From: Candidatus Nanohaloarchaea archaeon
GTDB taxonomy: Archaea > Nanohalarchaeota > Nanosalinia > Nanosalinales > Nanosalinaceae
DNA: 64,000 nucleotides
Reading direction: 5' to 3'
Assembly: GCA_013343275.1 (NCBI GenBank)
Contig: CP046106.1
Span: forward strand, 352,001 to 416,000
Each line of letters starts with the position of its first letter. Positions within the stretch are counted from its first letter, which is position 1. The notes beneath the pieces were generated by a model. The model searched no databases. It was not told the origin of the DNA and was given only the letters and a program-made list of their open reading frames with translations. Positions 1 through 64,000 of the stretch are shown here, piece by piece. Both the position numbers and the translations under genes were made by a program.

Positions 1-65
1 TCCTGATCTTCGTCGCCAGTAAATACTTGGCCACAGTAAGGACATTCAACTTCTTCGTTAGTCAT
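1..65 (-). CDS. 5' part of a small CPxCG zinc-finger protein (runs off the window)
   Basis: ATG at 65 reads MTNEEVECPYCGQVFTGDEDQ; TATA-like TTTAA about 25 nt upstream; too short for the ORF track. Confidence 0.6.
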   Translation of the reverse strand, partial: MTNEEVECPYCGQVFTGDEDQ

Positions 66-178
66 GTTATCACGTATCTGTTACAAGTGTTAAATGGTTT
101 TCGGTAGTTGGCCTATATGCAAATGAGAATATAGACAGCAATAAAGGAAAGCGCCACTTAACTTTATAAACATTTTGA

Positions 179-2920
179 CTATTCATCAAGGATATCTGTC
201 ACAGGCATTACCTCTATACTCCGGACCTTGTCCTCCGATACACAGTAAATATAGGCCTCAACCGGTTTTTCCCTTGCATCCTCTATAGCTGATGCGTACA
301 GACTGAGCTGCTTCTGGTATTTCTCGGGTTCTTTATCGCCGATCTTGAAGTCGTAGATGCGGATAACCTCTTCCTTTTCGAGAAGCAGATCTATTCTACC
401 CTTGATAACTCCTCCATCTGCTGGCAGCCTTATATCTACTTCACACTGTTTTCTACCATCCAGGCCTTCTATAAACTGTTCTATATTTTCTTCGTAGTCT
501 GTGCTGCTACTTGCATCTCCTTGTATCTTTTCTTCGGCGAACTCGTGTAGATCACGGCCTTTCTCTCGGCCATCTCCTTCTTCCAGATCCAGTAGACTGG
601 TGACAGCAGTAGCTTCGCTGCCTTCATACTCTGGCAGCTCTGGGTCGAAGAAGCTGATATCGGAGGTATTTTCCTCCTGTTCTATAGGCTTCTCGCTGTA
701 ATACTCTTCCTCAAGAGGCATTTTTTCGAAGAAAGTTGATTTGCGGCCTTCTTCAGCGGTTATATAGAGCTCTTCTTCGGCTCTGGTGATTCCTACGTAC
801 ATGAGCCTTCTTTCCTCGTCGTAGCCTTTGGAAAGCGTCTGGAAAAGTATTTCAGATCTCCAGTTATCGAAGGAGAATCCTTTTTCCTCATTGTATTTTT
901 TACGAGTTCTCAGGCCGATAACGTCTCTGTATTCGATCGGTATGTAGTTTCCGTTGGTTGATGGGAAGCGGCTCTGGTTGACATCAGATATAAAGACGAC
1001 AGGGTATTCCAGGCCTTTAGCGGCGTGTATTGTCTGTATCTTTACCACATTTTCCTGCATCGAGTTATCGATCTCATAGATTTCTCCGTCCTCGATGTTA
1101 TCCTCTACAAACTGGATTAACTGGCCTAGGTTCATGTAGGAGCTCTCGAAGGTATCAGTCAGGACCTCTACAATTCGTTCTGTAAACCCGTTGCTGACTT
1201 CGTATCTCGTGAATACTTTTTCAGCAAACTGACCTATGTCGGAAGTGGTATCCAACTCCTCCCGGAACTCCTCCATATCCTTCGGATAATTTTCGTTATC
1301 AAGTATCTCTTTAGCCTCATCTAACGTGTATCCTGCGTTTTCCAGCACCACGGCCCATCCTCTATCCGAGTTAGAGTTGGAGATCCTCATCCACGCAAGC
1401 AGCATAACTGCAGGGTTCGTTTTGAAGAGTTCTACTCCTCCCTCATAAGCTACAGGCACTCCTCTGTTCTGTGCTTCTTTCTGAAGTTCCAGTCCGAAGT
1501 TACGGGTGCGTGTAAGTACCGCTATATCCCCGTACTCTCTTCCTCCCTCCTGAACTCTTCCCTGTATCTTAGCGAGGACATTTTCAGCCTCTTTCTCTGT
1601 CAGAAGCTTCTCTATACGGCCTTCTTCATCTTTCTGTGACTCCAGTGACGTGATCTTGGACCTTATTTCTTCCTGCGGAAGGTTCTCATAACCGGTTGCG
1701 GGGAGTGTAAGGGCCTCCTCTGATAGGTCAAGTATTTCCTGCGTCGACCTGTAGTTCTTCTTCAGCCTTATTTCCTCGACGTTTTCAATCCTGAAATCTA
1801 CTCTCCGCTGGCCTTCGTTCAGTTCTTCACGGTACTTCTCGAGTCTTCTCTGGAATCTTTGAATGTTCTCAACGTTTGCGTACTGAAAGCTGTAGATACT
1901 CTGTTTCCAGTCCCCTACAGCACAGATGTTTGGTTCATCAGCGAGAAGCAGCGTGAGCTTGAACTGTATCTCATTGGTATCCTGGAACTCATCTATCATC
2001 AGGTATTTGAATGACAGCTTGTCTCTCAAAGCCTTTTTCTCTGTCAGGAGCACGTAGGAGAACGCCAGGAGGAAGTTAAAGTTGAGGTAGTTCTTTCTGA
2101 GACAATACTGCAGGTAAGAGAAGTAGATATTATGTACAAACTCTTTAAGCTTCTCTCTGCCCTCATTAAAGGCCTTCTCCCCAAAGTCTCTTCTGACTTG
2201 CTTTGTGCCGTACCCTCCTCTGACCTCTTCTTCGCTGGGAGCATCTTCATCGAAATCCTTGTACTTCATGCTGTAAAGCCTGCTTCTGAGCTCCGACTGT
2301 TTCTTCCCGTTACCACTATTTCTTGGTTTGTTAACTTCCTTGAATATTTTCTTGAACTCCTGGAAGTCGCCATCAATGTATTTCTCCGAGTTGCCGAACC
2401 ATCCCTCTTTCTCTGGCACAATTCCTTTTGCGGCCAGGTTTTTCAACAGGCTCAGAATCTGTGAGTAGTCATCAATTATCTGGTAGAACTCGTGGTACTG
2501 TGAATTCTCATCTATAAACAGGTTCATGAAGCTGTCGAACTCCTGTTTCTCTCGAACCTCGCTCTCCATAAGATTCAGGCTCTGAGTTATGTCCTCCTCT
2601 AGGCCCAGTATTCGTGGAGTGTCGAATCCATGGTTTCGAAGTATCTTCTTTGCGAAGCTGTGGAAAGTTGAAATCGGTGCATCGTAGATCTTGGAGGCCT
2701 TGACATCTGTCCTCTCAATTATTCTTTCCTTCATCTGGTCTGCAGCGTTGTTGGTGAATGTAGCCAGCAGTATATCGCCAGGTTCTACGCCGTCATCCAG
2801 TATCTCTGCGTACCGCCTGGTTATAGTGAATGTCTTCCCTGTACCCGCCCCTGCGTCAACCAGGTAGATTCCATCCGTGTTGTCTATCAGTTTCTGCTGT
2901 TGTTTATTCGGGTCAGTCAT
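179..2920 (-). CDS. AddA/UvrD-like SF1A helicase with C-terminal PD-(D/E)XK nuclease
   Basis: Walker A AGAGTGKT, TFTNNAA, DEFQD, VGDWKQSIYSF, NYRS, TIHAAKGLE, EERRLMYVGITRA; C-terminal GRIDL...YDFK...QLSLYA nuclease motifs. Confidence 0.92.
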   Translation of the reverse strand: MTDPNKQQQKLIDNTDGIYLVDAGAGTGKTFTITRRYAEILDDGVEPGDILLATFTNNAADQMKERIIERTDVKASKIYDAPISTFHSFAKKILRNHGFDTPRILGLEEDITQSLNLMESEVREKQEFDSFMNLFIDENSQYHEFYQIIDDYSQILSLLKNLAAKGIVPEKEGWFGNSEKYIDGDFQEFKKIFKEVNKPRNSGNGKKQSELRSRLYSMKYKDFDEDAPSEEEVRGGYGTKQVRRDFGEKAFNEGREKLKEFVHNIYFSYLQYCLRKNYLNFNFLLAFSYVLLTEKKALRDKLSFKYLMIDEFQDTNEIQFKLTLLLADEPNICAVGDWKQSIYSFQYANVENIQRFQRRLEKYREELNEGQRRVDFRIENVEEIRLKKNYRSTQEILDLSEEALTLPATGYENLPQEEIRSKITSLESQKDEEGRIEKLLTEKEAENVLAKIQGRVQEGGREYGDIAVLTRTRNFGLELQKEAQNRGVPVAYEGGVELFKTNPAVMLLAWMRISNSNSDRGWAVVLENAGYTLDEAKEILDNENYPKDMEEFREELDTTSDIGQFAEKVFTRYEVSNGFTERIVEVLTDTFESSYMNLGQLIQFVEDNIEDGEIYEIDNSMQENVVKIQTIHAAKGLEYPVVFISDVNQSRFPSTNGNYIPIEYRDVIGLRTRKKYNEEKGFSFDNWRSEILFQTLSKGYDEERRLMYVGITRAEEELYITAEEGRKSTFFEKMPLEEEYYSEKPIEQEENTSDISFFDPELPEYEGSEATAVTSLLDLEEGDGREKGRDLHEFAEEKIQGDASSSTDYEENIEQFIEGLDGRKQCEVDIRLPADGGVIKGRIDLLLEKEEVIRIYDFKIGDKEPEKYQKQLSLYASAIEDAREKPVEAYIYCVSEDKVRSIEVMPVTDILDE

Positions 2921-2927
2921 GCTTGTC

Positions 2928-5489
2928 TCACTCCACTATCATGTCTCGGTAAGGGTTTCTGTCGATATCGTTGTCGCCGACAGGGAACCGTGAACCTTTG
3001 TACTCATTCAGTTCGTCAACTTTCTCCTCAAGGAATTCCTCAAACCTGTCAAGGTCCTCCTTGAAGAAGTTGGTTTTTCTGAACTCTAAAAGCTTTCTCA
3101 AAGCCTTATCTGCTCCTTTCTCCACGTATTTGTAATCTCCGACGTGTTTTTTTGCGTACTTGACGAACTCTCTACCGAATTCGGACTGAACCAGCTTGTC
3201 CTTGTCGTATGGGTAGGGAATCTTGTTATCCTCAAAGAATTTCTGGAAGTTAGGATGGCCCAGCTTTTCGAGGGTTTTCCTCCTGTCGTTTGACTTTGCT
3301 ACTCCTTTGATAAGTTTCTCAAAAACCTCCAGATCCAGTATCTTGTCGTTGAAATCCTTTGGATAGTAAGTTATGGAAACTGTTTTTTCATCCATATCTG
3401 ATTCGGAGTTTATATCCGAGGCCATGTCGCTGAGGAAGTAGAAGTAGGTGAACTTCAGTTTCTGATCCGGCATCTTGTCTCTGAGCTCGCTCAGGTACAT
3501 TATAGGCTGGAAGTCTGGTTTTTCATCGAAAAGTTCGACGTTGGAATCTCTAATTATCTTTTTCCTGCTTCGGCTCCGTGAACTGCTCTTGTAGTCCACC
3601 AGCTCATTTCCGAGGACGAGATCTATCTTTCCTTTTGCACAGATATCTTTATTCTGGAAGGTTAGTTCTGCGAAGTGCTTCTCGACATCCCTGTCAAAGT
3701 ACTCGGCGAAAATATTCTTGCCTGGACCTTCCTCTGGCTCAAGCTCCACGGCCTCAGGGCTATCTCTTGAGTCGATAAAGCTCTCAATATTTCGGATTCC
3801 GATCCTGAACTCTGTTTCAAGCGTCTCCAGCTCGATGTCATCTACGTAAGGCCTTATCTCTTTCTTCATTATCTCCACGAATTCTTCTCTGCCTTTTTCC
3901 TCTACGAATTCAGGAAAGTTTGCGTAGAACTCTGCGAACTCATGGAAAAGATTCCCTTTAACCATGATATCTTTCTCGGTGTCGGCAACAAGTCTTGAGA
4001 AATAGTAGGCTCTCGGGGACTGTACAAACCTGTTCAGAGAGGACTGGCTGAGCAGCTCTACTGTTTCCGGCTCTTCCAGAGAGTCTTCTTTACTGAAGCC
4101 TGATAGCTTGGATTTCTGCGGGAGAGAAAATCTCTCCGTCCTGTGATCTGAAAAACTTTCGAGGCCGCAGAGCTCTGTGAAGTAGAAGCAGGGAGAGATT
4201 TCTTCGTTCATTTCTTTATCCTGGACGAGGTAGTGTTTCTGTTCTCCATTCTGTATCAGGGCCTCGAAGTTCTGTAGGTTCCTTTTTTCTACTTCCTCTC
4301 TGTCGATCCACGATCTCTGATCTACTTCCTGTGTCCATTCCGAGGACATACCTATGTAGAAGACTACAGGACGGTCTATGTATACCGTTGATTTAGGTGA
4401 AGCGAGTAACACGCCGCTGTCTTCCGAGTTCTGTGTAGGATCAAAGGAATCTAGATAGTATTCAAGCCTGGATATACTACCTTCGGTTATACTTTCCTCT
4501 TTTAGGCCTAGGTCTTCCAGCACCTCTTCTATATGGTTCTGCTCGTATCCAAGTAGATCCTGGAATCCTTCGAGAAAGTCCTGGAAATCCATGAAGGAGG
4601 CCACGTTCAGGAAGTCTGTGAACTCGCTTAGCCTGTCGTCCTCCAGTTCTGATACCTTGACCTGGCTTTTGCTGTCGGAGGAATCAATTCCCAGGTGCTG
4701 TACTACCGGCTCCACATCTCGAAGCCTTATCCTGTCTTTTGCCAGCGCTAGCCTTGCCAGTGATATGAAGGTTCTCAGATCTTCCTTTTCGGAGAGTTTC
4801 TCTGTCGAGTTATAGGGTATTTCCTCGGATTTGAACGCAGACTCTATCAGCGACTGGTATCTTGTATCTGAATCCACAACAAGAGCAACGTTTTCCGCAT
4901 TTTCCTTGGATATATTCCTCTTCAAGGCCTCTACTATCTCGCTTGCGGATGAGAAGATATTGAATTTCGGTAGTTCAAACTCTCTGTTCTCAAATATTTC
5001 AACTGTATCGTAATCATCAGGCAGTACTTTCCTGTCGAGCTCGTTGAACTGGTATGGCGCTATCACAGCTACATCTTTATCTTCATCTATATTGGTGCTC
5101 TCTAGCGCTCTGAAGGGGTTGTTTATCTCCTCCAGTATCTTTATTATCTCTTCGGCAGCGTTTCCGGAGAACTGTTCTTCCTCCAGTATGCTGTAAAGGT
5201 TTCCTGTGTTTTTCCAGGATTCAAGTACTGTTTCCAGCATGTATGATGCCTGTTTCCAGGTAAGATCTGTTCTCTCTACTATTTCAAGAAATATCTCTCT
5301 TTTGAAATCCAGGTCGTCCAGTTCTTCATCGAATGCATATCTGCGTGGTGTTTCCGCAAACTCCCCCACTACTGCTTTATCTATCCGTTTGTTCAGGCCT
5401 TCTGCCAGAGGAGCATCAACTGTAAGCACCAGATCGTAGTTTTTGACCTCTTTATACAGTTTTTCAAGGTTTTTCCTATTCCTTATCAT
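2928..5489 (-). CDS. AddB-like protein: inactive helicase-like N-terminus plus PD-(D/E)XK nuclease
   Basis: SQSSLNRFVQSP, GNLFHEFAE, GKIDL, VDYKS, QPIMY; no Walker A; ends 7 nt upstream of the helicase gene, same strand. Confidence 0.85.
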   Translation of the reverse strand: MIRNRKNLEKLYKEVKNYDLVLTVDAPLAEGLNKRIDKAVVGEFAETPRRYAFDEELDDLDFKREIFLEIVERTDLTWKQASYMLETVLESWKNTGNLYSILEEEQFSGNAAEEIIKILEEINNPFRALESTNIDEDKDVAVIAPYQFNELDRKVLPDDYDTVEIFENREFELPKFNIFSSASEIVEALKRNISKENAENVALVVDSDTRYQSLIESAFKSEEIPYNSTEKLSEKEDLRTFISLARLALAKDRIRLRDVEPVVQHLGIDSSDSKSQVKVSELEDDRLSEFTDFLNVASFMDFQDFLEGFQDLLGYEQNHIEEVLEDLGLKEESITEGSISRLEYYLDSFDPTQNSEDSGVLLASPKSTVYIDRPVVFYIGMSSEWTQEVDQRSWIDREEVEKRNLQNFEALIQNGEQKHYLVQDKEMNEEISPCFYFTELCGLESFSDHRTERFSLPQKSKLSGFSKEDSLEEPETVELLSQSSLNRFVQSPRAYYFSRLVADTEKDIMVKGNLFHEFAEFYANFPEFVEEKGREEFVEIMKKEIRPYVDDIELETLETEFRIGIRNIESFIDSRDSPEAVELEPEEGPGKNIFAEYFDRDVEKHFAELTFQNKDICAKGKIDLVLGNELVDYKSSSRSRSRKKIIRDSNVELFDEKPDFQPIMYLSELRDKMPDQKLKFTYFYFLSDMASDINSESDMDEKTVSITYYPKDFNDKILDLEVFEKLIKGVAKSNDRRKTLEKLGHPNFQKFFEDNKIPYPYDKDKLVQSEFGREFVKYAKKHVGDYKYVEKGADKALRKLLEFRKTNFFKEDLDRFEEFLEEKVDELNEYKGSRFPVGDNDIDRNPYRDMIVE

Positions 5490-6598
5490 CCAATTACTTC
5501 CCCTACTGTGTCATCTATGATATTATTACTGGAATCGTTCTGAGGATCTTTGTTACTGTCTAAGCTGTTGTTTGTGCTGGATGATGAACCTATGTTGCAT
5601 CCGTTGAATGAGGAGCTCGAGTTCTGATCTTCCAGTATTGCTGTTCTGAAGCTGAAGTTACACCTAATTCCTTCTCCCGGCGGGAGCGTGATCTGCTGTT
5701 CTTGTATCTCGAAGGCCAGTTTGAGATTAAGCGTTCCCTCCGTTCTCTCGCCTCTCCTGATATGTGATGCAAGCCAGTCATCTATCTTGCTGTTGTCCAT
5801 CTTGACTCGGAATGTTAGTTCCTCGGTTTCTCCAGGAGCTATAACGTTGTCTTCGGGAGAGGAGATTAGTTTGGCCTGGCTGGTGCTCCACTCTACTAGA
5901 GCGATCTGGTTCATTTCTATCTTGCCAGAGAGGCCAGGAACAGGAAGAGGGTAGCTGTTGGGGTTACGTATTCTGAGATCAATAAGTATATTTGTGCTTT
6001 TTGAGGTTACTTGCCCCCATTCAGCGGAGCCGCCTACAACCTCTATTACCGGGCCTGTACTGTATCCTGCTATCTCTGTACCGTAGTTATACTCTCCTCT
6101 GACCTGTTTCAACGTGCTGTCAAACATTCCTATAATATCGGTATCTATCCTGTCACGGTATGCTACAGTATGGAAAGGTACTGTTACCGGGCCTATGCCT
6201 GCTTTCACGCTGAGAGGTATTCTGAGCTTCGATACTTCGCTGTTTCTTACGTGAGTGGCCCACCAATCAGGTATTTTGTCGTACAGAAGTGTCGAGTTAA
6301 TGGTTTTTGTCTGGTTTCCTTGATCTATCTTTACTCCTTCTCTTGTCCCTTTCACGAGCACTATTTCATTCATCAGTACTCTGTACTGGAGCTTTACGTC
6401 GGAGTAGTTGAATTTTATCTTGCTCGGGTTGTTTATCCAGATAGTGCTTGTAACTGAGATATTTTCCTGGCCTACGCTATTCCAGTCTCCTCTGTCTTGT
6501 ACTCCAAAACTTGGTTTCTGGGTCAGACCTAGGAATGCTGCCGATCCTGCCAGTATAACGGCGGTTGTAAAAAGGATTTTTGTTTTGGACAGAGACAT
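5486..6598 (-). CDS. Membrane-anchored LEA type 2 / WHy-domain protein (two domains)
   Basis: N-terminal hydrophobic anchor; two repeats with NPS/NPN...MN.I.L and WWATH/WLASH..GE motifs; start taken at MSLSK. Confidence 0.75.
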   Translation of the reverse strand: MSLSKTKILFTTAVILAGSAAFLGLTQKPSFGVQDRGDWNSVGQENISVTSTIWINNPSKIKFNYSDVKLQYRVLMNEIVLVKGTREGVKIDQGNQTKTINSTLLYDKIPDWWATHVRNSEVSKLRIPLSVKAGIGPVTVPFHTVAYRDRIDTDIIGMFDSTLKQVRGEYNYGTEIAGYSTGPVIEVVGGSAEWGQVTSKSTNILIDLRIRNPNSYPLPVPGLSGKIEMNQIALVEWSTSQAKLISSPEDNVIAPGETEELTFRVKMDNSKIDDWLASHIRRGERTEGTLNLKLAFEIQEQQITLPPGEGIRCNFSFRTAILEDQNSSSSFNGCNIGSSSSTNNSLDSNKDPQNDSSNNIIDDTVGEVIG

Positions 6599-6731
6599 TT
6601 CAAGAAACAAGTTATCTTCAATTTTTAAGACTCTACTTATTCTGGAAAAGGCAATCTAATTAACTGCCTGATAATAGCAACGCCTTGAAAGGTTCGAATA
6701 GATTAAATAATATTCGCTGTATTCTTTTACA

Positions 6732-6824
6732 GTGTTTAGTGAATGCTGTGCAGATGGATGCAGTAGAAAAACTATGTTAGGCCTCTGCAATAAATGTGCA
6801 AAGCAGAGAGTTATAGAGGGTTAA
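6732..6824 (+). CDS. Putative 30-aa Cys-rich microprotein
   Basis: GTG start, MFSECCADGCSRKTMLGLCNKCAKQRVIEG; TTAAATA about 25 nt upstream. Confidence 0.45.
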   Translation: MFSECCADGCSRKTMLGLCNKCAKQRVIEG

Positions 6825-6843
6825 TTAAACATCTATAAAGAGT

Positions 6844-6951
6844 TCAGGGATCGCTACAGTCACGTATCATGCCGCAGTTCGGGCATTTAAGCTCGCAGGC
6901 CACATATTTGAACATTTCTGTGCCGCAGTTCCAGCAAGTTTTATCTACCAT
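6844..6951 (-). CDS. 35-aa CPxCG-type zinc-finger microprotein
   Basis: MVDKTCWNCGTEMFKYVACELKCPNCGMIRDCSDP; starts 11 nt after the uppS stop on the same strand. Confidence 0.75.
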   Translation of the reverse strand: MVDKTCWNCGTEMFKYVACELKCPNCGMIRDCSDP

Positions 6952-6962
6952 CTACCTTGTTT

Positions 6963-7628
6963 TTACCTTCCCTTCTTTCTTCTAAGTTTCTGGTAGTGCT
7001 CCAATGCCTCTTTTACATCCTCCAGCTCTACAGCAGGGAAGTTCTTCTTGATGTGGTAGAACTCGGAGTAGCTTGCGTTCCATATCGGAAAGCCTGATAG
7101 ACACTCACGCTCTGGATTGTCTCCTGTACGGATAACGAAGTCTATAGACGAATCAAGTTCAAGCGATGAAGCCATGTTTTCCTCGGTAAAGCCGTCTTCT
7201 TCCTCAGCTATACTTTCTGAGGCCTGTAGAATATCGGATTTGCCATCGTAGGAGATCAGTGCGTTGATCTGTTTCTTCCCCTCGCTGAACTGTTCCTCGA
7301 GGTCTGACAGCTTCTGCTGCAGATGATCCGGTAAGGCATCTGGCATGGTTGTAGCCCAGTTAAATCGGAAGCCTCTGTCCCCAAACTCTTCAGCTACCTC
7401 CGATATTGTGGATTCAAGTAGCTTGAATAGGTCTTCGAGTTCTTCATCGTCTCTTTTCAGGTTCTCCTCGGAGAGAAGGTAGAAGCTTACTTCTTCGACA
7501 TCTTCATCTTTCAGGTTGCGGCCTATCTGCTTAATTACATTTTTAGCTTCTCTGTAGGCCTCGGCGTTTTCAATGCCTTCGTTGTCTGCGTATCTGCGGT
7601 TTCCGTCAGGTATTACTCCCAGATGCAT
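6963..7628 (-). CDS. uppS: cis-prenyltransferase (undecaprenyl/polyprenyl diphosphate synthase)
   Basis: HLGVIPDGNRRYA, SEENLKR, DFVIRTG, LSGFPIWNASYSE. Confidence 0.9.
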   Translation of the reverse strand: MHLGVIPDGNRRYADNEGIENAEAYREAKNVIKQIGRNLKDEDVEEVSFYLLSEENLKRDDEELEDLFKLLESTISEVAEEFGDRGFRFNWATTMPDALPDHLQQKLSDLEEQFSEGKKQINALISYDGKSDILQASESIAEEEDGFTEENMASSLELDSSIDFVIRTGDNPERECLSGFPIWNASYSEFYHIKKNFPAVELEDVKEALEHYQKLRRKKGR

Positions 7629-7689
7629 TATATCTTCTACCTATCTGAAATCAGATTATTAGACTTTTAAATTAAGTCAATCCTCTCCA

Positions 7690-8895
7690 TTACTCGTACC
7701 TCAGTGCCTCGGCTGGCTCAAGTGCTGCGGCCCTCTTGGCAGGTAGCACTCCTGAAACAATCCCTAGTATAGTGGAGAACAGGAGCGAACCTATCAGAAG
7801 TTTAGGACCGAGGTAGGGGGAGATATTCAGGGAGGCGGCCTGGGAGACTCCGTAAGCTCCGATCCATGATAGTGCTGATCCGAACAACAGCCCGAGTAGT
7901 CCTCCTAGAAAACCTATCGCTGCGGATTCAAGCAGGAATATAAACATTATCTGCTGTGTCTGAGCTCCGATAGCCCTCATTACCCCTATCTCTCTTGTTC
8001 GCTGTGATACAGAGGTATACATAGTGTTCATTATTCCTACTGCACCTACAAACAACGATATAGAGGCAATCCCTACTACTACTCCACTCACTACACTAAG
8101 GATACTGTTAAAGGATTCGAGTAGATCTTCCTGCGTGGAGACTGTGAAGTCCTCACTACCTTTCTTCACGTTCCTTTCGTTCCTCAAAGCTGTATTAACG
8201 TCTTCCTCAGCTTCCTTAACTTCAGTTCCTTCCTCTACAGAGGCAAATATCCAGTCATAGCCTTCATTCCTATCCATGGCTTCCCGGGCAGAATCAAGAG
8301 TTAGTATCACCGCAGTGTCTATAGAGGGATCGCCCGTCGGGGCCAGAACACCTACTATCCTGTACTCCTGACCGTTGACCTCCAGTTTTGATCTGATACC
8401 AGGTTCCTCGCTAAAGACTCTGTTAGCTATCCTGCTGCCGACCACAATGTTGTAGCGGTCGTTTTCTCTCACCATTCTTCCGGACTCTATCTCCATCGCC
8501 CAGCTCTCAAGCACCAGTTGCTGTTCATGGCCAGCAGGTATCCCTATGACAGGAAGGTATCTCAGCTGGTCATTATAGCTAACTCCTGTGCTCATGAATA
8601 TAGCACCTCCTGCACTCTCCACAGATTTAACAGATCTCACTGCAGCCAGATCGCTCTGATCTAGAGTAGCTGAGCCCGCAGTCTGGCTCTGGAACTGATT
8701 GCCTCCAGGATTGATAAACAGCTTGTTTCCTCCGATTGACTCGAACTCCTGCTGTATCGAAGTCTGCAAACCCTGTCCTAGAGATACCAGAGATACTACA
8801 GCAGCTATCCCGATAAATATTCCGATAACTGTCAGGCCTGTCCTGCGCTTTCTGCGCATAATATTCCGGAAGCTCATCTTGACGTACTCTATCAT
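7690..8895 (-). CDS. MacB/FtsX-family ABC transporter permease
   Basis: RTGLTVIGIFIGIAAVV, GIMNTMYTSVSQRTREIGVMRAIGA, PAEALRYE. Confidence 0.9.
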   Translation of the reverse strand: MIEYVKMSFRNIMRRKRRTGLTVIGIFIGIAAVVSLVSLGQGLQTSIQQEFESIGGNKLFINPGGNQFQSQTAGSATLDQSDLAAVRSVKSVESAGGAIFMSTGVSYNDQLRYLPVIGIPAGHEQQLVLESWAMEIESGRMVRENDRYNIVVGSRIANRVFSEEPGIRSKLEVNGQEYRIVGVLAPTGDPSIDTAVILTLDSAREAMDRNEGYDWIFASVEEGTEVKEAEEDVNTALRNERNVKKGSEDFTVSTQEDLLESFNSILSVVSGVVVGIASISLFVGAVGIMNTMYTSVSQRTREIGVMRAIGAQTQQIMFIFLLESAAIGFLGGLLGLLFGSALSWIGAYGVSQAASLNISPYLGPKLLIGSLLFSTILGIVSGVLPAKRAAALEPAEALRYE

Positions 8896-10097
8896 TTGTC
8901 GTACCTCAGGGCATCTACTGGATTCATTTTAGCTGCTTTTCTGGCAGGGAGGAAACCTGATAAAGTCCCTATAACAAAAGCAAAGGCCATAGCGCCCAGT
9001 ATCATCTGTGGGCTTGCTCCTGGAGTCATCTCCAGGCCTACCTGCTGGGAGATTATTTCGCTGGCGGCAAAACTTATTCCGAGACCTGCGACCACACCGA
9101 AAAACCCTCCTACAAGCCCGATAATACCGGATTCTATGAGAAATATTCGAAGTATCTGCCAGTTAGTAGCTCCTACTGCCTTCATTACCCCTACCTCCTG
9201 TGTTCTCTCAGTTACGGAGGTGTACATCGTATTCATTATTCCAACCCCTCCTACCAGAAGGGAGATTGCGCCCAGGCCTACAAGAAATCCTCTTATTAGA
9301 GCTAGCTGGCTCTGGAACGAACTTATTATATCAGCAGCAGTTCGGGTAGTGAAGTCTTCCTCACCTTTTCTCAGGCCTCTGTTCTGGCGGAGCGAGGCCC
9401 TTATGTTCTCTTCAACTTCAGCAGGTTGATATCCGGGATCTACTCTTGCAATTATCTGGTCATAGGTATCTTCCTTATCGAGTACTTTCCGAGCAGTTTC
9501 CATCTGCATGATTATACCGGAGCTGGCAGTCCCCGAGGTCTCAACTATCCCTACTACCCTGTAGTCAGTGCCGTTTATCGAGAGTTTGGATCTGAGATGA
9601 AGTTCGTCCTCAAAACGGTTCTCTGTAGCGGACTGGCTGACAAGTATGCTGTATCTGTCGTTGTCACGGAGATATCTTCCTTCAACTACTTCAAGACCTG
9701 AGGCCTCTTTTGCAAGTCCAGCACTGGTTCCTGTAGGCAGACCTGTTACCGAGAAATAACTTGACTCATCTCCGTAGCTGGCTATGATTGAGGACGAGAC
9801 AAGGCCTACTGCTTCATCCACCCCTCGAGTATTTTCTATGGTTCGGAGACTTTCATCTGTAAGCTTGGCTGTGCTCGAGGTAAATCTTGAGGATAGGCTG
9901 TTGCCGCCTGGCGAGATGAAAACCTTGTTACCTCCTAGCTCCTGTAGTTCCCCCTGCACCGAGTTTTCCAGGCCCTGCCCTATTGATAGCAGCGAAACTA
10001 TGGCCAGAATGCCTACCATTGTGCCGATAATGGTGAGCCAGGAACGTTTCTTTCGGTGGCTTATGTTCCTGACTGCAAGCCGGAAGTAATCGAACAT
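8892..10097 (-). CDS. MacB/FtsX-family ABC transporter permease (paralog)
   Basis: GIMNTMYTSVTERTQEVGVMKAVGA, NPVDALRYD; 4-nt overlap with the next gene. Confidence 0.9.
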   Translation of the reverse strand: MFDYFRLAVRNISHRKKRSWLTIIGTMVGILAIVSLLSIGQGLENSVQGELQELGGNKVFISPGGNSLSSRFTSSTAKLTDESLRTIENTRGVDEAVGLVSSSIIASYGDESSYFSVTGLPTGTSAGLAKEASGLEVVEGRYLRDNDRYSILVSQSATENRFEDELHLRSKLSINGTDYRVVGIVETSGTASSGIIMQMETARKVLDKEDTYDQIIARVDPGYQPAEVEENIRASLRQNRGLRKGEEDFTTRTAADIISSFQSQLALIRGFLVGLGAISLLVGGVGIMNTMYTSVTERTQEVGVMKAVGATNWQILRIFLIESGIIGLVGGFFGVVAGLGISFAASEIISQQVGLEMTPGASPQMILGAMAFAFVIGTLSGFLPARKAAKMNPVDALRYDK

Positions 10098-10104
10098 AGA
10101 TCAG

Positions 10105-11298
10105 CTACCTTCTCTTTCTCCAGTAGTAGATAGCTCCTGCGGCCAGCACAACGACGACAATCAGAGGTATTACCGGGCTTCCTGATTTTGTGCCGTACTT
10201 CTTTTTCTCCTCTGCAGTTAGTGCATCAACTGCTACATCCGTAGTGAACGATTTCTCCTCTCCGTTCTCCTGATAGGTAACCTTCACTGGAACCTGAAGA
10301 GAGTCAGCACCAGCAGCCGCATAGACTTCGGCTTCCGCCGTCTGATAGTCATCAGGGTTCATATCTCCCAGGTAGACGCTGCTTCCAGATCTTATACTGT
10401 AGTTCTGGCCGTCAAGAACCTCTACCTTGACGAATTTAGCGGTTCCCTCTCCACGGTTGATGAACCGGAATGTTACTGTGCCAGTACTGCCAGAATCGAT
10501 TGCTCCGTCTTCATTCAGTCCAATCTCCAACTGAGGCTTACCTCCGACCACTATACCCGTGGTCTCAGATTTCGATAGGGAAGCACCGGCCTCGTTCTCA
10601 TATTTAAGAGAGATAGGTATGCTGTAGACTCCGTTCTCGGCGCTTTCATCTATATGGAGCGTGTATGAAACCGTTCGTGTTTCCCCTGGTGCAATACTAC
10701 CTATTCTCTTTCCTGAAGTTCCTGATACCACTGCAGGGGTACTAGTTCCCGGGTTAAGCGAGATCTCTACATTCCGGAAGTACGCTCTTGCGGTATTCTT
10801 TATAGTTAAGTTCATGGTGCGTGATGTTCCTGCTGCTACCTTCTCAGGGAAAGAGACATCGCCTATAACAAGGCCATCGTCGTCAGCCTTTACCTGTACT
10901 GGTATCTTGTAGTTTCTGCCAGTATATTTGGTTGATACCTTGAATTCGAGAGTTTCCTCTCCCTGGAGCGCATTTGAATCTACTCTTATCTGCATCCTGA
11001 ACTCATAGCTGTCTCCCGATTCAAGGCTAGCTATACGCCACCTTTTCTCATTGTCAGGATCTACCGAGAAAGGATAATTCTCCTTGAAAGTAACCGTAAC
11101 ATTACTGTAATCCTCCGACCTTAGATTCGATACCTTAAACCTTACATCAGCATACTGCCCTATCTTCAGAGGCGAGGGCTCCGTGGACATAACCTGTAGA
11201 GAAATCTCTCCAGGCATTGAGACATTTTGCTGTGCTGACACAGGTCCTGAAAACAGGACTGCAAGCGCAATCGTAAATACTAGTGCTAGTCGTTTCAT
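10105..11298 (-). CDS. Surface Ig-like / S-layer-domain (COG1361-like) protein of the ABC operon
   Basis: Signal peptide, repeated beta-sandwich motifs (IGSIAPGETRTVSY, YLGDMNPDD), C-terminal TM plus basic tail. Confidence 0.75.
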   Translation of the reverse strand: MKRLALVFTIALAVLFSGPVSAQQNVSMPGEISLQVMSTEPSPLKIGQYADVRFKVSNLRSEDYSNVTVTFKENYPFSVDPDNEKRWRIASLESGDSYEFRMQIRVDSNALQGEETLEFKVSTKYTGRNYKIPVQVKADDDGLVIGDVSFPEKVAAGTSRTMNLTIKNTARAYFRNVEISLNPGTSTPAVVSGTSGKRIGSIAPGETRTVSYTLHIDESAENGVYSIPISLKYENEAGASLSKSETTGIVVGGKPQLEIGLNEDGAIDSGSTGTVTFRFINRGEGTAKFVKVEVLDGQNYSIRSGSSVYLGDMNPDDYQTAEAEVYAAAGADSLQVPVKVTYQENGEEKSFTTDVAVDALTAEEKKKYGTKSGSPVIPLIVVVVLAAGAIYYWRKRR

Positions 11299-11307
11299 AG
11301 TATTGAT

Positions 11308-12027
11308 TTAATCATCTTGAATTCTCGAGGTGTACTCGTAGTTGTCTTCCTTCTCTTTTTTCGTAGTTACACCATCCGTTATATCTACTATATACTCTGC
11401 GTACTGTGCATCGTGCGGATCATGTGTCACCATGATAATAGTCTTTCCTTCTTCCTCATTAAGCTCCTTTAACAGCTCCATTACCTTGTCCCCAGTCTCT
11501 GTATCCAGATTTCCTGTAGGCTCGTCCGCCAGGATAATCTCGGGATCATTTACCAGAGCCCGTGCGATTGAAACTCGCTGTTGCTGACCTCCCGAAAGCT
11601 CAGAAGGCATGTGATCCAGTCTGTTACCTAGGCCCATACGTTCCAGCAGTTCCTTACTTCTCTCCATTCTCTCCTTCCGGGACGAACCTCTGAAGAGCAT
11701 AGGTAGAGCCACATTCTCCTGGGCCGTCATAGAGGAGATCAGGTTGAACTTCTGAAAGACAAAACCTACCTTCTCACTTCTTAACCGGGCTAACTCGTTC
11801 TCACTTAATTCAGAGAGATCGTTGTCATCCAGCGTTACTTTTCCTTTTGTAGGTACATCGAGAGCTCCAATCATATTCATCAAGGTAGATTTTCCTGATC
11901 CTGAAGGACCCATGATGGCCACGAAATCTCCCTGATTTATTTCCAGATCAGAACCTCTCAAGGCCTTTACAGTATTCTCTCCCATCTGGTACTCTTTAAC
12001 TACGTCTTCTAGATCAATCAAAGCCAT
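11308..12027 (-). CDS. ABC transporter ATP-binding protein (LolD/MacB-type)
   Basis: [32 protein letters not shown]. Confidence 0.95.
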
Positions 12028-12128
12028 CTGTTAGATACAGTTATCAGGATTCTTTATCAAGTCTTGGGAAAATTCGGTTTCCATCGAATTTATTCATTTT
12101 TTATTTCTGCCTCTCCAACCATAAAATA

Positions 12129-12659
12129 ATGGCCAGCGATCAGGATGCAGCAGAGACAGTTATAGAAGCGATGGAAGATGTTGCCGAGGTGTACGGTTTC
12201 AGGAAAAGCTACGCCAGAGTCTACGGCACACTCTATTTCCAGACCGATGCCCAGACCATGGACGAGCTAAGCGATAAGACGGGTTTTGCCAAGTCAACAG
12301 TTTCCGATGCTCTGCAGAAGCTGGAGGAGCTGCATATGGTCTACAGCGAGAAGAGAGAAGGTCATGGGAAGACCAAGTTCTACCAGGCTGAAGAAGACCT
12401 GGAGAAGGCCATGAAGAAGATAATAGATAATCAGGCTACGGACGAGATCCAGATAATGCTCGACGCCCTGGAAGAGGCGAAAGAACAGGCCGATGAAGGA
12501 AGTACGGAAGAGGAGAAGATAGAGAATCTGCAGGATTTCTACCAGAAGTCAAGAAAGATTATCGGGCTTTTCAAGAAAATGCCGAGTGGCAAAGTGCTCT
12601 CACGGATCTCAGAGTCTTTAAAGACCAGCCTGTCAAGAGTCAGCGGAAAAGACTCCTGA
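12129..12659 (+). CDS. GbsR/MarR-family transcriptional regulator
   Basis: YGFRKSYARVYGTLYF...TMDELSDKTGFAKSTVSDAL HTH; divergent from the ABC operon. Confidence 0.8.
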   Translation: MASDQDAAETVIEAMEDVAEVYGFRKSYARVYGTLYFQTDAQTMDELSDKTGFAKSTVSDALQKLEELHMVYSEKREGHGKTKFYQAEEDLEKAMKKIIDNQATDEIQIMLDALEEAKEQADEGSTEEEKIENLQDFYQKSRKIIGLFKKMPSGKVLSRISESLKTSLSRVSGKDS

Positions 12660-13707
12660 ACTGATCAAAAGAAAGTAGAGTAGAAGGCCTATCCATATGA
12701 ACACCTATTTCTCCCTCAAAAATCTTTAAACCTGATCTCTGGATTAATTCGGGCCACGAGTAGGCTTTCTCGAAAATCTTACCTGCCCGGATTTCGTTCA
12801 GAAGTTCCGACCGCCAGGCCTTCTCGTAGTCATCAAGAGTATCAGGATCCTCAACATCTATGGATTCCGCAGCTTTTTCTACTGCTCTCATTCCGTAAAG
12901 TATCCCTCCCCCGGTGAATGGCTTGGTCTGGGCTGCTGCATCACCTACAAGGAATACTCTTTCAGAAGTAACCGTTTGTGCAGGCCCTACAGGTATAGCT
13001 CCCGCACAGATATTCCTCTGCTCTTCCTGATCGATGAAGCCATCTGTTATCTTATTCAGCCATTTCTGAGGGTTCTCACCTTTCGGTACTGCGGCGCCGT
13101 ACTCTACAGAGTCTCCTCTGGGGATTCTCCAGCCGAAAAACTCTGGAACTTCAAGAAAAACATCCACAAAGTCCGAAGGATCGTTCTCATCCGAGAAACA
13201 GAGGATTCCCTGATAGAAATGGTCCGGTTCTGGAAGACCGATCTGATCTCTGACGGTAGATGAGGCACCATCACATCCTGCAACCATAGAGGCCCGGTAT
13301 TCCCCTCTGTCAGTAAGTACCTTAACCCCGTCTTTATTCTCCTCTACTTTTTCAACTGTCTCTCCAAGCCTGTATTCTGCTCCTGCATCCTTAGCCTCCT
13401 CTGCCTTCAGTTTATCTAGCTCCACACGGTCTATAACATAGGAAACTGTCTCATTCTTGTAGAAACTGTATTCTGCATCGGACTCGGTGTGGAAGTTTGC
13501 TCCTGTGATCTCATTCTGGTAAAGCCTGTCACGAGCTTCCTCTGGTACGAAATCCCAGATATCGGGCGAAACATGACCTGAACAGGCAAGAGGCTTACCT
13601 ATCTCATCTGAACGCTCTATTAGAAGTACTTCAAGGCCTTTCTCCTGCATTTTCTGTGCGAGGTGCGATCCTACAGGACCTGCACCTACAATGATTAAGT
13701 CTCTCAA
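12640..13707 (-). CDS. Geranylgeranyl reductase-family FAD oxidoreductase
   Basis: IIVGAGPVG, ACSG, GCDGASS, LVGDAA.QTKPFTGGGI. Confidence 0.85.
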   Translation of the reverse strand: MRDLIIVGAGPVGSHLAQKMQEKGLEVLLIERSDEIGKPLACSGHVSPDIWDFVPEEARDRLYQNEITGANFHTESDAEYSFYKNETVSYVIDRVELDKLKAEEAKDAGAEYRLGETVEKVEENKDGVKVLTDRGEYRASMVAGCDGASSTVRDQIGLPEPDHFYQGILCFSDENDPSDFVDVFLEVPEFFGWRIPRGDSVEYGAAVPKGENPQKWLNKITDGFIDQEEQRNICAGAIPVGPAQTVTSERVFLVGDAAAQTKPFTGGGILYGMRAVEKAAESIDVEDPDTLDDYEKAWRSELLNEIRAGKIFEKAYSWPELIQRSGLKIFEGEIGVHMDRPSTLLSFDQFRSLFR

Positions 13708-13759
13708 CCGAAAATCGCCTGGATTTTCTGTGAAATCTTAAAATCAGAGATTTTATTCA

Positions 13760-14065
13760 TTAGTACCAGTCGGGTTCGGAGATTTTGATGTCGCCGTAGA
13801 CTTCTGTCTGGCAGCTCAGACGGAACGGGCCATCCAGTACTTCTTCTCCCTGGAATCTTCGAAGAGTATTTTTCTCGTCCTGCTGTTGTTCGGAGAGGTT
13901 TTCCATTCCTTCTTCGACTTTTACCCGACAGGTTGTGCAGTTGCAGAATCCTCCACATGCGTGCATCCATTCGACCCCTCCGTGAAGAAGTGCCTGTAGT
14001 ATTGACTGGCCGTCCTCTGCCTCTACCTCTTCGTCCCTGTCGGTGAACTCTATTTTGTGTGTCAT
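13760..14065 (-). CDS. 2Fe-2S ferredoxin
   Basis: HACGGFCNCTTC...RLSCQ. Confidence 0.9.
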   Translation of the reverse strand: MTHKIEFTDRDEEVEAEDGQSILQALLHGGVEWMHACGGFCNCTTCRVKVEEGMENLSEQQQDEKNTLRRFQGEEVLDGPFRLSCQTEVYGDIKISEPDWY

Positions 14066-14137
14066 AATTGTTGAGGTCTGTCCAAGTTACAAATAGGTTT
14101 GGAAGAGTTTAAGTTCGAGAGAACTCTTTTTCTCTAC

Positions 14138-15532
14138 ATGAGCGATCTCGGATTTAGAGAATCTCTTGCTATGGGCGTCGGCGGTATTATTGGAGGAGGT
14201 ATTTTCGCTGCTTTAGGTGTTGCCGCAGCAATCGCAGGTAACGCAGCCCCGCTCTCCTATCTACTAGCTGGTATAGTTGCGCTTGCATCTGCCTACTCGT
14301 ACGTAAAAATGACTGCTCACTTCGAAGACGAAGGAGGATCGTTCACATTCCTTGAACATTACGTAGATAATGAGAACATTGCAGGAATAGTTGGATGGAT
14401 ACTCGTAGTTGGATACATCGGTACAATGGCGATGTATGCCTATGCATTCGGTTCTTTCGCCGCCAATATTTTCCCGATGAGTTTCTCGCTACTCCGGCCT
14501 GTTCTATCAGTTGCAATAGTCGCAATCTTTGTACTGGTTAACTTTTCAGGTACTTCCAGTGCTGGAGAATCCGAGGATCTGCTGGTCTACGTCAAGGTCC
14601 TTATACTAGGCCTCTTCTCAGTTTCCGGCATTTACATGATATTTCAGCAGCCTGAGAGAGCATTCTTCACAGGAGGGTTCCTGCAGCACGGTGTTCTATC
14701 GCCTATATTTGCTGTTGGCGCCATATTTGTCTCTTTCGAGGGTTTTCAGCTACTGACTTATGAATACTCGGAGATGAAGGACGGCATAGATACTCTGAAG
14801 AAAGCAGTCTACCTCTCCGTGATCACCTCTTCTGTAATCTATGTGCTGGTCGCTCTTGTCACCACGAACCTGATGACGGCTGAACAGATAGCAGTTCACA
14901 AGGAGACTGCTCTGGCATTTGCCTCATCACAAATCTTCCACAACCAGCTCTTTCAGGCCGCAAGCGTGTTTCTGGTGTCATTAGCCGCTCTTTTCTCAAC
15001 GGCATCAGCAATAAATGCAACCCTTTTCGGTACCTCCAGGCTCACGTATAGAATCGCCAGCGACAACGAAATGCCCGAACTTTTCTCCTTCCGCAACTCT
15101 CACGGAGTACCCACCCACAGTATTGCAGCAGTAGGAGGCCTCACAGCTCTCTTCACCTTTGCCGGTTCACTGGAAGAAGTTACAACCTTTGCATCAGTGG
15201 CCTTCATCTGCATATTCGGAATAGTCAATTTCATCTGCCTCAAAGACACAGAGGCCAGGGACAGGGCATGGATACCAGCTCTCGGCCTGTTCGGATCTAT
15301 CACCTCTCTCGGGCTTCTTGTGATGCATCTTTACCGGACCAACCATCACATGCTGTACTACATAGGAGGAATCTTCATAGCGATATTTATCGCCGAGTTC
15401 TTCTACTTTGAAAGAGAGGAAATTGAGGAAGAGGTCGAAGAGATAGAGGAGGAAGCTGAAAAAGAGGAAAGAGAACTGGAGAAAGAAGTAGAAAATATAG
15501 AGAGCAATCTGGAGGAAGAGTTTGAAAAATAA
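14138..15532 (+). CDS. APC-family amino acid permease with acidic C-terminal tail
   Basis: GGIIGGGIF, SFEGFQ, about 12 hydrophobic segments; ATG at 14138 preferred. Confidence 0.85.
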   Translation: MSDLGFRESLAMGVGGIIGGGIFAALGVAAAIAGNAAPLSYLLAGIVALASAYSYVKMTAHFEDEGGSFTFLEHYVDNENIAGIVGWILVVGYIGTMAMYAYAFGSFAANIFPMSFSLLRPVLSVAIVAIFVLVNFSGTSSAGESEDLLVYVKVLILGLFSVSGIYMIFQQPERAFFTGGFLQHGVLSPIFAVGAIFVSFEGFQLLTYEYSEMKDGIDTLKKAVYLSVITSSVIYVLVALVTTNLMTAEQIAVHKETALAFASSQIFHNQLFQAASVFLVSLAALFSTASAINATLFGTSRLTYRIASDNEMPELFSFRNSHGVPTHSIAAVGGLTALFTFAGSLEEVTTFASVAFICIFGIVNFICLKDTEARDRAWIPALGLFGSITSLGLLVMHLYRTNHHMLYYIGGIFIAIFIAEFFYFEREEIEEEVEEIEEEAEKEERELEKEVENIESNLEEEFEK

Positions 15533-15552
15533 TAAGAAAAAGGCGGCAAGGC

Positions 15553-15942
15553 CTATACTGTGCCGGAGAATGTTGCAGCGTAGAAAACTGCTGTCAGGAA
15601 GATAGCAGAGACTGCAGAGTAGTAATGAATTCTCCTGGCCATTTCTCTATCCTCATCAAGCTTCTCTTCCGGAACCTCTTCGGTCTCATCTTCTTCACCT
15701 TTGCTCCGGATGCCTTTAGTTGCAAATCCTGCGCAGAAACTGAATCTTCCCTGATAAAGGCCCTCGAATCCTGCGATTAACGCTGCAAGGACTCCTACAG
15801 TCATTAGTGGCTGGAGATCGAAGCTGTAGGTTGCAAGACTCATTATCCCTGCAGCTCCGAACCCTATTGCCGACATTAGATATCTTCTTCGCTGCTGGTA
15901 CCTGTTGATATTACAGGATCCAGCTTCGTACTCGTAGCTCAT
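15553..15942 (-). CDS. Hypothetical membrane protein
   Basis: Three hydrophobic segments; GSCNI and FSFC motifs. Confidence 0.7.
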   Translation of the reverse strand: MSYEYEAGSCNINRYQQRRRYLMSAIGFGAAGIMSLATYSFDLQPLMTVGVLAALIAGFEGLYQGRFSFCAGFATKGIRSKGEEDETEEVPEEKLDEDREMARRIHYYSAVSAIFLTAVFYAATFSGTV

Positions 15943-15969
15943 AGAGAAGAATAAAGGAAAAGAGATATT

Positions 15970-17172
15970 TTAGAGTACCGATACCGAGATCCCCAGAACC
16001 AGGGATCCGAGGAGACCAGCCCAGACAACCAGCGACCAGTAATTCAGTACGCCCCGTCCATCAGGGTAGAACCTCTCGAGGAACGCATCTACAACCTGTC
16101 CTCCATCAAGAGGTTTAGCTGGCAGCATGTTGAAGAACCCTACTACAAAGTTCAGGTAGGCCACCATCTTCAGCAGGTTGATAAACCACTGCATACCTGC
16201 AGCGAAAGGCATAACACTTGGAATATACTCTCTGTAAGTGTATTCAACAGTCTCTACAGTGAAACTACCTTCGCTTGTCTGTAAGACCAATGTCTGATTT
16301 GGCCTGAGGCCTTCAGAAATATTTCTCAAATCCTGAGGAGTCTCTATCACTGTACCGTTAATGGATTCAAGAGTTCCATTCCTCATACCGGCTTCGTACG
16401 CCGGGAAGCCTTCCATAGCCTGGTACTTAAGGCCACTATCCGTTGGCTGGGTCTGGATGCCGATAAACCCTGACTGCTGGACAGTAGTGGTGGCGGCGAT
16501 AGTTCCTAGGAATAGAAGCCCAAACACTGCGGCTGTAAGGTAGTTAGCGAAGCTTCCTGCACAGAGAACCTTCAACCTCTGTGTCCATGTACCTTGATCC
16601 CACATGCCGCCTTCTCCATTCTCTGAGGACTCCATATCTTCATCTTCTCCTGGAAGCATGTTCTCTCCTTTTGGCTCTACGAAAGCACCTGGAATAACGC
16701 CCATTACTATCCAGCCAACAGAGTTAATTTCGAAGTCCTCTGCACGGGCCACTATGCCGTGGCTGAACTCGTGGACAACCATCAGTACTGCTATCGATGC
16801 AATCCAGTACTCTACAGGGATGAACGAAATCCCGGACTGGAATGTGGCCTCTCCGCTGAGACCTGGAGCGATCAGTGCCGGGCCGCCTCCGCTTGCAGGG
16901 CTTTTGAAAAGGCCTATTATTGCTGAGCCAGCAAGGTAGAGTGCAGCTGGAATGCTTATGAGACCGAACAGAACTCCTGTCCAGCCGTATACATTCCAGA
17001 GTCTTGGGAATTTTTTCGCAACCTTATCTATGAACTCTACACCATGCTTGGTTCTCCGGTAGAAAAGTATTGATACCCGCTGAATCTTGTTTCTGTCATA
17101 CCATAGAAAGGCTGAAAGCGCTGCCAGAAAAACTATTGAGAATATAACTCGCGGTTCAAGTCCATAGATCAT
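15970..17172 (-). CDS. Site-2 protease (M50) with PDZ-like insert
   Basis: HEFSH, GAFVEP, AGSFAN, NMLPAKPLDGG. Confidence 0.9.
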   Translation of the reverse strand: MIYGLEPRVIFSIVFLAALSAFLWYDRNKIQRVSILFYRRTKHGVEFIDKVAKKFPRLWNVYGWTGVLFGLISIPAALYLAGSAIIGLFKSPASGGGPALIAPGLSGEATFQSGISFIPVEYWIASIAVLMVVHEFSHGIVARAEDFEINSVGWIVMGVIPGAFVEPKGENMLPGEDEDMESSENGEGGMWDQGTWTQRLKVLCAGSFANYLTAAVFGLLFLGTIAATTTVQQSGFIGIQTQPTDSGLKYQAMEGFPAYEAGMRNGTLESINGTVIETPQDLRNISEGLRPNQTLVLQTSEGSFTVETVEYTYREYIPSVMPFAAGMQWFINLLKMVAYLNFVVGFFNMLPAKPLDGGQVVDAFLERFYPDGRGVLNYWSLVVWAGLLGSLVLGISVSVL

Positions 17173-17255
17173 GTATCTTCTTGAAGTGTCGGATGCTTAA
17201 AAACTCGTGCTCGAGTATCGAGCGGTATAAAAAATTCTGCAAGTAAAAGGCCTAC

Positions 17256-18857
17256 ATGAGCGAGCAACCTTTGTTCTGGTCAGACCAGCTGGCGTTTGGC
17301 GTCAGGAAAAAATTTGAAGATGAAGAGACATATGTATGCGCCTCAGGGATCAGTCCTTCAGGCCTTGTACACGCAGGAAACTTCAGAGAAATTATTACCA
17401 CAGATTTTGTTGTTAAATCACTGAAGAACTATGATGAAGATGTCAGGTTTATCTATTCCTGGGATGACTACGACAGATTCCGAAAGGTTCCCTCAAACGT
17501 ACCTGATGAATGGGAACAGTACATAGGCCTACCGCTAAGTGAGGTCCCGGATCCGGAAGGTTGCCACGACAGTTACGCAGAGCATTTCGAATCCAGACTT
17601 GAGGACGAGCTTGAAGGAATGCATATGGATATCGAGTTCATCCGGCAGAGCGAGAAGTTCAAGGCCGGAGACTACACCGAGCAGATCAAGAAGGCCATGA
17701 ACAACCGAGAGAGGATCAAAGAGATACTAGATAAGTACAGAAGAGAGCCTCTGGAAGAACCTTACTTCCCTCTAAGAGTATACTGTAAGGAATGCGGTAA
17801 AGATTTCACCGAGGTCACCGATTACGACGGGGAGTATACTGTCCAGTATCACTGTGGGGAATGTGAGAAAGATCACGAGCTTAACTTCAAAGAAAATCCT
17901 TCTGTCAAGCTGCCTTGGCGTGTTGACTGGCCTATGCGCTGGGAGTATGAGGGAGTCGACTTTGAACCTGCTGGGAAGGAGCACTCTGCCTCAGGAGGTT
18001 CACGGGATACAGGAAACGAGCTGGCTCGCAAGATTTTCGACAAGGAGCCGCCTGTCCACCAGATGTACGAGTTCGTTACGAAAGACGGAGCCAAGATCTC
18101 CTCAAGCTCCGGAGAGAACGTCTTCACAGTCTCCACGTTAAAAGAGGTTTACTCGCCGGAGATAATCAGGTTCCTGTTCTCCAACACGAAGCCAAGCAAG
18201 GCCTTCGAGATTCCTTTCCAGTCAGAGGACATCTTCCAGCGGTACGATAACTTCGACAAGGTAGAGAATGCGTACTTTAACCCGGAAGAAGTGGAGAACG
18301 ACAGGAAGAGAGAGCACTGGAAACGCGTATACGAAATTGCAATGGTCGATATACCTGAAGAGCAGCCTGTAAGAGTTCCATTCCAGCACGCAGCGTTCAT
18401 TGCTCAGACAGTGCCGGAAGAGGAATGGCGAGATAAAGGAATTGAATCACTGAAGCGTACAGGCCATATCCCAGAAAATATCTCGGAAGAAAACGTTGAA
18501 AGAGTGCTTGATCGGTTAGAACGTGCGAAGAACTGGGCCCGTGACTATGCTCCAGAGGAGTACGTCTATGAGATCAATACAGAGATAACAGATGAGATCA
18601 GAGATGAGTTAAGCGAGGACGAACAGGAGGCCATGGTTCTGCTGGCTGATCTACTTGAATCCACAGATTTCGAGGATCAAGACGATCTAGACGGCAAGAT
18701 CTTCGATGTGAAAGAAGATTCTGAACTTGGCACTGGAGAGTTCTTCACTGCGGCCTACAAAACACTTCTATCGAGAGAGCAGGGGCCTCGACTCTCCCGT
18801 CTGATCATGTCGATCGGAGTTGAGGACACTGCAGAAATTTTGAGGCAGCTGGAATAA
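17256..18857 (+). CDS. lysS: Lysine--tRNA ligase, class I
   Basis: SGISPSGLVHAGN, KLPWRVDWPMRW, EPAGKEH, KISSS, QGPRL. Confidence 0.96.
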   Translation: MSEQPLFWSDQLAFGVRKKFEDEETYVCASGISPSGLVHAGNFREIITTDFVVKSLKNYDEDVRFIYSWDDYDRFRKVPSNVPDEWEQYIGLPLSEVPDPEGCHDSYAEHFESRLEDELEGMHMDIEFIRQSEKFKAGDYTEQIKKAMNNRERIKEILDKYRREPLEEPYFPLRVYCKECGKDFTEVTDYDGEYTVQYHCGECEKDHELNFKENPSVKLPWRVDWPMRWEYEGVDFEPAGKEHSASGGSRDTGNELARKIFDKEPPVHQMYEFVTKDGAKISSSSGENVFTVSTLKEVYSPEIIRFLFSNTKPSKAFEIPFQSEDIFQRYDNFDKVENAYFNPEEVENDRKREHWKRVYEIAMVDIPEEQPVRVPFQHAAFIAQTVPEEEWRDKGIESLKRTGHIPENISEENVERVLDRLERAKNWARDYAPEEYVYEINTEITDEIRDELSEDEQEAMVLLADLLESTDFEDQDDLDGKIFDVKEDSELGTGEFFTAAYKTLLSREQGPRLSRLIMSIGVEDTAEILRQLE

Positions 18858-19465
18858 TGAGGGAGAAAGTAAAGGAAGGCTACGATGAAGGAGACTATGA
18901 AGGGGATTACAGAAAAGGCCGTGAGGTCAGGGAAAAAGAAAGAGAGCTACTAGACCGGTTATTTGGCAGAGTCTCTAGCAGCCGTGTACTGGATCTTGGA
19001 TGTGGTACAGGCCTTCCTTTCGACCGTTTTCTTGTAGAGAAAGATTTCGATGTTACCGGAGTAGATATTTCGGAGAAACATGTGAAGATGGCTCGGGAGA
19101 ACGTTCCTGAAGCCGACTTCATTGAGGGAGACTTTTTCGAAAGAGATTTCGAAGAGAACACCTTTGATGCTGTAGTCAGCTTCTATGCCATTTTCCATAT
19201 TCCTCGTCAGGAGCACCCTGAACTCTTCACCCAGATCAGGAAATGGGTCAAAGAGGACGGTGCTGTACTGATTACGCTGGGCCCTGAAGAAATGGACAAC
19301 CACCACGGAGAGATAGGCGGACAGGAAATGTTATGGAGTTCATACTCTCCTGAGAAAAATATCAAACTGCTGGAAGATGCTGGTTTCGACATTGTAACTA
19401 CCTACACAGAGGACTACAGAGACGAAACCCATTTCTGGGTTCTTGCAGAGCCTTCAGGACAATGA
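18857..19465 (+). CDS. Class I SAM-dependent methyltransferase
   Basis: VLDLGCGTG, GVDIS, FDAVVSFYAIFH. Confidence 0.9.
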   Translation: MREKVKEGYDEGDYEGDYRKGREVREKERELLDRLFGRVSSSRVLDLGCGTGLPFDRFLVEKDFDVTGVDISEKHVKMARENVPEADFIEGDFFERDFEENTFDAVVSFYAIFHIPRQEHPELFTQIRKWVKEDGAVLITLGPEEMDNHHGEIGGQEMLWSSYSPEKNIKLLEDAGFDIVTTYTEDYRDETHFWVLAEPSGQ

Positions 19466-20091
19466 AAAACAACCAGTTCCACTTTACGGCCTTGATTTTC
19501 TGCTTTTTTCTTTCTCTAGTCTATGCTGGCCAGTATCTTTATGGGTGGCAGCCAGGCTTTCAGGCCTCGGTATCGCCGTGGTGGAAGTTCTTCACATCAT
19601 TCCTCGGGCATTCAGGTCTGGAACACCTTCTCAACAATCTGTTCTTCCTCGGGCTTTTCGGCTCGATGTACGAGCTGCTGACCGACGGCAAAACCTTTCT
19701 CGGGACTTTCCTGATTTCAGCACTTGTCGGAAACCTTACAGCATTCATCTTCTTCCCGAACTCAGTAATCATCGGGGCCTCTGGAGGTGCTGTCGGTGTT
19801 CTGGCAGCGCTTGCTGTATACCAGCCTAACAAGATAGGTCTTGTGTTCGGAGTTCCAGCACCTATGTGGGCGGTGCTTCCAGGATATATAGCTCTGAATC
19901 TTATCGGTTTAGGAGCAGAAAATAGCGTGGCTTACGAGGCCCACCTGTTTGGAATGTTTGCAGGTGCGGCTATAGGCCTTTATCTACGTGAAGGAAGTAG
20001 TGAGGAAGAATCTGGAGAAGAGCGAGGAGAGGGAAATGACGAGGACTGGAGAAGCAGGATTAGAGAATGGGAAGAGAAGTATATGCTCTAA
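19462..20091 (+). CDS. Rhomboid-family intramembrane serine protease
   Basis: H..HLLNN, GASGG, AHLFG. Confidence 0.9.
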   Translation: MKNNQFHFTALIFCFFLSLVYAGQYLYGWQPGFQASVSPWWKFFTSFLGHSGLEHLLNNLFFLGLFGSMYELLTDGKTFLGTFLISALVGNLTAFIFFPNSVIIGASGGAVGVLAALAVYQPNKIGLVFGVPAPMWAVLPGYIALNLIGLGAENSVAYEAHLFGMFAGAAIGLYLREGSSEEESGEERGEGNDEDWRSRIREWEEKYML

Positions 20092-20531
20092 CCCATAGGA
20101 TTGAAATCTCTATCTGAGGAGTCATCCTCGTCCTCAAAGAAATCGTCTACGTCTTTATCGTCTTCCTCTTCCTGATCCCTGGAACGGCCTCTACTGCTGT
20201 TGGAGTTTTGCTGGCTTCGGCTACTGTTTCTGGAACGGGAGCGACCAGAGTTACTGTTTTTCCGGCTTCGGTCTGTATCAGAATTGCTACCTGAATTTCT
20301 ACTTGAACCTCTATCCTGGCTCTGGCTCTGCTGCCGGGCCTGTTGCTGTTTCTGCTGGCTTTGCTGCTGTATCTGGCTGATAAACTGGTCTGTGTCGATG
20401 CCTTGGTCCTCGAGTGCGCTCAGATGTCTTTCCAGCTGAGAGTTAACTATCTGTAGTATTCTTGAAAGCTCTTTCTTCTCATGTAGAAGTGTTTCAACTG
20501 CACCTTTGTGACGGCCTATTTCCTCTGACAT
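20088..20531 (-). CDS. Hypothetical protein: N-terminal helical domain plus Q/RS-rich and acidic disordered tail
   Basis: ORF track; composition. Confidence 0.75.
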   Translation of the reverse strand: MSEEIGRHKGAVETLLHEKKELSRILQIVNSQLERHLSALEDQGIDTDQFISQIQQQSQQKQQQARQQSQSQDRGSSRNSGSNSDTDRSRKNSNSGRSRSRNSSRSQQNSNSSRGRSRDQEEEDDKDVDDFFEDEDDSSDRDFNPMG

Positions 20532-20573
20532 AACGGTTTCTTCGCACCCGACTTCATTAAAACTTCCTGTAGT

Positions 20574-21698
20574 TCAGCCGATGAGAGATGCGATGTACCC
20601 TGCGGAGATAAATGTCGCTGCGGCGCTGCCGATCGTTACAAAGCCGAAGGTCAGGAGTATCCTCCCCATCTGGTTGTTCCATAGCTCTCTGTAACTCTCG
20701 ATCTTCGAGACATCTTCCAGTTCTTCCACGGTTGGAGGGTGGAGCTTGGCCTCTGCATAGGATGCAACCATACCCGCCCCAAGAGCAGGATCAAGCGAGG
20801 TGAGAGGAGCAGCAAGGAAGGAAACTATCCATGTAGAGACATGTGATCGAGCTATTATCGCTCCCAGCATTGCAAGTATACCATTGGAGAGAATCCAGAA
20901 CTTAGTAGCTGATACACCGGTAGCGAAACCTATCTGAAAGAAGCTGTAGGCAAGTCCTGCTATAATAAATGCCGGTACTCCATAACTCAGGGCCTTCATC
21001 CACGGGAAGCCTTTGACATCAGGGAAGTCTGTGTCTCTACTTTCTTTCTTCAGCTCCTCTATCAGGCCTTCCATGTGTGCTGCGCCGACCACTACAACTG
21101 CGGAGTCAAAGTCCTCCTCCAGTATTTTCTTTGCCATATACGTGTTTCTCTCATTCAGGAACACTCTGGAGAGCTCGGGGAACTCCTCTTCCAGCTGCTG
21201 CACCAGCGTGTTGATTAGATTGTCTTCCTTCAGTTCCTCAACTTCCATCTCCTCGCCGGAGACCATGAGTGAGGCCGCCAGCTTCATCTTATCCCATAAG
21301 CTGAGAGAACTGATCGCTCTGTTCAGAGTAACGTTGATATCCTGATCAACCAGTGCATAGTCAAGGCCTTCATCCTCTGCAGTTTTAACGGCCTCAAGAA
21401 GTTCCTCTCCAGGTTTCATTCCCTGTTCCAGTCCTAGCTGTCTCTGATAGATTGAAAGTATAAGGTTTAACAGCAGAAGTTTTCCGTTGCCTTCTCTTAT
21501 GGCCTCAGTTACATCCAGGTCACGCCATCCTGAATCCTCTCTAAGAGATTTCAACCTGTTCTCATCCAGCTCTACACATACAGTGTCCGGTCTCTCCTCT
21601 TCGATAGTTTTTCTGACCTCTTCCTTGCTCTCCTGGGACACGTGTGCGGTACCGACTACCGTGATCTCTCTGTCATCTAGCTGGATTTTCTTCTTCAT
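20574..21698 (-). CDS. TraB/PrgY/GumN-family protein
   Basis: VGTAHVS, VCVELD..R, ERNTYMA, VVGAAH; C-terminal TM segments. Confidence 0.9.
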   Translation of the reverse strand: MKKKIQLDDREITVVGTAHVSQESKEEVRKTIEEERPDTVCVELDENRLKSLREDSGWRDLDVTEAIREGNGKLLLLNLILSIYQRQLGLEQGMKPGEELLEAVKTAEDEGLDYALVDQDINVTLNRAISSLSLWDKMKLAASLMVSGEEMEVEELKEDNLINTLVQQLEEEFPELSRVFLNERNTYMAKKILEEDFDSAVVVVGAAHMEGLIEELKKESRDTDFPDVKGFPWMKALSYGVPAFIIAGLAYSFFQIGFATGVSATKFWILSNGILAMLGAIIARSHVSTWIVSFLAAPLTSLDPALGAGMVASYAEAKLHPPTVEELEDVSKIESYRELWNNQMGRILLTFGFVTIGSAAATFISAGYIASLIG

Positions 21699-21722
21699 TA
21701 AAACAGGAAAGCGGACTGAAGA

Positions 21723-22253
21723 TTATTTAAACTGCTGCAACTCCTGGAAATCCTTTTCCACGAGTTCACCGAACTCAAGCTCACGCCAGAAAAAGTACGG
21801 TTCATCACCGAGCAATATACTGAAGTAGAGGCCGTGACCTACCACGAGAACCCTTTCATACTCCATATCCTCAAGTTTCTCAATAAAGGTTCTAATCCTG
21901 TTTTTAACCTCTGATTTCGGCTCCCAGGCCGTTTTTGGGAAGTCATTCTGCAGGTATGTCTTGGCAGTCTCCACGTACTCAGAATGATCTTCAATAAAAC
22001 CTCTACGAGATCTATCTACTTCACGCAGCTCCTCCATAGGTACAACTTCCTCTCCTGTCTGCTCTAGAATCTTTTCCGCAGTATTTCGGGCCTTTGGCTC
22101 CGGACTTGTCAGTATCGCTTCGACATCAGGGATATCTCTATCCAGGAACTCCTGTAGCTGGTTCATTCCTTCTTCCGAGAGCGTCCACTCTGAGACCGGA
22201 GTGTCGGGATCTACCTCTGTCTGGAAATGCCGGAGGAAGAATACTTTCTGCAT
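21723..22253 (-). CDS. Histidine phosphatase superfamily protein
   Basis: FLRH, TSPEPKARNTA, LRE, VVGHG. Confidence 0.85.
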   Translation of the reverse strand: MQKVFFLRHFQTEVDPDTPVSEWTLSEEGMNQLQEFLDRDIPDVEAILTSPEPKARNTAEKILEQTGEEVVPMEELREVDRSRRGFIEDHSEYVETAKTYLQNDFPKTAWEPKSEVKNRIRTFIEKLEDMEYERVLVVGHGLYFSILLGDEPYFFWRELEFGELVEKDFQELQQFK

Positions 22254-22281
22254 AAAGAGACGTTAGTCATTGCAGGTATAT

Positions 22282-23310
22282 TTATCTTCTCAATTTCTTA
22301 CCGAATGCGTTCCAGGCCGGTAGGATGAATGCTCCAATACCTATCACCATGATCACTGCCTGAGCCATAGCACCTACTACAGGTATCAGGTCAAGGAACA
22401 GCCAGAGAAGGACTCCGAGAAACATGGCCAGGTAGTCATGCTGCGACTGCTCTGTAGCTATTGCCCTCTTCATAATACTGTAAGGGCCATAGAACGTTCC
22501 GAGCAGAAGAAGCACGATAAATACAATACCTATGAGAGCTGCCAGAGGAAGACCTACAAATGTGAATGCCAGAACTAGAGCTGCTGCAGGCAGAAATATT
22601 AGGGAAGCTAGACCCAGAAATGCAGAAGCAGCAGTCCGTCCCCGGAAACTTTCATCAACTCTACGGGCATAGGCAGGAGCCAGAGCTATCAGTACAAGGC
22701 CTGCTGCCATCCGTATAACAGCTGTTACTGCCTCAGTAACTATATCTGTGAATTCACTGGATATATCGAGTTCTCTACTATCTATTTTCTTTCTGAGAAT
22801 CTTGCCTGTGACATTGGCCTGTTTTTCGAAGGTATCGGCGTCATAGATAAGCGTTCCGTTGACTCTGGCCAGAGAATCGATTACAAGTCTTTCAGAATCT
22901 ACAGTGGAGTTCTGTACTGATCCGTTGATGTGTGCGTTCTGTGCAACCACTTTCAGAGATCCGTTTATAGCGCCTGTGTGCCTAAGTGAGAAAGATTCTG
23001 CATATATTTCTGCGTTACCTTCTACAGCTCCCCATATTTCAACCTGGCTGGCGTATACAGTTAAATCGCCCTTTACCGGTCCTTTAACTTTCACAGTATT
23101 GGCAAACAGCGTTAGATTTCCTCCGGCCCTCTCCACGATCACGTCTTTGCCGAAGACTGTGGTACTGGTATTGGTGTCTACACGAATATCATCTCCGAAA
23201 ACAGTCTCAGCTGCGGCTGCAGGCGTCAGAACCAGCATTAGTAATGATAAAGCCAGGAGAACAGAGATTTTGCTCTTTGAAAACATAATACCTGTAACCT
23301 TTTCCGACAT
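22282..23310 (-). CDS. Membrane protein with bactofilin-like beta-helix ectodomain
   Basis: Signal peptide, repeated V.G.V.GDL/NA motifs, C-terminal TM bundle; start uncertain (23310 or 23286). Confidence 0.7.
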   Translation of the reverse strand: MSEKVTGIMFSKSKISVLLALSLLMLVLTPAAAAETVFGDDIRVDTNTSTTVFGKDVIVERAGGNLTLFANTVKVKGPVKGDLTVYASQVEIWGAVEGNAEIYAESFSLRHTGAINGSLKVVAQNAHINGSVQNSTVDSERLVIDSLARVNGTLIYDADTFEKQANVTGKILRKKIDSRELDISSEFTDIVTEAVTAVIRMAAGLVLIALAPAYARRVDESFRGRTAASAFLGLASLIFLPAAALVLAFTFVGLPLAALIGIVFIVLLLLGTFYGPYSIMKRAIATEQSQHDYLAMFLGVLLWLFLDLIPVVGAMAQAVIMVIGIGAFILPAWNAFGKKLRR

Positions 23311-23376
23311 TAAGATATCTTTCGGTTCTGCCGAGATAGTTGATTTTTTGTAGTTTGTGTGGCAAAAACCAGTTAT

Positions 23377-23742
23377 ATGAACTTGGAGAAGCTTATACCC
23401 GACAATTACGGACAACTGGAAAACGATGACCTCGCTCTTTCAGAAGGACGAATCCGGAGAATCATTCGTGAAGGAATGGACGAGGAACAAACTCTTGACG
23501 GCGATGTACCTCACGTAATCAACTGCGTCCTCTCAAGAATGCTTGACGAGATAACAGAAAAAACACTTGAAGAAGGCGAGATGATGGCAAAAATCAAGGA
23601 GGCGCACCTTCGATCCGCACTGAGAGATCTGGAGATAGAGGAAGAGTATTCTGCCAGAAGCGAGGCCTTTATCGACCAGCTCCGAAGCATCTCAGAGGAA
23701 ATGGAGAGAACAGCCGAGAAACTGGAGCAGAAGCAGAATTAA
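23377..23742 (+). CDS. Histone-fold protein with C-terminal coiled-coil extension
   Basis: LSEGRIRRIIRE (alpha1), DGDVPHVINCVLSRMLDEITEKT (alpha2), KIKEAHLRSAL (L2-alpha3), then a heptad-rich acidic helix. Confidence 0.6.
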   Translation: MNLEKLIPDNYGQLENDDLALSEGRIRRIIREGMDEEQTLDGDVPHVINCVLSRMLDEITEKTLEEGEMMAKIKEAHLRSALRDLEIEEEYSARSEAFIDQLRSISEEMERTAEKLEQKQN

Positions 23743-23795
23743 GGCCAAGCTATAAAATCTTCAGGCCAGTAATACAGGACTAGGTGAAAAATTCA

Positions 23796-24035
23796 ATGGC
23801 AGACGTAAAATATCTCGACTGGTCTACTCTTGCACTGGTAGTAATCGGCGCCCTTAACTGGGGTCTTGTAGGATTAGGGATGCTGACAGGTGCAGACAGA
23901 GAAGCGTACAACCTGGTCAATCTGATCTTCGGGGGAGTAGCCGGTGGACAGCTCGAAGCAGCAGTCTACCTACTAGTAGGACTGGCAGGACTTTACCAGA
24001 TCTACTTCGGCTACGAGCTCTACGAAGAAAAGTAA
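23796..24035 (+). CDS. DUF378-family small membrane protein
   Basis: LVVIGALNWGLVG...YLLVGLAGLY; AGGTGA SD upstream. Confidence 0.85.
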   Translation: MADVKYLDWSTLALVVIGALNWGLVGLGMLTGADREAYNLVNLIFGGVAGGQLEAAVYLLVGLAGLYQIYFGYELYEEK

Positions 24036-24039
24036 AAAA

Positions 24040-24267
24040 TCAATCCGTATTTTCCTCTTCTTTATTCTCAACTTCCTCAACGCCGCCTAAATCATCTACA
24101 TCACCAAGGCCTTCAGTCAAATCCTGCGTTGATTCCATCAAATCACTCATCTGATCCTCCATCATACCGAGCTGCTGCCTCATCTTCCACCTCAGATAAA
24201 GCAGAGCTCCTCCAAGGCCTACAAAAATACCGACAAAGACACCAGCTACAAAGATCATCCAGTTCAT
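24040..24267 (-). CDS. Small single-TM protein with acidic tail
   Basis: MNWMIFVAGVFVGIFVGLGG followed by acidic helix. Confidence 0.7.
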   Translation of the reverse strand: MNWMIFVAGVFVGIFVGLGGALLYLRWKMRQQLGMMEDQMSDLMESTQDLTEGLGDVDDLGGVEEVENKEEENTD

Positions 24268-24395
24268 AACTACAAGCTTGGAGAAGCAGAAATTAAAAAC
24301 TGCTTGATGGACTCTGGAGGTTAGAAAATCAGATGAGTTTTTTGGCATGAAAGCGATGCAGGGCATGGCTTATGATGATCAAACTTTCAGAAGTT

Positions 24396-24555
24396 TGGAC
24401 TCTGTGGGATTTGAACCCACGGCCTCCTGCTATTTCAGGCCTTTACACTGATCAAGGTTCCTACATAATCCATGCGAAGCATGGTTTGTTGCGTGCCGCA
24501 CTCAGCGTAACGAGGCGTGCGAAGCCGGCGTTCCGCCAAGCTGAACTAAGAGCCC
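24396..24555 (-). tRNA. tRNA-Ala(CGC) with 86-nt intron at 37/38 (intron 24432-24517)
   Basis: Acceptor GGGCTCT/AGAGTCC-A with G3:U70; D and T arms identical to the tRNA at 25992; anticodon loop TT-CGC-A; BHB-like central helix TTCG/TGAA; G29-A41 mismatch in the anticodon stem. Confidence 0.8.
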
Positions 24556-24612
24556 TTTCAGTCCAGGTTTCTTCTGGAAATTATTAAGTAGCTACTGTTG
24601 GAGTATACTTGT

Positions 24613-25032
24613 ATGAACGCCCTCGATAACATCCGCGACAATATTACTGATGAATCAGCGGCATACGGGTATACGCTGAGCATCTGGGGTTCAGGAGCCC
24701 TTCTGCTAAACAAATATTCTATGGATCCTGGCGCCATATTGGCTTTCGTCTTCGGGGGCGTAATAGGCTTCGCTTTACTCGCTGCCATCAGCTTTAGAGG
24801 GCTCTTCGAAGAGGTAGAGTCGCCAGATGTAGACCATATAGCCGCCTCGATGATCCATATTTTTGCCTCTCTAGGTAGTGTGCTGATAACATATCTAGTT
24901 ATAACAAGTGTAGAGAACTTCTCAAAACCACTAGTCTTCCTGATAGGAGCTCATGTAACATTCACATACAATCTGCTCCTGGTTCTGGAAGAATTAGTTT
25001 CAGAAGACATTTACCGGCTAGAGAATCAGTAA
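24613..25032 (+). CDS. Hypothetical membrane protein
   Basis: ESAAYGYTLSIWGSGALL; four hydrophobic segments. Confidence 0.75.
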   Translation: MNALDNIRDNITDESAAYGYTLSIWGSGALLLNKYSMDPGAILAFVFGGVIGFALLAAISFRGLFEEVESPDVDHIAASMIHIFASLGSVLITYLVITSVENFSKPLVFLIGAHVTFTYNLLLVLEELVSEDIYRLENQ

Positions 25033-25033
25033 A

Positions 25034-25204
25034 ATGAATAAGAAATTTTTGAAAGCTGTACTGGCCTTCGTTGCAGTTAATTTAACCGGCATTGGCGCTG
25101 CGGCATTCATAGCAAGGCATGATATAGGTGCAGCACTGCTCACATTAGCTGTTTTCCTGATTGGTGGTCCTGCGCTCGTCTTTGATCGTTTCTTTACACA
25201 GTAG
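25034..25204 (+). CDS. 56-aa two-TM membrane microprotein (not in the ORF track)
   Basis: MNKKFLKAVLAFVAVNLTGIGAAAFIARHDIGAALLTLAVFLIGGPALVFDRFFTQ; starts 1 nt after the previous stop. Confidence 0.65.
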   Translation: MNKKFLKAVLAFVAVNLTGIGAAAFIARHDIGAALLTLAVFLIGGPALVFDRFFTQ

Positions 25205-25586
25205 CGAACTCGTAATCTTCCTCATACTTCAGGAATCCTGTAACGGCCCCTGCCAGCACACTTGAGACCAGAACGTATGCTGATGCAAATACAAACATCT
25301 TCATGGTTGTATCGAAAGGTGCAAAGCCTATTGCAGAACTGAAGATACCTTCTGTAGGGAACACAGAGCCATAGTATAGATTAATTACTCCGAAGAAAAG
25401 TAGTGTAAACCCTATGATGGAGCCTGTTAAGAGGCCTTCTTTACCATTCTTAGCCAGTAGAAAAGCTGCTACAGCGGCACCAGCTACTGTGGAGATTAAC
25501 TGTAAAGCTGGCAGAAAGACTGATCCTGCGAGAGCAACTGCAAGGCCCGCAAATATCCCTACCTCAAGACCTCTTTCCTCGAACAT
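25194..25586 (-). CDS. Hypothetical membrane protein
   Basis: Four hydrophobic segments. Confidence 0.7.
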   Translation of the reverse strand: MFEERGLEVGIFAGLAVALAGSVFLPALQLISTVAGAAVAAFLLAKNGKEGLLTGSIIGFTLLFFGVINLYYGSVFPTEGIFSSAIGFAPFDTTMKMFVFASAYVLVSSVLAGAVTGFLKYEEDYEFATV

Positions 25587-25744
25587 GGATGAGTTATACC
25601 GAGGCTAGTTAATAGGGTTTGTCCCGTAAATACCTAGACCGAGATATTCTAACTCCAAACACCTCTTCTAGAAAGCTATAAAAGGCCTGTCCCGGCCTAA
25701 ACAGAGTTTCTTCTTTTTAAGGGTTAATCCGTTGAGAGTCCTAC

Positions 25745-25978
25745 ATGGCCTCAAAATCAGCTGTTGACAGGTTTGCTGCAGCCTTCGTCCAGATACACCT
25801 AGCCTCAATTCTTGCAGGTATAATAGCAAATAGGACATCTGGAACTCTACACGGCCTCGCAACCTACCTGTTCTCAATACACCTCTTAGCTGGTCTGATC
25901 TACATATTCAATGTCAAAAGCAGCAGGGCTCTAAAAGAACTGGCTGTCAAAATGCTGGCTGAAATGAAAGAACAGTAA
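25745..25978 (+). CDS. Hypothetical small membrane protein
   Basis: Two hydrophobic segments; fills the gap before the tRNA. Confidence 0.5.
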   Translation: MASKSAVDRFAAAFVQIHLASILAGIIANRTSGTLHGLATYLFSIHLLAGLIYIFNVKSSRALKELAVKMLAEMKEQ

Positions 25979-25991
25979 GTAGAGAAAGACT

Positions 25992-26065
25992 TGGACTCTG
26001 TGGGATTTGAACCCACGGCCTCTTCCCTGCCAAGGAAGCGTTCCGCCAAGCTGAACTAAGAGCCC
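25992..26065 (-). tRNA. tRNA-Ala(GGC), intronless, CCA not encoded
   Basis: GGGCTCT TA GTTC AGCTTGGCG GAAC G CTTCC TTGGCAG GGAAG AGGCC GTGGG TTCAAAT CCCAC AGAGTCC A; G3:U70. Confidence 0.96.
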
Positions 26066-26127
26066 GTTGCTGTAAAGAGAAACTGGAGGGCAGAATTTTT
26101 TAAATTAGAGTGAAGGGACGTGAACTT

Positions 26128-26886
26128 TTAGAAAACGTACGGCCCTTGCTGCCTGATTGCTTGGTTGTGTGGTTTACCCTGTACAGCGACTATCCTGAGT
26201 TCTTGACCTGCAATGTCTACTTTATCGGCTTTTTCGATTGTAAGTACGTCTCCCTCTCCAAAGGCCTGATCTTTTACCTTTCCGCTGCCTTTAACCCCGA
26301 AGAGAAATCCTTGCCATCCCTCCCTGATTTCCCAGCTCCATTCTCCACTGATCTCTACATCCAGATACTGCATCTCGGTTTGAAGTGTTATAGGCGATCC
26401 TTCTCCGATTACAGTAGTAATTTCTGCGTCTTCAGTTTCTGATGTCGGTAACTCGCTTTTCTCAGCGTCCTGATAGCCGGCTTCGATCTCTTTTTTATCT
26501 CGTGGCAGATTCACCCAGAGCTGAAGGCCGTTACAGGACTTATCATTTGCTGGAAATTCGGAGTGTCTTATTCCACTGCCGGTAGTTATCCTCATGACTT
26601 CCCCTTCGCTGGCCGTGTTTTTGACTCCTAGAGAGTCTTCATGGGCCATTCCTCCTTCGATCATGTAGGATACTATTTCGAAGCCTTTATGCGGATGCAT
26701 AGGAAATCCTTTATCCTCGTCTATGTAGAAACGCTCGAACAACACGAAAGGATCTAAACTACTGCTGTAATTGCTCGTTGGGAATGCACGTCTAGAGTTA
26801 ACGCCAGTACCGTGTTTAACCATTTCGCCTTCAACCAGACGGCCTTCAAACTGTTGATTGCTTTGAGTTTCTTTTTCCTCTGTCAT
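26128..26886 (-). CDS. Pirin-family protein
   Basis: DPFVLF, GFPMHPHKGFE, HEDSLG, GSGIRHSE, LQLWVNLP, GPYV. Confidence 0.93.
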   Translation of the reverse strand: MTEEKETQSNQQFEGRLVEGEMVKHGTGVNSRRAFPTSNYSSSLDPFVLFERFYIDEDKGFPMHPHKGFEIVSYMIEGGMAHEDSLGVKNTASEGEVMRITTGSGIRHSEFPANDKSCNGLQLWVNLPRDKKEIEAGYQDAEKSELPTSETEDAEITTVIGEGSPITLQTEMQYLDVEISGEWSWEIREGWQGFLFGVKGSGKVKDQAFGEGDVLTIEKADKVDIAGQELRIVAVQGKPHNQAIRQQGPYVF

Positions 26887-26961
26887 AGTAGAAAACCGGA
26901 GATCAAAACTTAAACAGAGACAGGTAACACTCATGCAACCTACTGGCTAAGAAAAAAGAAT

Positions 26962-27588
26962 TTACTCTACAAGAGTTATTTCCTCAACTTCCTCTACTCC
27001 CCCTTCATCTCCAATCGTTACTGAGAAGGCCTTTCCTGTTGATTCTGCTGCTGCATTGAGCACTTTTGTACCCATAAGTTCTCTTTCGCCGAAGTCTTCG
27101 TGTACATGGCCGTTGGCCCATAGTGCCGGTTTCTGCTTCAGGATTAGTTCTCTGAACTCTCCGAATCCGATTCTGTCTCCTGAGTGGATTCTGTCACCTA
27201 CTTTCAGTGGAGGATAGTGTGAGCCTACAATTACTTTCGAGGAGTCGCCGTGTTCTTCAATTATGTCAGTTACCTGCTCTTTGATGTCGTCAGGGAAGTC
27301 TCCGCCGATCAGGATCACGAGGTATTCTTCGTCGACATCAGCTTCAAGGAAGTGGAATACCGGCGCTTTATCCAGCATCTCCTCATCGTCAAAGAGGTCT
27401 CTGTTACCAGTACAGCCCAGGCCCGGAATCTCGATCCTGTCAAAGAGGTCCTCTGCGTACTCCGGCTCGATAAAGTCTCCTAGGTTCAAGTATAGATCGT
27501 AATCTCCTGAATTAGCTTCTTCGATAGCTGCCTCCTTCAGGTCCTCTTTTGCGTGAAAATCGCTGGTAACAAGTAGCTTCAGGCCCAT
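26962..27588 (-). CDS. Calcineurin-like metallophosphoesterase (Icc-related)
   Basis: SDFH, LGD, GNRD, SHYPP, GHVHE. Confidence 0.88.
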   Translation of the reverse strand: MGLKLLVTSDFHAKEDLKEAAIEEANSGDYDLYLNLGDFIEPEYAEDLFDRIEIPGLGCTGNRDLFDDEEMLDKAPVFHFLEADVDEEYLVILIGGDFPDDIKEQVTDIIEEHGDSSKVIVGSHYPPLKVGDRIHSGDRIGFGEFRELILKQKPALWANGHVHEDFGERELMGTKVLNAAAESTGKAFSVTIGDEGGVEEVEEITLVE

Positions 27589-27694
27589 AGAGAGAAAGAA
27601 GTTGATTCAATCTTTTAAGTATTCTCAACCTCTTCCAGACAAAGTTTATTTACAGCGCCAGTTCAAAACCTGTAACAGGTGTTTTTCTAAAACA

Positions 27695-28414
27695 ATGAAA
27701 GCTATCAAAGCAGAAGGCCTCTCCAAAAGTTTTGGAAGTGTTGAGGCCCTAAAGAGCCTTGATCTAGAGGTTGAGGAAGGAGAACTCTATGGTTTTATCG
27801 GGCCGAACGGAGCTGGAAAATCTACTACCATCAATATTTTGACAGGACAGTTATCTGCGGACTCCGGTTCTGCGGAGGTTCTGGGTGTTGATCCTCAGAA
27901 GCATCCGAGAACTGTTAGGGAGAAGATAGGTATCCTGCCTGAGAGGGAGGATCCGCCAAGTTTTCTGACTCCCAGAGAGTACTTCCAGTTTGTGGGGGAG
28001 ATAAGAAATATTGAGGTAGCTGAAAAAGTTGATGAATGGGCTGAGAGACTGAAGTTTGAGGAGAAGCTTGATACATTGAATATGGATCTCTCGAAAGGAG
28101 AGAAACAGAAAGTTATGGTTGCCCAGGCCTTCATTCACGAGCCTGATCTCGTCTTCATTGATGAGCCTCTGACTAACCTGGATCCTCTGGTTCAGGAGAA
28201 CGTCAAGAGCTTCTTCCAGGAGTACCAGGAGAAAGGCAACACTATCTTCCTATCTACTCACGTACTGAGCCTGGCGCAAGAAGTATGCACAAAGATAGGA
28301 GTGCTTGACGAAGGAGAGCTAATCAGCGAGCACGATATCGAGGAGGTAGGAGAGCTGACAGAGGAGTTCCTTGACGAGGTGGAAGGATTTGAGTCTGCTC
28401 AGAGAAATGATTAA
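27695..28414 (+). CDS. ABC-2 type ATP-binding protein
   Basis: GPNGAGKST, LSKGEKQK, FIDEP, STH. Confidence 0.93.
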   Translation: MKAIKAEGLSKSFGSVEALKSLDLEVEEGELYGFIGPNGAGKSTTINILTGQLSADSGSAEVLGVDPQKHPRTVREKIGILPEREDPPSFLTPREYFQFVGEIRNIEVAEKVDEWAERLKFEEKLDTLNMDLSKGEKQKVMVAQAFIHEPDLVFIDEPLTNLDPLVQENVKSFFQEYQEKGNTIFLSTHVLSLAQEVCTKIGVLDEGELISEHDIEEVGELTEEFLDEVEGFESAQRND

Positions 28415-29786
28415 AGAAGAATGGAGGATGCATTCCGAACTGTTCGGAGGCCGTAACTTCGCTCTATTCCCTGTAGTAATATTTGCGGCCTCAGCTTTCC
28501 TGGTAGCGTCTTCCTTTGTAACAGGATTCACAGTAGGTCAGATAGAGTCAGGGATTCTGGCATTGCTCTTCTTCCTCGGACTCAACGTCGGCTCAATAGG
28601 GTTTATCAGCAAGGATAGAGCTGCCAATCTCATAGGAGAGAATAACCTGCTTATATACTCGTCCAGGACACTTCCTATACAGCAGAGAAAGATTGTATCC
28701 ACATTCATACTGAAAGACCTGATCTACTACGCTGGACTGTTTGTAGCACCTCTATCACTGGGGCTTGTTGCTATTAACTACTTTACACCCTACAGCTTTC
28801 TGAGTATTGCTACAGCATGGGTTGCAGGCTCAGGGATGTTTATGCTTGGTGTATCGATCAGCCTGGCCTTTGCATCACTCTACAACCTGGGCAAGGAGTA
28901 CCTGGCAGGATTTACTCTTCCGCTCGCAGCTGTAATCTACTATGCTGATGTAGGCCTTCTGGAGCTTACACCGGTAGCCTTCTTCAACAACCCGGGAATT
29001 GGAAGCTTTATTGCAGGATTCCTACCATTTACAGTTCTCGCTCTCTACAGCGTGGCAATCTTCAAACCTTCACCCGGCAGGAAAAGCCGGACCAGCGATG
29101 CCAAGTTCATCGAGGTAAGAAACTGGCTGGATTTCGATGACACAGGGATAGTAGCCAAGTCAGTACTTCAGTTACTCAGAAGCAGCGGCGGCATAATCAA
29201 AATTTTCTTCTCCTACGGCCTGATCTTCAGTTTCTATGTATTCATGATGAGTCAGATCCCATTCCTGACCGCCGGGACAGCAGCACCAGGCCTTATCGCA
29301 GCACTTATCCTGTCGATCGCATCCCTCTCAACATACAACTGGATTACCTTGAACGACAGGCCTTCCAGCTACCTGAAATTCCCTATAGAGATGCATGAAG
29401 TATTTGACAAAAAGCTAAGCCTGTATCTGGTAGTATCGGTTCCGGTTTCCTGGGTATTCATGGCTGTAAACACCAATCTTTACGGGCCTACAGGAGGGAT
29501 TATCGGAGCACTAAGCCTTCCATCGATCTCGGTATATCTTGTCGGGGTTGCCGCATACCTTTCAGGACTTGAACCTAACGAGATGCTGTTCGGTGCCCGG
29601 AAATTCACTATATTCATGTTCAGCGCTGGCACAGTACTGGTGCCTATGTTTGTAGCAGGGCTGATGTACAGTTACGCTCCAATGGCTATCTCTGTAGGTT
29701 TCCTGCTGTTTTCAATGGTTATGGGGCTTGCAGGATTCCATATTTTCCATGAAGCAGCTCGTAAATGGGAGAGAAAGAACAAGTAA
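28371..29786 (+). CDS. ABC-2 type permease
   Basis: About 12 TM segments; overlaps the ATPase gene; start uncertain. Confidence 0.8.
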   Translation: MTRWKDLSLLREMIKEEWRMHSELFGGRNFALFPVVIFAASAFLVASSFVTGFTVGQIESGILALLFFLGLNVGSIGFISKDRAANLIGENNLLIYSSRTLPIQQRKIVSTFILKDLIYYAGLFVAPLSLGLVAINYFTPYSFLSIATAWVAGSGMFMLGVSISLAFASLYNLGKEYLAGFTLPLAAVIYYADVGLLELTPVAFFNNPGIGSFIAGFLPFTVLALYSVAIFKPSPGRKSRTSDAKFIEVRNWLDFDDTGIVAKSVLQLLRSSGGIIKIFFSYGLIFSFYVFMMSQIPFLTAGTAAPGLIAALILSIASLSTYNWITLNDRPSSYLKFPIEMHEVFDKKLSLYLVVSVPVSWVFMAVNTNLYGPTGGIIGALSLPSISVYLVGVAAYLSGLEPNEMLFGARKFTIFMFSAGTVLVPMFVAGLMYSYAPMAISVGFLLFSMVMGLAGFHIFHEAARKWERKNK

Positions 29787-29831
29787 AAAATTTGGAGAAG
29801 GCGGGGCCTTTCTTTTCCCTTTAATTTCTTC

Positions 29832-30164
29832 TTATTCATCAAAGTCGTCGAAGTTCTTGAAGGAGTCTACACCGTAGGCCACTGTTGATGCTGCTCTTAC
29901 TTCTGCAGCGATCTGTACCGCATCTGCTACCTCTTCCCTATCTGCACCGTGCCTGATTGCCTTCTTGCTGTGGGCATCGATACAGTAGTCACATTTTATG
30001 GCAGATGCTACGGCCAGCATCATCAACTCCCGTGTCTTATCATCGAAGCTAGTGCTGTCTTCAACCTCATTCTGCCACTCTGTAAACTTCCGGCCTCTCT
30101 CACCGGATGCCTCTTTGTACTCCTTCGCAGCCTCTTTATGGTCATGGTCAATCAGATCTGACAT
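29832..30164 (-). CDS. Carboxymuconolactone decarboxylase / AhpD-like protein
   Basis: KTRELMMLAVASAIKCDYCIDAH...GADREE. Confidence 0.9.
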   Translation of the reverse strand: MSDLIDHDHKEAAKEYKEASGERGRKFTEWQNEVEDSTSFDDKTRELMMLAVASAIKCDYCIDAHSKKAIRHGADREEVADAVQIAAEVRAASTVAYGVDSFKNFDDFDE

Positions 30165-30220
30165 ACCTGAGATTTCGAATTGCCTGAATATTAAACCATT
30201 TGCCGACTAAAAGCAAGACA

Positions 30221-30853
30221 ATGGTGGAAAATTCAGACATAGAGAAATACTTTCTCCAGATACTGCCCGAAATCTTCCCTAGCGACGAATGCAGAGCTCT
30301 CCTGACACTGATAGCTGGCGAAAGGCCCGGCGTACTCCTGATGAGCGTGCAAGAAGAGGACGAAAAAGTAGTGGAGAACTTCTGCAACGATTTCAATCTT
30401 GAACTACGGTTTATGGGGGAGAGAAATGAGTTGTTTGAGCCAGGAGCGTTCATAGCTCATGAGGAAGACAGGTTCTCAGTCCTTGAGGAGAGTCACGGCA
30501 AGTTTTACACCTGTTCGGATGAAGCCGTTGGGAAGTTCCTCGGATATCCGGAGGATGCCATCAAGTTCTACTCCAGTACTGAGGAAGACGAGATTCCAGG
30601 CCAGAAATTCAGAGAGAAGGTTAAAGGACTCTTTGAAAGAGATGTACTGGACGAGGAGGATTTAAAGCACCTTCAGCTCGTTGACTACGTGCCAAGACCC
30701 GAGAAAGAGAATATTATTGAAGCTGTTAAGAGAGGGAAGAAAAAGGAGAAAAGCCTCAGGCAGTTCGACGAGAGAAGAGAAACCCGTGTCGCCGAAATCT
30801 ACCTCAGGGAGCTGTACGAAAGGTTCGATGTCGAGGAATTCCTATCCTCCTAA
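30221..30853 (+). CDS. Hypothetical protein
   Basis: ORF track; GKFLGYP motif; acidic composition. Confidence 0.7.
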   Translation: MVENSDIEKYFLQILPEIFPSDECRALLTLIAGERPGVLLMSVQEEDEKVVENFCNDFNLELRFMGERNELFEPGAFIAHEEDRFSVLEESHGKFYTCSDEAVGKFLGYPEDAIKFYSSTEEDEIPGQKFREKVKGLFERDVLDEEDLKHLQLVDYVPRPEKENIIEAVKRGKKKEKSLRQFDERRETRVAEIYLRELYERFDVEEFLSS

Positions 30854-32697
30854 CGCTTGAGCACCGGTTCCGGAAGATAAACTCTTCTATCCCCTGAGCT
30901 GAGACTTACTTCTTTGACTGTTTCCCAGCTCGTCTCATTGATTGCTACTGCCTTACTGCTAGAGAATACATACATGGTGTCGCCAATGTAAGTTGCTCTC
31001 TTCGGATTCTCTAACTCTACCTTCTTGATCTCTTCAAGCCCGTCACTGTAGCTGTAGATGTAGCCACCATCGGATGCCGGGAGGAAGAATGCCTTGTGTC
31101 TCCTGTCGATCATGAAGGCATGATGGTTGTTGAGTGCTGCAGAGTAGCTCTCGTTCAGCGATTTACTGGCCGATATCTCGGGACTTTCTCCTGAGACATC
31201 GAATACAGTCAGTTTGACAGAGCCGTTCTGCCTTCCAACACCTAGGATTCTGTCCTCTGAAAGAGGATGCAGATAGGAGGAGTATCCTTCCAGCTTCAGC
31301 TTACCCTCGAGAACGGGTTGATCTCCCGAGAGATCGATTACGTGGAAAGGATCAGTCCTCCGGTACGTCACTACATAGGCCTTATTATCGATAAAACGTG
31401 CAGAGTAAACCCTCTGCTTTAATCCCATACCTTTCAGAGATGATTTAACTTCAAGATCGCTGTTGAGTACGTAGAGATCGTTCTCAGATACCGCATCAAA
31501 CCTCCAGGAATCTCCTACCGTAGTTACAATCCTGAACTCTTCTCCCTGCTCATCCATCGAGAACTGATCATTGACTTCTCCAGGAACGCTACCTTCAGCC
31601 TCCAGCTTCAAATTGTCGAGTCCAAACCTGGCGATCGAGGTATTTACCAGCTTTCTCTTGCGTTCATCAGTGTAGTTTCCGAAAGCGTTCTCGAACTCTT
31701 TCTCAAACTGTTTTCTCTCGCTCTCCGAAAGCTGGGAGCGGTAATCCCTGAGAGTGGCCTGAATCTCGGCCTCAAGCGCTTGTTGAGATAGATCATAGCT
31801 GAAAACATCCTGGAGATGATTCCTGGCCTGGCTGTCAAGCATTTCAAGACCTTCTGCCTTCAGGAAGTCGACTGTGACCTGTGTCTCATCAGCTGAGCGG
31901 GAGTAAGTCAGGTAGATGTTATCTTTCGACATGTAGACCTCTGTATTTGAAGGGGAGCCTAGGAAGGCCTTCCTGGACTCTACTTTTCCATCTCGGGAAA
32001 TCTTCATCAGCACATAGGTTGAATCTACTTCTCCATCAGGACCGGGGTAGTAGATGCTGGTACAGGGGACTGCAATTTTGGAAGTAGTGAGAGGTTCTAC
32101 AGGACAGCTACTGGAAAGGCCTTTCCTGAGAACTACATAGAGAGAACCGTTGTACCTTCTGGCATCTTCCACCCAGGAGTTGTTGAGGCCGTAGCTCCAT
32201 ACTTCTTCATAACTTTCTGTATCGTAGGCCGTAATATTGCTGTTTCCGAGGAAGATGAGAGTATCGTTGGATAGCACCATTCTTCCTCTGGCCGAGAGGT
32301 TTCTCTCCGCAGTGAAGTTCTCCGGAGGCCTTGCATCGAAGACCGTTGCGTTAGATCCCCAGTAATTATCGGAGGAATAGAATATTTCCTCGCCGTTATT
32401 CTTCAGTATGTCCGGTTCCTGCACCCCGGTAACCTGATTGTTAGTGCTGGCGTACCGTGTACCGGAAGATCCTGCTGAAGCATCCGGTACGGTGGCTTTT
32501 GACTGCTCTAGAGAATATCCATTAAGTGAAGAAGTTGTATCGGAGGTGTGAGCGCTGACGTACTCGGCAAACTGCTGTTCCGAGCTAAAACTATTGAACT
32601 GGCCTGTACGGGTTTCAGAGCTGTTTAAAGCATTGAAAGATACTCCGGCTGCGAGCAAAAGTGTTAGAGATGCGATTACAAAGTATTCTCTTCTCAT
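30850..32697 (-). CDS. Secreted beta-propeller domain protein
   Basis: Signal anchor; TNNQVTGVQEPDILK, NDQFSMDE, YSARF, VVTYRRTDPF, GYSSYLHP. Confidence 0.88.
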   Translation of the reverse strand: MRREYFVIASLTLLLAAGVSFNALNSSETRTGQFNSFSSEQQFAEYVSAHTSDTTSSLNGYSLEQSKATVPDASAGSSGTRYASTNNQVTGVQEPDILKNNGEEIFYSSDNYWGSNATVFDARPPENFTAERNLSARGRMVLSNDTLIFLGNSNITAYDTESYEEVWSYGLNNSWVEDARRYNGSLYVVLRKGLSSSCPVEPLTTSKIAVPCTSIYYPGPDGEVDSTYVLMKISRDGKVESRKAFLGSPSNTEVYMSKDNIYLTYSRSADETQVTVDFLKAEGLEMLDSQARNHLQDVFSYDLSQQALEAEIQATLRDYRSQLSESERKQFEKEFENAFGNYTDERKRKLVNTSIARFGLDNLKLEAEGSVPGEVNDQFSMDEQGEEFRIVTTVGDSWRFDAVSENDLYVLNSDLEVKSSLKGMGLKQRVYSARFIDNKAYVVTYRRTDPFHVIDLSGDQPVLEGKLKLEGYSSYLHPLSEDRILGVGRQNGSVKLTVFDVSGESPEISASKSLNESYSAALNNHHAFMIDRRHKAFFLPASDGGYIYSYSDGLEEIKKVELENPKRATYIGDTMYVFSSSKAVAINETSWETVKEVSLSSGDRRVYLPEPVLKR

Positions 32698-32820
32698 GGA
32701 TAATCTGTTCTCTACGACAGGTTAAATATAGAGGTGTAAACGTTCGGATCATATCGAATAGCCTGAGGGCTTAAGCCTTTGAATCCGAAATTTTTTAAAG
32801 CTCAGAGCTTAAACTCGGTT

Positions 32821-33366
32821 GTGCCAGAAGAACATCAGGAGGAAGACTATGTCTGGATCGGAAACAACGGCGAAACCAATCCTATAGAACGTATTCAATC
32901 CGGAGAACTGAACGAAGGTAATTTCTACACCCGAACCGCAAATGCAAAGTTCAGACCCCTGGATACCGCACATGGAAACTACTTGACAACAGTAGAGGAC
33001 CACTGGCCTGATACCAACGACGTTCTAGCAGTTAACCCAGAAGTACTGGTGCCTTACCTGGAAGAAGGCTATGCAGCACAGGTACCGAAGGAAATTGATG
33101 CATGGGTACGGTCAGAGGAAGGAGGTTTCTCAACCACACTCAGGTTCGATCCAGAGTTTTACGAAAATCCTATGGAGTACGATATAATACTTGGATCAAC
33201 TCCTGCACCCGGACCTCAAACAAGCGAAACACAGAAACAGTTCCGGGAAAAGCTGAAAGGCCAGACGGTCAGAGTAACACCTGTCAAAAACGAGTCTGAG
33301 GCCATATTCCAGAAAATCGCATCGATAGACGATGTAGAACAGACACTAGAACCTCAGGCAAAATAG
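32821..33366 (+). CDS. Hypothetical protein
   Basis: Acidic ORF; GTG at 32821 lies about 25 nt after TTTTAAA. Confidence 0.65.
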   Translation: MPEEHQEEDYVWIGNNGETNPIERIQSGELNEGNFYTRTANAKFRPLDTAHGNYLTTVEDHWPDTNDVLAVNPEVLVPYLEEGYAAQVPKEIDAWVRSEEGGFSTTLRFDPEFYENPMEYDIILGSTPAPGPQTSETQKQFREKLKGQTVRVTPVKNESEAIFQKIASIDDVEQTLEPQAK

Positions 33367-33371
33367 ACTAT

Positions 33372-33761
33372 CTAAGCAGATTCAGCACAGTGCTCACAGC
33401 AGAAAATTTCCCCGTCCTCCTCGTAACCGCCGCTGTAGATCTCACAGCCGCAGTTTTCACACTCTTCCACCTGGTCAAGTACTGAGGCCTCTATTACTTC
33501 GCCGAATGATTCGACTTTTTCAGATGCGAAATCCTCTCCTTCCTCTGTCAGAGAATAAACTTTCTTTCTGCCGTCTTTCCGTTCCTCAACTAGGTTGTTG
33601 TCAACTAATTTTGACAGAAAAGGGTATATGTGAGAACTTGAAGGCCTGTTGCCTGTTAACTCCTCTATACGATCCATTAACTCATATCCGTGCCTCTCGT
33701 CGCTTTTCAGGAGAAGTACTGTGTACAGGCGGTTGACATTTGAGAGATTTATCTCGGTCAT
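33372..33761 (-). CDS. PadR-family regulator with Cys-rich C-terminal metal-binding tail (copy 1)
   Basis: HGYEL, HIYPFL..L, RKKVYSLTEEG; tail CENCGC...CCEHC. Confidence 0.88.
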   Translation of the reverse strand: MTEINLSNVNRLYTVLLLKSDERHGYELMDRIEELTGNRPSSSHIYPFLSKLVDNNLVEERKDGRKKVYSLTEEGEDFASEKVESFGEVIEASVLDQVEECENCGCEIYSGGYEEDGEIFCCEHCAESA

Positions 33762-33795
33762 ATAGTTTGGCTATTGTGAAAAAGATATAAAATTG

Positions 33796-33810
33796 TATCA
33801 TATTTTGATA
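33796..33810. promoter_or_regulatory. Operator TATCA-N5-TGATA (site 1)
   Basis: gTATCAtatttTGATAc between padR1 and the hydrolase gene. Confidence 0.7.
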
Positions 33811-33860
33811 CTTCTGTGAAAAAGTTCGAAGATATACGTAAAGAGCTTCCTGAACCAAAA

Positions 33861-34641
33861 ATGGTAGAGATAGAGGAGGATTACTTTCTCGAAACGCTAT
33901 CGGGAGAGAGATTCCTCCTGCATCATCTTTGTTCACGGGGGCGGAGGAAACCTATGGAACTCTTACCGACAGTTTGACTGGTTTAAAGAGAAATACACTC
34001 TGATCTCTTACAACCTCTCGGGCTATGGTAGGTCCTCTTATCGTGAAGATCAAAGTCTGGAGAATCATGTTGAAGACCTCAGAAAACTCATAGAAAAATA
34101 TGGTATTAGGGACGTGGTTGTTCATGGACACAGTTACGGTACTGAGATCGCCCTCGAGTACGCAAAAGAGTATAGTCCGGAGGGCCTCGTTATCACTGGC
34201 GGCGGAGCATTCGACCTAACTCCGGAATGGGAGAAACCATTACTAAAGACCTTACTAGCACTAAGATTCTATAAAATACCTTCAAATACATGGCTGATGA
34301 AAAAACTGGCCTCAAAGGCCTTACACCCAGATACATCTGAGGAAAGAGTTCTTGACTTCCTCAAATCAAATCCTATGCCTCACCGAAGATCTGCATGGGA
34401 AACCGTGATCAAGTCTTTCTGGAGTTACGATGCCGAAAACCTCCACGAAATAAACTGTCCTACAGCTGTAATACATGGTCCAGAGGACGGAATAGTGCCC
34501 ATAGAGTCTGCCCGAAGAACAGCGGATAAACTCTCAGACTCCGAATTCCACGAGATCTCAAAGACAGGTCACGTACCGATGGCTGAAAGACCTGAGCATT
34601 ATAACCAGATTCTGGAGAAGTTTGTAGACGACCATCTGTGA
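33861..34641 (+). pseudogene. Alpha/beta hydrolase with a frameshift in a (GA)n run near 33903-33911
   Basis: FVHGGGG, GYGRS, GHSYG, HGPEDGIVP, GHVP lie in one frame; ATG 33861 is in another; adding one GA restores MVEIEEDYFLETLSGERDSSCIIFVHG. Confidence 0.75.
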
Positions 34642-34662
34642 AATCCAGAAATTATAAAACTA

Positions 34663-34677
34663 TATCATATACTGATA
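34663..34677. promoter_or_regulatory. Operator TATCA-N5-TGATA (site 2)
   Basis: aTATCAtatacTGATAt between TTATAAAA (34652) and GTG (34683). Confidence 0.75.
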
Positions 34678-34682
34678 TAAAC

Positions 34683-35960
34683 GTGGAGAGATACGAGCAC
34701 CTCACAATATTCACTATAGCAGTACTCGCAGTACTGTCCGGAGTACTTACAACTTCAAGGCCTCTACTAGACTTCCTCGTAGCAAACGGATTAGATGCAG
34801 CACATACAGCATTCTACATGGGCTGGATCACGTGGTGGGCCCTGGTACTCGGATTCTCTATCGCAGGAGCAGTAGAGGCCTGGGTACCGAAATCCAAGAT
34901 CTCGGAGAAGCTTGAAGGAGAAGGCCTCAAATCTCTAGGCCTGGCGACATTCTTCGGATTTGTATCGTCTTCCTGTTCCTACAGCGCTATCGCTACCGCT
35001 AAAAACCTGTTCAAGAAAGGGGCTTCCGCAGGTTCAAGCCTTGGCGCCTTCATGTTCGCATCAACAAATCTTGTTATCGAGATCGGAGTTGTAATATACA
35101 TACTACTTGGATGGCAGTTTTTAGTCGCAGACTTCATCGGAGGCCTCGTTTTGATAGGCCTCATGGCTGTAACCTTCCGCTACCTGGTACCTGATGAAGT
35201 TATCGAGAAGGCGAGAGAAAATGCGAACTCTGGAACTGAGAAAGTTACTGATCCGGTCTGCGGCATGGATGTAGATCCTGAGGAAGCTGATTACAGCGAG
35301 GAAGTCAACGGCGAGAAGTTTTACTTCTGTTCAAAGAGCTGCAAGGAAAGCTTCGACCCTGAAGATGTGAACGTTGGGGTCTGGGAGAACATGACCTCTC
35401 TGAAGGGCTGGAAGAAACTCGCTGACAAACAGTGGAAAGAATGGGGAATGCTTTACGAAGACATAATCGTAGGATTCATCCTCGCCGGAATCATCGGGTC
35501 TTTCGTCCCACAATCTGTCTGGACTTCGCTTCTAGGAGGCCAGTTCCTGGGCCTTCCTGCATTCGTTGTCTGGTCTGCAATAGTCGGCACAGTCATCGGC
35601 ATAGCAACATTTGTCTGCTCTGTAGGAAACGTACCGTTTGGCGCCGTCTTATGGAGCAAGGGATTCCCGTTCGGATCTATCCTGTCATACATCTATGCAG
35701 ATCTTATAGTGCCGCCGATCATGGATGCGTACAAGGATTATTATGGTAAGAAGTTTGCTGCAATCCTTTCAGCGATGATATTCGTCGCAGCAGTGATAGT
35801 AGGAGTCCTTGTACACTTCCTGTTCCTTGCGACAGGATTCCTGCCAGATCCAGCAACAGCAAAAATTGTAGAGGAAAATATAAAGTGGAACTACAAGGCC
35901 TGGCTCAACATCATATTCACAGCAGCATTCATAGGTCTTTACTGGCTTCACAGGGACTAG
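34683..35960 (+). CDS. ArsP/DUF318-like permease with inserted YHS domain
   Basis: SSSCSY, FASTNL, FVCSVGNVP; DPVCGM...FYFCSKSC insert; GTG start after TATA and operator. Confidence 0.85.
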   Translation: MERYEHLTIFTIAVLAVLSGVLTTSRPLLDFLVANGLDAAHTAFYMGWITWWALVLGFSIAGAVEAWVPKSKISEKLEGEGLKSLGLATFFGFVSSSCSYSAIATAKNLFKKGASAGSSLGAFMFASTNLVIEIGVVIYILLGWQFLVADFIGGLVLIGLMAVTFRYLVPDEVIEKARENANSGTEKVTDPVCGMDVDPEEADYSEEVNGEKFYFCSKSCKESFDPEDVNVGVWENMTSLKGWKKLADKQWKEWGMLYEDIIVGFILAGIIGSFVPQSVWTSLLGGQFLGLPAFVVWSAIVGTVIGIATFVCSVGNVPFGAVLWSKGFPFGSILSYIYADLIVPPIMDAYKDYYGKKFAAILSAMIFVAAVIVGVLVHFLFLATGFLPDPATAKIVEENIKWNYKAWLNIIFTAAFIGLYWLHRD

Positions 35961-36320
35961 CCAGCTGTTGCCATGTATCTAACTCAACCTATGGCCTCCA
36001 GAAAATATGTTTTCCCCTTTCTGAGATTGGAATGCTGACTTCCAAATCTTACAAAGCGGATGGCGACCTCCGAAAGGTTGTATCTGTCTGTATAGGCATA
36101 CAGTCTTTTATTCTATTTAACAAGAAAAGGAGGAAGTAGGAAGCTATGTTAGCTTCCCGATTGTTTCTTTCCAGGCCTTGGTTCTGTGAACCCAGGGCAG
36201 AGCAGACAGCATAAAAAATAACGAAAAACTAAAACAGGACTTCAACATCCAGACAGTTACGCTCCAGATAGAGAAAGATCAACAAAACCAGGGAGAAATA
36301 ACTCACTGACGAGGAACTTC

Positions 36321-37184
36321 TTAAATTCCTACGATAAGTCTCAGTAGAACCCTTAGTCCTGTCGCCAGACCGACCACGGTTAAGGCTAGTATCAATACGG
36401 CTTCAGTTATCTCGTCTTCATCTCCATCTTTGAGTACATATAGAACTGCTGCCAGTAAACCTGTTTTGACCAGCAGTATTCCAGGGGCTCCGAACAACTG
36501 TGTTGAGAACTGGGCCAGTAACTGTTTCTGCACATAGCCTTGAGAAACACTTACCATGCTGACTGCTCCGCCGAAGAACTGGCTGAAAGCTATAAGGTAG
36601 TAAGGAGCTTCGCCGAAGTCCGTATCCCTGTGAAGCCAGTAGAAACCCGTTAGCATAGCTCCCGGAATCAGAATGGATATAACCAGGAGGCTCCAGTTGA
36701 TTCCGAACTGGAACAACAGGTAGAAGGTGTAGAGAGCTACGGGCGTCAGGAATAGTGTTCCGATCTCGGCCAGTGACCGATCCCTGTCTTTACCATGTTT
36801 TTTTGAAATCCTGATCGCTCCAACGAACGAGATAACGTAGATTCCTGCGATTACGAAGTAAATCACAGGTGTTATCAGGAACGGCCTGAGGGAGAATACG
36901 ATGGCGCCGGTATCTTCGATGAACCGGAGCATACCACCCATCAGTATGAAAGGTACAGAGGCCACAACGGTTTCCGGTGTGAAGCGGATGTTTCTCCGGT
37001 CGAACTCCCTGTAAATAAGGTATCCAAAAAGTGCTGCGAGTATCCCCCATGCTGCGGTGTTGAAAATATTGTAGCCAGTTTGAGCAGTTACTCCGTTCCA
37101 GACGGCTGTCTCGGCGTTCTTTGCATCTGCAATTATAGGTCCTGCGATATACTTCCAGAGGAAGTTGAGAATTTTCTCTATCAA
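36321..37184 (-). CDS. DUF63-like membrane protein
   Basis: GYNIFNT, PFILMGGMLRFIED, LITP.IYF, VGLATGLR. Confidence 0.8.
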   Translation of the reverse strand: MIEKILNFLWKYIAGPIIADAKNAETAVWNGVTAQTGYNIFNTAAWGILAALFGYLIYREFDRRNIRFTPETVVASVPFILMGGMLRFIEDTGAIVFSLRPFLITPVIYFVIAGIYVISFVGAIRISKKHGKDRDRSLAEIGTLFLTPVALYTFYLLFQFGINWSLLVISILIPGAMLTGFYWLHRDTDFGEAPYYLIAFSQFFGGAVSMVSVSQGYVQKQLLAQFSTQLFGAPGILLVKTGLLAAVLYVLKDGDEDEITEAVLILALTVVGLATGLRVLLRLIVGI

Positions 37185-37613
37185 CTATATCACCACTTGT
37201 AGAAGCATGTATAGAACCGCCAGCAACATGCCTAGATCTAAGAGAATGTGTTCCCATGAGAGCTTGAGTTCAACTGCTGTACCCATACACCCACAGTTAG
37301 GTCTGTCTGGATTCTCCTTCATTTCGTATAGTTGTGCGGCTATGAATATGATGAGGCTCAGAGATATGAAAATAAGAGCGATCTCTGGCAAAATCCAGAC
37401 TAATAGCATAGCTCCGGAGATTACTTCGACTATAGGCAACAGATAAGCCATATATCTAGAGACTTCCTCGAATCTATCCGGGACTATAGCATAGGATGAC
37501 GCTATACCAGCAAAACCTTTCAGGTCGGGGAGCTTGAGTATACCTGATAAAATCAGATAGCCGCCTATAAGAACTCTTAGAGCTAGAATTAGCGGTGTCG
37601 AGTGCATGACCAT
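37185..37613 (-). CDS. MauE/DoxX-family membrane protein
   Basis: R..IG..LILSG..K, LP..E, NCGCMG. Confidence 0.82.
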   Translation of the reverse strand: MVMHSTPLILALRVLIGGYLILSGILKLPDLKGFAGIASSYAIVPDRFEEVSRYMAYLLPIVEVISGAMLLVWILPEIALIFISLSLIIFIAAQLYEMKENPDRPNCGCMGTAVELKLSWEHILLDLGMLLAVLYMLLQVVI

Positions 37614-38224
37614 CAGCTCAGTTTGATTACTATGTTATCGCCGTCTCTTGGAATGTAACTTAATGGGTTTTCAAGTTTTTCTCCATTTGCTTTGACTGTG
37701 AGATTAGCTGGTTCTCCGTTGCAACTGGTTTGACCCATTACTGAGTCTTTCTTCAGCTGTCCGCCAAGATTATCAACTATCCAATCGAGCGTCGCCTGTT
37801 CTTTCGTCCTGACTCCTTCTAGGTGGAATGTTGTTGTTCCGTGCGTGTGTGCCTTAATTCCTCCGCCTTGTAGGACTCTGCTTTCTCCACAGACTATGAG
37901 CTGGTAGTTGGCGTGCCAGTGAACTGGAACTCCTATCCCTTTATCAGGAATTTTTTCTGGCTGCAGGGACTTGGAGAACTGGTATGCTTGGAAGCCTCCG
38001 ACTACGAGTCCTGCGAGAACCATGGCAGCGATTCCGCCATATACAATCTTTCTGTTCCGTTTATGTTTCGCTGTCTGTTCCTTCTCATTTAACTTGTTTA
38101 GTTTTCTCTGTTTGCCATCCTTATCGTGGCTTGACATCTCTTCCTCGTGATCCTTTAGTTCGTGCTGTAGCTTTCTCTTTTCTTTTTCGAATTCTTTTTC
38201 GCAGTAGTCGCAGTCTTCTGGCAT
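37613..38224 (-). CDS. C2H2-like finger + TM + His-rich extracellular domain protein
   Basis: CDYC...HELKDH; TM; VHWHANY...HTHG...FHLEG. Confidence 0.75.
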   Translation of the reverse strand: MPEDCDYCEKEFEKEKRKLQHELKDHEEEMSSHDKDGKQRKLNKLNEKEQTAKHKRNRKIVYGGIAAMVLAGLVVGGFQAYQFSKSLQPEKIPDKGIGVPVHWHANYQLIVCGESRVLQGGGIKAHTHGTTTFHLEGVRTKEQATLDWIVDNLGGQLKKDSVMGQTSCNGEPANLTVKANGEKLENPLSYIPRDGDNIVIKLS

Positions 38225-38234
38225 AATTTGACAC

Positions 38235-38831
38235 CTAAGTTGAAACGAACCTTCCGACCATTCCCTGCTCTGAGTGACCTGGCAGTGTGCACTCGAACCT
38301 GAGTGGTAGTTCTCCTGCTTTTGAAACGTTGACCGTGAATGATTCGGACTGGCCGGGCTGTACCAGGCTGGTTCCTTTGCCGACACCTGTCAACCGGAGA
38401 TTGTGGCCGATAGAACCTCTGTTAGTGAACCGCACCATTACCGTTCCCGTTTTGTTTACTCCTGTAGTAGAGGGTCTGAAGTAGTATTCTCCTCCGGAGA
38501 TACGTACTATCTTGTCAACATTTTTACTGATTTTTTCCTCCGTACTTTGTCCCGGGTTCATAGAGTTAAGCGCTAATCCTCCGCCAGCCACGGTAAGAGC
38601 GATCAGTATCCCGGCTATAGCTAACTTGTTGCCTAGAACTGTTTTGCGGACAGTTCCCCAGTGTTTTTTCTTGTGTTCTCTTAGACTTTCCTTCGAGCTG
38701 AATTTCTCTCCACACTTGGAGCATTCTTCCAATTTGCTGTGGTCGTAATCTTCTTTGTGCTGCTGGAGCGCCTGTTCGGAACTGAAGCTCTTATCACATT
38801 TGTCGCAGTCGAATTTTCCCACTTGTATCAC
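38235..38831 (-). CDS. Tandem C2H2 zinc fingers + TM + cupredoxin
   Basis: CDKCDKSF...LQQH and CSKCGEKF...LREHKKKH; TM; HNL...FECTLPGHSEQGM. Confidence 0.8.
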   Translation of the reverse strand: MIQVGKFDCDKCDKSFSSEQALQQHKEDYDHSKLEECSKCGEKFSSKESLREHKKKHWGTVRKTVLGNKLAIAGILIALTVAGGGLALNSMNPGQSTEEKISKNVDKIVRISGGEYYFRPSTTGVNKTGTVMVRFTNRGSIGHNLRLTGVGKGTSLVQPGQSESFTVNVSKAGELPLRFECTLPGHSEQGMVGRFVST

Positions 38832-39919
38832 CCTGGAGTTATCTTTCCTGTCATCCCGTTAGCTGCGTGGCCAGGAAGGCTACACTCAAAGCTTATAGGG
38901 AAGGTTCCTGATTTTGGGGCGATAAATGTGAAGGAGTCGGTTTGTCCTGCTTGAATAACTCTTGAACCAACTCCTAGACTAGGAATCCTCAGGTTATGAG
39001 GGATGCTGCCGGTGTTTCTGAATTCTACTTTTACGGTCTGGCCTTTTTTCACTTGGATAGTGGATGGTGAGAAGCTGTATTCTGTCCCCGAGACTTGTAT
39101 GGTCTTATCAACTTGTTCGTTTCTTCCTGTTGTCTCAGTTCCTGAATCTGAGTTTTGAACTCGGTTGATAACAGAGCGGAACCTGCTATACGGCTGTGCG
39201 CCTGTAATTTGTTGACCGGTATCGGATCCTGTTCTGTAGATCACGAAGCCAGGAGTACCGGTGATTCCTACAGATCTGCCTTCACTTCTGTCCCTCTCTA
39301 TCTCGTCTTGGAATTTCTGCCTGTTGTTTTCCATGCAGCTTGACAGCTGATTTGCGTTTACTCCTGAAACCTGCCGTGTCATGGAGATTATATCCTGTTT
39401 GTCTCCCCATCCACTGTTTTCTCCGTCCTGGTTGTCGAACATCGAGGCGTGCCAGTTCCAGTAAGCTTCAGGATTCGATTCTCCTACCTGTTTCCAGACG
39501 CATTCAGAGGCTATTCCTGCTGTTGTTGAGTCCGGTCCGAGGAACTGGAAGTCTTTGAATACGAACCTTACCTTTCCTTCTGAAATGTAGTTGTTTTTCA
39601 GCTGTGGAAATGTCCTCTGCTCGAAACGCTTGCAGAACGGGCACTGGAAGTCACCCCAGTAAGCGATTGTGACAGGTGCATCTTCTTGACCGATCACGGG
39701 TTCTCCTGTAGTTTCGAAGCTGACAGTTACACCTGAATCGCCTCCTGAGGGAGAAGGCGAGGGGTTATTATCGCTGTTTCCTGTTGGTTGTACGGTAGCC
39801 TTACCAGTTATTTGCCCTGAAACTATTGATCCAGTTAGGAATCCAACACTAATTCCGAGGGCAAAAACCAGTATCATCGCATGCTTTACATTCAGGCTTA
39901 TCTCTATTTCCTCTGTCAT
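38828..39919 (-). CDS. Membrane-anchored DsbA-like thioredoxin fused to cupredoxin
   Basis: DFQCPFC, GTPGF, GAQPY; C-terminal HNL...FECSLPGHAANGM. Confidence 0.88.
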   Translation of the reverse strand: MTEEIEISLNVKHAMILVFALGISVGFLTGSIVSGQITGKATVQPTGNSDNNPSPSPSGGDSGVTVSFETTGEPVIGQEDAPVTIAYWGDFQCPFCKRFEQRTFPQLKNNYISEGKVRFVFKDFQFLGPDSTTAGIASECVWKQVGESNPEAYWNWHASMFDNQDGENSGWGDKQDIISMTRQVSGVNANQLSSCMENNRQKFQDEIERDRSEGRSVGITGTPGFVIYRTGSDTGQQITGAQPYSRFRSVINRVQNSDSGTETTGRNEQVDKTIQVSGTEYSFSPSTIQVKKGQTVKVEFRNTGSIPHNLRIPSLGVGSRVIQAGQTDSFTFIAPKSGTFPISFECSLPGHAANGMTGKITPG

Positions 39920-40332
39920 TCTTTTTCCCTCCTGGCTGATTGAAGTGTTACCCCTAGAGCTAGAAGCAATAATCCGATATCCCTGATTATTACATCCATG
40001 TAACCTGCGCCTCCAAGAGCGAGGTTCAAAATTATTCCTGCCATCGACAGCGTGACTAATCCAGCTGCCACAGTAGTATATTTATCGAGTGTCAGGGCTG
40101 CTCCGAACAGAATCTCGAATACACCGTTCGCTTTCATGAAAAGAGTTCCAGTTAAGCCTATCTGGCTCATCAGGTCCGCGAAGACGGGAGCTATGTAGCT
40201 TGCCCATACAGCAGGATTTACCAGCTTGTGTACCCCGGAGAACAGTATAACGGTTCCAATACCCAGACGGAAAACCGTGCTTGAATGTTCTGAATATCGT
40301 TCTAAAAACTCTTTCAGGGAGTCGGTAAGCAT
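39916..40332 (-). CDS. DoxX-family membrane protein
   Basis: RLGIG...SGVHKL, GVFE, IIRDIGL. Confidence 0.8.
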   Translation of the reverse strand: MLTDSLKEFLERYSEHSSTVFRLGIGTVILFSGVHKLVNPAVWASYIAPVFADLMSQIGLTGTLFMKANGVFEILFGAALTLDKYTTVAAGLVTLSMAGIILNLALGGAGYMDVIIRDIGLLLLALGVTLQSARREKE

Positions 40333-40358
40333 CTCTGTCTGAGTTTAATCTGCTACAG

Positions 40359-40382
40359 TTTTAAAGGTTACAATAGGGTTAC
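40359..40382 (-). promoter_or_regulatory. TATA box preceded by GTAACC-N5-GTAACC direct repeat
   Basis: + strand ttttaaaGGTTACaatagGGTTAC, about 27 nt upstream of ATG 40332. Confidence 0.6.
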
Positions 40383-40429
40383 AATACTCTGGTTTCTTCA
40401 GTTGAAATTGTAAAGAATTTGCTATTGAT

Positions 40430-40942
40430 TCAGTTTTTTGGCTGCTGGCAGATCCTGGGATTGCCGACTTTTGCTATAGAAAAAGTTATGAGCAATATAC
40501 TCGCTGCTTTCAGACCATTTCCCTGGAAGGGTAATGCCGAGGCTATGCCTAATAGTCCAAAGAAACCTAGGATTCCTGCTCCGCAACCGGCACACCCTCC
40601 AGCCAGAAAAGCTGGGAACATTCCACCACCTTTTCTGATATTGGAGACGCCATTAATTTTTAGAGAACGGTAAAGGTTTACTACCAGAACACCTGAAAAC
40701 ACCGAATAAACTACAGAGAGAAAGATTCCTGTGTATCCAGCAGTATTGAATACATTCCAATTAAGGGCTAAGAAAGCCTCATCTAAATACAGGATACTTG
40801 CATTCAACATTTCTAAAGAATAATTAGGAAAACTACTCAAGGTCAGAACTAAATAGAAGATACTTGAGACGGCAATTAATCGTACTTTCGCTGGAAAAGA
40901 GTCGAAAGAAGACTTAAACCCGTTAACCAGTCCTCTACGCAT
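40430..40942 (-). CDS. Hypothetical membrane protein with GCAGC motif
   Basis: Four TM segments; LAGGCAGCG, LPFQG; lower GC than the backbone. Confidence 0.75.
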   Translation of the reverse strand: MRRGLVNGFKSSFDSFPAKVRLIAVSSIFYLVLTLSSFPNYSLEMLNASILYLDEAFLALNWNVFNTAGYTGIFLSVVYSVFSGVLVVNLYRSLKINGVSNIRKGGGMFPAFLAGGCAGCGAGILGFFGLLGIASALPFQGNGLKAASILLITFSIAKVGNPRICQQPKN

Positions 40943-40967
40943 GTAAATTTATTGAAGTTTCTAGAGA

Positions 40968-40990
40968 TTAAAAGGTTACATTAGGGTTTA
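40968..40990 (-). promoter_or_regulatory. TATA box preceded by a second copy of the GTAACC repeat
   Basis: + strand ttaaaaGGTTACattagGGTTTA, about 26 nt upstream of ATG 40942. Confidence 0.55.
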
Positions 40991-41043
40991 ATTAGCTCTA
41001 CGTACAGGTAACTTTATTGTAGATAACCTCTCAAAATTGGATT

Positions 41044-41349
41044 ATGGTCGACACTGTCAGCCTCAGTCTAGTGATTTTTTCCTCAATACTATTTGGCGTA
41101 GCCGTATATTATACATACCGTCTTTCAGAGGAAACTAACAGAGGAAAGTACTGGATATTCTATCTATTAGCCGCGATAGGCTTAGGAATGCACGAATGGT
41201 TGAAAGTTCTACACATATTTCTAAGAATACCTGAGCCGATTTATAACCTTCTTCTCGAGTTAGGTATAGTCGCTGGAGCTGCAAGCCTGAGCTATGCTTC
41301 CTATGGCCTTTACACATCGATGAAGAAGATTAGAGAAAAGGTGGAATAA
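41044..41349 (+). CDS. Small 3-TM membrane protein
   Basis: Three hydrophobic helices with an intramembrane MHE; coupled to the wHTH gene. Confidence 0.75.
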   Translation: MVDTVSLSLVIFSSILFGVAVYYTYRLSEETNRGKYWIFYLLAAIGLGMHEWLKVLHIFLRIPEPIYNLLLELGIVAGAASLSYASYGLYTSMKKIREKVE

Positions 41350-41353
41350 AGGC

Positions 41354-41617
41354 ATGGATGAATCCGTACTTTTCTACTTTTCAAAAGGTGCAAACATACG
41401 TAGAGAAATAGTTCAGATTGTGAAAGAAAAACAAGACGAAGGAATATACCTTAACGAGATAGCAGATGAACTAGATATGAGCCATGTGGCAGCAAGAAAA
41501 CATATCGAATTACTTCGAGAAGAGGACTACTTAGAACACATTAACCCGGAAGGCAAGCCCAAATATATCAGACTCACGGAAAATGGAGAAAAGATATTGA
41601 AAGATTTTGACGACTGA
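41354..41617 (+). CDS. Winged-HTH (ArsR-like) transcriptional regulator
   Basis: YLNEIADELDMSHVAARKHIELL...LTENG. Confidence 0.85.
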   Translation: MDESVLFYFSKGANIRREIVQIVKEKQDEGIYLNEIADELDMSHVAARKHIELLREEDYLEHINPEGKPKYIRLTENGEKILKDFDD

Positions 41618-41817
41618 ATAATTAAGATTTATTTCCTTTAGCTGAAGCACCGAGCAGTTTACGGAAAACCATGGTTCTATTAGGTCTGGAGCTTCGGCAG
41701 GTATTAGGTTCACCGTTTTCCAACTTACTTCTTCGTGTCTGCCGTGGTAAGTTGTGGTGATTTCGACCTTTCTACTGTGGTTTTTCCTGGTATCTGGTGG
41801 AAAACGAGTTTCTCCTA

Positions 41818-41976
41818 TTATTTCGTGACCACTGCAGTCAGTAGAATAATCAGAAATATTGCGATGACAATTCCGAATCCTATAGCAAGCTCTTTCCAGG
41901 ATAGATGAGCAAGGGCGTGATTTAGGTCATCACCACCTCCGTGGAAAACTGAAGGAATCTGGAAAATAGAGCTCAT
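41818..41976 (-). CDS. 52-aa His-containing single-TM microprotein (not in the ORF track)
   Basis: MSSIFQIPSVFHGGGDDLNHALAHLSWKELAIGFGIVIAIFLIILLTAVVTK; downstream of padR2 on the same strand. Confidence 0.65.
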   Translation of the reverse strand: MSSIFQIPSVFHGGGDDLNHALAHLSWKELAIGFGIVIAIFLIILLTAVVTK

Positions 41977-42005
41977 AATTTAGTCTTTGACCTCTTGCCT
42001 TTGTT

Positions 42006-42425
42006 TCATTTTGAGGCAGCGCAGTGCTTACAGCAGTAAGTTTTTCCATCCTCTTCGTATCCTCCGCTGTAGATCTCGCAACCACAGTTCTCACATTCTT
42101 CTATCTCGCCTTCTATTGCGGCGTGAAGTATTTCTCCGAATGCATCAAGCTGTTCCTTTACAAGATCCTCTCCTTCCTCTGTCAACCGGTAGACTTTCTT
42201 ACCTCGATCTCCTTTTTCTTCTACTGTGGCAACACCCTTGTCCGTTAATTTTTCCAGGAAAGGGTAGATGTGGGATGTTGTCGGTTTATTGCCAGTGATT
42301 CTTTCTATGTCTTTGATTAGTTGATATCCGTGTTTCTCTCCAGATTCGAGCAGTAAAACCGTATATAGTCTGTTTACGTTTGATAGATCAATTTCTTCCA
42401 TTTCCGAGTTCACATTATTAGACAT
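42006..42425 (-). CDS. PadR-family regulator with Cys-rich tail (copy 2)
   Basis: LSNVNRLYTVLLL, HGYQL, HIYPFL; tail CENCGCEIYSGGYEEDG..YCCKHC; start uncertain. Confidence 0.88.
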   Translation of the reverse strand: MSNNVNSEMEEIDLSNVNRLYTVLLLESGEKHGYQLIKDIERITGNKPTTSHIYPFLEKLTDKGVATVEEKGDRGKKVYRLTEEGEDLVKEQLDAFGEILHAAIEGEIEECENCGCEIYSGGYEEDGKTYCCKHCAASK

Positions 42426-42439
42426 ATCATTCACTTATA
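42425..42439. promoter_or_regulatory. Operator, 1 mismatch (site 3)
   Basis: TATCAttcacTTATA at the padR2 start. Confidence 0.5.
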
Positions 42440-42447
42440 TATCAATT

Positions 42448-42993
42448 TCATATTTCTTTGCAGCAATCTACCGCCTTCTTTACCAAATTCCTGGCCTGGG
42501 AGAGCATTGAAGAATCTCTTGAATCTGCTTCATCAGATCCTTTCCTTGTACTGGCGCCCATATCATTTCCTTTAATGTCTTCGACTTCCTGTGTTACTTC
42601 TCCCTTATCCGCTACATCAAGATTGATCGCCCAAAACATGGAGTAAAGTGAGAACGCTTTGTCATAGAATTTTTCCGCCTTCTCACGATCCTGGTCAAGC
42701 ATTTTATCTCCGGTTTCCCGGAACCTCATAGAAGCTGCCAGCAAGTGTTTGGAAATACACCATTCTTCGCCCTCAGTGTTTTCCACCAGTTCTTTCATTG
42801 CTTCTGTCCTAATCTCCCTGATTTCGGAAAGCATTTCCAGAGAATCATCTGAACCTGTTTTTTCGTGAGTGAAGAAGAGATGCTCTTCAAGTGATATCAA
42901 GTTCATCAAACCTACAGACAGGTCTTCATCACGGGAGAGATCGAGTTTGTTGACATCTGAACCCAGTTTTTCCATTAGTTCATCTTTTTCCAT
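42448..42993 (-). CDS. Hypothetical helical protein with putative metal ligands
   Basis: NLISLEEH..FTH, WCISKHLL, C-terminal DCCKEI. Confidence 0.75.
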   Translation of the reverse strand: MEKDELMEKLGSDVNKLDLSRDEDLSVGLMNLISLEEHLFFTHEKTGSDDSLEMLSEIREIRTEAMKELVENTEGEEWCISKHLLAASMRFRETGDKMLDQDREKAEKFYDKAFSLYSMFWAINLDVADKGEVTQEVEDIKGNDMGASTRKGSDEADSRDSSMLSQARNLVKKAVDCCKEI

Positions 42994-43034
42994 GCTCTTC
43001 GGGAAATGATTGAGTCCGATAATTTATAAATTCA

Positions 43035-43049
43035 TATCACAGAGTGATA
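43035..43049. promoter_or_regulatory. Operator TATCA-N5-TGATA (site 4)
   Basis: ATATCACagaGTGATAT between TTTATAAA (43023) and ATG 43054. Confidence 0.8.
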
Positions 43050-43053
43050 TATC

Positions 43054-43563
43054 ATGAATTTAGATGTCGACAGGTTTCTCAACTTATACAGTGCAGGAGG
43101 AATAGCTTTAATTGGCCTTATAGCGATCACAGTGGCAGTTTCAGGATCAAATAGAGCTGTGAACGCCGCAGATCAAACCGCGATAAAAGACGTCCAAGCA
43201 GTAGTCTACAAGTCGCCCAGCTGCGGATGCTGTGGTGCATGGGCGCAGTACGCTGAAAGAAGAGGAATTAATGTAGAAGTGAATGCAGTTGGAAACCTGA
43301 ATCAAATTAAAGAAAAATATGGGGTTCCTGAAGGGAAACAGGCCTGCCACACAACAGTGCTGAAGGAATCAGGTTATGTGGTGGAAGGTCATGTACCGAC
43401 CAGGGCGATAAATAAGCTGCTCACTGAAAAACCGGATGTTCAGGGTATTGGTTTGCCTGGTATGCCCAAGGGAAGCCCTGGTATGCCAGGACCGAAACAG
43501 GGGGACTGGAAAATCTACTCGTTCACTGAAAGCAGCCAAACCTCAAAATTTATGACGGTGTAG
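43054..43563 (+). CDS. DUF411 / CopG-like metal-binding protein
   Basis: YKSPSCGCC, ACHT, VEGHVP, PGMPKGSPGM. Confidence 0.88.
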   Translation: MNLDVDRFLNLYSAGGIALIGLIAITVAVSGSNRAVNAADQTAIKDVQAVVYKSPSCGCCGAWAQYAERRGINVEVNAVGNLNQIKEKYGVPEGKQACHTTVLKESGYVVEGHVPTRAINKLLTEKPDVQGIGLPGMPKGSPGMPGPKQGDWKIYSFTESSQTSKFMTV

Positions 43564-43567
43564 AGGA

Positions 43568-44086
43568 ATGCTGTGGAGCATAGGGGTTCTCGTTCTCTTC
43601 TTACTTATTTTTACAGGTGCGGCTTCAGCGCACTGTCCTCTATGTGTTGTAGGCGCGGGTGCTGCGGTAGCGGGAGCATCATACCTCGGAGTGGCTAAAC
43701 CCGTTCTCGGCTTGTTCATAGGTGCATTCGCGGTTGCCACTGGCTGGTGGGTGGCCAATAAAATATCCAAAGAGTACATCTCATACCAGCGAGAGGTCGT
43801 AATAGCTTCCTCATTTCTGCTGACAGTTATCCCAATACTCCCGATAATGGGGAAAAAGAAAGCACTGTATCTAGGCTTAATGGGTAGCTACGGCACTTTA
43901 CTCAACGATACCTACATGTACGACGCGTCACTGGTTACGGCCTTAATCGGGGGCCTAGTGGTGACTTTCTCACCGAAGATCAGTAGCAAAATCACAGAAA
44001 TCAGAGGCAGACACATCGATTATCAGGGCATACTGGTGACATTCACCACATTGATTGTCTTAAGCCTCGTAATCCAGTTCATTTAA
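43568..44086 (+). CDS. Hypothetical membrane protein with HCPLC motif
   Basis: Signal-like N-terminus then AHCPLC; 4-5 TM segments. Confidence 0.75.
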   Translation: MLWSIGVLVLFLLIFTGAASAHCPLCVVGAGAAVAGASYLGVAKPVLGLFIGAFAVATGWWVANKISKEYISYQREVVIASSFLLTVIPILPIMGKKKALYLGLMGSYGTLLNDTYMYDASLVTALIGGLVVTFSPKISSKITEIRGRHIDYQGILVTFTTLIVLSLVIQFI

Positions 44087-44087
44087 G

Positions 44088-44675
44088 ATGAAACTACGGG
44101 AATCGTTGAAGGATAACAGGAGAAAAGTTGCAGTAACTGCGTTAATAGCCGGGGCAGCATTGATTTTTCTGGTTGCCTTCTTCGTGCCTTTAAACAACGC
44201 TCCAGCGAAAAACAGTTCTGAAACCGGATTCAACCGAGCCGACCTCATGTTCATGAACATGATGATAATCCACCACGATCAGGCGATTGAGATGGCGGAG
44301 CTAGCACCTAACAGAACTGATAACGAAAACATACTCGAACTTTCAAGAAATATTTCCGAAGCTCAGAGAGCAGAGAATGAACAGATGGCAGAGTGGCTGA
44401 GAGAACTCGGCTACCAGAGACCTGTAAGAGGGCACAGAATGGCAGGAATGGCTTCACAGGAAGAGATGCAGAGATTAAAGAATAGTAGCGGCAGAGGGTT
44501 TGATCGCTTGTTCTCTGAACTGATGATCCGGCATCACAGAGGCGGTATACAGATGGCGCAGGCTTTTTCTCGGCGAGGAAGTTACCCTGAACTTATCCAG
44601 ATGGAGAAACAGATGATCGAGGCCCAGCAGAAGGAAATCCAGTTGATGCAGGAGTGGCAGCAAAACTGGAACTGA
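44088..44675 (+). CDS. DUF305 (CopM-like) metal-binding protein
   Basis: MIIHHDQAIEMA, MAGMAS, MIRHHRGGIQMA. Confidence 0.88.
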   Translation: MKLRESLKDNRRKVAVTALIAGAALIFLVAFFVPLNNAPAKNSSETGFNRADLMFMNMMIIHHDQAIEMAELAPNRTDNENILELSRNISEAQRAENEQMAEWLRELGYQRPVRGHRMAGMASQEEMQRLKNSSGRGFDRLFSELMIRHHRGGIQMAQAFSRRGSYPELIQMEKQMIEAQQKEIQLMQEWQQNWN

Positions 44676-44697
44676 AGAAAAACGCTTAAAAACAACC

Positions 44698-44712
44698 TGT
44701 CACTATGTGATA
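44698..44712. promoter_or_regulatory. Operator, 1 mismatch (site 5)
   Basis: TGTCActatgTGATA upstream of the second DsbA gene. Confidence 0.6.
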
Positions 44713-44717
44713 TGTAA

Positions 44718-45521
44718 GTGTTTGATATGGCAGAAAAAGTTTCACTAGACATCTCGGTAAAGAACGCAATAGCAATTAGCTTCATAGCAGGAATAATTCT
44801 AGGCATCTTAATAGGAGGTGCAGGCGCATTAACTCTTCAAAAAAGCCCACAAACGCTGGAACCTACTTCTACAAACAATCCGTCGCCCAGCCCAACAACT
44901 AGCGACACCCAGCAAGACAACAAAGATGGAGGAAACACTGTCTCCGTTGCCGACCTGACATGGGAGAATGACCCTGTGTTAGGCAGCAAGGATGCAGAAG
45001 TTACACTTGTATGGTTCAGCGATCTGAACTGTATGTACTGTCGACGTTTCGCCCAAAACACATTCCCACAGATCAGAGAAAACTACGTAAGTCAAGGAGA
45101 GGTCCGAGTAGTGAAAAAGGACTTCATCACGATGGGAGCAAACTCCGTAACACTGGCAAAAGCCTCGCAAGCAGCATGGCAACTAGTCGGAGAAGAGAAC
45201 CCGAAAGTCTACTGGAGATGGACGGACGCGATCTCAGAGAACCAGCCTGAGAGAAAAAGGAATTCACAGACTGTTACAGAGGACATAATCTCAACAACCA
45301 GAGAGGTTGATGGGATTAAAGCAGAACAGCTCCGAGAGAAGATGAAAGAGATTAGCAGAGAGGAGATACAGCAGGATATTCAGGATGGCAAACAGAGAGG
45401 CATATCAGGAACACCAGGATTCCTGATATTCAGGACAGGATCTGATGAAGCCACGCAAATGACGGGAGCTCAACCCTACAGCGTCTTCAAATCTGAGATC
45501 AACAAACTCCTAGAGAGCTAG
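44718..45521 (+). CDS. Membrane-anchored DsbA-like protein
   Basis: DLNCMYC, GTPGF, GAQPY; paralog of 38828-39919. Confidence 0.88.
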   Translation: MFDMAEKVSLDISVKNAIAISFIAGIILGILIGGAGALTLQKSPQTLEPTSTNNPSPSPTTSDTQQDNKDGGNTVSVADLTWENDPVLGSKDAEVTLVWFSDLNCMYCRRFAQNTFPQIRENYVSQGEVRVVKKDFITMGANSVTLAKASQAAWQLVGEENPKVYWRWTDAISENQPERKRNSQTVTEDIISTTREVDGIKAEQLREKMKEISREEIQQDIQDGKQRGISGTPGFLIFRTGSDEATQMTGAQPYSVFKSEINKLLES

Positions 45522-45560
45522 CTCCTGGGCGCCACCTGTCTTTTATTTTTTACACTCACC

Positions 45561-45575
45561 TATCACATACTGATA
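45561..45575. promoter_or_regulatory. Operator TATCA-N5-TGATA (site 6)
   Basis: TATCAcatacTGATA upstream of the operon that ends in the Cu-ATPase. Confidence 0.75.
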
Positions 45576-45612
45576 TAAAGACCTGTGAGGAATAACCAGA
45601 TGTGATCTCAAA

Positions 45613-45900
45613 ATGAAACTCAAAAACAAACTTTCCATAATGATTGTATCGCTGATTACAACCCTCTCCACAGTGGCAGCCCATTCAGGCGAAGAAGGAG
45701 GAACTAATACCGGCACGATGATGTGGAGCGATGGCGGGGGCTGGATGCACAACGGGTCGCATATGATGGGATACAACATGTGGGGAATGGGCTGGTTCGG
45801 ACTACTATTCGGCCTCGCATTCTGGATACTAGTAATCCTCGGAATAATCTACCTGTACCAGCGAATCACTGAAAACGGAGGCGGCGAACAAAATGAGTGA
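45613..45900 (+). CDS. Small Met/His/Gly-rich membrane protein
   Basis: Signal, AHSG, MMW..GGWMHNGSHMMG, TM. Confidence 0.75.
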   Translation: MKLKNKLSIMIVSLITTLSTVAAHSGEEGGTNTGTMMWSDGGGWMHNGSHMMGYNMWGMGWFGLLFGLAFWILVILGIIYLYQRITENGGGEQNE

Positions 45901-46285
45901 GTACGGGAGAACCGCTGAAGTCGAATACAGCTACTCCGAAGCTATAGAAAAGACGAAAGAAGTTCTCGCAGACCATGGCTTCGGAGTCCTATCAGAGATA
46001 GAGGTATCCGAAAAACTCAGGGAAAAGCTGGATGTAGAGTTCGATGACTACATGATTCTAGGAGCATGCAACCCGGAAAAAGCCTACCAGGGACTGCAGG
46101 AGGAAAAAGAACTTGGGCTGCTTCTCCCCTGCAACGTAATAGTATACAGGCAAGACGGCAAAACCTTTGTATCGGCGATAAAGGCTTCAAAGGCACTTGA
46201 AGTGGCAGGAAATGAAAATCTGGAGCCGATAGCAGAAGAAGTTGAAAAAGACCTGGAAAAAGTCATAAACGAGGTAAAACAGTAA
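45893..46285 (+). CDS. DUF302-family protein
   Basis: GFGVL, ILGACNP, LLLPCNVIVY. Confidence 0.9.
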   Translation: MSEYGRTAEVEYSYSEAIEKTKEVLADHGFGVLSEIEVSEKLREKLDVEFDDYMILGACNPEKAYQGLQEEKELGLLLPCNVIVYRQDGKTFVSAIKASKALEVAGNENLEPIAEEVEKDLEKVINEVKQ

Positions 46286-46557
46286 TGGCAGGAAGTAAGA
46301 ATCAGACAGGAATCGCATTAGGAGCACTTTTCGGACTGATGCACACTCTATGGGTTGTAGCAGTAGGAGCAGGAGTAGGTCAACCCGTAGTAGACGCTCT
46401 TGAATCAGGACACTTCCTGTCCTCAAACTACTCTGTTACCGCGTTTGAACCTGTGACGGCTTTAACAGGGATAGTAGAGGCAATTATCGCAGGTTATATC
46501 ATCGGCTGGGCGTTCATTTACATCTACAACCTTACAGGTAGGAAGTTAGACAGTTAG
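46285..46557 (+). CDS. Small membrane protein
   Basis: GLMHTLW, GHFL; two TM segments. Confidence 0.75.
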
Positions 46558-46573
46558 GAGGTTTTTCAATAAA

Positions 46574-48589
46574 ATGGAACACGATCACGACCACGGCGAC
46601 GATTCCGACCACGACCATCACTCAGGTCACAGTCACAAGCATCACGAAGAAATGTTCAAGAGAAAATTCTTCATCTCCACAGCTCTATCCATCCCTGTCC
46701 TATACTTCAGTACTTTTGTTTCAGGACTACTGGGCTACACACCGCCATCTTTCACCGGCAGTAACCTGATTGTCCCTGTCTTTTCAATCATAATTTTCGG
46801 CTACGGAGGAATTCCTTTCCTCAAAATGGCAAAGTCGGAGTTCGAGGATAGACAGCCCGGAATGATGATGCTGATCTCGCTCGCTATAACAGTCGCCTTT
46901 GTCTACAGTATGGCGGCTTTATTCCTGAATACACAGTCCAGCTTCTTCTGGGAACTCGTAACTCTGATCGATATCATGCTTCTCGGACACTGGATCGAAA
47001 TGCGGAGTGTTCGACAGGCTTCAGGAGCTCTAGACGAACTCGCCCAGCTAATGCCAGATACTACAGAAAGAATAAACGAGGACGGAACGGTCGAAGAAGT
47101 CAAAGTAAGCGAACTTGAGGAAGGCGACAAAGTACTTGTCAGACCCGGTGCTTCAGTACCAGCTGATGGAGTCGTAGTCGAAGGAGAATCAGATGTCAAC
47201 GAATCCATGATAACAGGAGAATCCAAACCCGTCAGCAAAGAGCCAGGAGACGAAGTCATCGGCGGAACAGTAAACAAAGAAGGAAGCCTCAGAGTAGAAA
47301 TCACTGCCACAGGAGAAGAAACCGCACTATCCGGAATAATGAAGATGGTAGAGGAAGCTCAGGAAAGCAAGTCAAAGACCCAGTTACTGGCTGACAAAGC
47401 AGCCGGATGGCTTTTCTATATAGCACTAGGTTCAGGGGCAATCACGGCACTGGCCTGGACAATCGCAGTAGGATTTAACGTAACCGTAATCGAGAGAGTA
47501 GTAACAGTTCTTGTTATCGCATGTCCACACGCACTAGGTCTTGCTGTGCCGCTTGTAGTTGCAATCAACACTTCGCTGGCAGCCAAGAACGGAATTTTAG
47601 TTAGAGACCGTATCGCTATGGAAGAAGCAAGGAAACTAGACACAGTCATGTTCGACAAGACAGGAACATTGACAAAAGGAGAAATGGGAGTTGTAGAGAT
47701 TGAAACAGACGGAATAGAAGAAGACAAAGCGTTGACCCTACTTGCTTCAGTTGAATCGGACTCAGAACATATAATCGCCGAAGCAATCAGAAACTCGGCT
47801 GAAGAACGAGATCTCAGCATTCACGACGCAGAAGATTTCCAGGCGATCAAAGGGAAAGGAGTCAGAGCAGAGGTAAAAGGGGAAACGCTCTATGTTGGAG
47901 GCCCTAACCTAGCAAAGTCAGAAGGATTCAAGATCTCCGACAAACTGAACCAGTTTGCTCAGAATGCAGCAGAGAATGCAGAAACAGCAGTATACCTGTT
48001 CAGAGACGGAGAAGCAGTAGCGGCAGTAGGTCTTGCAGATGTTATCCGAGAAGAAAGTCGTGAAGCTATCGAAAAACTCCACGAAAGAGGTATCGAAGTG
48101 GCGATGTTGACAGGAGACAGTGAAGATGTAGCAGAAGCAGTCGCTAAAGAGCTCAATATCGATACATTCTTCGCTGAGGTCTTACCCGAAGATAAGGACA
48201 AGAAAGTCCAGGAGCTACAGGATCAAGACAAGGAAGTAGCGATGGTCGGGGACGGAGTCAATGATGCACCAGCATTAACAAGAGCTGATGTAGGAATAGC
48301 GATAGGTTCAGGAACTGATGTTGCGGTGGAGTCAGCAGACATCATACTGGTCCAGAATAATCCGCTCGATGTCGTCAAGCTGTTGAATCTCAGCGATCTC
48401 AGCTACAGTAAGATGAAGCAAAACTTGTTCTGGGCAACAGGCTACAACGCCTTTGCAATACCGCTCGCCGCAGGAGTAGCTGCGCCAATAGGTTTAGTAC
48501 TTTCGCCCGCAGTCGGAGCGGTAATAATGTCTCTGAGCACAGTAATCGTGGCCTTCAACGCCCAGTTAATGAAGAGGAAAGAAATCTAG
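46574..48589 (+). CDS. copB: P1B-3 type copper-translocating P-type ATPase
   Basis: His-rich N-terminus, [36 protein letters not shown]. Confidence 0.93.
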
Positions 48590-48879
48590 AAGAGATGCTC
48601 TCTGTACTCCTCAAGCATCTCAAAGGCCTCTTCTATCTCTTCTTCACTGTATTCATCAGTTACCTCGTAGGATTTCAGGCCTCCGTTAATAACCAGAGCA
48701 TCGGCATCTTCAAGGATACTTAGAGCCGAGTTCGCTACATCAAAACCATCGAGATCCTGAGGATGCAATACCTCATTGTTCTTTAGAGCGTTACTGTACT
48801 GATCAGGTTTTGCCGCAAGCTCCCTAAGGCCTGCTCCTCCGCTACTAGCAATCTTCTTGTAGAGTTCTTCTCCACTCAT
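48586..48879 (-). CDS. Hypothetical protein
   Basis: Acidic ORF with backbone-like AGGCCT sites. Confidence 0.7.
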
Positions 48880-48976
48880 GCCGAAGTATGTAATATGTTA
48901 CAACTCTTTTTACTGTTCTCCCTCACAGAAACCTCCGCTTAAAAAGTTGAGATAGGAAGTTCTGAAATATAGAAAG

Positions 48977-49390
48977 ATGGAGTACAGCGAACTTGAGGAA
49001 GGCCAGAAAATACTGTTCAACGACAGAAAGGCACCTCTAACAGTGGAAAAAGTAGAGGAGGACAGAGTACTGGTTGCAGGTCCGTCCGGCGGAGAATATG
49101 AAATATACAAGGAAGAAGATGCACTTCTAGTCTGCAAGCCAGGAAACAGAAGGTACTCCTCATACTGCAAAGATCTTCGGGACGTCGGCGAGTGGAACCG
49201 GGAAGGCGACACCTGGAAACACTCGAAGACCGGAGCGGAACTCACGCTGGAGAAAAAAGAAAACGGCTTCTGGACAATCAACTCGGAGAAATTTGGGTCA
49301 GAGATCGATACACCGATGTACGGGTACTCTAACAAGGAATTCGCCGAAGAAGACGCAGAGAAATTCGTAAAAAATAATCCAGAAGGATAA
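48977..49390 (+). CDS. Hypothetical protein
   Basis: ILFNDRKAPLTV, GPSGGEY; acidic. Confidence 0.75.
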   Translation: MEYSELEEGQKILFNDRKAPLTVEKVEEDRVLVAGPSGGEYEIYKEEDALLVCKPGNRRYSSYCKDLRDVGEWNREGDTWKHSKTGAELTLEKKENGFWTINSEKFGSEIDTPMYGYSNKEFAEEDAEKFVKNNPEG

Positions 49391-49403
49391 AAAATAGAGA
49401 AGG

Positions 49404-51518
49404 CTATGAGGCCTCCCTGTACGGGATTCTGAAGTGGCCTTCGATGTTGTTCGGTATATGGGCTGGTGCTGGCATATGGCCCTCTACTCCACCGATCTTG
49501 TCCTGATTCTCACGGAGGAACTGTTCAATCTCTCTTTCCCTGTCCATAATGTTATCACGGCCCAGGAAGTCCATTCTAACCACGTAAGGTTCCTCTCCAT
49601 CGAGTTCGGCCTCGTACATTTCCTCGAAAGAGTCAAGCTGTACAGTCTGCATTGAATCAAAGTCAGGCCTTTCTCCATCAACAGCTCTATGCTTGGGCCT
49701 CATCTGTGTGAGATATACTTCATCGCCGTCGGTCACATACTCTAGATCTATATCTCCAAAGGTTTCATGTAGTTCCTCAAGATCCTCCGCCATTCCTTCC
49801 ATAGCTGTACCTTCAACCAATCTGTCTATAGTTTCACCGCTGTATGTTTCGCCTTCTCCTTCTACAGCGCTTTCTGCATCCTCGGCCTCGCTGATAGAGT
49901 AGCTTTCATCGGTAAGATGTACTACTCCACCTCTTTCGTGCTCAACTGCATCCTGGAGTATTACGCTGATGCCGCCGCCGTGCGTCATACCTTTGTCTTC
50001 TCGAGCATTGACTGCTTTCTCGGAGAAGTAGCTTTTGACTACATCCTTGACAGCCTGGCCTGGGGAGCCATCAGCATTGAACGAGTCGTACGTTCCTGCG
50101 AAGTTGGAGGCGCCGTCCTCTCCGTACATGCTGGATCGGGCAATAGTATCTTCACCAACACCCTCGACATACTCGCTGACATCTATATCGTCAATTCTAT
50201 CGATTACTTCTTCTCTCCTCTCTTCATCCATCTCGAAGACATCCTCCTCAACGAGCTCCTGCACTCCGGCATCTTCAAGCATCTGCTCAACGCCAACCGA
50301 GGAGACAACTTTCCCATCCGGGATCTCGTATCCAAGATCAAAGGCCTCCTGCGCATCGTTCAGCAGTTTCAGGCCTTTCCATTTTCCGCCTACAAGACCT
50401 GAGTACATGGCAGGATCGTCCATAGTGAACTCCGTGTAATTACTGCGGCCTTCGGAAAGTTCTTCATCTATTCTCTGCTCCCATTCGTCGACGGAGTCCT
50501 GGAAACTTTCTCTGTCGCCTAGGGTTTCTCCATCAACTTCTATTCCTTCGTCAAGCAGCCAGGAAAGTGCTAGGCCTTTAGGACTGGTTGCATCGCCTAT
50601 TTCATCCAGGTCGCTGTGAATAGCTCTTCCTTCTATCTTTTCCATTCCATCATCAGCTGGAGCACAGATGCTGTCGTACTGGTCGCCCTCTGGGCCTCCT
50701 TCTTTGATGTTGAGAGGCATCCAGTTGTGGAAACGGATGAAGGTGTTGTAGAACTTCCCGAACTCTGCGTTGGTATCGAAACGGGAGTTAGCAAGATCTG
50801 TTAGAACCTGTGCCGAGTCATCAAGGAACTCCTGATCGTAATCTCCAAGGCCGTGCATCTCTTCCAGCATGTCCACTGCCTCGTCAATTTGTGTATGTTC
50901 TCTTTCTACAACTGAGGAAAGCCTTATAGCAGCCCTATTCCATTCTTCCTCATCCATGTTCTCTCTGAGTGCTGGCAGCACTGTTTCAAGGCTGTCAAGC
51001 CCTCCTGCAACCATCGATGCATCCTCGCCGTTCAGGAAAGGATTAAGCTCTTCAGCGTCTCCACCTACGAGACCTTCAATTCCGTAGAAATCTGCGAGAT
51101 GTTTCCAGCCAGCCGTGAACTTACCCATTTTATCTTCAAGCGTGTCATCGGCCTCCATCTCCGCGATCACATTATCGTCTACATAGATATCAGCCAGGAG
51201 GTTGTCCATCATTTCTTTGCTGAGGCCTGGGTTTTGCTTCATTCTGCTGTAGAAATCCTGTACTACTTGCTGGGCCTCTTCGTTTCGTTCCAGTTCTTCG
51301 GCAAAGCTGCTGCCGTTCTCCTCGGCTTCCTGCATTACTTCTTCTAGCAGTTCCTCTTCGCCGGTAACTGAGAAGGGCATTGTATAGTATTCAAATCGTT
51401 TGAAAGTTCCAGCTTCTTCTCCTTCTACGTTTACAGTGAATTCGTCGTCTTCGATGTCTCCGAAGACGTTACCTTCTGGCAGCTTTCTCTCGCCGCCATC
51501 TTGCCCTTCTACTGACAT
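49404..51518 (-). CDS. PEP-synthase/PPDK-type ATP-grasp (dikinase-like) protein with unknown N-terminal domain
   Basis: VGGK, IPDG, RSS..GEDG...FAGTYDS, ILQ, DLEY...YLTQMRP; C-terminal AH....EGHFRIP resembling the phospho-His motif. Confidence 0.75.
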   Translation of the reverse strand: MSVEGQDGGERKLPEGNVFGDIEDDEFTVNVEGEEAGTFKRFEYYTMPFSVTGEEELLEEVMQEAEENGSSFAEELERNEEAQQVVQDFYSRMKQNPGLSKEMMDNLLADIYVDDNVIAEMEADDTLEDKMGKFTAGWKHLADFYGIEGLVGGDAEELNPFLNGEDASMVAGGLDSLETVLPALRENMDEEEWNRAAIRLSSVVEREHTQIDEAVDMLEEMHGLGDYDQEFLDDSAQVLTDLANSRFDTNAEFGKFYNTFIRFHNWMPLNIKEGGPEGDQYDSICAPADDGMEKIEGRAIHSDLDEIGDATSPKGLALSWLLDEGIEVDGETLGDRESFQDSVDEWEQRIDEELSEGRSNYTEFTMDDPAMYSGLVGGKWKGLKLLNDAQEAFDLGYEIPDGKVVSSVGVEQMLEDAGVQELVEEDVFEMDEERREEVIDRIDDIDVSEYVEGVGEDTIARSSMYGEDGASNFAGTYDSFNADGSPGQAVKDVVKSYFSEKAVNAREDKGMTHGGGISVILQDAVEHERGGVVHLTDESYSISEAEDAESAVEGEGETYSGETIDRLVEGTAMEGMAEDLEELHETFGDIDLEYVTDGDEVYLTQMRPKHRAVDGERPDFDSMQTVQLDSFEEMYEAELDGEEPYVVRMDFLGRDNIMDREREIEQFLRENQDKIGGVEGHMPAPAHIPNNIEGHFRIPYREAS

Positions 51519-51608
51519 GTTTTCCACCTTAAAGTAACAATTGTTCAAGACTTAAATGGTTGGCGCTGGAGAGGCCAGAAATTTAACCCTGCAGAACAAA
51601 TATCGACT

Positions 51609-52481
51609 GTGAAATATGTCTGCATAACTGATATCCACAGTTACCTCGATCAAGCCATTGGTGCACTTAAGGAACTGGAAAAAGAGACAGGAATGCAGTT
51701 AATGCAGGGAGAGCAGTGGAGTTCGGAACATAAGCTGATTTTGAATGGAGACATGTTTGATAGAGGCCCTCAGAACAGGGAAACTCTGGAATGGGCACTG
51801 GAAAACGCAGATGTATACAATATAGGCAACCATGAGTTCTTCGCTATGTTTCCAGATATAGTCAACGAGTTCATGAGCGAGGCCTACTTCGAGAACCACG
51901 GTGAGGAAGGCCTTTACTGGAAGAACATGGATGAAGAAGTCAGGCATAGACTTCTTGAGGCCGTTGCCGAAGGCAAGATCACCGCCGCATTCAAAGGTCC
52001 AGAATACATTTACAGTCATTCAGGCAGTGACGAAGGCCCGGACGTAGAAGTTCTCAACCGTAAACTGAGAGATGTAGGTGAGAAGCTGCTTGAAGCCCAT
52101 GAAGAAATGATGGCCGGTGATGAAGAAGCCTTTGAGAGAGCGCAGAGAGAACTTATGCATATTGTTGAAACAGATAACGGCAGAGAGCTTGAGGGCTGTC
52201 CGGAACTTTTTGATGTAACTAGAGATAGCGAGGGCCGGACCTCTACCGGAGGTATTGTGTGGAACCGTTTCTACAATTTAGATACAGAAGTTCCTCAGGT
52301 GGTAGGCCACACAATGGGCATATACATGGTTAACGAAGGATTCGACTGGAATCCTCAATGGCGAGGAGAGGTCCTGAATATCAACACGATAAGAGATTAT
52401 GTACGTGGCGATTCTCCTGTAGCTATTACCGTAGAAGACAGGACAGAGATAGATGTTTTCCTACTCAGGCCTAAGAAATAG
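51609..52481 (+). CDS. PPP/calcineurin-like metallophosphoesterase
   Basis: DIHS, GDMFDRGP, GNHE, SHSG, VVGHT. Confidence 0.88.
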   Translation: MKYVCITDIHSYLDQAIGALKELEKETGMQLMQGEQWSSEHKLILNGDMFDRGPQNRETLEWALENADVYNIGNHEFFAMFPDIVNEFMSEAYFENHGEEGLYWKNMDEEVRHRLLEAVAEGKITAAFKGPEYIYSHSGSDEGPDVEVLNRKLRDVGEKLLEAHEEMMAGDEEAFERAQRELMHIVETDNGRELEGCPELFDVTRDSEGRTSTGGIVWNRFYNLDTEVPQVVGHTMGIYMVNEGFDWNPQWRGEVLNINTIRDYVRGDSPVAITVEDRTEIDVFLLRPKK

Positions 52482-52551
52482 GCTTCTGTATATCTAAGCG
52501 GAGATGTATTTAGGTAGCTGTATAAACAAGATAAGTATAAATGTAGAAAAC

Positions 52552-52671
52552 TAGTCTGGCAGCGTCCCGAGGCTTCCGCCGAAAAGGCAGTACTGCTCGG
52601 ATCGCAGAGAGACTTTACTTCCGTGTTCGGAATGGGTACGGGTGTAACCCTCTCGCTGTGGCCGCCAGTAT
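52552..52671 (-). rRNA. rrf: 5S rRNA (ends approximate)
   Basis: CTGGCGGCCACAGCG...ACACCCGTACCCATTCCGAACACGGAAGTAAAG...AGTACTG...CGCTGCCAG; helix I closes; TTTATAA about 25 nt upstream. Confidence 0.95.
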
Positions 52672-52775
52672 GGTAACATACCTTCTGTAACTCTTATAAA
52701 CACTTCCTCAACGAGAGGTTTCGGGGATCTTGATCAGTGGTCTTAAAACAGTCCTCTGTCTTCTTTCATGTAACA

Positions 52776-54026
52776 ATGCTTGAACCGGTAATGTGGGTTC
52801 TGTACGCAATAGTACTTTACATAACGTTCTTCCTTCTAGTGACACTTTTCGACAAAGGCCACATCAAGCCCGATAGGAAGGGAATCAACGAGTACCCCTC
52901 ACTCTCGTTGATTATCCCTGCCTACAATGAGGAAGAAACAATCGCCATGACTATCGACTCGGCGCTCGACATCAACTATCCTCGGGACAAGTACGATATA
53001 ATCGTTGTTAACGACGGCAGCACCGATTCAACTCTTGAAGAGGCAAAGAAGTTTGAGGAAAACGAGAACGTAACTATAATAGACAAAGAGAACGGAGGGA
53101 AAGGTTCAGCACTGAATGCAGGGGTTCGAGAATCCGATTCAGAAGTCGTAGCATGTGTAGATGCAGATTCTATTCTCCAAGAGGACTCCCTCAAGCACAT
53201 GGTCGCAGAGATGGGAGATGAGTATGCAGGCGTGGCCTCTGCGATGAAAGTTTACAGGCCTGACAACATGCTGCAGAAGCTGCAGTGGGTAGAGTACATC
53301 GTAGGTATCTTCACAAGGAACATTATGGGCCTAATGAATGCCATACACGTAACACCAGGGCCTCTCTCAGTATATGACAGGGAGAAGATTATCGAGGTAG
53401 GAATGTTTGATGAGGACTCACTGGTGGAGGACCAGGAGATCTGCTTCCGGCTGCAGGAAGAGCACTACAAGATAGGCCACGCTAGCCATGCAGAAGTCTA
53501 CACTGTCGCACCATCTACATGGGAGGAGTTCAAGGCCCAGAGATACAGGTGGTACAGAGGTTCTCTTGAGACAGCGATACAGTACAAGCATATGCTTTTC
53601 AACAGAGATTATGGGGATCTCGGAATGTTTGCAGTACCTGCCAAACTTGCGCAGACCTTCCTCTCACTTGTAGTCCTGTTCATCACACTCTACATGTTTG
53701 GAAGGCCTCTTGTAGAGTTCTTAGTGGAGTTCGCCAAGATAGGCTGGTATGTATTTCAGTTCGAACCATTAACGCTTTCCTCGCTGGCGAACCAGATCTA
53801 CTGGAGCCTCATCAGCATAAGATACACCACGTTCTTCTTCATAGCAGCGCTGTTCGGCACATCCATAACTATGGCCTACTTCGCCTCAAAACACACCAAG
53901 GAGAACCTGCTGAAACAGGGTATTCTTCCCGTAGCAGCCTATCTTGGGTTCTTCGTATTTATCAATGGCTACCTCTGGCTGAAAGTCATAGTCAGCATGC
54001 TGAAAGGCACAGAGAGAACATGGTGA
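52776..54026 (+). CDS. Processive GT2 glycosyltransferase (PgaC/IcaA/cellulose-synthase-like)
   Basis: IPAYNEE, DGSTD, GKGSALN, DAD, VED, QRYRW; C-terminal TM segments. Confidence 0.9.
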   Translation: MLEPVMWVLYAIVLYITFFLLVTLFDKGHIKPDRKGINEYPSLSLIIPAYNEEETIAMTIDSALDINYPRDKYDIIVVNDGSTDSTLEEAKKFEENENVTIIDKENGGKGSALNAGVRESDSEVVACVDADSILQEDSLKHMVAEMGDEYAGVASAMKVYRPDNMLQKLQWVEYIVGIFTRNIMGLMNAIHVTPGPLSVYDREKIIEVGMFDEDSLVEDQEICFRLQEEHYKIGHASHAEVYTVAPSTWEEFKAQRYRWYRGSLETAIQYKHMLFNRDYGDLGMFAVPAKLAQTFLSLVVLFITLYMFGRPLVEFLVEFAKIGWYVFQFEPLTLSSLANQIYWSLISIRYTTFFFIAALFGTSITMAYFASKHTKENLLKQGILPVAAYLGFFVFINGYLWLKVIVSMLKGTERTW

Positions 54027-54094
54027 GTAGTACTCTCTTTCATCGATCACTCCCCCCAAAACATTTTTATATTTACCACTCAATAATAACAACT

Positions 54095-54640
54095 ATGAGA
54101 ACTATTGGTGAAGGACTTGAACAGGCTGGTTCGGAGTTTGAAGACTCTTATGACCAGATGATTCAGGCTATCGAAGACGAAGGGCAGATGAGTGACTCTG
54201 CCGAAGATTATTTTGAAGAGGCGCACAGCTATATCTCCGAAGAGCTTGGAGATTTCCAAACCGGAGTGCTTTCTGCACACCAGAAAATACAGGATGCATC
54301 CGACATAGATGATGCTGAGGGCGCAACCGAGTCATTAGAAGATGCAGGTCAAAGCCTAGCAAATGCATATAATGCAGCAAGAGTTGCGTACAACAAAGCC
54401 GAAGGCGTGATTTCAAACGGTGACGAAGCAATCACCTCCGACATCTCTGCTATAGACATGTCTCAAGATATGAGCGAGCTGCACGATGCAGTAGATCAAA
54501 AGGAGCAGGCCTTTGAAATGTACCAGGATGTACTTGATACTGCATCTGCTGAAGTCGCCGAGTTCTACGAAGATCATGGCCTGATAAGCAACATGGACTT
54601 CGGACTTGAGCACCAGCAACCGGAAGAGCTTGATTTCTAA
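54095..54640 (+). CDS. Highly acidic helical hypothetical protein
   Basis: ATG about 25 nt after TTTATAT. Confidence 0.7.
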   Translation: MRTIGEGLEQAGSEFEDSYDQMIQAIEDEGQMSDSAEDYFEEAHSYISEELGDFQTGVLSAHQKIQDASDIDDAEGATESLEDAGQSLANAYNAARVAYNKAEGVISNGDEAITSDISAIDMSQDMSELHDAVDQKEQAFEMYQDVLDTASAEVAEFYEDHGLISNMDFGLEHQQPEELDF

Positions 54641-54732
54641 CATATCCACTTCTCAATTTTTTCTATCAGAACCATCACTCCAGCACCTTCCTATCGTTGC
54701 TTTTTTACGTGGCCTCTGTAAAGGATGTGCGT

Positions 54733-54825
54733 ATGGTGGATGACGAAGACCTCTTCTCCGCCGACGAGGACAGTGAAGACTCTGACTTTGATTTCGATTC
54801 AGACTTCGGCGAAGAAGAGGAGTAG
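54733..54825 (+). CDS. Putative 30-aa hyperacidic micropeptide
   Basis: MVDDEDLFSADEDSEDSDFDFDSDFGEEEE; GAC/GAA-rich codons typical of this genome. Confidence 0.55.
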   Translation: MVDDEDLFSADEDSEDSDFDFDSDFGEEEE

Positions 54826-54992
54826 AGGCCTTTAGTAGAGGTTTCCGGTGTGCACCATGTTCCGAGCGGCTTCCGACCTTGAGTTCCACATATCCGCTTT
54901 CTTCTTAATCAAGAAGTTTTGTAGGGAAAAAGAGGGCAGCACCTCTAATACGGCAGCAACTTTTTTAAATCTAGCTTGCAAACGTTAGGGTT

Positions 54993-55814
54993 GTGTCTAC
55001 CAAATCCAAATACAGTCTGGACGACGTACTTACACCTCAAGAACTTCAAACGCTTCAAACCCCAGATAACATAGATGAAAGACCTGATGCAGAAGTTGTT
55101 GAGTGGGGAGATACCTCTGCAGTCACCACACCAGGTTTCTCCATAGCTTCCTCGATTGAACGCTTCCAAGGCGGAAATCTATCACCCGCACAGGAATCAG
55201 CCCTCAGAGGATTTTCCAACGAGTTTTCAGAACACGGAGAGAATGTCCTATTCATGGATGACGAATTAAGAGAGGTCCTTGGGGACGAAGTAGTCGCCAG
55301 AGTGCAGGGATTTGAAGAGGCATACGTAGCAAAGGTTCTATCCCCTGATCAAGCGATGGACATAGTTGAAAGGTACGATGACCAGTATCTGGGAGATGTT
55401 GTCCAGAGATTTGGTGAGGAGATAGATAGCAACCATGCAGTGCTACCTGCTATTTACAACGATACAGGATTGATAGAGGAGAGGCCTGTAGCACTGATGG
55501 AGGGAGAAGGCCTTATGGCAGGTGAAGACAGCATACCTGTAGAGAAGATGCTTGATGAGGAAGAGGATGATGTCGGAAAGGTAGATCCTCAGTCGATCTC
55601 CATGAAACGATATCCTGCACCGGAAGATGTTGAGGCCAGTTTTTACCTGGATGTACAGCTTCCTGCACATTACGATGAAGCAAGTTACCAGGTAGAGAAC
55701 AACAGTATTGTAATAGAGGCTGATGGACAAAAAGAGCTCCAGAGCTTTGCAACTCCTCCAGAGATTATAGAAGAAGATGAAAACAACGGAGTGTACAGCT
55801 TCGAGATAAAATAA
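54993..55814 (+). CDS. Hypothetical protein with C-terminal Hsp20/alpha-crystallin-like domain
   Basis: LDVQLP...VENNSIVIEA...NNGVYSFEI. Confidence 0.6.
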   Translation: MSTKSKYSLDDVLTPQELQTLQTPDNIDERPDAEVVEWGDTSAVTTPGFSIASSIERFQGGNLSPAQESALRGFSNEFSEHGENVLFMDDELREVLGDEVVARVQGFEEAYVAKVLSPDQAMDIVERYDDQYLGDVVQRFGEEIDSNHAVLPAIYNDTGLIEERPVALMEGEGLMAGEDSIPVEKMLDEEEDDVGKVDPQSISMKRYPAPEDVEASFYLDVQLPAHYDEASYQVENNSIVIEADGQKELQSFATPPEIIEEDENNGVYSFEIK

Positions 55815-55840
55815 ATTCTTTCTTCCCAATTTCTCTTTTT

Positions 55841-56170
55841 ATGGAAGAGCTAATCCAGGATCTCAGAAAGATAGAAGGAGTAAAGGCCGTAAGGAAACAG
55901 TCCGGGCCTGTACTGAAGATAGAATTATTTCACCGTGAGATCCCTGCCAGCGAGGCCGTCGATATACTTGGTGATCTCAGAAGCATTTCTCAGAGTATCG
56001 TCAGTATTCTCGATGAGGCCCGCAGTGACGGAGAGTTCGAATCCTGGGAATGGATTCAGAAACCGGAGAAAAAGTATCAGGAGACTTCTCTGGGCCGAAA
56101 CAGCAGTGTATCCGACAGAAAGGATAAAGGTCACAGGCCGGGATATTACCGCGTCTCAATCATTGAATGA
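55841..56170 (+). CDS. Hypothetical protein
   Basis: ORF track; WEWIQKPEKKY. Confidence 0.7.
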   Translation: MEELIQDLRKIEGVKAVRKQSGPVLKIELFHREIPASEAVDILGDLRSISQSIVSILDEARSDGEFESWEWIQKPEKKYQETSLGRNSSVSDRKDKGHRPGYYRVSIIE

Positions 56171-56173
56171 GAG

Positions 56174-57133
56174 CTAGGGATACCAGTTGACTTTCTTGAG
56201 CTGGCTTGAATGCTTGTAGCTGGGGTCTGAGTCGTATTCGATCACGTATCTGACGGTGAGGTTTTGTTTTTCTGCTTCGTAAGGTATTGAGAACATTAGG
56301 TCGGTTGTTATGGATTCTCCTGGTTTCAGTGTGGCGGCATAGTTTTCTTTGTAGTTGATGGCGCCTGAGGCCGTGTAGGTCTCGTAGCGGGTGCCGTTGT
56401 ACACTACGTAGAATTCGTCGCTTCTGACAGTCTCGATTTTGCTGTTGCCTACGTTTTTGAATTTGACTGTGGCGACTGCGTACTGGTTGTTGATTCTGTA
56501 AGGTGTTTTCTTGTGGACTTCGCCATCGGATCTGTACTTGTAGTAATAGATCAATTCAAGATTCTTGACGGTGTATGACACGTTCCACTGGGTCACATAG
56601 CTTTCGCCCATCGAAAGGTCTGGAACTGTCACATTGAGTCTCTGTTCTGCGATTGGCTCGGAGTCAACCCAGCCGCGGGATGGATCCTCGGTCGGCGCAA
56701 TCTTGGTCCTCCAGTCAAAGAAAGATACACCGGTTTCGACTCCCTGTCTCATGAAAGTAAACTTTTTTGTCTCTCCAGGCCCTAACGTAACGTTAAACTG
56801 CAGATCCTGCAACCTGGTAGTAAAATCATCAGGATGCCTCTTCAGCAAGCGGAAACGCTCAGAACCTTTTTTCCCTCCGATATTCTTCAAAGTCAAGTTA
56901 ATACTGTATTTCTCACTCAGCGAGACTTTGTCCGGCATCGAAAAGCTCACGACATTTATCTGGGTCTCGTCGGCCATGTCAGGGCTCCGAGAGGACTCCT
57001 CAGGCTGTGAAGCTGTCTGGTCCGAAGTATTGTTTCCGGTTTTCGGCGGTGTAGAGCTATCTGTACATCCTGATACGGCCACTACAGTTGAAAGTAAAAG
57101 AATTATTGCGAGCTTCTGGAATCCGGATTCCAT
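56174..57133 (-). CDS. Lipoprotein with DUF4352-like Ig domains
   Basis: Lipobox VAVSGC; VKFKNVG...LKPGES...FSIP. Confidence 0.75.
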   Translation of the reverse strand: MESGFQKLAIILLLSTVVAVSGCTDSSTPPKTGNNTSDQTASQPEESSRSPDMADETQINVVSFSMPDKVSLSEKYSINLTLKNIGGKKGSERFRLLKRHPDDFTTRLQDLQFNVTLGPGETKKFTFMRQGVETGVSFFDWRTKIAPTEDPSRGWVDSEPIAEQRLNVTVPDLSMGESYVTQWNVSYTVKNLELIYYYKYRSDGEVHKKTPYRINNQYAVATVKFKNVGNSKIETVRSDEFYVVYNGTRYETYTASGAINYKENYAATLKPGESITTDLMFSIPYEAEKQNLTVRYVIEYDSDPSYKHSSQLKKVNWYP

Positions 57134-57192
57134 GTGAAAGATTTCACAGGCCTTTCTTTAAGAAACAGCAGGCTGACAGCCAAGGCCTCTAC

Positions 57193-59568
57193 CTATACTG
57201 CCTGGACCGTGCTTCCCTCTTTATCTTTCTGGACTTGGATGATGTTGTCAGCTTTTTCCCGGCCTATTCCGTGGTGTGTTATCAGCAGGATCTGGTTGAA
57301 CTGTTTGACTGCGTTCTGTATTTTTTCCAGCAAGTTTTCCCGGTTATCAGAGTCTGTTGCGTCAGTTGGTTCGTCGATCATGAGGAAGTCGGTGCCTGTC
57401 ATTTCTGCGAGCGCTAGCTGGTATGCGAGTGCTGTCAGTGTTCTCTGGCCTCCTCCCTGGTAGTCGCTGATAGAGTACTCGCGGTCCGCATTCTGTGGGA
57501 CTCCTTTCAGCCTGTAATCGTCTCTGTCGATAGCAAGATGACTGAACTCAGGTTCTACGGCCAGTTCCTGATACCATCTATAGACCTTTCTCTCCAGCTT
57601 ACGGATATTCTCCTCGCGCATTTTTGACTCGGCCAACGAGTACTTCTCAGAGGCCTCCTTCACCTCTTCAACTCTTTCCTGTAGTTGCTCCAGTCTCTCT
57701 ACTTCCTCCCGAACCTCTTCTACACGTTCCTTTATTTCTTCCAGTCTTTCCTGCTCCTCTTCTACAGCCCGAGCCTTCTCTCCCCGCCTTTTCTCCATCT
57801 CCTCGACCTTCGATTTTAGAGAGTTATACCTAGAGAGGGCCTTGTCCTTGGTTTCCTCCACATCTTCCAGCCTAACATCGATCTCGTCATACTCTATTTC
57901 CAAGCCTTCAATCCTCGACTCCAGTTCATCCAGTTTTTCTCTGCGGCCCTCCAGTTTCTGGTTCTTTTTCTCCAGTTCTTCTCTGTCGGACTCTACACCA
58001 GAGATCTCTTTCTCAAGGCTATTCCTACGTTCACGGAGCTCCTCTATTTTCTCCTCAATAGATTCAGCATCTCGTTTCTCGAGGCCTTCCTCAAGAAGCT
58101 GTTTGTCCTCTTCAAGGTCCTCCAGATTCTCTTCGAGTTCTTCGATCGTGTCAGAGAGTTCTTCCTTCTCATCTTCGGCCTCTTCAATCTGCTCCTCTAC
58201 TTCCTCAAGATCTTCTTTTTTGCTGGAAAGTTCCCCAAGTTTCTCTTCCTGATCCTCTTTCTTATCGATTTTTTCCTCGATCGCGGACAGCTCTTCTCTG
58301 ACGTCGTCAATCCGCTGATGGTATTGGTCCAGGTTTTCCACTTCTCGGCCGCAGACCTCGCATTCTCCCTTGTCATGTGTTTTCTCAAGGTCATCCAGTC
58401 GGGCCTTTTTCTCGCTCCGTTTCTCACGCAGCTCCTTCAGCTCCTCTTCAACTTCTTCCAGCGATTTATCAGTATCGTATTCATCTATCTCAGTCTGTAA
58501 CTCCTCTTTCTCATCTTCAAGATCTTCAATACGGGCCTCTACATCCTTCAGGCCCTCCGATTTCTCATCTATTTTCTCCTGCAGATTCTCTATCTTCAGT
58601 TCCTTTCTATCCAGTCTTTTGCGGACCTCCTCTATTTTCTCGGCCTCTTCCTCCACTGACTCGAATTTTTCATCTACCTGCTCCAGTTCCTCCTCGAGCT
58701 CGGCCTCCCTATCACCGATTTCGGCGTCATACTCTCGTCTGATCTCCTCTATATCTTCTTCCAGTGATTCTATGAACTCCTGCTGTTTCTCTATCTCGCG
58801 CTCTATCTTGGAGGCCTTTCTCAACTTCCTGTATTGTTCCTGTAGCTCATCTTTCTTCTCTACGGCCTCTTCAAGCTCCTCTCTTCTCTCTTCGAGTTCT
58901 TCTTCGAGTTCCTCCAGCGAGCCCTGTTTTTCTTCAAGCTCTTCCTCTGTATCTTCCTTCTGTTCTTCCAGTTCTTGTTCCCTCTCTTTTTTCTCTTCCA
59001 GGCCCTGGATCTCCTGTTCTTTACGGGATATGACTTCTGAGAGCGCATCTGACAGTATGTCGACTGTTTTGATGTCGAAGATGTAGTCCATGGCCTCCTG
59101 CTGTCTTCTTCCGCCCTCTACTTTCTCCACGAACTTCTGCTGGGCTGCGTAGTTGACGTGTTCTATCTTCTTTGAATCGAGGCCTGTGATCTGGAACACC
59201 TGTTTCCTGACGTCGTTGACTTTTGCACCACCGTCTTTCGATTCGAGAGTCTGTTCCTCGCCGTTACTTAGTAATCCTACCTCGTAATTCCCCCTACCGT
59301 TCTCTGAGTACTCCGAGACAACATAGTAGCTATCACCGCTAACAGAGAACTCAAGCCGGGCCTTCATACCAGTTTCAGAAAAATTAATGTATTCTTTCGG
59401 GCTTCGAAAGTTGAAGGCCTCTCCTGTCAATGCAAAGTATATTGCATAAAGGATTGAGGATTTTCCTGCATTGTTCGGGCCTTCTATCAGGTTCAGGCCT
59501 CCCGTAAAGTTTATCTCGGCGTCCTTCAGTTTTCTGAAGTTTTCGAGTTCCAGTTTCTCCAGTTTCAC
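57193..59568 (-). CDS. rad50: Rad50/SbcC ATPase
   Basis: LENFRK, GPNNAGKS, coiled coil with CEVC zinc hook, atypical signature YQGGGQ, IDEPT, ITHH. Confidence 0.9.
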   Translation of the reverse strand: MKLEKLELENFRKLKDAEINFTGGLNLIEGPNNAGKSSILYAIYFALTGEAFNFRSPKEYINFSETGMKARLEFSVSGDSYYVVSEYSENGRGNYEVGLLSNGEEQTLESKDGGAKVNDVRKQVFQITGLDSKKIEHVNYAAQQKFVEKVEGGRRQQEAMDYIFDIKTVDILSDALSEVISRKEQEIQGLEEKKEREQELEEQKEDTEEELEEKQGSLEELEEELEERREELEEAVEKKDELQEQYRKLRKASKIEREIEKQQEFIESLEEDIEEIRREYDAEIGDREAELEEELEQVDEKFESVEEEAEKIEEVRKRLDRKELKIENLQEKIDEKSEGLKDVEARIEDLEDEKEELQTEIDEYDTDKSLEEVEEELKELREKRSEKKARLDDLEKTHDKGECEVCGREVENLDQYHQRIDDVREELSAIEEKIDKKEDQEEKLGELSSKKEDLEEVEEQIEEAEDEKEELSDTIEELEENLEDLEEDKQLLEEGLEKRDAESIEEKIEELRERRNSLEKEISGVESDREELEKKNQKLEGRREKLDELESRIEGLEIEYDEIDVRLEDVEETKDKALSRYNSLKSKVEEMEKRRGEKARAVEEEQERLEEIKERVEEVREEVERLEQLQERVEEVKEASEKYSLAESKMREENIRKLERKVYRWYQELAVEPEFSHLAIDRDDYRLKGVPQNADREYSISDYQGGGQRTLTALAYQLALAEMTGTDFLMIDEPTDATDSDNRENLLEKIQNAVKQFNQILLITHHGIGREKADNIIQVQKDKEGSTVQAV

Positions 59569-60746
59569 TGCTCTTCACCGAATATTTTCCTGTCGACTTC
59601 TTTCCTAAGTTTCTGTCGGGCCTCTTTCTTCAGGTTGATTCCTGATGAAGTAAGGTTCTCGTCGTCGGCCAGCATCGACGATGCTTTCTCATGCAGCTCC
59701 CTGAACTCCTCACTGCTGCCATCCAGTTCTTTTTCCAGAAATTCTTCTACACTGAAGGCCTCTCCATCAACTGTATCTGCATATCCCTTCACTCTGAGAT
59801 CAAGCACTACTTCGGCCATCTCCACGTTTTCCAGTTCCGGAAGTCGGGCCTCGATTTCCTGCACCGGTATCTCTCCGGGCTCTTTCTCCGTCTCGCCTTT
59901 TACCATGACCTTGACGGCTATCCTGTTCCCTTCCAGCTGCTGGACTCTGCCAACCGTTGGTTCGACACGAGCCTCGTCTACAGGCACTCGAATCTTTTTC
60001 AGCTCCAGATTCTGCGGTATAGCACCAGTCTCTAGATGTTTTACTCCTTCAAACCCTGCCTCGATTATGTTGTAGTGGTTTCCGAACTCCGTGGAATTGA
60101 AGTCGTAATCTACTGTGCCTCCTGTGGCCGAGAATACTGTATTATTGATTTCTTTCCAAGTGTTGGGCTGGTGGTCATGGCCTATCGCCAAGTAGTCCAG
60201 ATTTTTAGATGCTATTTCATCTGCCTTGACGCAGTCATCGGAGTAAGTCCTTGTAACTCCTTCGACAAAGTCGTGCATCATCAGGATATTGGTGCCATCG
60301 TTCGGTGAGAATTCATCCAGTATTTCACGCGTCTTGCTGGAGTGGTATCCGAGGCCGTAGATATTGAGGCCTTCAAGCTGTACTGCTGGTTCTCCAAACT
60401 CTTCCGGAGAAGGATCGATAAGGTGTACGTATTCGCCTGTGAGGTGTTCTATTGCGAGGCCTTTGAGTTTTCTTCCGTGGCCGTAGCTGCGATCGTGGTT
60501 ACCCCGGATCATGTACATCGGGATTTCGGCGTCTTCCAGTTTCTCCAGTATTTCACGAGCCTGTTCAATTACCGTGTGCCACGGGTATACTGTGTCGAAC
60601 ACGTCTCCTGCGTGTATTATCAGATCTACATCTTTTTCGACTGCTTTTTCGATCAGGAAGTTGAAGGCCTGGAGGGTTGATTCTACGCGTTGTTCTGCGA
60701 TCTGGCCGGGCTGTTTTCGACCTAGATGTGTGTCGCCGAAATGCAT
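59565..60746 (-). CDS. mre11: Mre11/SbcD nuclease
   Basis: DTHLG, AGDVFD, GNHD, MHD, GHDH; overlaps rad50; true start may be upstream. Confidence 0.9.
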   Translation of the reverse strand: MHFGDTHLGRKQPGQIAEQRVESTLQAFNFLIEKAVEKDVDLIIHAGDVFDTVYPWHTVIEQAREILEKLEDAEIPMYMIRGNHDRSYGHGRKLKGLAIEHLTGEYVHLIDPSPEEFGEPAVQLEGLNIYGLGYHSSKTREILDEFSPNDGTNILMMHDFVEGVTRTYSDDCVKADEIASKNLDYLAIGHDHQPNTWKEINNTVFSATGGTVDYDFNSTEFGNHYNIIEAGFEGVKHLETGAIPQNLELKKIRVPVDEARVEPTVGRVQQLEGNRIAVKVMVKGETEKEPGEIPVQEIEARLPELENVEMAEVVLDLRVKGYADTVDGEAFSVEEFLEKELDGSSEEFRELHEKASSMLADDENLTSSGINLKKEARQKLRKEVDRKIFGEEQ

Positions 60747-60857
60747 TATACGGTAGTTTTCAGAAATCTCTTGCTCCCCTCCAACAAGTTAAGCGGGAGA
60801 AATATTTATCGGCCTTACCCCGGTCTTTTCAGTTTCGAGAAACAAATCTTTCAGTGT

Positions 60858-61394
60858 ATGGCGCTGGAGATAGACTGCGAAAGTATAGATGATATGATCA
60901 GTATCGAGCTGATAACAGGCCTGAACGCACTGGTTACGCAGAGTCCAGAGATTGAGGAAGAGGCCGAACTGGAGCATGTAAACGGTGTGCCTGTCGGCGA
61001 CATGGAAGCTTTCGAGGTCGCCCGTGATGAGGATTATCACCAGTTAAGGCCTTCGGGAGAAGGCTTTATCGAGAATATAATTGAGTTTACACTGCCGCAC
61101 AGCTGCTCGGAGAACAACGATGCAGTATATCTTTCCGCAGTTCTGATGAAGGAACTGGCTGAATCACAGGCTTTCGGAGAAGGAAATAAGAGAACAGCGT
61201 ATCTTTCCGGAGTCATGTTTCTTATCAAGGCACAGGCCCAGCAGGGTTTTTCAAAGGCTGTCTACCCCGATCTTACGAGAGATTTCCAGGAAATCCTTCA
61301 GGAAGTAGCTGTAAGAGAGAAAGACGAGGAAGACCTCTACAGGTATATTACGTCTCTTATTCATGATCCTATGGAGAATGTTAGAGCTCGATAG
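60858..61394 (+). CDS. Fic/Doc-family protein with His-to-Gln motif
   Basis: QAFGEGNKRTA; ATG 60858 preferred. Confidence 0.8.
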   Translation: MALEIDCESIDDMISIELITGLNALVTQSPEIEEEAELEHVNGVPVGDMEAFEVARDEDYHQLRPSGEGFIENIIEFTLPHSCSENNDAVYLSAVLMKELAESQAFGEGNKRTAYLSGVMFLIKAQAQQGFSKAVYPDLTRDFQEILQEVAVREKDEEDLYRYITSLIHDPMENVRAR

Positions 61395-61575
61395 TTGATA
61401 CGTTGTCTTCTTCACTAGAGGTAAATTTCCGGTAGGCCTTACGTAGCTTCCGGTAGAATAGCGACTCACGCATTCTCTGTGCTGGCTTCTCCTCCGCCAG
61501 TTCTCTAAGGCCTTCTCGGTTGCTGGATATTACTTTCTCGGCCCATTCTGTTTCTTTCTTTTTTTCGTCGCTCAT
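61381..61575 (-). CDS. Small protein, possible Doc antitoxin
   Basis: AEKVISSNREGLRELAE; TTTAAA about 25 nt upstream; convergent overlap with the Fic gene. Confidence 0.6.
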   Translation of the reverse strand: MSDEKKKETEWAEKVISSNREGLRELAEEKPAQRMRESLFYRKLRKAYRKFTSSEEDNVSTIEL

Positions 61576-61697
61576 ACATGTTAGAACCGGGTTTGAGATT
61601 TAAAATGTGCGTGGGTTGGTAAAGTAAAATGAAATATAGAATGTAAGAAAAAACTTGTTTATGGCGTTGTACGCGTCGAAGAAATCCTTAACAGGAT

Positions 61698-61892
61698 TTA
61701 AGCTTCTACTACGTTTGTTGCCTTTGGACCTCTGTCGCCTTCTTCCTGATCGAATTCGACTTCTACGTCTTCTTCGATAGAATCGCCTTCTTCAAGATCG
61801 CTGACGTGGAAGAAAAGATCGTCGTCCATGTCTTCTGTCTCGATGAATCCGTACTTCTTCTGATCGTGGAAGAACTTAACTGTACCTTTCAT
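61698..61892 (-). CDS. cspA: Cold-shock protein
   Basis: MKGTVKFF...KYGFI...LFFHVS...GPKATNV; GGAGGTG SD upstream. Confidence 0.93.
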   Translation of the reverse strand: MKGTVKFFHDQKKYGFIETEDMDDDLFFHVSDLEEGDSIEEDVEVEFDQEEGDRGPKATNVVEA

Positions 61893-62054
61893 ACTACAAA
61901 ACACCTCCTTATAACAGAACATTTGAGGGCAACCTTTATACAAGGAAGTGAAATTTCGGAGGCCTCAAAACTGCTTCAAGGAGCAGAATCCTCTACAGAT
62001 GCTGCAAGCCGATAAAAAACCGGATTCTATCAGTCCCTCATCTTGGGAGCGAAC

Positions 62055-62064
62055 TTTTATAAAA
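62055..62064. promoter_or_regulatory. Palindromic TATA element, possibly bidirectional
   Basis: TTTTATAAAA between two structured non-coding segments. Confidence 0.5.
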
Positions 62065-62084
62065 CCCAGATCACAAATAAGAGA

Positions 62085-62478
62085 TATGACTCACGGAGCC
62101 CATCACCAGGTTTCCAGTATTGCGACCTCTACTAGGGGCAATGTGAGCTTCTTTAATAAGTATATCTCCAAGCTGAATATCCTGTATTTTTGATACAGGA
62201 TTAGTAGGTTGGGAAATCCTGGCCTGGCTCACAACTCAGTGGGCCTCGGGCAAAAGGACTCAACCGAAACCATTAGGTCTCATCCCTTACAAGGAAAAAC
62301 TGCCTACAATACAATTACAAAAATACACAAAGACGCTTAGACGTTACGCTGCCATGAAGACAAGGCCTTAAAAGGCTTGGAGAAAATCAAAACCCGCACA
62401 GAATCTTGAAAAAGGTGATAACCTAGAACACTACGACTCCGACCACGTATAATCCTCTTGTCTTTTCTCTTTTTCTTC
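62085..62478 (+). ncRNA. Candidate structured ncRNA of unknown family (strand inferred)
   Basis: TATA upstream; nested stems GAGCC/GGCTC, CCAGG-TTTCC/GGAAA-CCTGG, ATTGC/GCAAT, AGCTT/AAGCT, ATCCTGTAT/ATACAGGAT; pyrimidine-rich end; no convincing ORF. Confidence 0.45.
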
Positions 62479-62521
62479 CGACCTTACCGTATAAAATTGG
62501 CCAGTCTTACAAACTACTTGT

Positions 62522-63529
62522 ATGGCAGGTCCTCTGTACTATCTTGCGCTCGCTACGGTTTCAACTGCAGTCATCTGGAAATCAAGCAATCTTCTGGAGG
62601 AAACCAGCGAAAAACTTGCAGCATACTACGGCCTTCCTGCAATAGTTCAGGGAGCTGTTATCGCAGCAGTAGGATCAAGCTTTCCAGAGCTCTCATCAAC
62701 AGTTATCTCGGTGCTTGTCCATGGAAACTTCGAACTGGGAGTAGGTGCGATAGTTGGCTCTGCTATATTCAACATACTGCTGATTCCAGCAATATCGGTG
62801 CTCGGCGATGGGAAAGTTCTGGACGCTAACAGAGATATAGTATACAAAGAGGCCCAGTTCTACATGCTCTCCATAGCTGTACTGTTACTGACATTCTCAA
62901 TGGCCGTCATCTACAACCCCCTACCGGGAGCACTGAAAGGAGAGGTTACCCGCTGGCTTGCAGTAATACCCGTACTGGTCTATGGCCTCTACATATTCAT
63001 ACAGTACGAAGACACGAAAGACGGAAGCATGGAGAGAGTTGAGAACATCTCCGAGATGAAACAGTGGGCCTTACTAGCTTTAAGCCTCGTATTTATTGTT
63101 GCAGGAGTGGAAGGGCTTGTTCGCAGCGCAGTAGAGTTCGGCAACATCTTCAACACTCCTTCATTCCTCTGGGGACTTACAATCGTTGCTGCAGGAACAA
63201 GCCTTCCAGACACTCTGGTAAGCTACAGAGCAGCGAAGAAAGACGAAGGTGTCACCAGTATGGCGAACGTACTCGGAAGTAACGTATTCGACCTGCTGAT
63301 CGCCATCCCAGCCGGTGTACTGCTTGCAGGCGCAACACCTATCAACTACGCAGTTGCAGTTCCAATGTTTGGATTCCTCACCTTCGCCACAATCGCATTA
63401 TTCACCACCCTAAGAACAGATCTAGAGCTTTATCGAAGAGAGGCCTACTTCCTGATACTGGTGTACGCGGTATTTATTGCCTGGATGATAGCCGAAACCT
63501 TCGGATACACCAACTTCATCCCTGTATAG
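62522..63529 (+). CDS. Na+/Ca2+ antiporter (CaCA/YrbG family)
   Basis: GSSFPE...GAIVGSAIFN and GTSLPD...NVLGSNVFD alpha repeats. Confidence 0.92.
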   Translation: MAGPLYYLALATVSTAVIWKSSNLLEETSEKLAAYYGLPAIVQGAVIAAVGSSFPELSSTVISVLVHGNFELGVGAIVGSAIFNILLIPAISVLGDGKVLDANRDIVYKEAQFYMLSIAVLLLTFSMAVIYNPLPGALKGEVTRWLAVIPVLVYGLYIFIQYEDTKDGSMERVENISEMKQWALLALSLVFIVAGVEGLVRSAVEFGNIFNTPSFLWGLTIVAAGTSLPDTLVSYRAAKKDEGVTSMANVLGSNVFDLLIAIPAGVLLAGATPINYAVAVPMFGFLTFATIALFTTLRTDLELYRREAYFLILVYAVFIAWMIAETFGYTNFIPV

Positions 63530-63576
63530 GCTGAAGTGCCAGCGATTTGTTAAAAATCGATGACTAACTAAGGAGT

Positions 63577-63948
63577 ATGTCTGATGTAAGTTTCAGTACA
63601 GCGCTTACCACCGAGCTGAGAACAAGACTGGACGGAAACTTCGAGGTTATACCCGAGTACGAATCAGCTTCCAGCAGTCTGGACAGGGTTCACGACCTGG
63701 TGATTCTGGAGGAAGGCCAGATAAGGTTGATCTTCGAACTCGAGGGCGGAACAGACGGATTTGAGGATGCAAAGCAGGAGTTAAGAAAATTCTACGAGAA
63801 AGAGTCTGGTGACGAAGTGTTTTTACTTGCGGTGTGCAGTAAAGAGGAACTACTGGTGTTCGATGCCGAAAACGAGATCTATTCACAGCAGTATACTGAT
63901 GACCCAGTGGAGAAGATAGCTGAGGATGTAGTCGATCTGCTTGAATAG
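63577..63948 (+). CDS. Hypothetical protein, possibly a degenerate restriction-endonuclease fold
   Basis: PEY...HDLVI...IFELE...AKQEL; AGGAG SD. Confidence 0.55.
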   Translation: MSDVSFSTALTTELRTRLDGNFEVIPEYESASSSLDRVHDLVILEEGQIRLIFELEGGTDGFEDAKQELRKFYEKESGDEVFLLAVCSKEELLVFDAENEIYSQQYTDDPVEKIAEDVVDLLE

Positions 63949-64000
63949 AGAACAGTTCGAAAAACCTTTTTCCAATCCCGACAACAAACATACAATATGA

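Follow-up and report, generated by a model that had tools for sequence, protein, structure and literature searches.

Introduction

Short words can become abundant in bacterial genomes by quite different routes. Dcm/Vsr very-short-patch repair shapes the abundance of CCWGG in E. coli; the DNA uptake sequences (USS and DUS) of Pasteurellaceae and Neisseriaceae are asymmetric words of 9-12 letters; and the Chi sequence of B. subtilis is 5 letters long. The closest described counterparts of the word considered here are the highly iterated palindromes, which are known from cyanobacteria and have gone without explanation for three decades. They comprise HIP1, GCGATCGC, and a number of alternates (Elhai 2015, PMC4390886; Xu, Lawrence and Durand 2018, PMC5861425). 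Where the second of these papers deals with abundance and placement, it gives HIP1 enrichments of 15- to 300-fold and a periodic spacing on the kilobase scale (PMC5861425).

Here we consider the hexamer AGGCCT in the 916-kb genome of a nanohaloarchaeon (G000), a small, acid-protein genome that was compared with its relatives in a set of 31 genomes. Our literature search found no description of an AGGCCT excess in archaea. An earlier note on a 64-kb stretch of this genome, the whole of which we call the window, had proposed that AGGCCT is an undescribed HIP-like signature, possibly created by GGCC methylation plus biased repair. The first part of that interpretation agrees with what we report; for the second we find no support among the genes of G000.

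Results

The window contains 103 copies of AGGCCT, compared with 18.5 +/- 4.6 in 100 dinucleotide-preserving shuffles, none of which attained 103 (the highest count was 34). Each of the 18 coordinates that the earlier note had listed in the first 10 kb is an exact match, and its expectation of about two was well judged, since local base composition gives 2.0 for a stretch that has 18. Across G000 there are 1803 copies, a density of about 2 sites per kb and 9.2 times the base-composition expectation, which places AGGCCT first among 4096 hexamers. The runner-up palindrome, CTGCAG, has an observed to expected ratio (O/E) of only 2.76, and the comparison with other GGCC-containing hexamers that the note had suggested yields nothing equivalent, the next best lying between 2.4 and 3.1. 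Positions flanking the word carry at most 0.08 bit, which rules out a longer repeat or mobile element as the source of the sites.

The excess does not depend on coding. We called ORFs crudely, as the longest ORFs of at least 80 aa, and made 30 synonymous shuffles that preserved protein sequence and per-gene codon usage. ORFs contain 1602 sites against 357 +/- 15 in these shuffles (O/E 4.5, z 85), so that the enrichment persists under the codon-shuffled null that had been recommended. Sites were also said to fall in several reading frames, and they occupy all three: phases 0, 1 and 2 hold 252, 522 and 828 against 56, 116 and 186 expected, approximately 4.5-fold in each, while 203 more lie outside called ORFs. 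In non-coding DNA the O/E is 12.4 (191 sites in 94 kb). Roughly half of all synonymously possible sites are occupied whatever the phase (251/500, 513/1072 and 828/1636; occupancy 0.48-0.51). Codon choice follows the word: the glycine codon GGC rises from 31% overall to 74% within A-GGN-CT, the alanine codon GCC from 27% to 85% within AG-GCN-T, and 252 of 502 Arg-Pro pairs are written AGG-CCT where 46 are expected. The metagene profile of sites is flat, with no gene-level placement. The force on AGGCCT is independent of reading frame and coding status and outweighs synonymous codon choice. It also shifts dipeptide use and bends protein sequences, as seen when G000 is set beside G012, a relative in which the word is not enriched, and G008, in which it is enriched 19-fold (against 9-fold in G000). 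The O/E in G012, G000 and G008, respectively, is 0.83, 1.11 and 1.48 for Arg-Pro, 1.01, 1.21 and 1.44 for Gly-Leu, and 0.94, 1.20 and 1.79 for [KEQ]A[FLSYCW], and is flat for the reversed peptides in all three genomes.

One result could be taken to mean that codon, dipeptide or oligonucleotide composition yields the AGGCCT excess as a side effect, without any force specific to the motif: an order-4 Markov (5-mer) model reproduces the hexamer count (3611 vs 3606, O/E 1.00). This match arises because the pentamer AGGCC itself already holds the signal, and it is not evidence against it; under maximal-order Markov models AGGCC ranks first among 5-mers and GGCC first among 4-mers. The synonymous shuffle, the context-dependent codon choice, the non-coding excess and the lack of the word in close relatives of similar proteome refute a codon or dipeptide artefact, and we consider the chance that composition explains the word to be negligible.

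The structure of the word is informative about how it is recognised. GGCC with no, one or two proper flanks occurs 1220, 2977 and 1803 times (O/E 0.81, 2.75 and 9.2), and the number of AGGCCT equals N(AGGCC)^2/N(GGCC). Relative to the G012 baseline, AGGCCT stands at x6.3 in G000 and its outer-position variants at x2.8-4.0, while all inner-position variants lie at x0.74-1.24. An intact GGCC core is required, and the outer A and T are graded additions. Since neighbouring words are not drained, the excess behaves as a reversible fixation bias. In particular, C-to-T variants are not depleted (AGGTCT x1.11, AGGCTT x0.99; range x0.99-1.16), and at synonymous sites they show less depletion than any other alternative. 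The two flanks are independent in G000 coding DNA (odds ratio 0.92), which would suit a strand-wise pentamer reader more than a dimer; for the non-coding DNA of G000 the same ratio reaches 2.2, and for G008 it reaches 4.3-8.4.

Sites interfere with each other at short range. In G000, possible sites that have another AGGCCT no more than 30 bp away show an occupancy of 0.14-0.36, compared with about 0.52 farther away, and close pairs number 28 where 64 are expected; in G008 occupancy is 0.35 at the near end of the range 6-300 bp from a neighbouring site and climbs to 0.84. The force weakens if a neighbour is present within about 30-50 bp, and nearest-neighbour spacing is more even than random occupancy predicts.

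Pentamer-like behaviour and neighbour interference bring to mind Chi, and the window encodes, on its reverse strand and by Pfam match, an AddA-like helicase-nuclease (UvrD helicase plus PD-(D/E)XK, 179-2920) and an AddB-like nuclease subunit (PDDEXK_1, 2928-5489). If AGGCC were read on single strands and halted the AddAB helicase-nuclease, the palindrome would be two overlapping pentamers, as the independent flanks and the squared relationship of counts in G000 would allow, and redundancy would yield the interference. Both genes occur in 5/5 enriched genomes, but AddAB is present in 11 non-enriched genomes as well (strong matches to AddA in 16/31 and to AddB in 16/31), and we found no outlier word of 5-8 letters in either of two AddAB-bearing, non-enriched relatives, G012 (whole genome) and G016 (320 kb). 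The strong synergy of flanks in G008 and in G000 non-coding DNA speaks against a single-strand pentamer, as does the orientation of one-flank pentamers in G000, which tracks gene strand (1787 sense vs 975 antisense) and in which we looked for a replication-linked pattern and saw none. Within AddB, no strict alignment column splits the 5 enriched from 10 non-enriched genomes, a grouping that ranks 38 of 66 controls. Phyletic pattern, word spectra and AddB positions thus fail to support AddAB as the determinant, and a Chi-like role for AGGCC is very improbable.

Sites were described as common across most of the window, which is borne out with a single exception. The backbone segments 1-36178 (65 sites, including the 18 listed) and 48624-64000 (37 sites) together hold 102 AGGCCT in 51.6 kb (O/E 9.4). 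The intervening island, 36179-48623, has one, at 43340, against 24.6 expected from the backbone rate (Poisson P = 5e-10), and its GGCC count is 20 against 33 expected. Its genes, by Pfam, are DUF63, a thioredoxin/DsbA-cupredoxin, DoxX, DUF411, a second thioredoxin/DsbA protein and a P-type (E1-E2) ATPase; this set suggests an island for the handling of metal or copper, probably one that was acquired recently. G000 has three AGGCCT-poor stretches, namely an MCM mobile element, this copper/metal island and a surface-protein block, and these are foreign-looking blocks on which the force has yet to act. Ribosomal RNA was discarded as the reason for site-free bins, there being no Rfam match in the three low bins. 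In these genomes, AGGCCT density sharply distinguishes DNA of long residence from DNA acquired recently.

AGGCCT is enriched in five of the 31 genomes, and the other 26 are without the word. On a tree of relatives built on one protein, LysRS, the enriched genomes fall into two clades apart from each other, and a single change is compatible with 0% of bootstrap trees. G000 and G008 share 1070 possible sites, and AGGCCT is found in the two genomes alike at 516 of these where 455 are expected; the co-occupancy odds ratio of 4.4, against 1.6 in the G012 control, was obtained without control palindromes and between lineages far apart. Instead of a blind drive, this correlation could reflect selection on particular positions, or ancestry shared long ago. 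When three public read runs were aligned, one of the 40 differences listed, out of 234, fell inside an AGGCCT site (position 257); one run contained 0.11 of the sampled words, and three runs gave short, low-depth contigs only.

Density, presence in all frames and in spacers, shifted peptides, avoidance of close neighbours, absence from islands and clade-specificity are together what might be expected of a tag for self-recognition in DNA exchange or uptake, spreading through biased uptake and recombination. Features of this kind have been described for uptake sequences. Yet ComEC (PF03772) and DprA (PF02481) were matched in 0/31 genomes by searches that did match the control genomes, which dismisses bacterial-type competence genes as the cause; a six-letter palindrome would discriminate poorly, where known uptake sequences are longer and asymmetric; and we know of no sequence-specific DNA uptake in archaea. 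An uptake tag is therefore very improbable too, if marginally less so than a Chi-like word.

In a gene-content screen for a protein that reads the word, 70 G000 proteins have a match in G008 and none in G012, and 27 more match G008 far better; filtering against part of G016 left 65 candidates. The basis of the screen is thus one enriched genome (G008) and one and a third non-enriched genomes (G012 and 320 kb of G016). We scanned 29 proteins with Pfam, 25 of them from the 65 candidates, and 10 also against NCBIfam. Six of the 65 were checked across relatives and none is confined to enriched genomes; the six proteins dropped because they also occur in non-enriched genomes are a SAM methylase, an EEP nuclease, an Ogt/ATL-like protein, an HxlR regulator, a 116-aa acidic protein and AddB. 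The SAM methylase, a small class-I methyltransferase encoded in the window (Pfam Methyltransf_25/11; 18857-19465, forward strand), has clear orthologues in non-enriched G018, G005, G007 and others.

An origin in methylation, as suggested for HIP1, would have a methyltransferase mark GGCC or AGGCCT, with methyl-directed or very-short-patch repair turning near-sites into sites. A strict core with graded outer positions does resemble the specificity of restriction-modification enzymes, and the patchy, two-clade distribution would fit a mobile gene of that type. There is also a precedent, in that the relevant part of Elhai (2015, PMC4390886) ties alternate HIPs in cyanobacteria to matching methyltransferases. 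Our searches of G000 with Pfam profiles found no C5, N4/N6 or Dam-type DNA methyltransferase and no Vsr (PF00145, PF02086 and PF03852 are without match), and the sole weak PF01555/PF02384 match is a THUMP plus UPF0020 RNA methyltransferase. A scan of G000 for motif IV and PCQ-ENV produced 5 motif-IV candidates, none resembling a DNA methylase; everything that the hunt turned up was an RNA methylase, a protein methylase or an unrelated protein. In the methyltransferase search, four Pfam families were covered in G000 and two to four of these in relatives. C5 methyltransferases occur in 0/5 enriched but 7/26 other genomes. Among enriched genomes, PF01555 rises above cut-off in G001 only and strong PF02384 matches are confined to G001 and G003; PF02086 is absent from all five genomes searched for it, four of which are enriched, and we found no DNA methyltransferase common to the five enriched genomes. 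MutS is found in 0/31 genomes, and NucS, in 26/31, does not discriminate enriched from non-enriched. G000 does, moreover, encode an Mrr-type nuclease, of a family that cuts modified DNA.

With these genes not found and with C-to-T variants at baseline, GGCC methylation plus biased repair lacks genetic support, and we think a methylation-linked origin unlikely. From sequence evidence, no canonical DNA methyltransferase seems to take part in G000; the Pfam result may leave room for a new kind of modification enzyme, or for one supplied by the host cell. The portion of the nanohaloarchaeal methylome paper (PMC11001535) concerned with motifs reports only GDGCHC.

Discussion

Our essential contention, which we favour by a modest margin, is that AGGCCT is an archaeal highly iterated palindrome, and that a weak, genome-wide force acting on DNA promotes its fixation over any one-letter variant, site by site, at every place where the sequence tolerates it. 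We imagine the agent to be a candidate protein that reads double-stranded GGCC symmetrically, in the manner of a homodimer. The earlier note had also suggested that a chromatin or repair protein might bind the word, and such binding would fit both symmetric recognition and short-range interference.

The likeliest action of this reader, although we put it somewhat short of an even chance, is to bias recombinational repair. A bound AGGCCT site would limit resection of a broken end; copies without the site would then be overwritten from a sister copy that bears it; and the outcome would be a self-propagating gene-conversion drive that saturates once a segment has a site. The resection barrier is pure inference. 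In its full form, this proposal is of a gene-conversion drive in archaea that does not depend on methylation, in which a bound dimer shields its own site from resection and the gene for the protein has moved between lineages or been lost from them; we offer it tentatively. Transfer or loss of the reader gene among nanohaloarchaeal lineages would explain the two separate enriched clades.

Nearly as likely as a repair bias, and still a minority possibility, is weak natural selection for a high and even density of sites serving an abundant nucleoid or chromosome-maintenance protein. The even spacing, flat metagene profile, symmetric motif and correlated positions in G000 and G008 are all consistent with this, and Xu et al. 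(2018, PMC5861425), in the sections bearing on site distribution, argue that HIP1 sites are under selection. On the other hand, the candidates screened provided no such protein, the uniform occupancy across phases looks like a blind shift in per-site odds, and the function cannot be an essential one, given that 26 of 31 relatives lack the word.

Sister lineages differ in whether they carry the word, which puts its cause within reach of a comparison of gene content. If AGGCCT really persists with neither a matching methyltransferase nor MutS/MutL, then the methyl-directed repair model is not general.

The AGGCCT system shares features with several others. Like CCWGG in E. coli, AGGCCT is over-represented; in Dcm/Vsr the word is a methylation target, raised through biased repair, while in G000 we found neither C5 methylase nor Vsr, T-for-C variants are not depleted and the enrichment is much stronger. 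With the Chi of RecBCD and AddAB it shares shortness, over-representation, an AddAB-type enzyme in the window and additive, strand-wise behaviour in G000 coding DNA, but AGGCCT is palindromic, its flanks are synergistic in G008, and neither AddAB presence nor AddB residues track the trait. USS and DUS are thought to spread by molecular drive and are analogous in occurring at least about once per kb in either orientation, within genes and with peptide effects, and in being rare in foreign islands; they differ in being non-palindromic words of 9-12 letters that depend on competence, whose genes ComEC and DprA were not found in the 31 genomes.

HIP1 is the nearest analogue. Both words are short, G+C-rich palindromes, each the top word of its length; both occur in every reading frame and outside coding sequence, with codon preference no explanation; and both are lineage-specific with exceptions among relatives and lack promoter- or gene-level placement. 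That AGGCCT is the top hexamer, frame-independent, clade-specific and missing from foreign islands supports its description as a HIP-like signature. The differences are that HIP1 has eight letters and AGGCCT six; that the host is an archaeon with a genome below 1 Mb and not a cyanobacterium; that the enrichment is 9-fold in G000, at the low end of the HIP1 range as given in the parts of PMC5861425 cited above, and 19-fold in G008; and that AGGCCT shows clear short-range interference, unlike HIP1. In addition, alternate HIPs are linked to methyltransferases in the relevant part of PMC4390886, while our searches of G000 found no matching DNA methyltransferase and no MutS. AGGCCT therefore represents a second, independent case of a highly iterated palindrome, in another domain of life and in genomes of less than 1.2 Mb.

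Abundance and coding constraint

The 64-kb window holds 103 copies of AGGCCT, where 100 dinucleotide-preserving shuffles predict 18.5 ± 4.6 and none of them reached 103. The 18 copies that the earlier note had counted in the first 10 kb, where it expected about 2, are all exact matches, and base composition of that stretch gives an expectation of 2.0. The window lies at 352001-416000 of a single-contig genome of 915,886 bp (46.9% G+C), whose small size and acidic proteome (D+E 18.0%, K+R 10.5%) agree with a nanohaloarchaeon. This genome (G000) carries 1803 copies, one per 508 bp, which is 9.2 times the base-composition expectation and the top ratio among the 4096 hexamers; the second-ranked palindrome, CTGCAG, reaches 2.8-fold. 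Other hexamers containing GGCC do not match the excess: the remaining NGGCCN words stand at 3.1-fold or less, and GGGCCC at 0.32-fold. Copies per 5-kb bin are distributed near Poisson (sd 3.6 vs 3.1), a few empty bins excepted. Positions around the sites hold no more than 0.08 bit of information, so AGGCCT does not belong to a longer repeat.

The enrichment is not a coding artefact. With ORFs called by a crude longest-ORF rule (986 ORFs, 89.7% of the genome covered), codon phases 0, 1 and 2 hold 252, 522 and 828 copies and 203 more lie outside ORFs, bearing out the earlier remark that sites fall in several reading frames. The same note had named codon and dipeptide usage as a possible source of the excess, yet shuffling synonymous codons within each gene (n = 30), which keeps every protein and per-gene codon usage, predicts only 357 ± 15 copies against 1602 observed (z 85), an excess of about 4.5-fold in all three phases; shuffling codon order predicts 242. 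Glycine is written GGC in 31% of cases overall and in 74% in the context A|GGN|CT, alanine is written GCC in 27% and, in AG|GCN|T, 85%, and 252 of 502 Arg-Pro pairs are written AGG-CCT (46 expected). Where the protein sequence permits AGGCCT through synonymous codons, 1592 of 3208 such possible sites are occupied, at 0.50, 0.48 and 0.51 by phase, compared with 0.08 in G012, a relative without the enrichment. The 94 kb outside ORFs (42% G+C) contain 12.4 times as many copies as expected.

The force behind AGGCCT extends to protein sequences. The stronger the enrichment, the more a genome over-uses peptides whose codons can contain AGGCCT: from G012 through G000 to G008, a second enriched genome of the order, observed/expected ratios are 0.83, 1.11 and 1.48 for RP, 1.01, 1.21 and 1.44 for GL, and 0.94, 1.20 and 1.79 for [KEQ]A[FLSYCW]. 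The reversed peptides show no such trend.

Anatomy of the signal

An order-4 Markov model reproduces the AGGCCT count of the source genome exactly, because the signal builds from GGCC (top 4-mer, z 52) via AGGCC (top 5-mer, z 20). Among the 6000 GGCC sites, 1220 have neither proper outer letter (5' A or 3' T), 2977 have one and 1803 both, at 0.81, 2.75 and 9.2 times expectation. Relative to the G012 baseline AGGCCT is raised 6.3-fold and its three outer-position variants 2.8- to 4.0-fold, while all six inner-position variants lie between 0.74 and 1.24; the GGCC core must therefore be intact, and the outer letters contribute by degrees. Neighbouring words show no depletion against that baseline, the deamination products AGGTCT (1.11) and AGGCTT (0.99) included, and at synonymous positions each of the three alternatives is lowered roughly in proportion, T the least.

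This profile does not have the shape of one-way mutational conversion. It is that of a reversible fixation bias, selection-like or conversion-like, with an odds shift of about 6- to 14-fold. We tentatively lean towards a conversion drive, in which a bound site would limit resection and copies lacking the site would be overwritten. Weak selection for the density of binding sites, the selection-like reading, is possible but less probable.

The odds ratio between the two flanks is 0.92 in coding DNA of the source genome, where they are independent, and 2.2 in its non-coding DNA; in G008 it is 4.3 and 8.4, and in the G012 baseline 1.3-1.5. On balance, the mutual reinforcement seen in G008 and in non-coding DNA of the source genome would fit a symmetric reader of the double strand better than a strand-wise reader of pentamers. 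One-flank pentamers take their orientation from the gene strand (1787 sense, 975 antisense); beyond this, the genome shows no visible orientation pattern linked to replication.

Spacing and placement

Close neighbours are avoided. Occupied coding sites less than 30 bp apart form 28 pairs, where random occupancy of possible sites would give 64; occupancy is 0.14-0.36 when another site lies within 30 bp and about 0.52 farther out. The same effect takes a graded form in G008, occupancy rising from 0.35 at 6-10 bp through 0.52-0.60 (10-30 bp) and 0.73-0.75 (50-100 bp) to 0.81-0.84 (100-300 bp). Two pairs within one ORF, at window positions 34922-34942 and 35141-35161, are rare exceptions; exactly 9 bases separate the members of each, and each could fold into a hairpin of 6-bp stem and 9-nt loop. 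Density is flat along genes, apart from a dip near start codons and a slight rise over the first 50 bp past the stop codon.

The longest AGGCCT-free stretches are gene blocks of foreign look. At window positions 36179-48623 a metal/copper-type island has 1 copy where 24.6 are expected (P = 5e-10); its genes (36321-48589) encode DUF63, a thioredoxin/DsbA protein fused to cupredoxin, DoxX, DUF411, a second DsbA-like protein and a 671-aa P-type ATPase, and GGCC is also under expectation there (20 vs 33). A probable integrated element at genome C1:132251-141556 (locus L015), free of AGGCCT over 5.7 kb (134.8-140.5 kb), encodes a divergent MCM helicase (768 aa), an AbiTii protein and several unnamed ORFs, and adjoins a 233-aa Mrr-type (Mrr_cat) nuclease without a match in G008. 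The longest free stretch of the genome, 9.8 kb within 781-791 kb, contains a surface-protein block (C1:782094-790160, locus L016) of three large surface-type ORFs (701, 1093 and 857 aa) with weak matches to carbohydrate-binding or Ig-like domains. No Rfam RNA was found in three low-AGGCCT bins. The scarcity of the word in such blocks indicates that it marks long-resident DNA.

Distribution among relatives

AGGCCT is enriched in five of the 31 genomes of the order; in the other 26 its ratio to the control, the reversed word, is at most 1.6. Counts of word and control are 1803 and 419 in the source genome, 2478 and 304 in G001 and 1554 and 246 in G002 (both of the same genus), 4131 and 610 in G003, and 4489 and 360 in G008. 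Over its full genome G008 has an observed/expected ratio of 19.3 (30.6 in non-coding DNA) and fills 3845 of 5212 possible sites (0.74); the source genome, at 9-fold and with half of its possible sites filled, is the weaker case. The non-enriched G012 (whole genome) and G016 (320 kb) have no outlier among words of 5 to 8 letters.

A tree of class-I LysRS from 26 genomes joins G003 and G008 as sister genomes close to the family's base, and puts the source genome with G001 amid 11 non-enriched genomes; G002, which lacks the gene, falls outside it. The trait requires at least two changes on this tree; a single change suffices in 0% of 200 bootstrap replicates. Across 552 orthologue pairs, the source genome and G008 have 1070 possible sites in common, of which 516 are occupied in both (455 expected); the odds ratio is 4.4, compared with 1.6 for the G012 control. 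Old shared sites, differences in constraint from site to site or position-specific selection could each account for this.

Candidate agents

Archaea usually depend on Mre11-Rad50/HerA-NurA. The window encodes, at 179-5489 on the minus strand, an AddA-like and AddB-like pair (UvrD helicase with PD-(D/E)XK; PDDEXK_1), with strong matches in 16 of 31 relatives distributed along the species tree. Such a pair might suggest that AGGCCT is a Chi-like signal, but these genes also occur in 11 non-enriched genomes, and the AddB alignment has no column that tells the enriched group from the rest (0 strict positions; rank 38 of 66 control groupings); this reading is highly improbable. A tag for DNA exchange is also highly improbable, ComEC and DprA being found in 0 of 31 genomes.

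Elhai's model for HIP1, the highly iterated palindrome of cyanobacteria, invokes methylation and repair, as set out in the part of PMC4390886 available to us. The earlier note had likewise proposed GGCC methylation with biased repair, a suggestion that finds no support in gene content: the source genome has no match to C5 or Dam-type methylases or to Vsr. Its sole weak N4/N6 methylase match is a THUMP+UPF0020 RNA methyltransferase, and five ORFs with [DNS]PP[YFWH], read by eye, appear to be a HemK/Mtq2-like enzyme, a METTL5-like enzyme, a channel, a glycosyltransferase and a PEP-utilising enzyme. Among the five enriched genomes none has a C5 methylase (7 of 26 others do); the order's other methylases are distributed as follows: N4/N6 methylases above cut-off in G001 alone among the enriched, Dam-type methylases in 0 of 5 genomes searched, and HsdM-type methylases, among genomes searched, in G001 and G003 only. 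Of the 31 genomes, none gave a match to MutS (domain V) and 26 had NucS/EndoMS, and mismatch handling in this order is presumably of the NucS type. A cryptic or host-supplied modification is unlikely.

In G016 (C1:1-320000), which carries C5 and N4/N6 methylase matches, GGGCCC and GTGCAC have 0 copies each and GAGCTC 7, a pattern that would be expected of a GDGCHC-type restriction-modification system. The accessible part of PMC11001535 describes such a system for a nanohaloarchaeon, GDGCHC being the only motif reported there in its methylome. Avoidance is milder in the source genome (GTGCAC 0.26, GGGCCC 0.32).

A gene-content screen returned 65 genes that are present in G008 but had no counterpart found in G012 or in the third of G016 that was covered; of the six checked across relatives, none fits the distribution of AGGCCT. 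Within a block of conserved synteny the source genome encodes a very acidic 116-aa ORF of no assigned family (C1:526358-526708, minus strand; locus L180), 73% identical to its G008 counterpart, just 53% to that of the same-genus G001, and not found in genomes G003, G005, G007, G012 and G018. The window also encodes a 791-aa SMC/Rad50-like ATPase (AAA_23, SMC_N; 57193-59568, minus strand) and a 222-aa ORF that matches Fic/DOC weakly (60726-61394, plus strand).

Comparison with known systems

AGGCCT reflects a reversible fixation bias that is specific to the motif, operates at the DNA level and has a strict GGCC core; the bias saturates locally, is missing from recent DNA and occurs in two separate clades. 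We infer that its agent is a protein reading the duplex symmetrically. In our literature search, neither AGGCCT enrichment nor any highly iterated palindrome was found described for archaea. Judging from the portions of PMC4390886 and PMC5861425 available to us, HIP1 and its alternates are the closest known system, from which AGGCCT differs in word length and domain of life, in having no matching methylase, and in its measurable short-range interference.

What the first reader, a model, noticed from the sequence alone, without database searches (positions are those of the whole stretch)
36321..40332. Six-gene thiol/copper redox operon: DoxX, DsbA-cupredoxin, two zinc-finger membrane proteins, MauE, DUF63
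Seen: genes abut or overlap on the minus strand. Two related cupredoxin domains keep type-1 Cu ligands (H...C-x4-H-x4-M), one fused to a CPFC thioredoxin. MauE has CGC, and the upstream gene at 40430 has CAGC. Known: DsbA normally needs DsbB/VKOR and quinones, and nanohaloarchaea are considered fermentative without a respiratory chain. Inference: a possible quinone-independent extracellular disulfide or electron relay using blue-copper centres, or a copper-loading system. I do not recognise this as a described system.
Basis: partly seen in the sequence, partly recalled or inferred. Interest (0 to 1): 0.75.

Follow-up and report, generated by a model that had tools for sequence, protein, structure and literature searches.

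The report
Copper-island disulfide system with blue-copper fusion
A tiny salt-loving archaeon carries, inside a copper-resistance island, a surface disulfide-forming enzyme fused to a blue-copper domain, alongside membrane partners that include an unnamed protein family found next to such enzymes in many other ultra-small microbes.

Summary
The six minus-strand genes are real and the domain calls hold: DoxX, DsbA (CPFC) fused to a type-1 cupredoxin, a zinc-finger-anchored cupredoxin, a zinc-finger-anchored unknown ectodomain (g4, true start 38224), MauE (CGC) and DUF63.

- **Conservation:** the six-gene set recurs only in the sister genome, and there without MauE. The conserved core is an HTH regulator with a small membrane protein, DoxX and the DsbA-cupredoxin. 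It is full length in 4 of 41 relatives.
- **Quinone independence:** not supported. The genome has a DsbB-DsbA pair, and a 2026 preprint shows that bacterial MauE replaces DsbB through its CXC motif.
- **Context:** the surroundings are a copper island (CopA ATPase, CopM-like, DUF411, DUF302, YHS permease, PadR).
- **New here:** the upstream CAGC protein (g0) belongs to an unnamed family. It lies directly after a DsbA gene in 43 of 52 cases in relatives, and also in Nanoarchaeota, Parvarchaeum and CPR bacteria. A DsbA-g0-g4 triad recurs in nine relatives and in one CPR genome, and VKOR takes g0's place in another CPR locus.

Best reading: a copper-stress variant of an undescribed DsbA system. 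The scan noted the same island type earlier on another genome. All functions are inferred.

The parts
40971..40988 (-). Operator-like element (two ATTGTAAC-type repeats about 11 bp apart) just 5' of a TATA-like box, upstream of g0
   Evidence: 2 matches in the window against 0.08 expected; conserved upstream of g0 in G000 and G001
40430..40942 (-). g0: 170-aa, four-helix membrane protein of an unnamed family, with invariant C117-x2-C120 and C-terminal C165; candidate membrane redox partner of DsbA
   Evidence: 24 of 24 keep the three Cys; 0 of 24 with a Pfam hit at E<=0.01; 43 of 52 family hits lie directly after a DsbA-like gene
40363..40380 (-). Second copy of the operator-like repeat, upstream of DoxX
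   Evidence: the same element upstream of DoxX in G000, G001, G039, G035, G031
39916..40332 (-). g1: DoxX-family membrane protein with no cysteine; its stop overlaps the g2 start
   Evidence: PF07681 32.7 bits; it precedes the fusion in G001, G035, G031, G039
38828..39919 (-). g2: N-terminal TM anchor, BdbD-like DsbA domain (CPFC) and type-1 cupredoxin (H308, C346, H351, M356)
   Evidence: BdbD 3eu3, E 7e-26
38235..38831 (-). g3: two classical C2H2 zinc fingers, a TM helix and a type-1 cupredoxin
37613..38224 (-). g4: one C2H2-like finger, a TM helix and a beta-grasp ectodomain with invariant HWH, HTH, H134, E136, C112, C168
   Evidence: 3u7z_B Z 8.3; 9 of 16 ectodomain-bearing hits lie directly after g0-family genes
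37185..37613 (-). g5: MauE with CGC in the loop between TM3 and TM4; DsbB analogue by homology
   Evidence: 85.7 bits; preprint
36321..37184 (-). g6: DUF63 membrane protein, the second copy in the genome
41044..41349 (+). Small three-TM protein, divergently transcribed and kept with the DoxX-fusion core
41354..41617 (+). 87-aa winged-helix/HTH regulator, kept with the core; candidate binder of the repeat element
42006..48589 (.). Right half of the copper island: PadR with a Cys-rich tail, DUF411, CopM-like DUF305, a second DsbA, DUF302 and a Cu P1B ATPase
   Evidence: TIGR01511 617 bits, cut-off 397; CopM 87.9, cut-off 90
33372..35960 (.). Left half of the island: PadR, alpha/beta hydrolase, ArsP_1 permease with an inserted YHS domain

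Best explanation
The locus is a copper-island variant of a surface thiol:disulfide system. Its backbone is a module common in nanohaloarchaea and also present in other DPANN archaea and CPR bacteria. That module is a membrane-anchored DsbA, a four-helix CxxC membrane protein (g0) and often a membrane-anchored His-rich beta-grasp protein (g4). In this genome the DsbA has gained a C-terminal type-1 copper domain, always comes with a cysteine-free DoxX protein, and is joined by a second, zinc-finger-anchored cupredoxin, a MauE (a DsbB analogue) and a DUF63 paralogue. g0 and the DoxX operon carry the same repeat element next to their TATA-like boxes. They face a conserved HTH regulator and small membrane protein, so they are probably switched on together.

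Inferred working: the DsbA domain makes or repairs disulfides in surface proteins. MauE and/or g0 recycle it through the membrane. The cupredoxin domains bind copper beside the CxxC. There they either take electrons from the dithiol (downhill by recalled potentials) or capture and oxidise Cu(I) so that copper cannot scramble surface thiols.

Shown: the gene content, the motifs, their conservation, the neighbourhoods and the copper context. Inferred: every activity, the direction of electron flow and the copper induction.
For: Domains and motifs. In fusion proteins CPFC is invariant in 13 of 13, and the H/C/H/M ligands are kept in 12 of 13. The 13th, like G031's copy, has a CuA-type C-x3-C-x3-H-x2-M (COX2 21.3 bits, cut-off 22), so a redox copper site is retained either way.

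Core synteny (HTH, small TM, DoxX, fusion) holds in G001, G035, G031 and G039. Extra cupredoxins sit beside the fusion in G035 and G031.

Shared cis element.

Copper context: CopA 617 bits, CopM-like 87.9, DUF411, DUF302, YHS permease, two PadR. In G022, homologous stand-alone cupredoxins sit beside PadR-DUF305-CopA. In G035 the neighbours are ArsR and a CDF transporter.

MauE: 85.7 bits with CGC in the TM3-TM4 loop. The preprint 10.64898/2026.03.05.709764 shows that MauE replaces DsbB and needs the CXC.

g0: 43 of 52 family hits in 41 relatives lie within 400 bp downstream of a DsbA-like gene on the same strand. The same adjacency is seen in 3 of 3 Nanoarchaeota/Woesearchaeota loci, 1 Parvarchaeum locus and 3 of 6 hits among 41 CPR genomes. 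Three Cys are invariant in 24 of 24.

Triad DsbA-g0-g4: 9 of 16 g4 hits and CPR locus L001. VKOR (89 bits) sits after DsbA, where g0 sits elsewhere, in a CPR locus that also holds g4.

A DoxX-like GigT occurs in a copper/gold-induced operon of C. metallidurans (PMC10304878, passages read).
Against: There are no expression or regulation data, so copper induction is inferred from neighbours only. MauE was not found in G001 at all, so it cannot be the obligatory recycler of the fusion. g0 is missing beside the fusion in G035 and G031. The six genes are not a conserved unit. DoxX has no cysteine and its role is unknown.

By charge distribution, and by a natural fusion in L056, g0's C-terminus and probably its CxxC lie on the cytoplasmic half of the membrane. 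That fits a CcdA-like supplier of electrons better than a DsbB-like oxidase, so the direction of flow is open.

The genome already has DsbB-DsbA and two other DsbA-g0 pairs, so this copy may be dispensable. Similarity to CopI is far below its cut-off (36-40 bits against 280). Most neighbourhood counts come from related genomes and are not independent.
Confidence: 0.5

Rival explanations
1. One reading: a self-contained disulfide-generating relay without quinones. The blue-copper centres are the electron sink that re-oxidises the DsbA CxxC, with copper re-oxidised by O2.
For: DsbA is fused to a redox copper site, and that site is swapped for a CuA-type site in one branch rather than lost. No COX1 or cytochrome bd was found in the genome. 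Thiol to type-1 Cu is downhill by recalled potentials. The g0 and g4 partners also occur in CPR and DPANN lineages.
Against: DsbB, MauE and DoxX, all quinone-associated families, are present. The fusion is rare: full length in 4 of 41 genomes. Most DsbA-g0 modules have no cupredoxin. The locus lies in a copper island, not among housekeeping genes. Type-1 sites react slowly with O2 (recalled).
Confidence: 0.2
2. Copper buffering only. The cupredoxins and the DsbA CxxC simply bind Cu(I)/Cu(II) at the surface, as ScsC and CopI are thought to do, and no catalytic disulfide chemistry is involved.
For: The copper-island context. Weak matches to CopI and to ScsC-type 'copper/metal resistance' structures 6nen, 6mhh and 4xvw at about 1e-6. 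Stand-alone cupredoxins beside CopA in G022.
Against: The best structural relative is the oxidase BdbD (7e-26), far ahead of ScsC. CopI's His/Met-rich stretches are not in the sequence, and its model scores 36-40 bits against a cut-off of 280. Dedicated membrane redox partners (MauE, g0) sit in the locus.
Confidence: 0.15
3. A mosaic without a joint function. A variable island has gathered unrelated membrane and redox genes that act separately.
For: MauE is present here and was not found in the same-genus genome. MauE-DoxX pairs and DsbA-g0-g4 triads exist as separate modules elsewhere. Homologous loci in other genomes lie on very short contigs. G+C dips to 0.409 at 40-42 kb.
Against: Gene starts and stops overlap through the six genes. 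The cis element is shared between g0 and DoxX. The core is kept across two families of the order.
Confidence: 0.1
4. A copper acquisition or loading pathway that matures cuproproteins.
For: Thioredoxin-fold proteins such as Sco/TlpA load CuA sites (recalled). A CuA-type variant of the fusion exists.
Against: No COX1 was found and no multicopper oxidase scored above cut-off to serve as a client. The neighbours are efflux and resistance genes. The active site is DsbA-type CPFC, not Sco-type.
Confidence: 0.05

Closest known systems
MauE-dependent disulfide formation (MauE with MauD or DsbA); bioRxiv 10.64898/2026.03.05.709764
   Same: g5 is a Pfam MauE with a CGC in the TM3-TM4 loop, encoded with a thioredoxin-fold CxxC protein. 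MauE is a small membrane protein that recycles a DsbA-like partner.
   Different: The experiments are on bacterial MauE only, and the words 'archaea', 'DoxX' and 'copper' do not occur in the text. Here MauE is an accessory gene, not found in the sister genome. The partner DsbA carries a cupredoxin.
BdbD-BdbC / DsbA-DsbB oxidative folding
   Same: The g2 DsbA domain is closest to B. subtilis BdbD (7e-26). It has a CxxC and a Thr-Pro loop. A BdbC-like DsbB exists in the genome.
   Different: It has a C-terminal type-1 copper domain and an N-terminal TM anchor. Its neighbours are DoxX, g0 and MauE rather than DsbB.
Scs (suppressor of copper sensitivity) ScsB/ScsC
   Same: An envelope thioredoxin-fold protein linked to copper stress, served by a membrane thiol relay. 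An earlier scan report chose it as the closest system.
   Different: No DsbD/ScsB-type membrane domain was found in the genome. ScsC-type structures match only at about 1e-6. Scs has no cupredoxin.
CopI, periplasmic copper-tolerance cupredoxin
   Same: A small cupredoxin with H/C/H/M ligands in a copper-resistance locus. The CopI model is the top NCBIfam hit for g3 (its only one) and the top one for g2's cupredoxin domain.
   Different: Scores are 36-40 bits against a cut-off of 280. The His/Met-rich regions that define CopI (abstract of PMC13308877, search listing only) are not in the sequence.
VKOR and VKOR-thioredoxin fusions
   Same: In the conserved DsbA-X-g4 context, X is g0 in most loci and VKOR in one CPR locus.
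   Different: g0 has no sequence match to VKOR (0 of 24) and no Foldseek match at E<=0.001. Its cysteines appear to lie on the cytoplasmic half of the membrane.
CcdA/DsbD transmembrane electron conduits
   Same: g0 has a cysteine pair inside a glycine-rich membrane segment plus a further cysteine. It sits beside a thioredoxin-fold surface protein. CcdA/DsbD itself was not found in this genome.
   Different: No sequence similarity. g0 has four rather than six helices. Only a weak model-to-model match (TM 0.34).
GigT (DoxX-like) of the copper/gold-induced gigPABT operon, C. metallidurans (PMC10304878)
   Same: A DoxX-type membrane protein in a copper-responsive envelope operon, proposed to link periplasmic copper/thiol redox to quinones.
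   Different: GigT's function is itself only a hypothesis. Its operon partners are different, and no DsbA or cupredoxin is mentioned for the gig operon in the passages I read.

Membership tests
DsbA/BdbD-type thiol:disulfide oxidoreductase (g2 N-domain) | Thioredoxin-fold domain scoring above the family cut-off | tested here: met
   PF13462 95.1 bits (cut-off 23.2) and PF01323 51.1 (25.6); BdbD 3eu3 E 7e-26
DsbA/BdbD-type thiol:disulfide oxidoreductase (g2 N-domain) | CxxC active site and cis-Pro loop | tested here: met
   C93-P-F-C96 and T222-P223 are invariant in 13 of 13 fusion proteins
DsbA/BdbD-type thiol:disulfide oxidoreductase (g2 N-domain) | Oxidase activity, recycled by a membrane partner | not testable with these tools
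   Needs enzymology or complementation
Type-1 (blue) copper cupredoxin (g2 C-domain, g3 C-domain) | Cupredoxin domain above cut-off | tested here: met
   g2: PF13473 43.5 (27) and PF00127 36.5 (21.2); g3: PF00127 24.2 (21.2)
Type-1 (blue) copper cupredoxin (g2 C-domain, g3 C-domain) | His, Cys, His, Met ligand set | tested here: met
   H308, C346, H351, M356 are kept in 12 of 13 fusions; the same spacing is in g3
Type-1 (blue) copper cupredoxin (g2 C-domain, g3 C-domain) | Binds Cu with a band near 600 nm | not testable with these tools
   Needs purified protein
CopI | Score above the NCBIfam equivalog cut-off | tested here: not met
   36.3 and 39.8 bits against 280
CopI | His/Met-rich metal-capture regions | tested here: not met
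   No such stretch in the roughly 95-aa domains. The feature is taken from the abstract of PMC13308877 in the listing.
MauE (g5) | Pfam MauE above cut-off | tested here: met
   85.7 bits (27)
MauE (g5) | CXC motif in the loop between TM3 and TM4 | tested here: met
   NCGCMG lies between the third and fourth hydrophobic segments; the criterion is from section 6 of the preprint
MauE (g5) | Replaces DsbB; uses quinone | not testable with these tools
   Needs complementation of E. coli dsbB
DoxX (g1) | Pfam DoxX above cut-off | tested here: met
   32.7 bits (23.6)
Scs system | ScsB/DsbD-type membrane reductase present | tested here: not met
   PF02683 gave 0 matches in a 96%-complete single-contig genome, while the control rang in 11 of 14 genomes
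Scs system | ScsC-type thioredoxin-fold protein | tested here: inconclusive
   6nen, 6mhh and 4xvw match at about 1e-6, far below BdbD
DsbB or VKOR (as identity of g0) | Sequence membership | tested here: not met
   0 of 24 family members hit any Pfam family at E<=0.01; VKOR has 0 hits in the genome, and the single DsbB hit is elsewhere
DsbB or VKOR (as identity of g0) | Four-helix bundle with the CxxC on the outer face | tested here: inconclusive
   The AF2 model has pLDDT 77, but the CxxC segment is below 50. Foldseek gave no match at E<=0.001.
C2H2 zinc finger (g3, g4 N-termini) | C-x2-C...H-x3-5-H modules above cut-off | tested here: met
   g3: PF00096 36.5 (25.2), two fingers and E 4e-19 to solved fingers. 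g4: no Pfam call, but C5, C8, H21, H26 are invariant in 22 of 22.
DUF63 (g6) | Pfam DUF63 above cut-off | tested here: met
   122.4 bits (25)

The most novel reading that the evidence does not exclude
g0, helped by the His-rich g4 ectodomain, is a further, undescribed class of membrane enzyme that recycles DsbA. It would stand alongside DsbB, VKOR and MauE, and would be used by ultra-small DPANN archaea and CPR bacteria that make no quinones of their own. In the copper-island version the fused and zinc-finger-anchored blue-copper domains give this system a metal electron sink.
Probability: 0.25. Interest if true: 0.85.

Novelty: new variant of a known kind. Interest (0 to 1): 0.64.

Why it matters
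How cells that have a DsbA but no DsbB or VKOR recycle it is a long-standing gap. The 2026 MauE preprint fills part of it and says that further gaps remain. This locus offers two testable leads.

First, it holds a natural fusion of a disulfide oxidoreductase to a blue-copper centre. That would link thiol chemistry and copper redox in one surface protein of an organism without a respiratory chain.

Second, it holds an unnamed CxxC membrane family with about 1,477 representative clusters. This family sits next to DsbA genes in nanohaloarchaea, Nanoarchaeota, Parvarchaeum and CPR bacteria. It occupies the place VKOR holds in a related locus.

Both leads can be tested with standard E. coli dsbB complementation and with purified ectodomains. 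If g0 proves to be a DsbA partner, the way surface-protein folding is annotated in DPANN and CPR genomes would change.

Tried and rejected
- **Complex prediction** of the g2 DsbA domain (residues 62-256) with g0: score 0.01 against a mark of 0.32, no verdict. It counts neither for nor against binding.
- **RNA runs** for 36321-41700: none was listed.
- **g4 as a multicopper-oxidase-like HxH copper site** (my idea from recalled motifs): not supported by fold. The ectodomain is a beta-grasp like the 'putative metal binding protein' 3u7z_B (Z 8.3, rmsd 2.7, 83 residues) and the transcobalamin beta domain (Z 7.3-7.6). Metal binding remains possible.
- **Fold of g0:** Foldseek against the PDB gave no match at E<=0.001. 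Atlas model matches were all below TM 0.5.
- **The 168-aa CC membrane protein** beside a TlpA-like gene in L015: no similarity to g0 by BLASTP, so dropped.
- **Word-index search with g0** found only 4 close relatives. The profile search was needed.
- **The search for related loci with alignment A3** failed for lack of a conserved stretch. Single proteins were used instead.
- **Atlas for the g4 ectodomain** returned only unnamed clusters below 0.9.
- **Island mobility**, claimed by the earlier scan note, was not tested. I saw one tRNA-Ala at 25992-26065 and no integrase among the ORFs scanned.
- **Supplements** of the papers were closed. The preprint's S1-S3 figures and its phylogenetic tables could show whether archaeal or DoxX-linked MauE were included.

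Full report
**1. What is there**

Six minus-strand ORFs run from 40332 to 36321 and overlap or abut. Pfam and NCBIfam give the following.

| Gene | Coordinates | Content |
|---|---|---|
| g1 | 40332-39916 | DoxX, 32.7 bits, no cysteine |
| g2 | 39919-38828 | TM anchor, DsbA-like domain (Thioredoxin_4 95.1 bits, CPFC), cupredoxin (Cupredoxin_1 43.5, Copper-bind 36.5) |
| g3 | 38831-38235 | two classical C2H2 fingers, a TM helix, a cupredoxin (24.2 bits, cut-off 21.2) |
| g4 | 38224-37613 | one C2H2-like finger, a TM helix, a 110-aa ectodomain with no Pfam match and no PDB sequence match |
| g5 | 37613-37185 | MauE, 85.7 bits, NCGCMG between the third and fourth hydrophobic segments |
| g6 | 37184-36321 | DUF63, 122.4 bits |

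The two cupredoxins are 48-49% identical, and both have H...C-x4-H-x4-M. The upstream gene g0 (40942-40430) is a 170-aa membrane protein with CAGC and no Pfam match. The only corrections are that g4 starts at 38224 and has a single finger.

**2. Surroundings**

The genes sit in a copper island.
- To the left are a PadR, a hydrolase and an ArsP_1 permease with an inserted YHS domain.
- To the right are a divergent small three-TM protein and an 87-aa HTH regulator. Beyond them come a PadR with a Cys-rich tail, DUF411, a CopM-like DUF305 (87.9 bits, cut-off 90), a second DsbA, DUF302 and a copper P1B ATPase (TIGR01511 617 bits, cut-off 397).

An 18-nt element made of two ATTGTAAC-type repeats lies just 5' of a TATA-like box before both g0 and g1. 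It has 2 matches in the window against 0.08 expected. The same element precedes DoxX in five genomes of two families. This points to one regulon, probably under the conserved HTH protein. That last step is inference.

**3. The genome**

G000 is one contig of 915,886 bp, 96% complete.
- It has five DsbA-like genes.
- VKOR, DsbD/CcdA, COX1 and cytochrome bd were not found.
- It does have one DsbB (47.9 bits), divergent from a DsbA 2.6 kb left of the window.
- DoxX/MauE genes occur only in this operon.

The premise that the DsbA lacks any DsbB-type partner therefore does not hold.

**4. Conservation**

A full-length DsbA-cupredoxin is present in 4 of 41 genomes searched: G000, G001 at 80% identity, G035 at 63% and G031 at 39%. 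An N-terminal piece lies at a contig end in G039.

Among the 120 best of 1,907 homologues, 13 carry both domains, and all the named ones are nanohaloarchaeal. In these 13 the CPFC is invariant. The Cu ligands are kept in 12. The 13th, like G031's copy, has a CuA-type C-x3-C-x3-H-x2-M.

Synteny:
- G001 has HTH, small TM, g0, DoxX, fusion, g3, g4 and DUF63, but no MauE. No MauE was found anywhere in that genome.
- G039 keeps small TM, g0, DoxX and the fusion.
- G035 and G031 keep only HTH, small TM, DoxX and the fusion, each with a separate cupredoxin next door. G035 adds a Pyr_redox_2 flavoprotein directly before DoxX.

So the six genes are a mosaic. The conserved core is the regulator pair, DoxX and the fusion.

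**5. MauE**

A 2026 preprint (10.64898/2026.03.05.709764; abstract, section 6 and passages read) shows that two bacterial MauE proteins replace DsbB in E. coli. Their active site is a CXC in the TM3-TM4 loop, and docking places a quinone in the helix bundle. g5 meets both sequence criteria. The operon therefore holds its own DsbB analogue, although this gene is accessory. The text has no occurrence of 'archaea', 'DoxX' or 'copper'.

**6. g0 is a conserved DsbA neighbour**

g0 has two paralogues in G000, and each lies directly after another DsbA gene.

In the 41 relatives:
- A four-sequence profile found 52 places in 37 genomes.
- 43 of the 52 lie within 400 bp downstream of a Thioredoxin_4 gene on the same strand. 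42 of the 90 Thioredoxin_4 hits have such a neighbour.
- The 9 misses include the window's copy and G001's, where DoxX lies between g0 and the DsbA and the order is reversed.

Family properties:
- In 24 aligned members C117, C120 and C165 are invariant, and none matches a Pfam family at E<=0.01.
- A profile search of 1.84 billion representatives gave 1,477 hits at E<=0.001 and 503 at E<=1e-10. The only names given are 'hypothetical protein'.
- The Atlas places similar clusters in Archaea and in Saccharimonadota.

Outside the phylum:
- DsbA followed by g0 in 3 of 3 Nanoarchaeota/Woesearchaeota loci.
- g0 followed by DsbA in one Parvarchaeum locus.
- DsbA, g0 and g4 in a Staskawiczbacteria (CPR) locus that had been fetched with the DsbA query, not with g0. 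The hhalign results are 97.5% for g0 and 98.0% for g4.
- Among 41 relatives of that CPR genome, g0 was found in 6. It is adjacent to DsbA in 3 of them.

**7. g4 and the triad**

g4 has 47 homologue clusters, all but one of 201-220 aa and all unnamed. Invariant residues are HWH, HTH, H134, E136, C112 and C168.

Its modelled ectodomain (pLDDT above 90) is a beta-grasp. It is closest to the 'putative metal binding protein' 3u7z_B (Z 8.3) and to the transcobalamin beta domain.

Of 16 hits that include the ectodomain, in 15 genomes, 9 lie directly after a g0-family gene that itself follows a DsbA. In CPR, g4 lies within 1.4 kb downstream of a DsbA in 3 of 4 hits. In one of those loci the gene after DsbA is a weak g0 relative (hhalign 89.6%). 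In another it is a VKOR (89 bits). That is a single case of apparent displacement, and it suggests that g0 does VKOR's job.

The zinc-finger-TM anchor recurs on many DsbA genes of the relatives, on one in G000 and in a Nanoarchaeia locus.

**8. Direction of electron flow is open**

Charge distribution and the natural L056 fusion put g0's C-terminus in the cytoplasm. In that fusion g0 is followed by a fifth helix and an ectodomain. In L058 the same ectodomain is anchored by a cytoplasmic zinc finger. The CxxC then falls in the inner half of helix 3. The AF2 model is unsure in exactly this segment. This arrangement resembles CcdA-type conduits more than DsbB.

By recalled potentials, thiol to type-1 copper is downhill and type-1 copper to menaquinone is uphill. 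So DoxX with a quinone cannot easily be the acceptor for the cupredoxins.

**9. Verdict**

The locus is a copper-island variant of an undescribed but widespread DsbA system, with a novel DsbA-cupredoxin fusion.
- It most likely protects or forms surface disulfides under copper stress (confidence 0.5).
- I found no paper describing the fusion or the g0 family. Searches were made, read as listings and abstracts only, except for the passages cited.
Here Scs membership fails on ScsB.
- DUF63's role is unknown. Its only mention in the library is as an OxsR ChIP-seq target in H. volcanii, listed beside thioredoxin and glutaredoxin genes (PMC9426492, passage read).

Noticed in passing
G000:C1:349035-350416 (L028 4018-5480), 2.6 kb left of the window: A canonical DsbB (181 aa, CHLC, PF02600 47.6 bits) lies divergent from a membrane-anchored DsbA (275 aa, CPVC). 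The DsbA's N-terminal linker resembles the g4 anchor but has no zinc finger.
   Followed up: partly
G000:C1:682060-683509 (L027 3060-4509): A C2H2 zinc finger, a TM helix and a DsbA (305 aa, CPWC) are followed directly by a g0-family gene (CTAC, C-terminal Cys). The zinc-finger anchor is a recurring way of tethering surface redox proteins in this lineage.
   Followed up: partly
L056 3001-3846 and L058 3449-3901: In a Nanoarchaeota MAG, g0 is fused through a fifth TM helix to a small Cys-rich ectodomain. In a Nanoarchaeia MAG the same ectodomain is a separate protein anchored by a C2H2 finger and a TM helix, placed right after DsbA-g0.
   Followed up: partly
L057 4434-6092: A Woesearchaeota DsbA-g0 pair lies about 1 kb from a 552-aa ORF. 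By my reading of the sequence it has multicopper-oxidase-type HWHG/HCH motifs and a Met-rich stretch. It was not scanned against Pfam.
   Followed up: no
L015 10291-11361: In G035 a Pyr_redox_2 flavoprotein (132.6 bits) sits directly upstream of DoxX on the same strand as the fusion. This hints at an NAD(P)H-linked input to the DoxX module.
   Followed up: no
L016 9021-10160 and protein P0089: One branch of the fusion carries a CuA-type motif (C-x3-C-x3-H-x2-M; COX2 21.3 bits, cut-off 22) in place of the type-1 ligand set.
   Followed up: partly
window 42006-42434 (-): This PadR regulator ends in a Cys-rich tail (C-x2-C-x-C ... CC-x2-C), a plausible metal sensor for the island. Pfam calls only the PadR domain.
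   Followed up: no
window 40001-42000: G+C falls to 0.409 against about 0.46 elsewhere, over the g0, small-TM and HTH regulatory region.
   Followed up: no
G039:C156 and G031:C2:96799-97612: Close MauE homologues (E 1e-21 to 1e-23) each sit beside a DoxX-like gene, so MauE-DoxX is a separate two-gene module in other nanohaloarchaea.
   Followed up: no
L054 (G022:C48) 2081-2518 and 8716-9042: Stand-alone cupredoxins homologous to the g2 and g3 domains flank a PadR-DUF305-CopA block in a genome with no full-length fusion match.
   Followed up: partly
G000:C1:328809-329045: A sub-threshold Cu-oxidase_3 match (18.8 bits, cut-off 21) in a 192-aa frame, possibly another cupredoxin-like protein.
   Followed up: no
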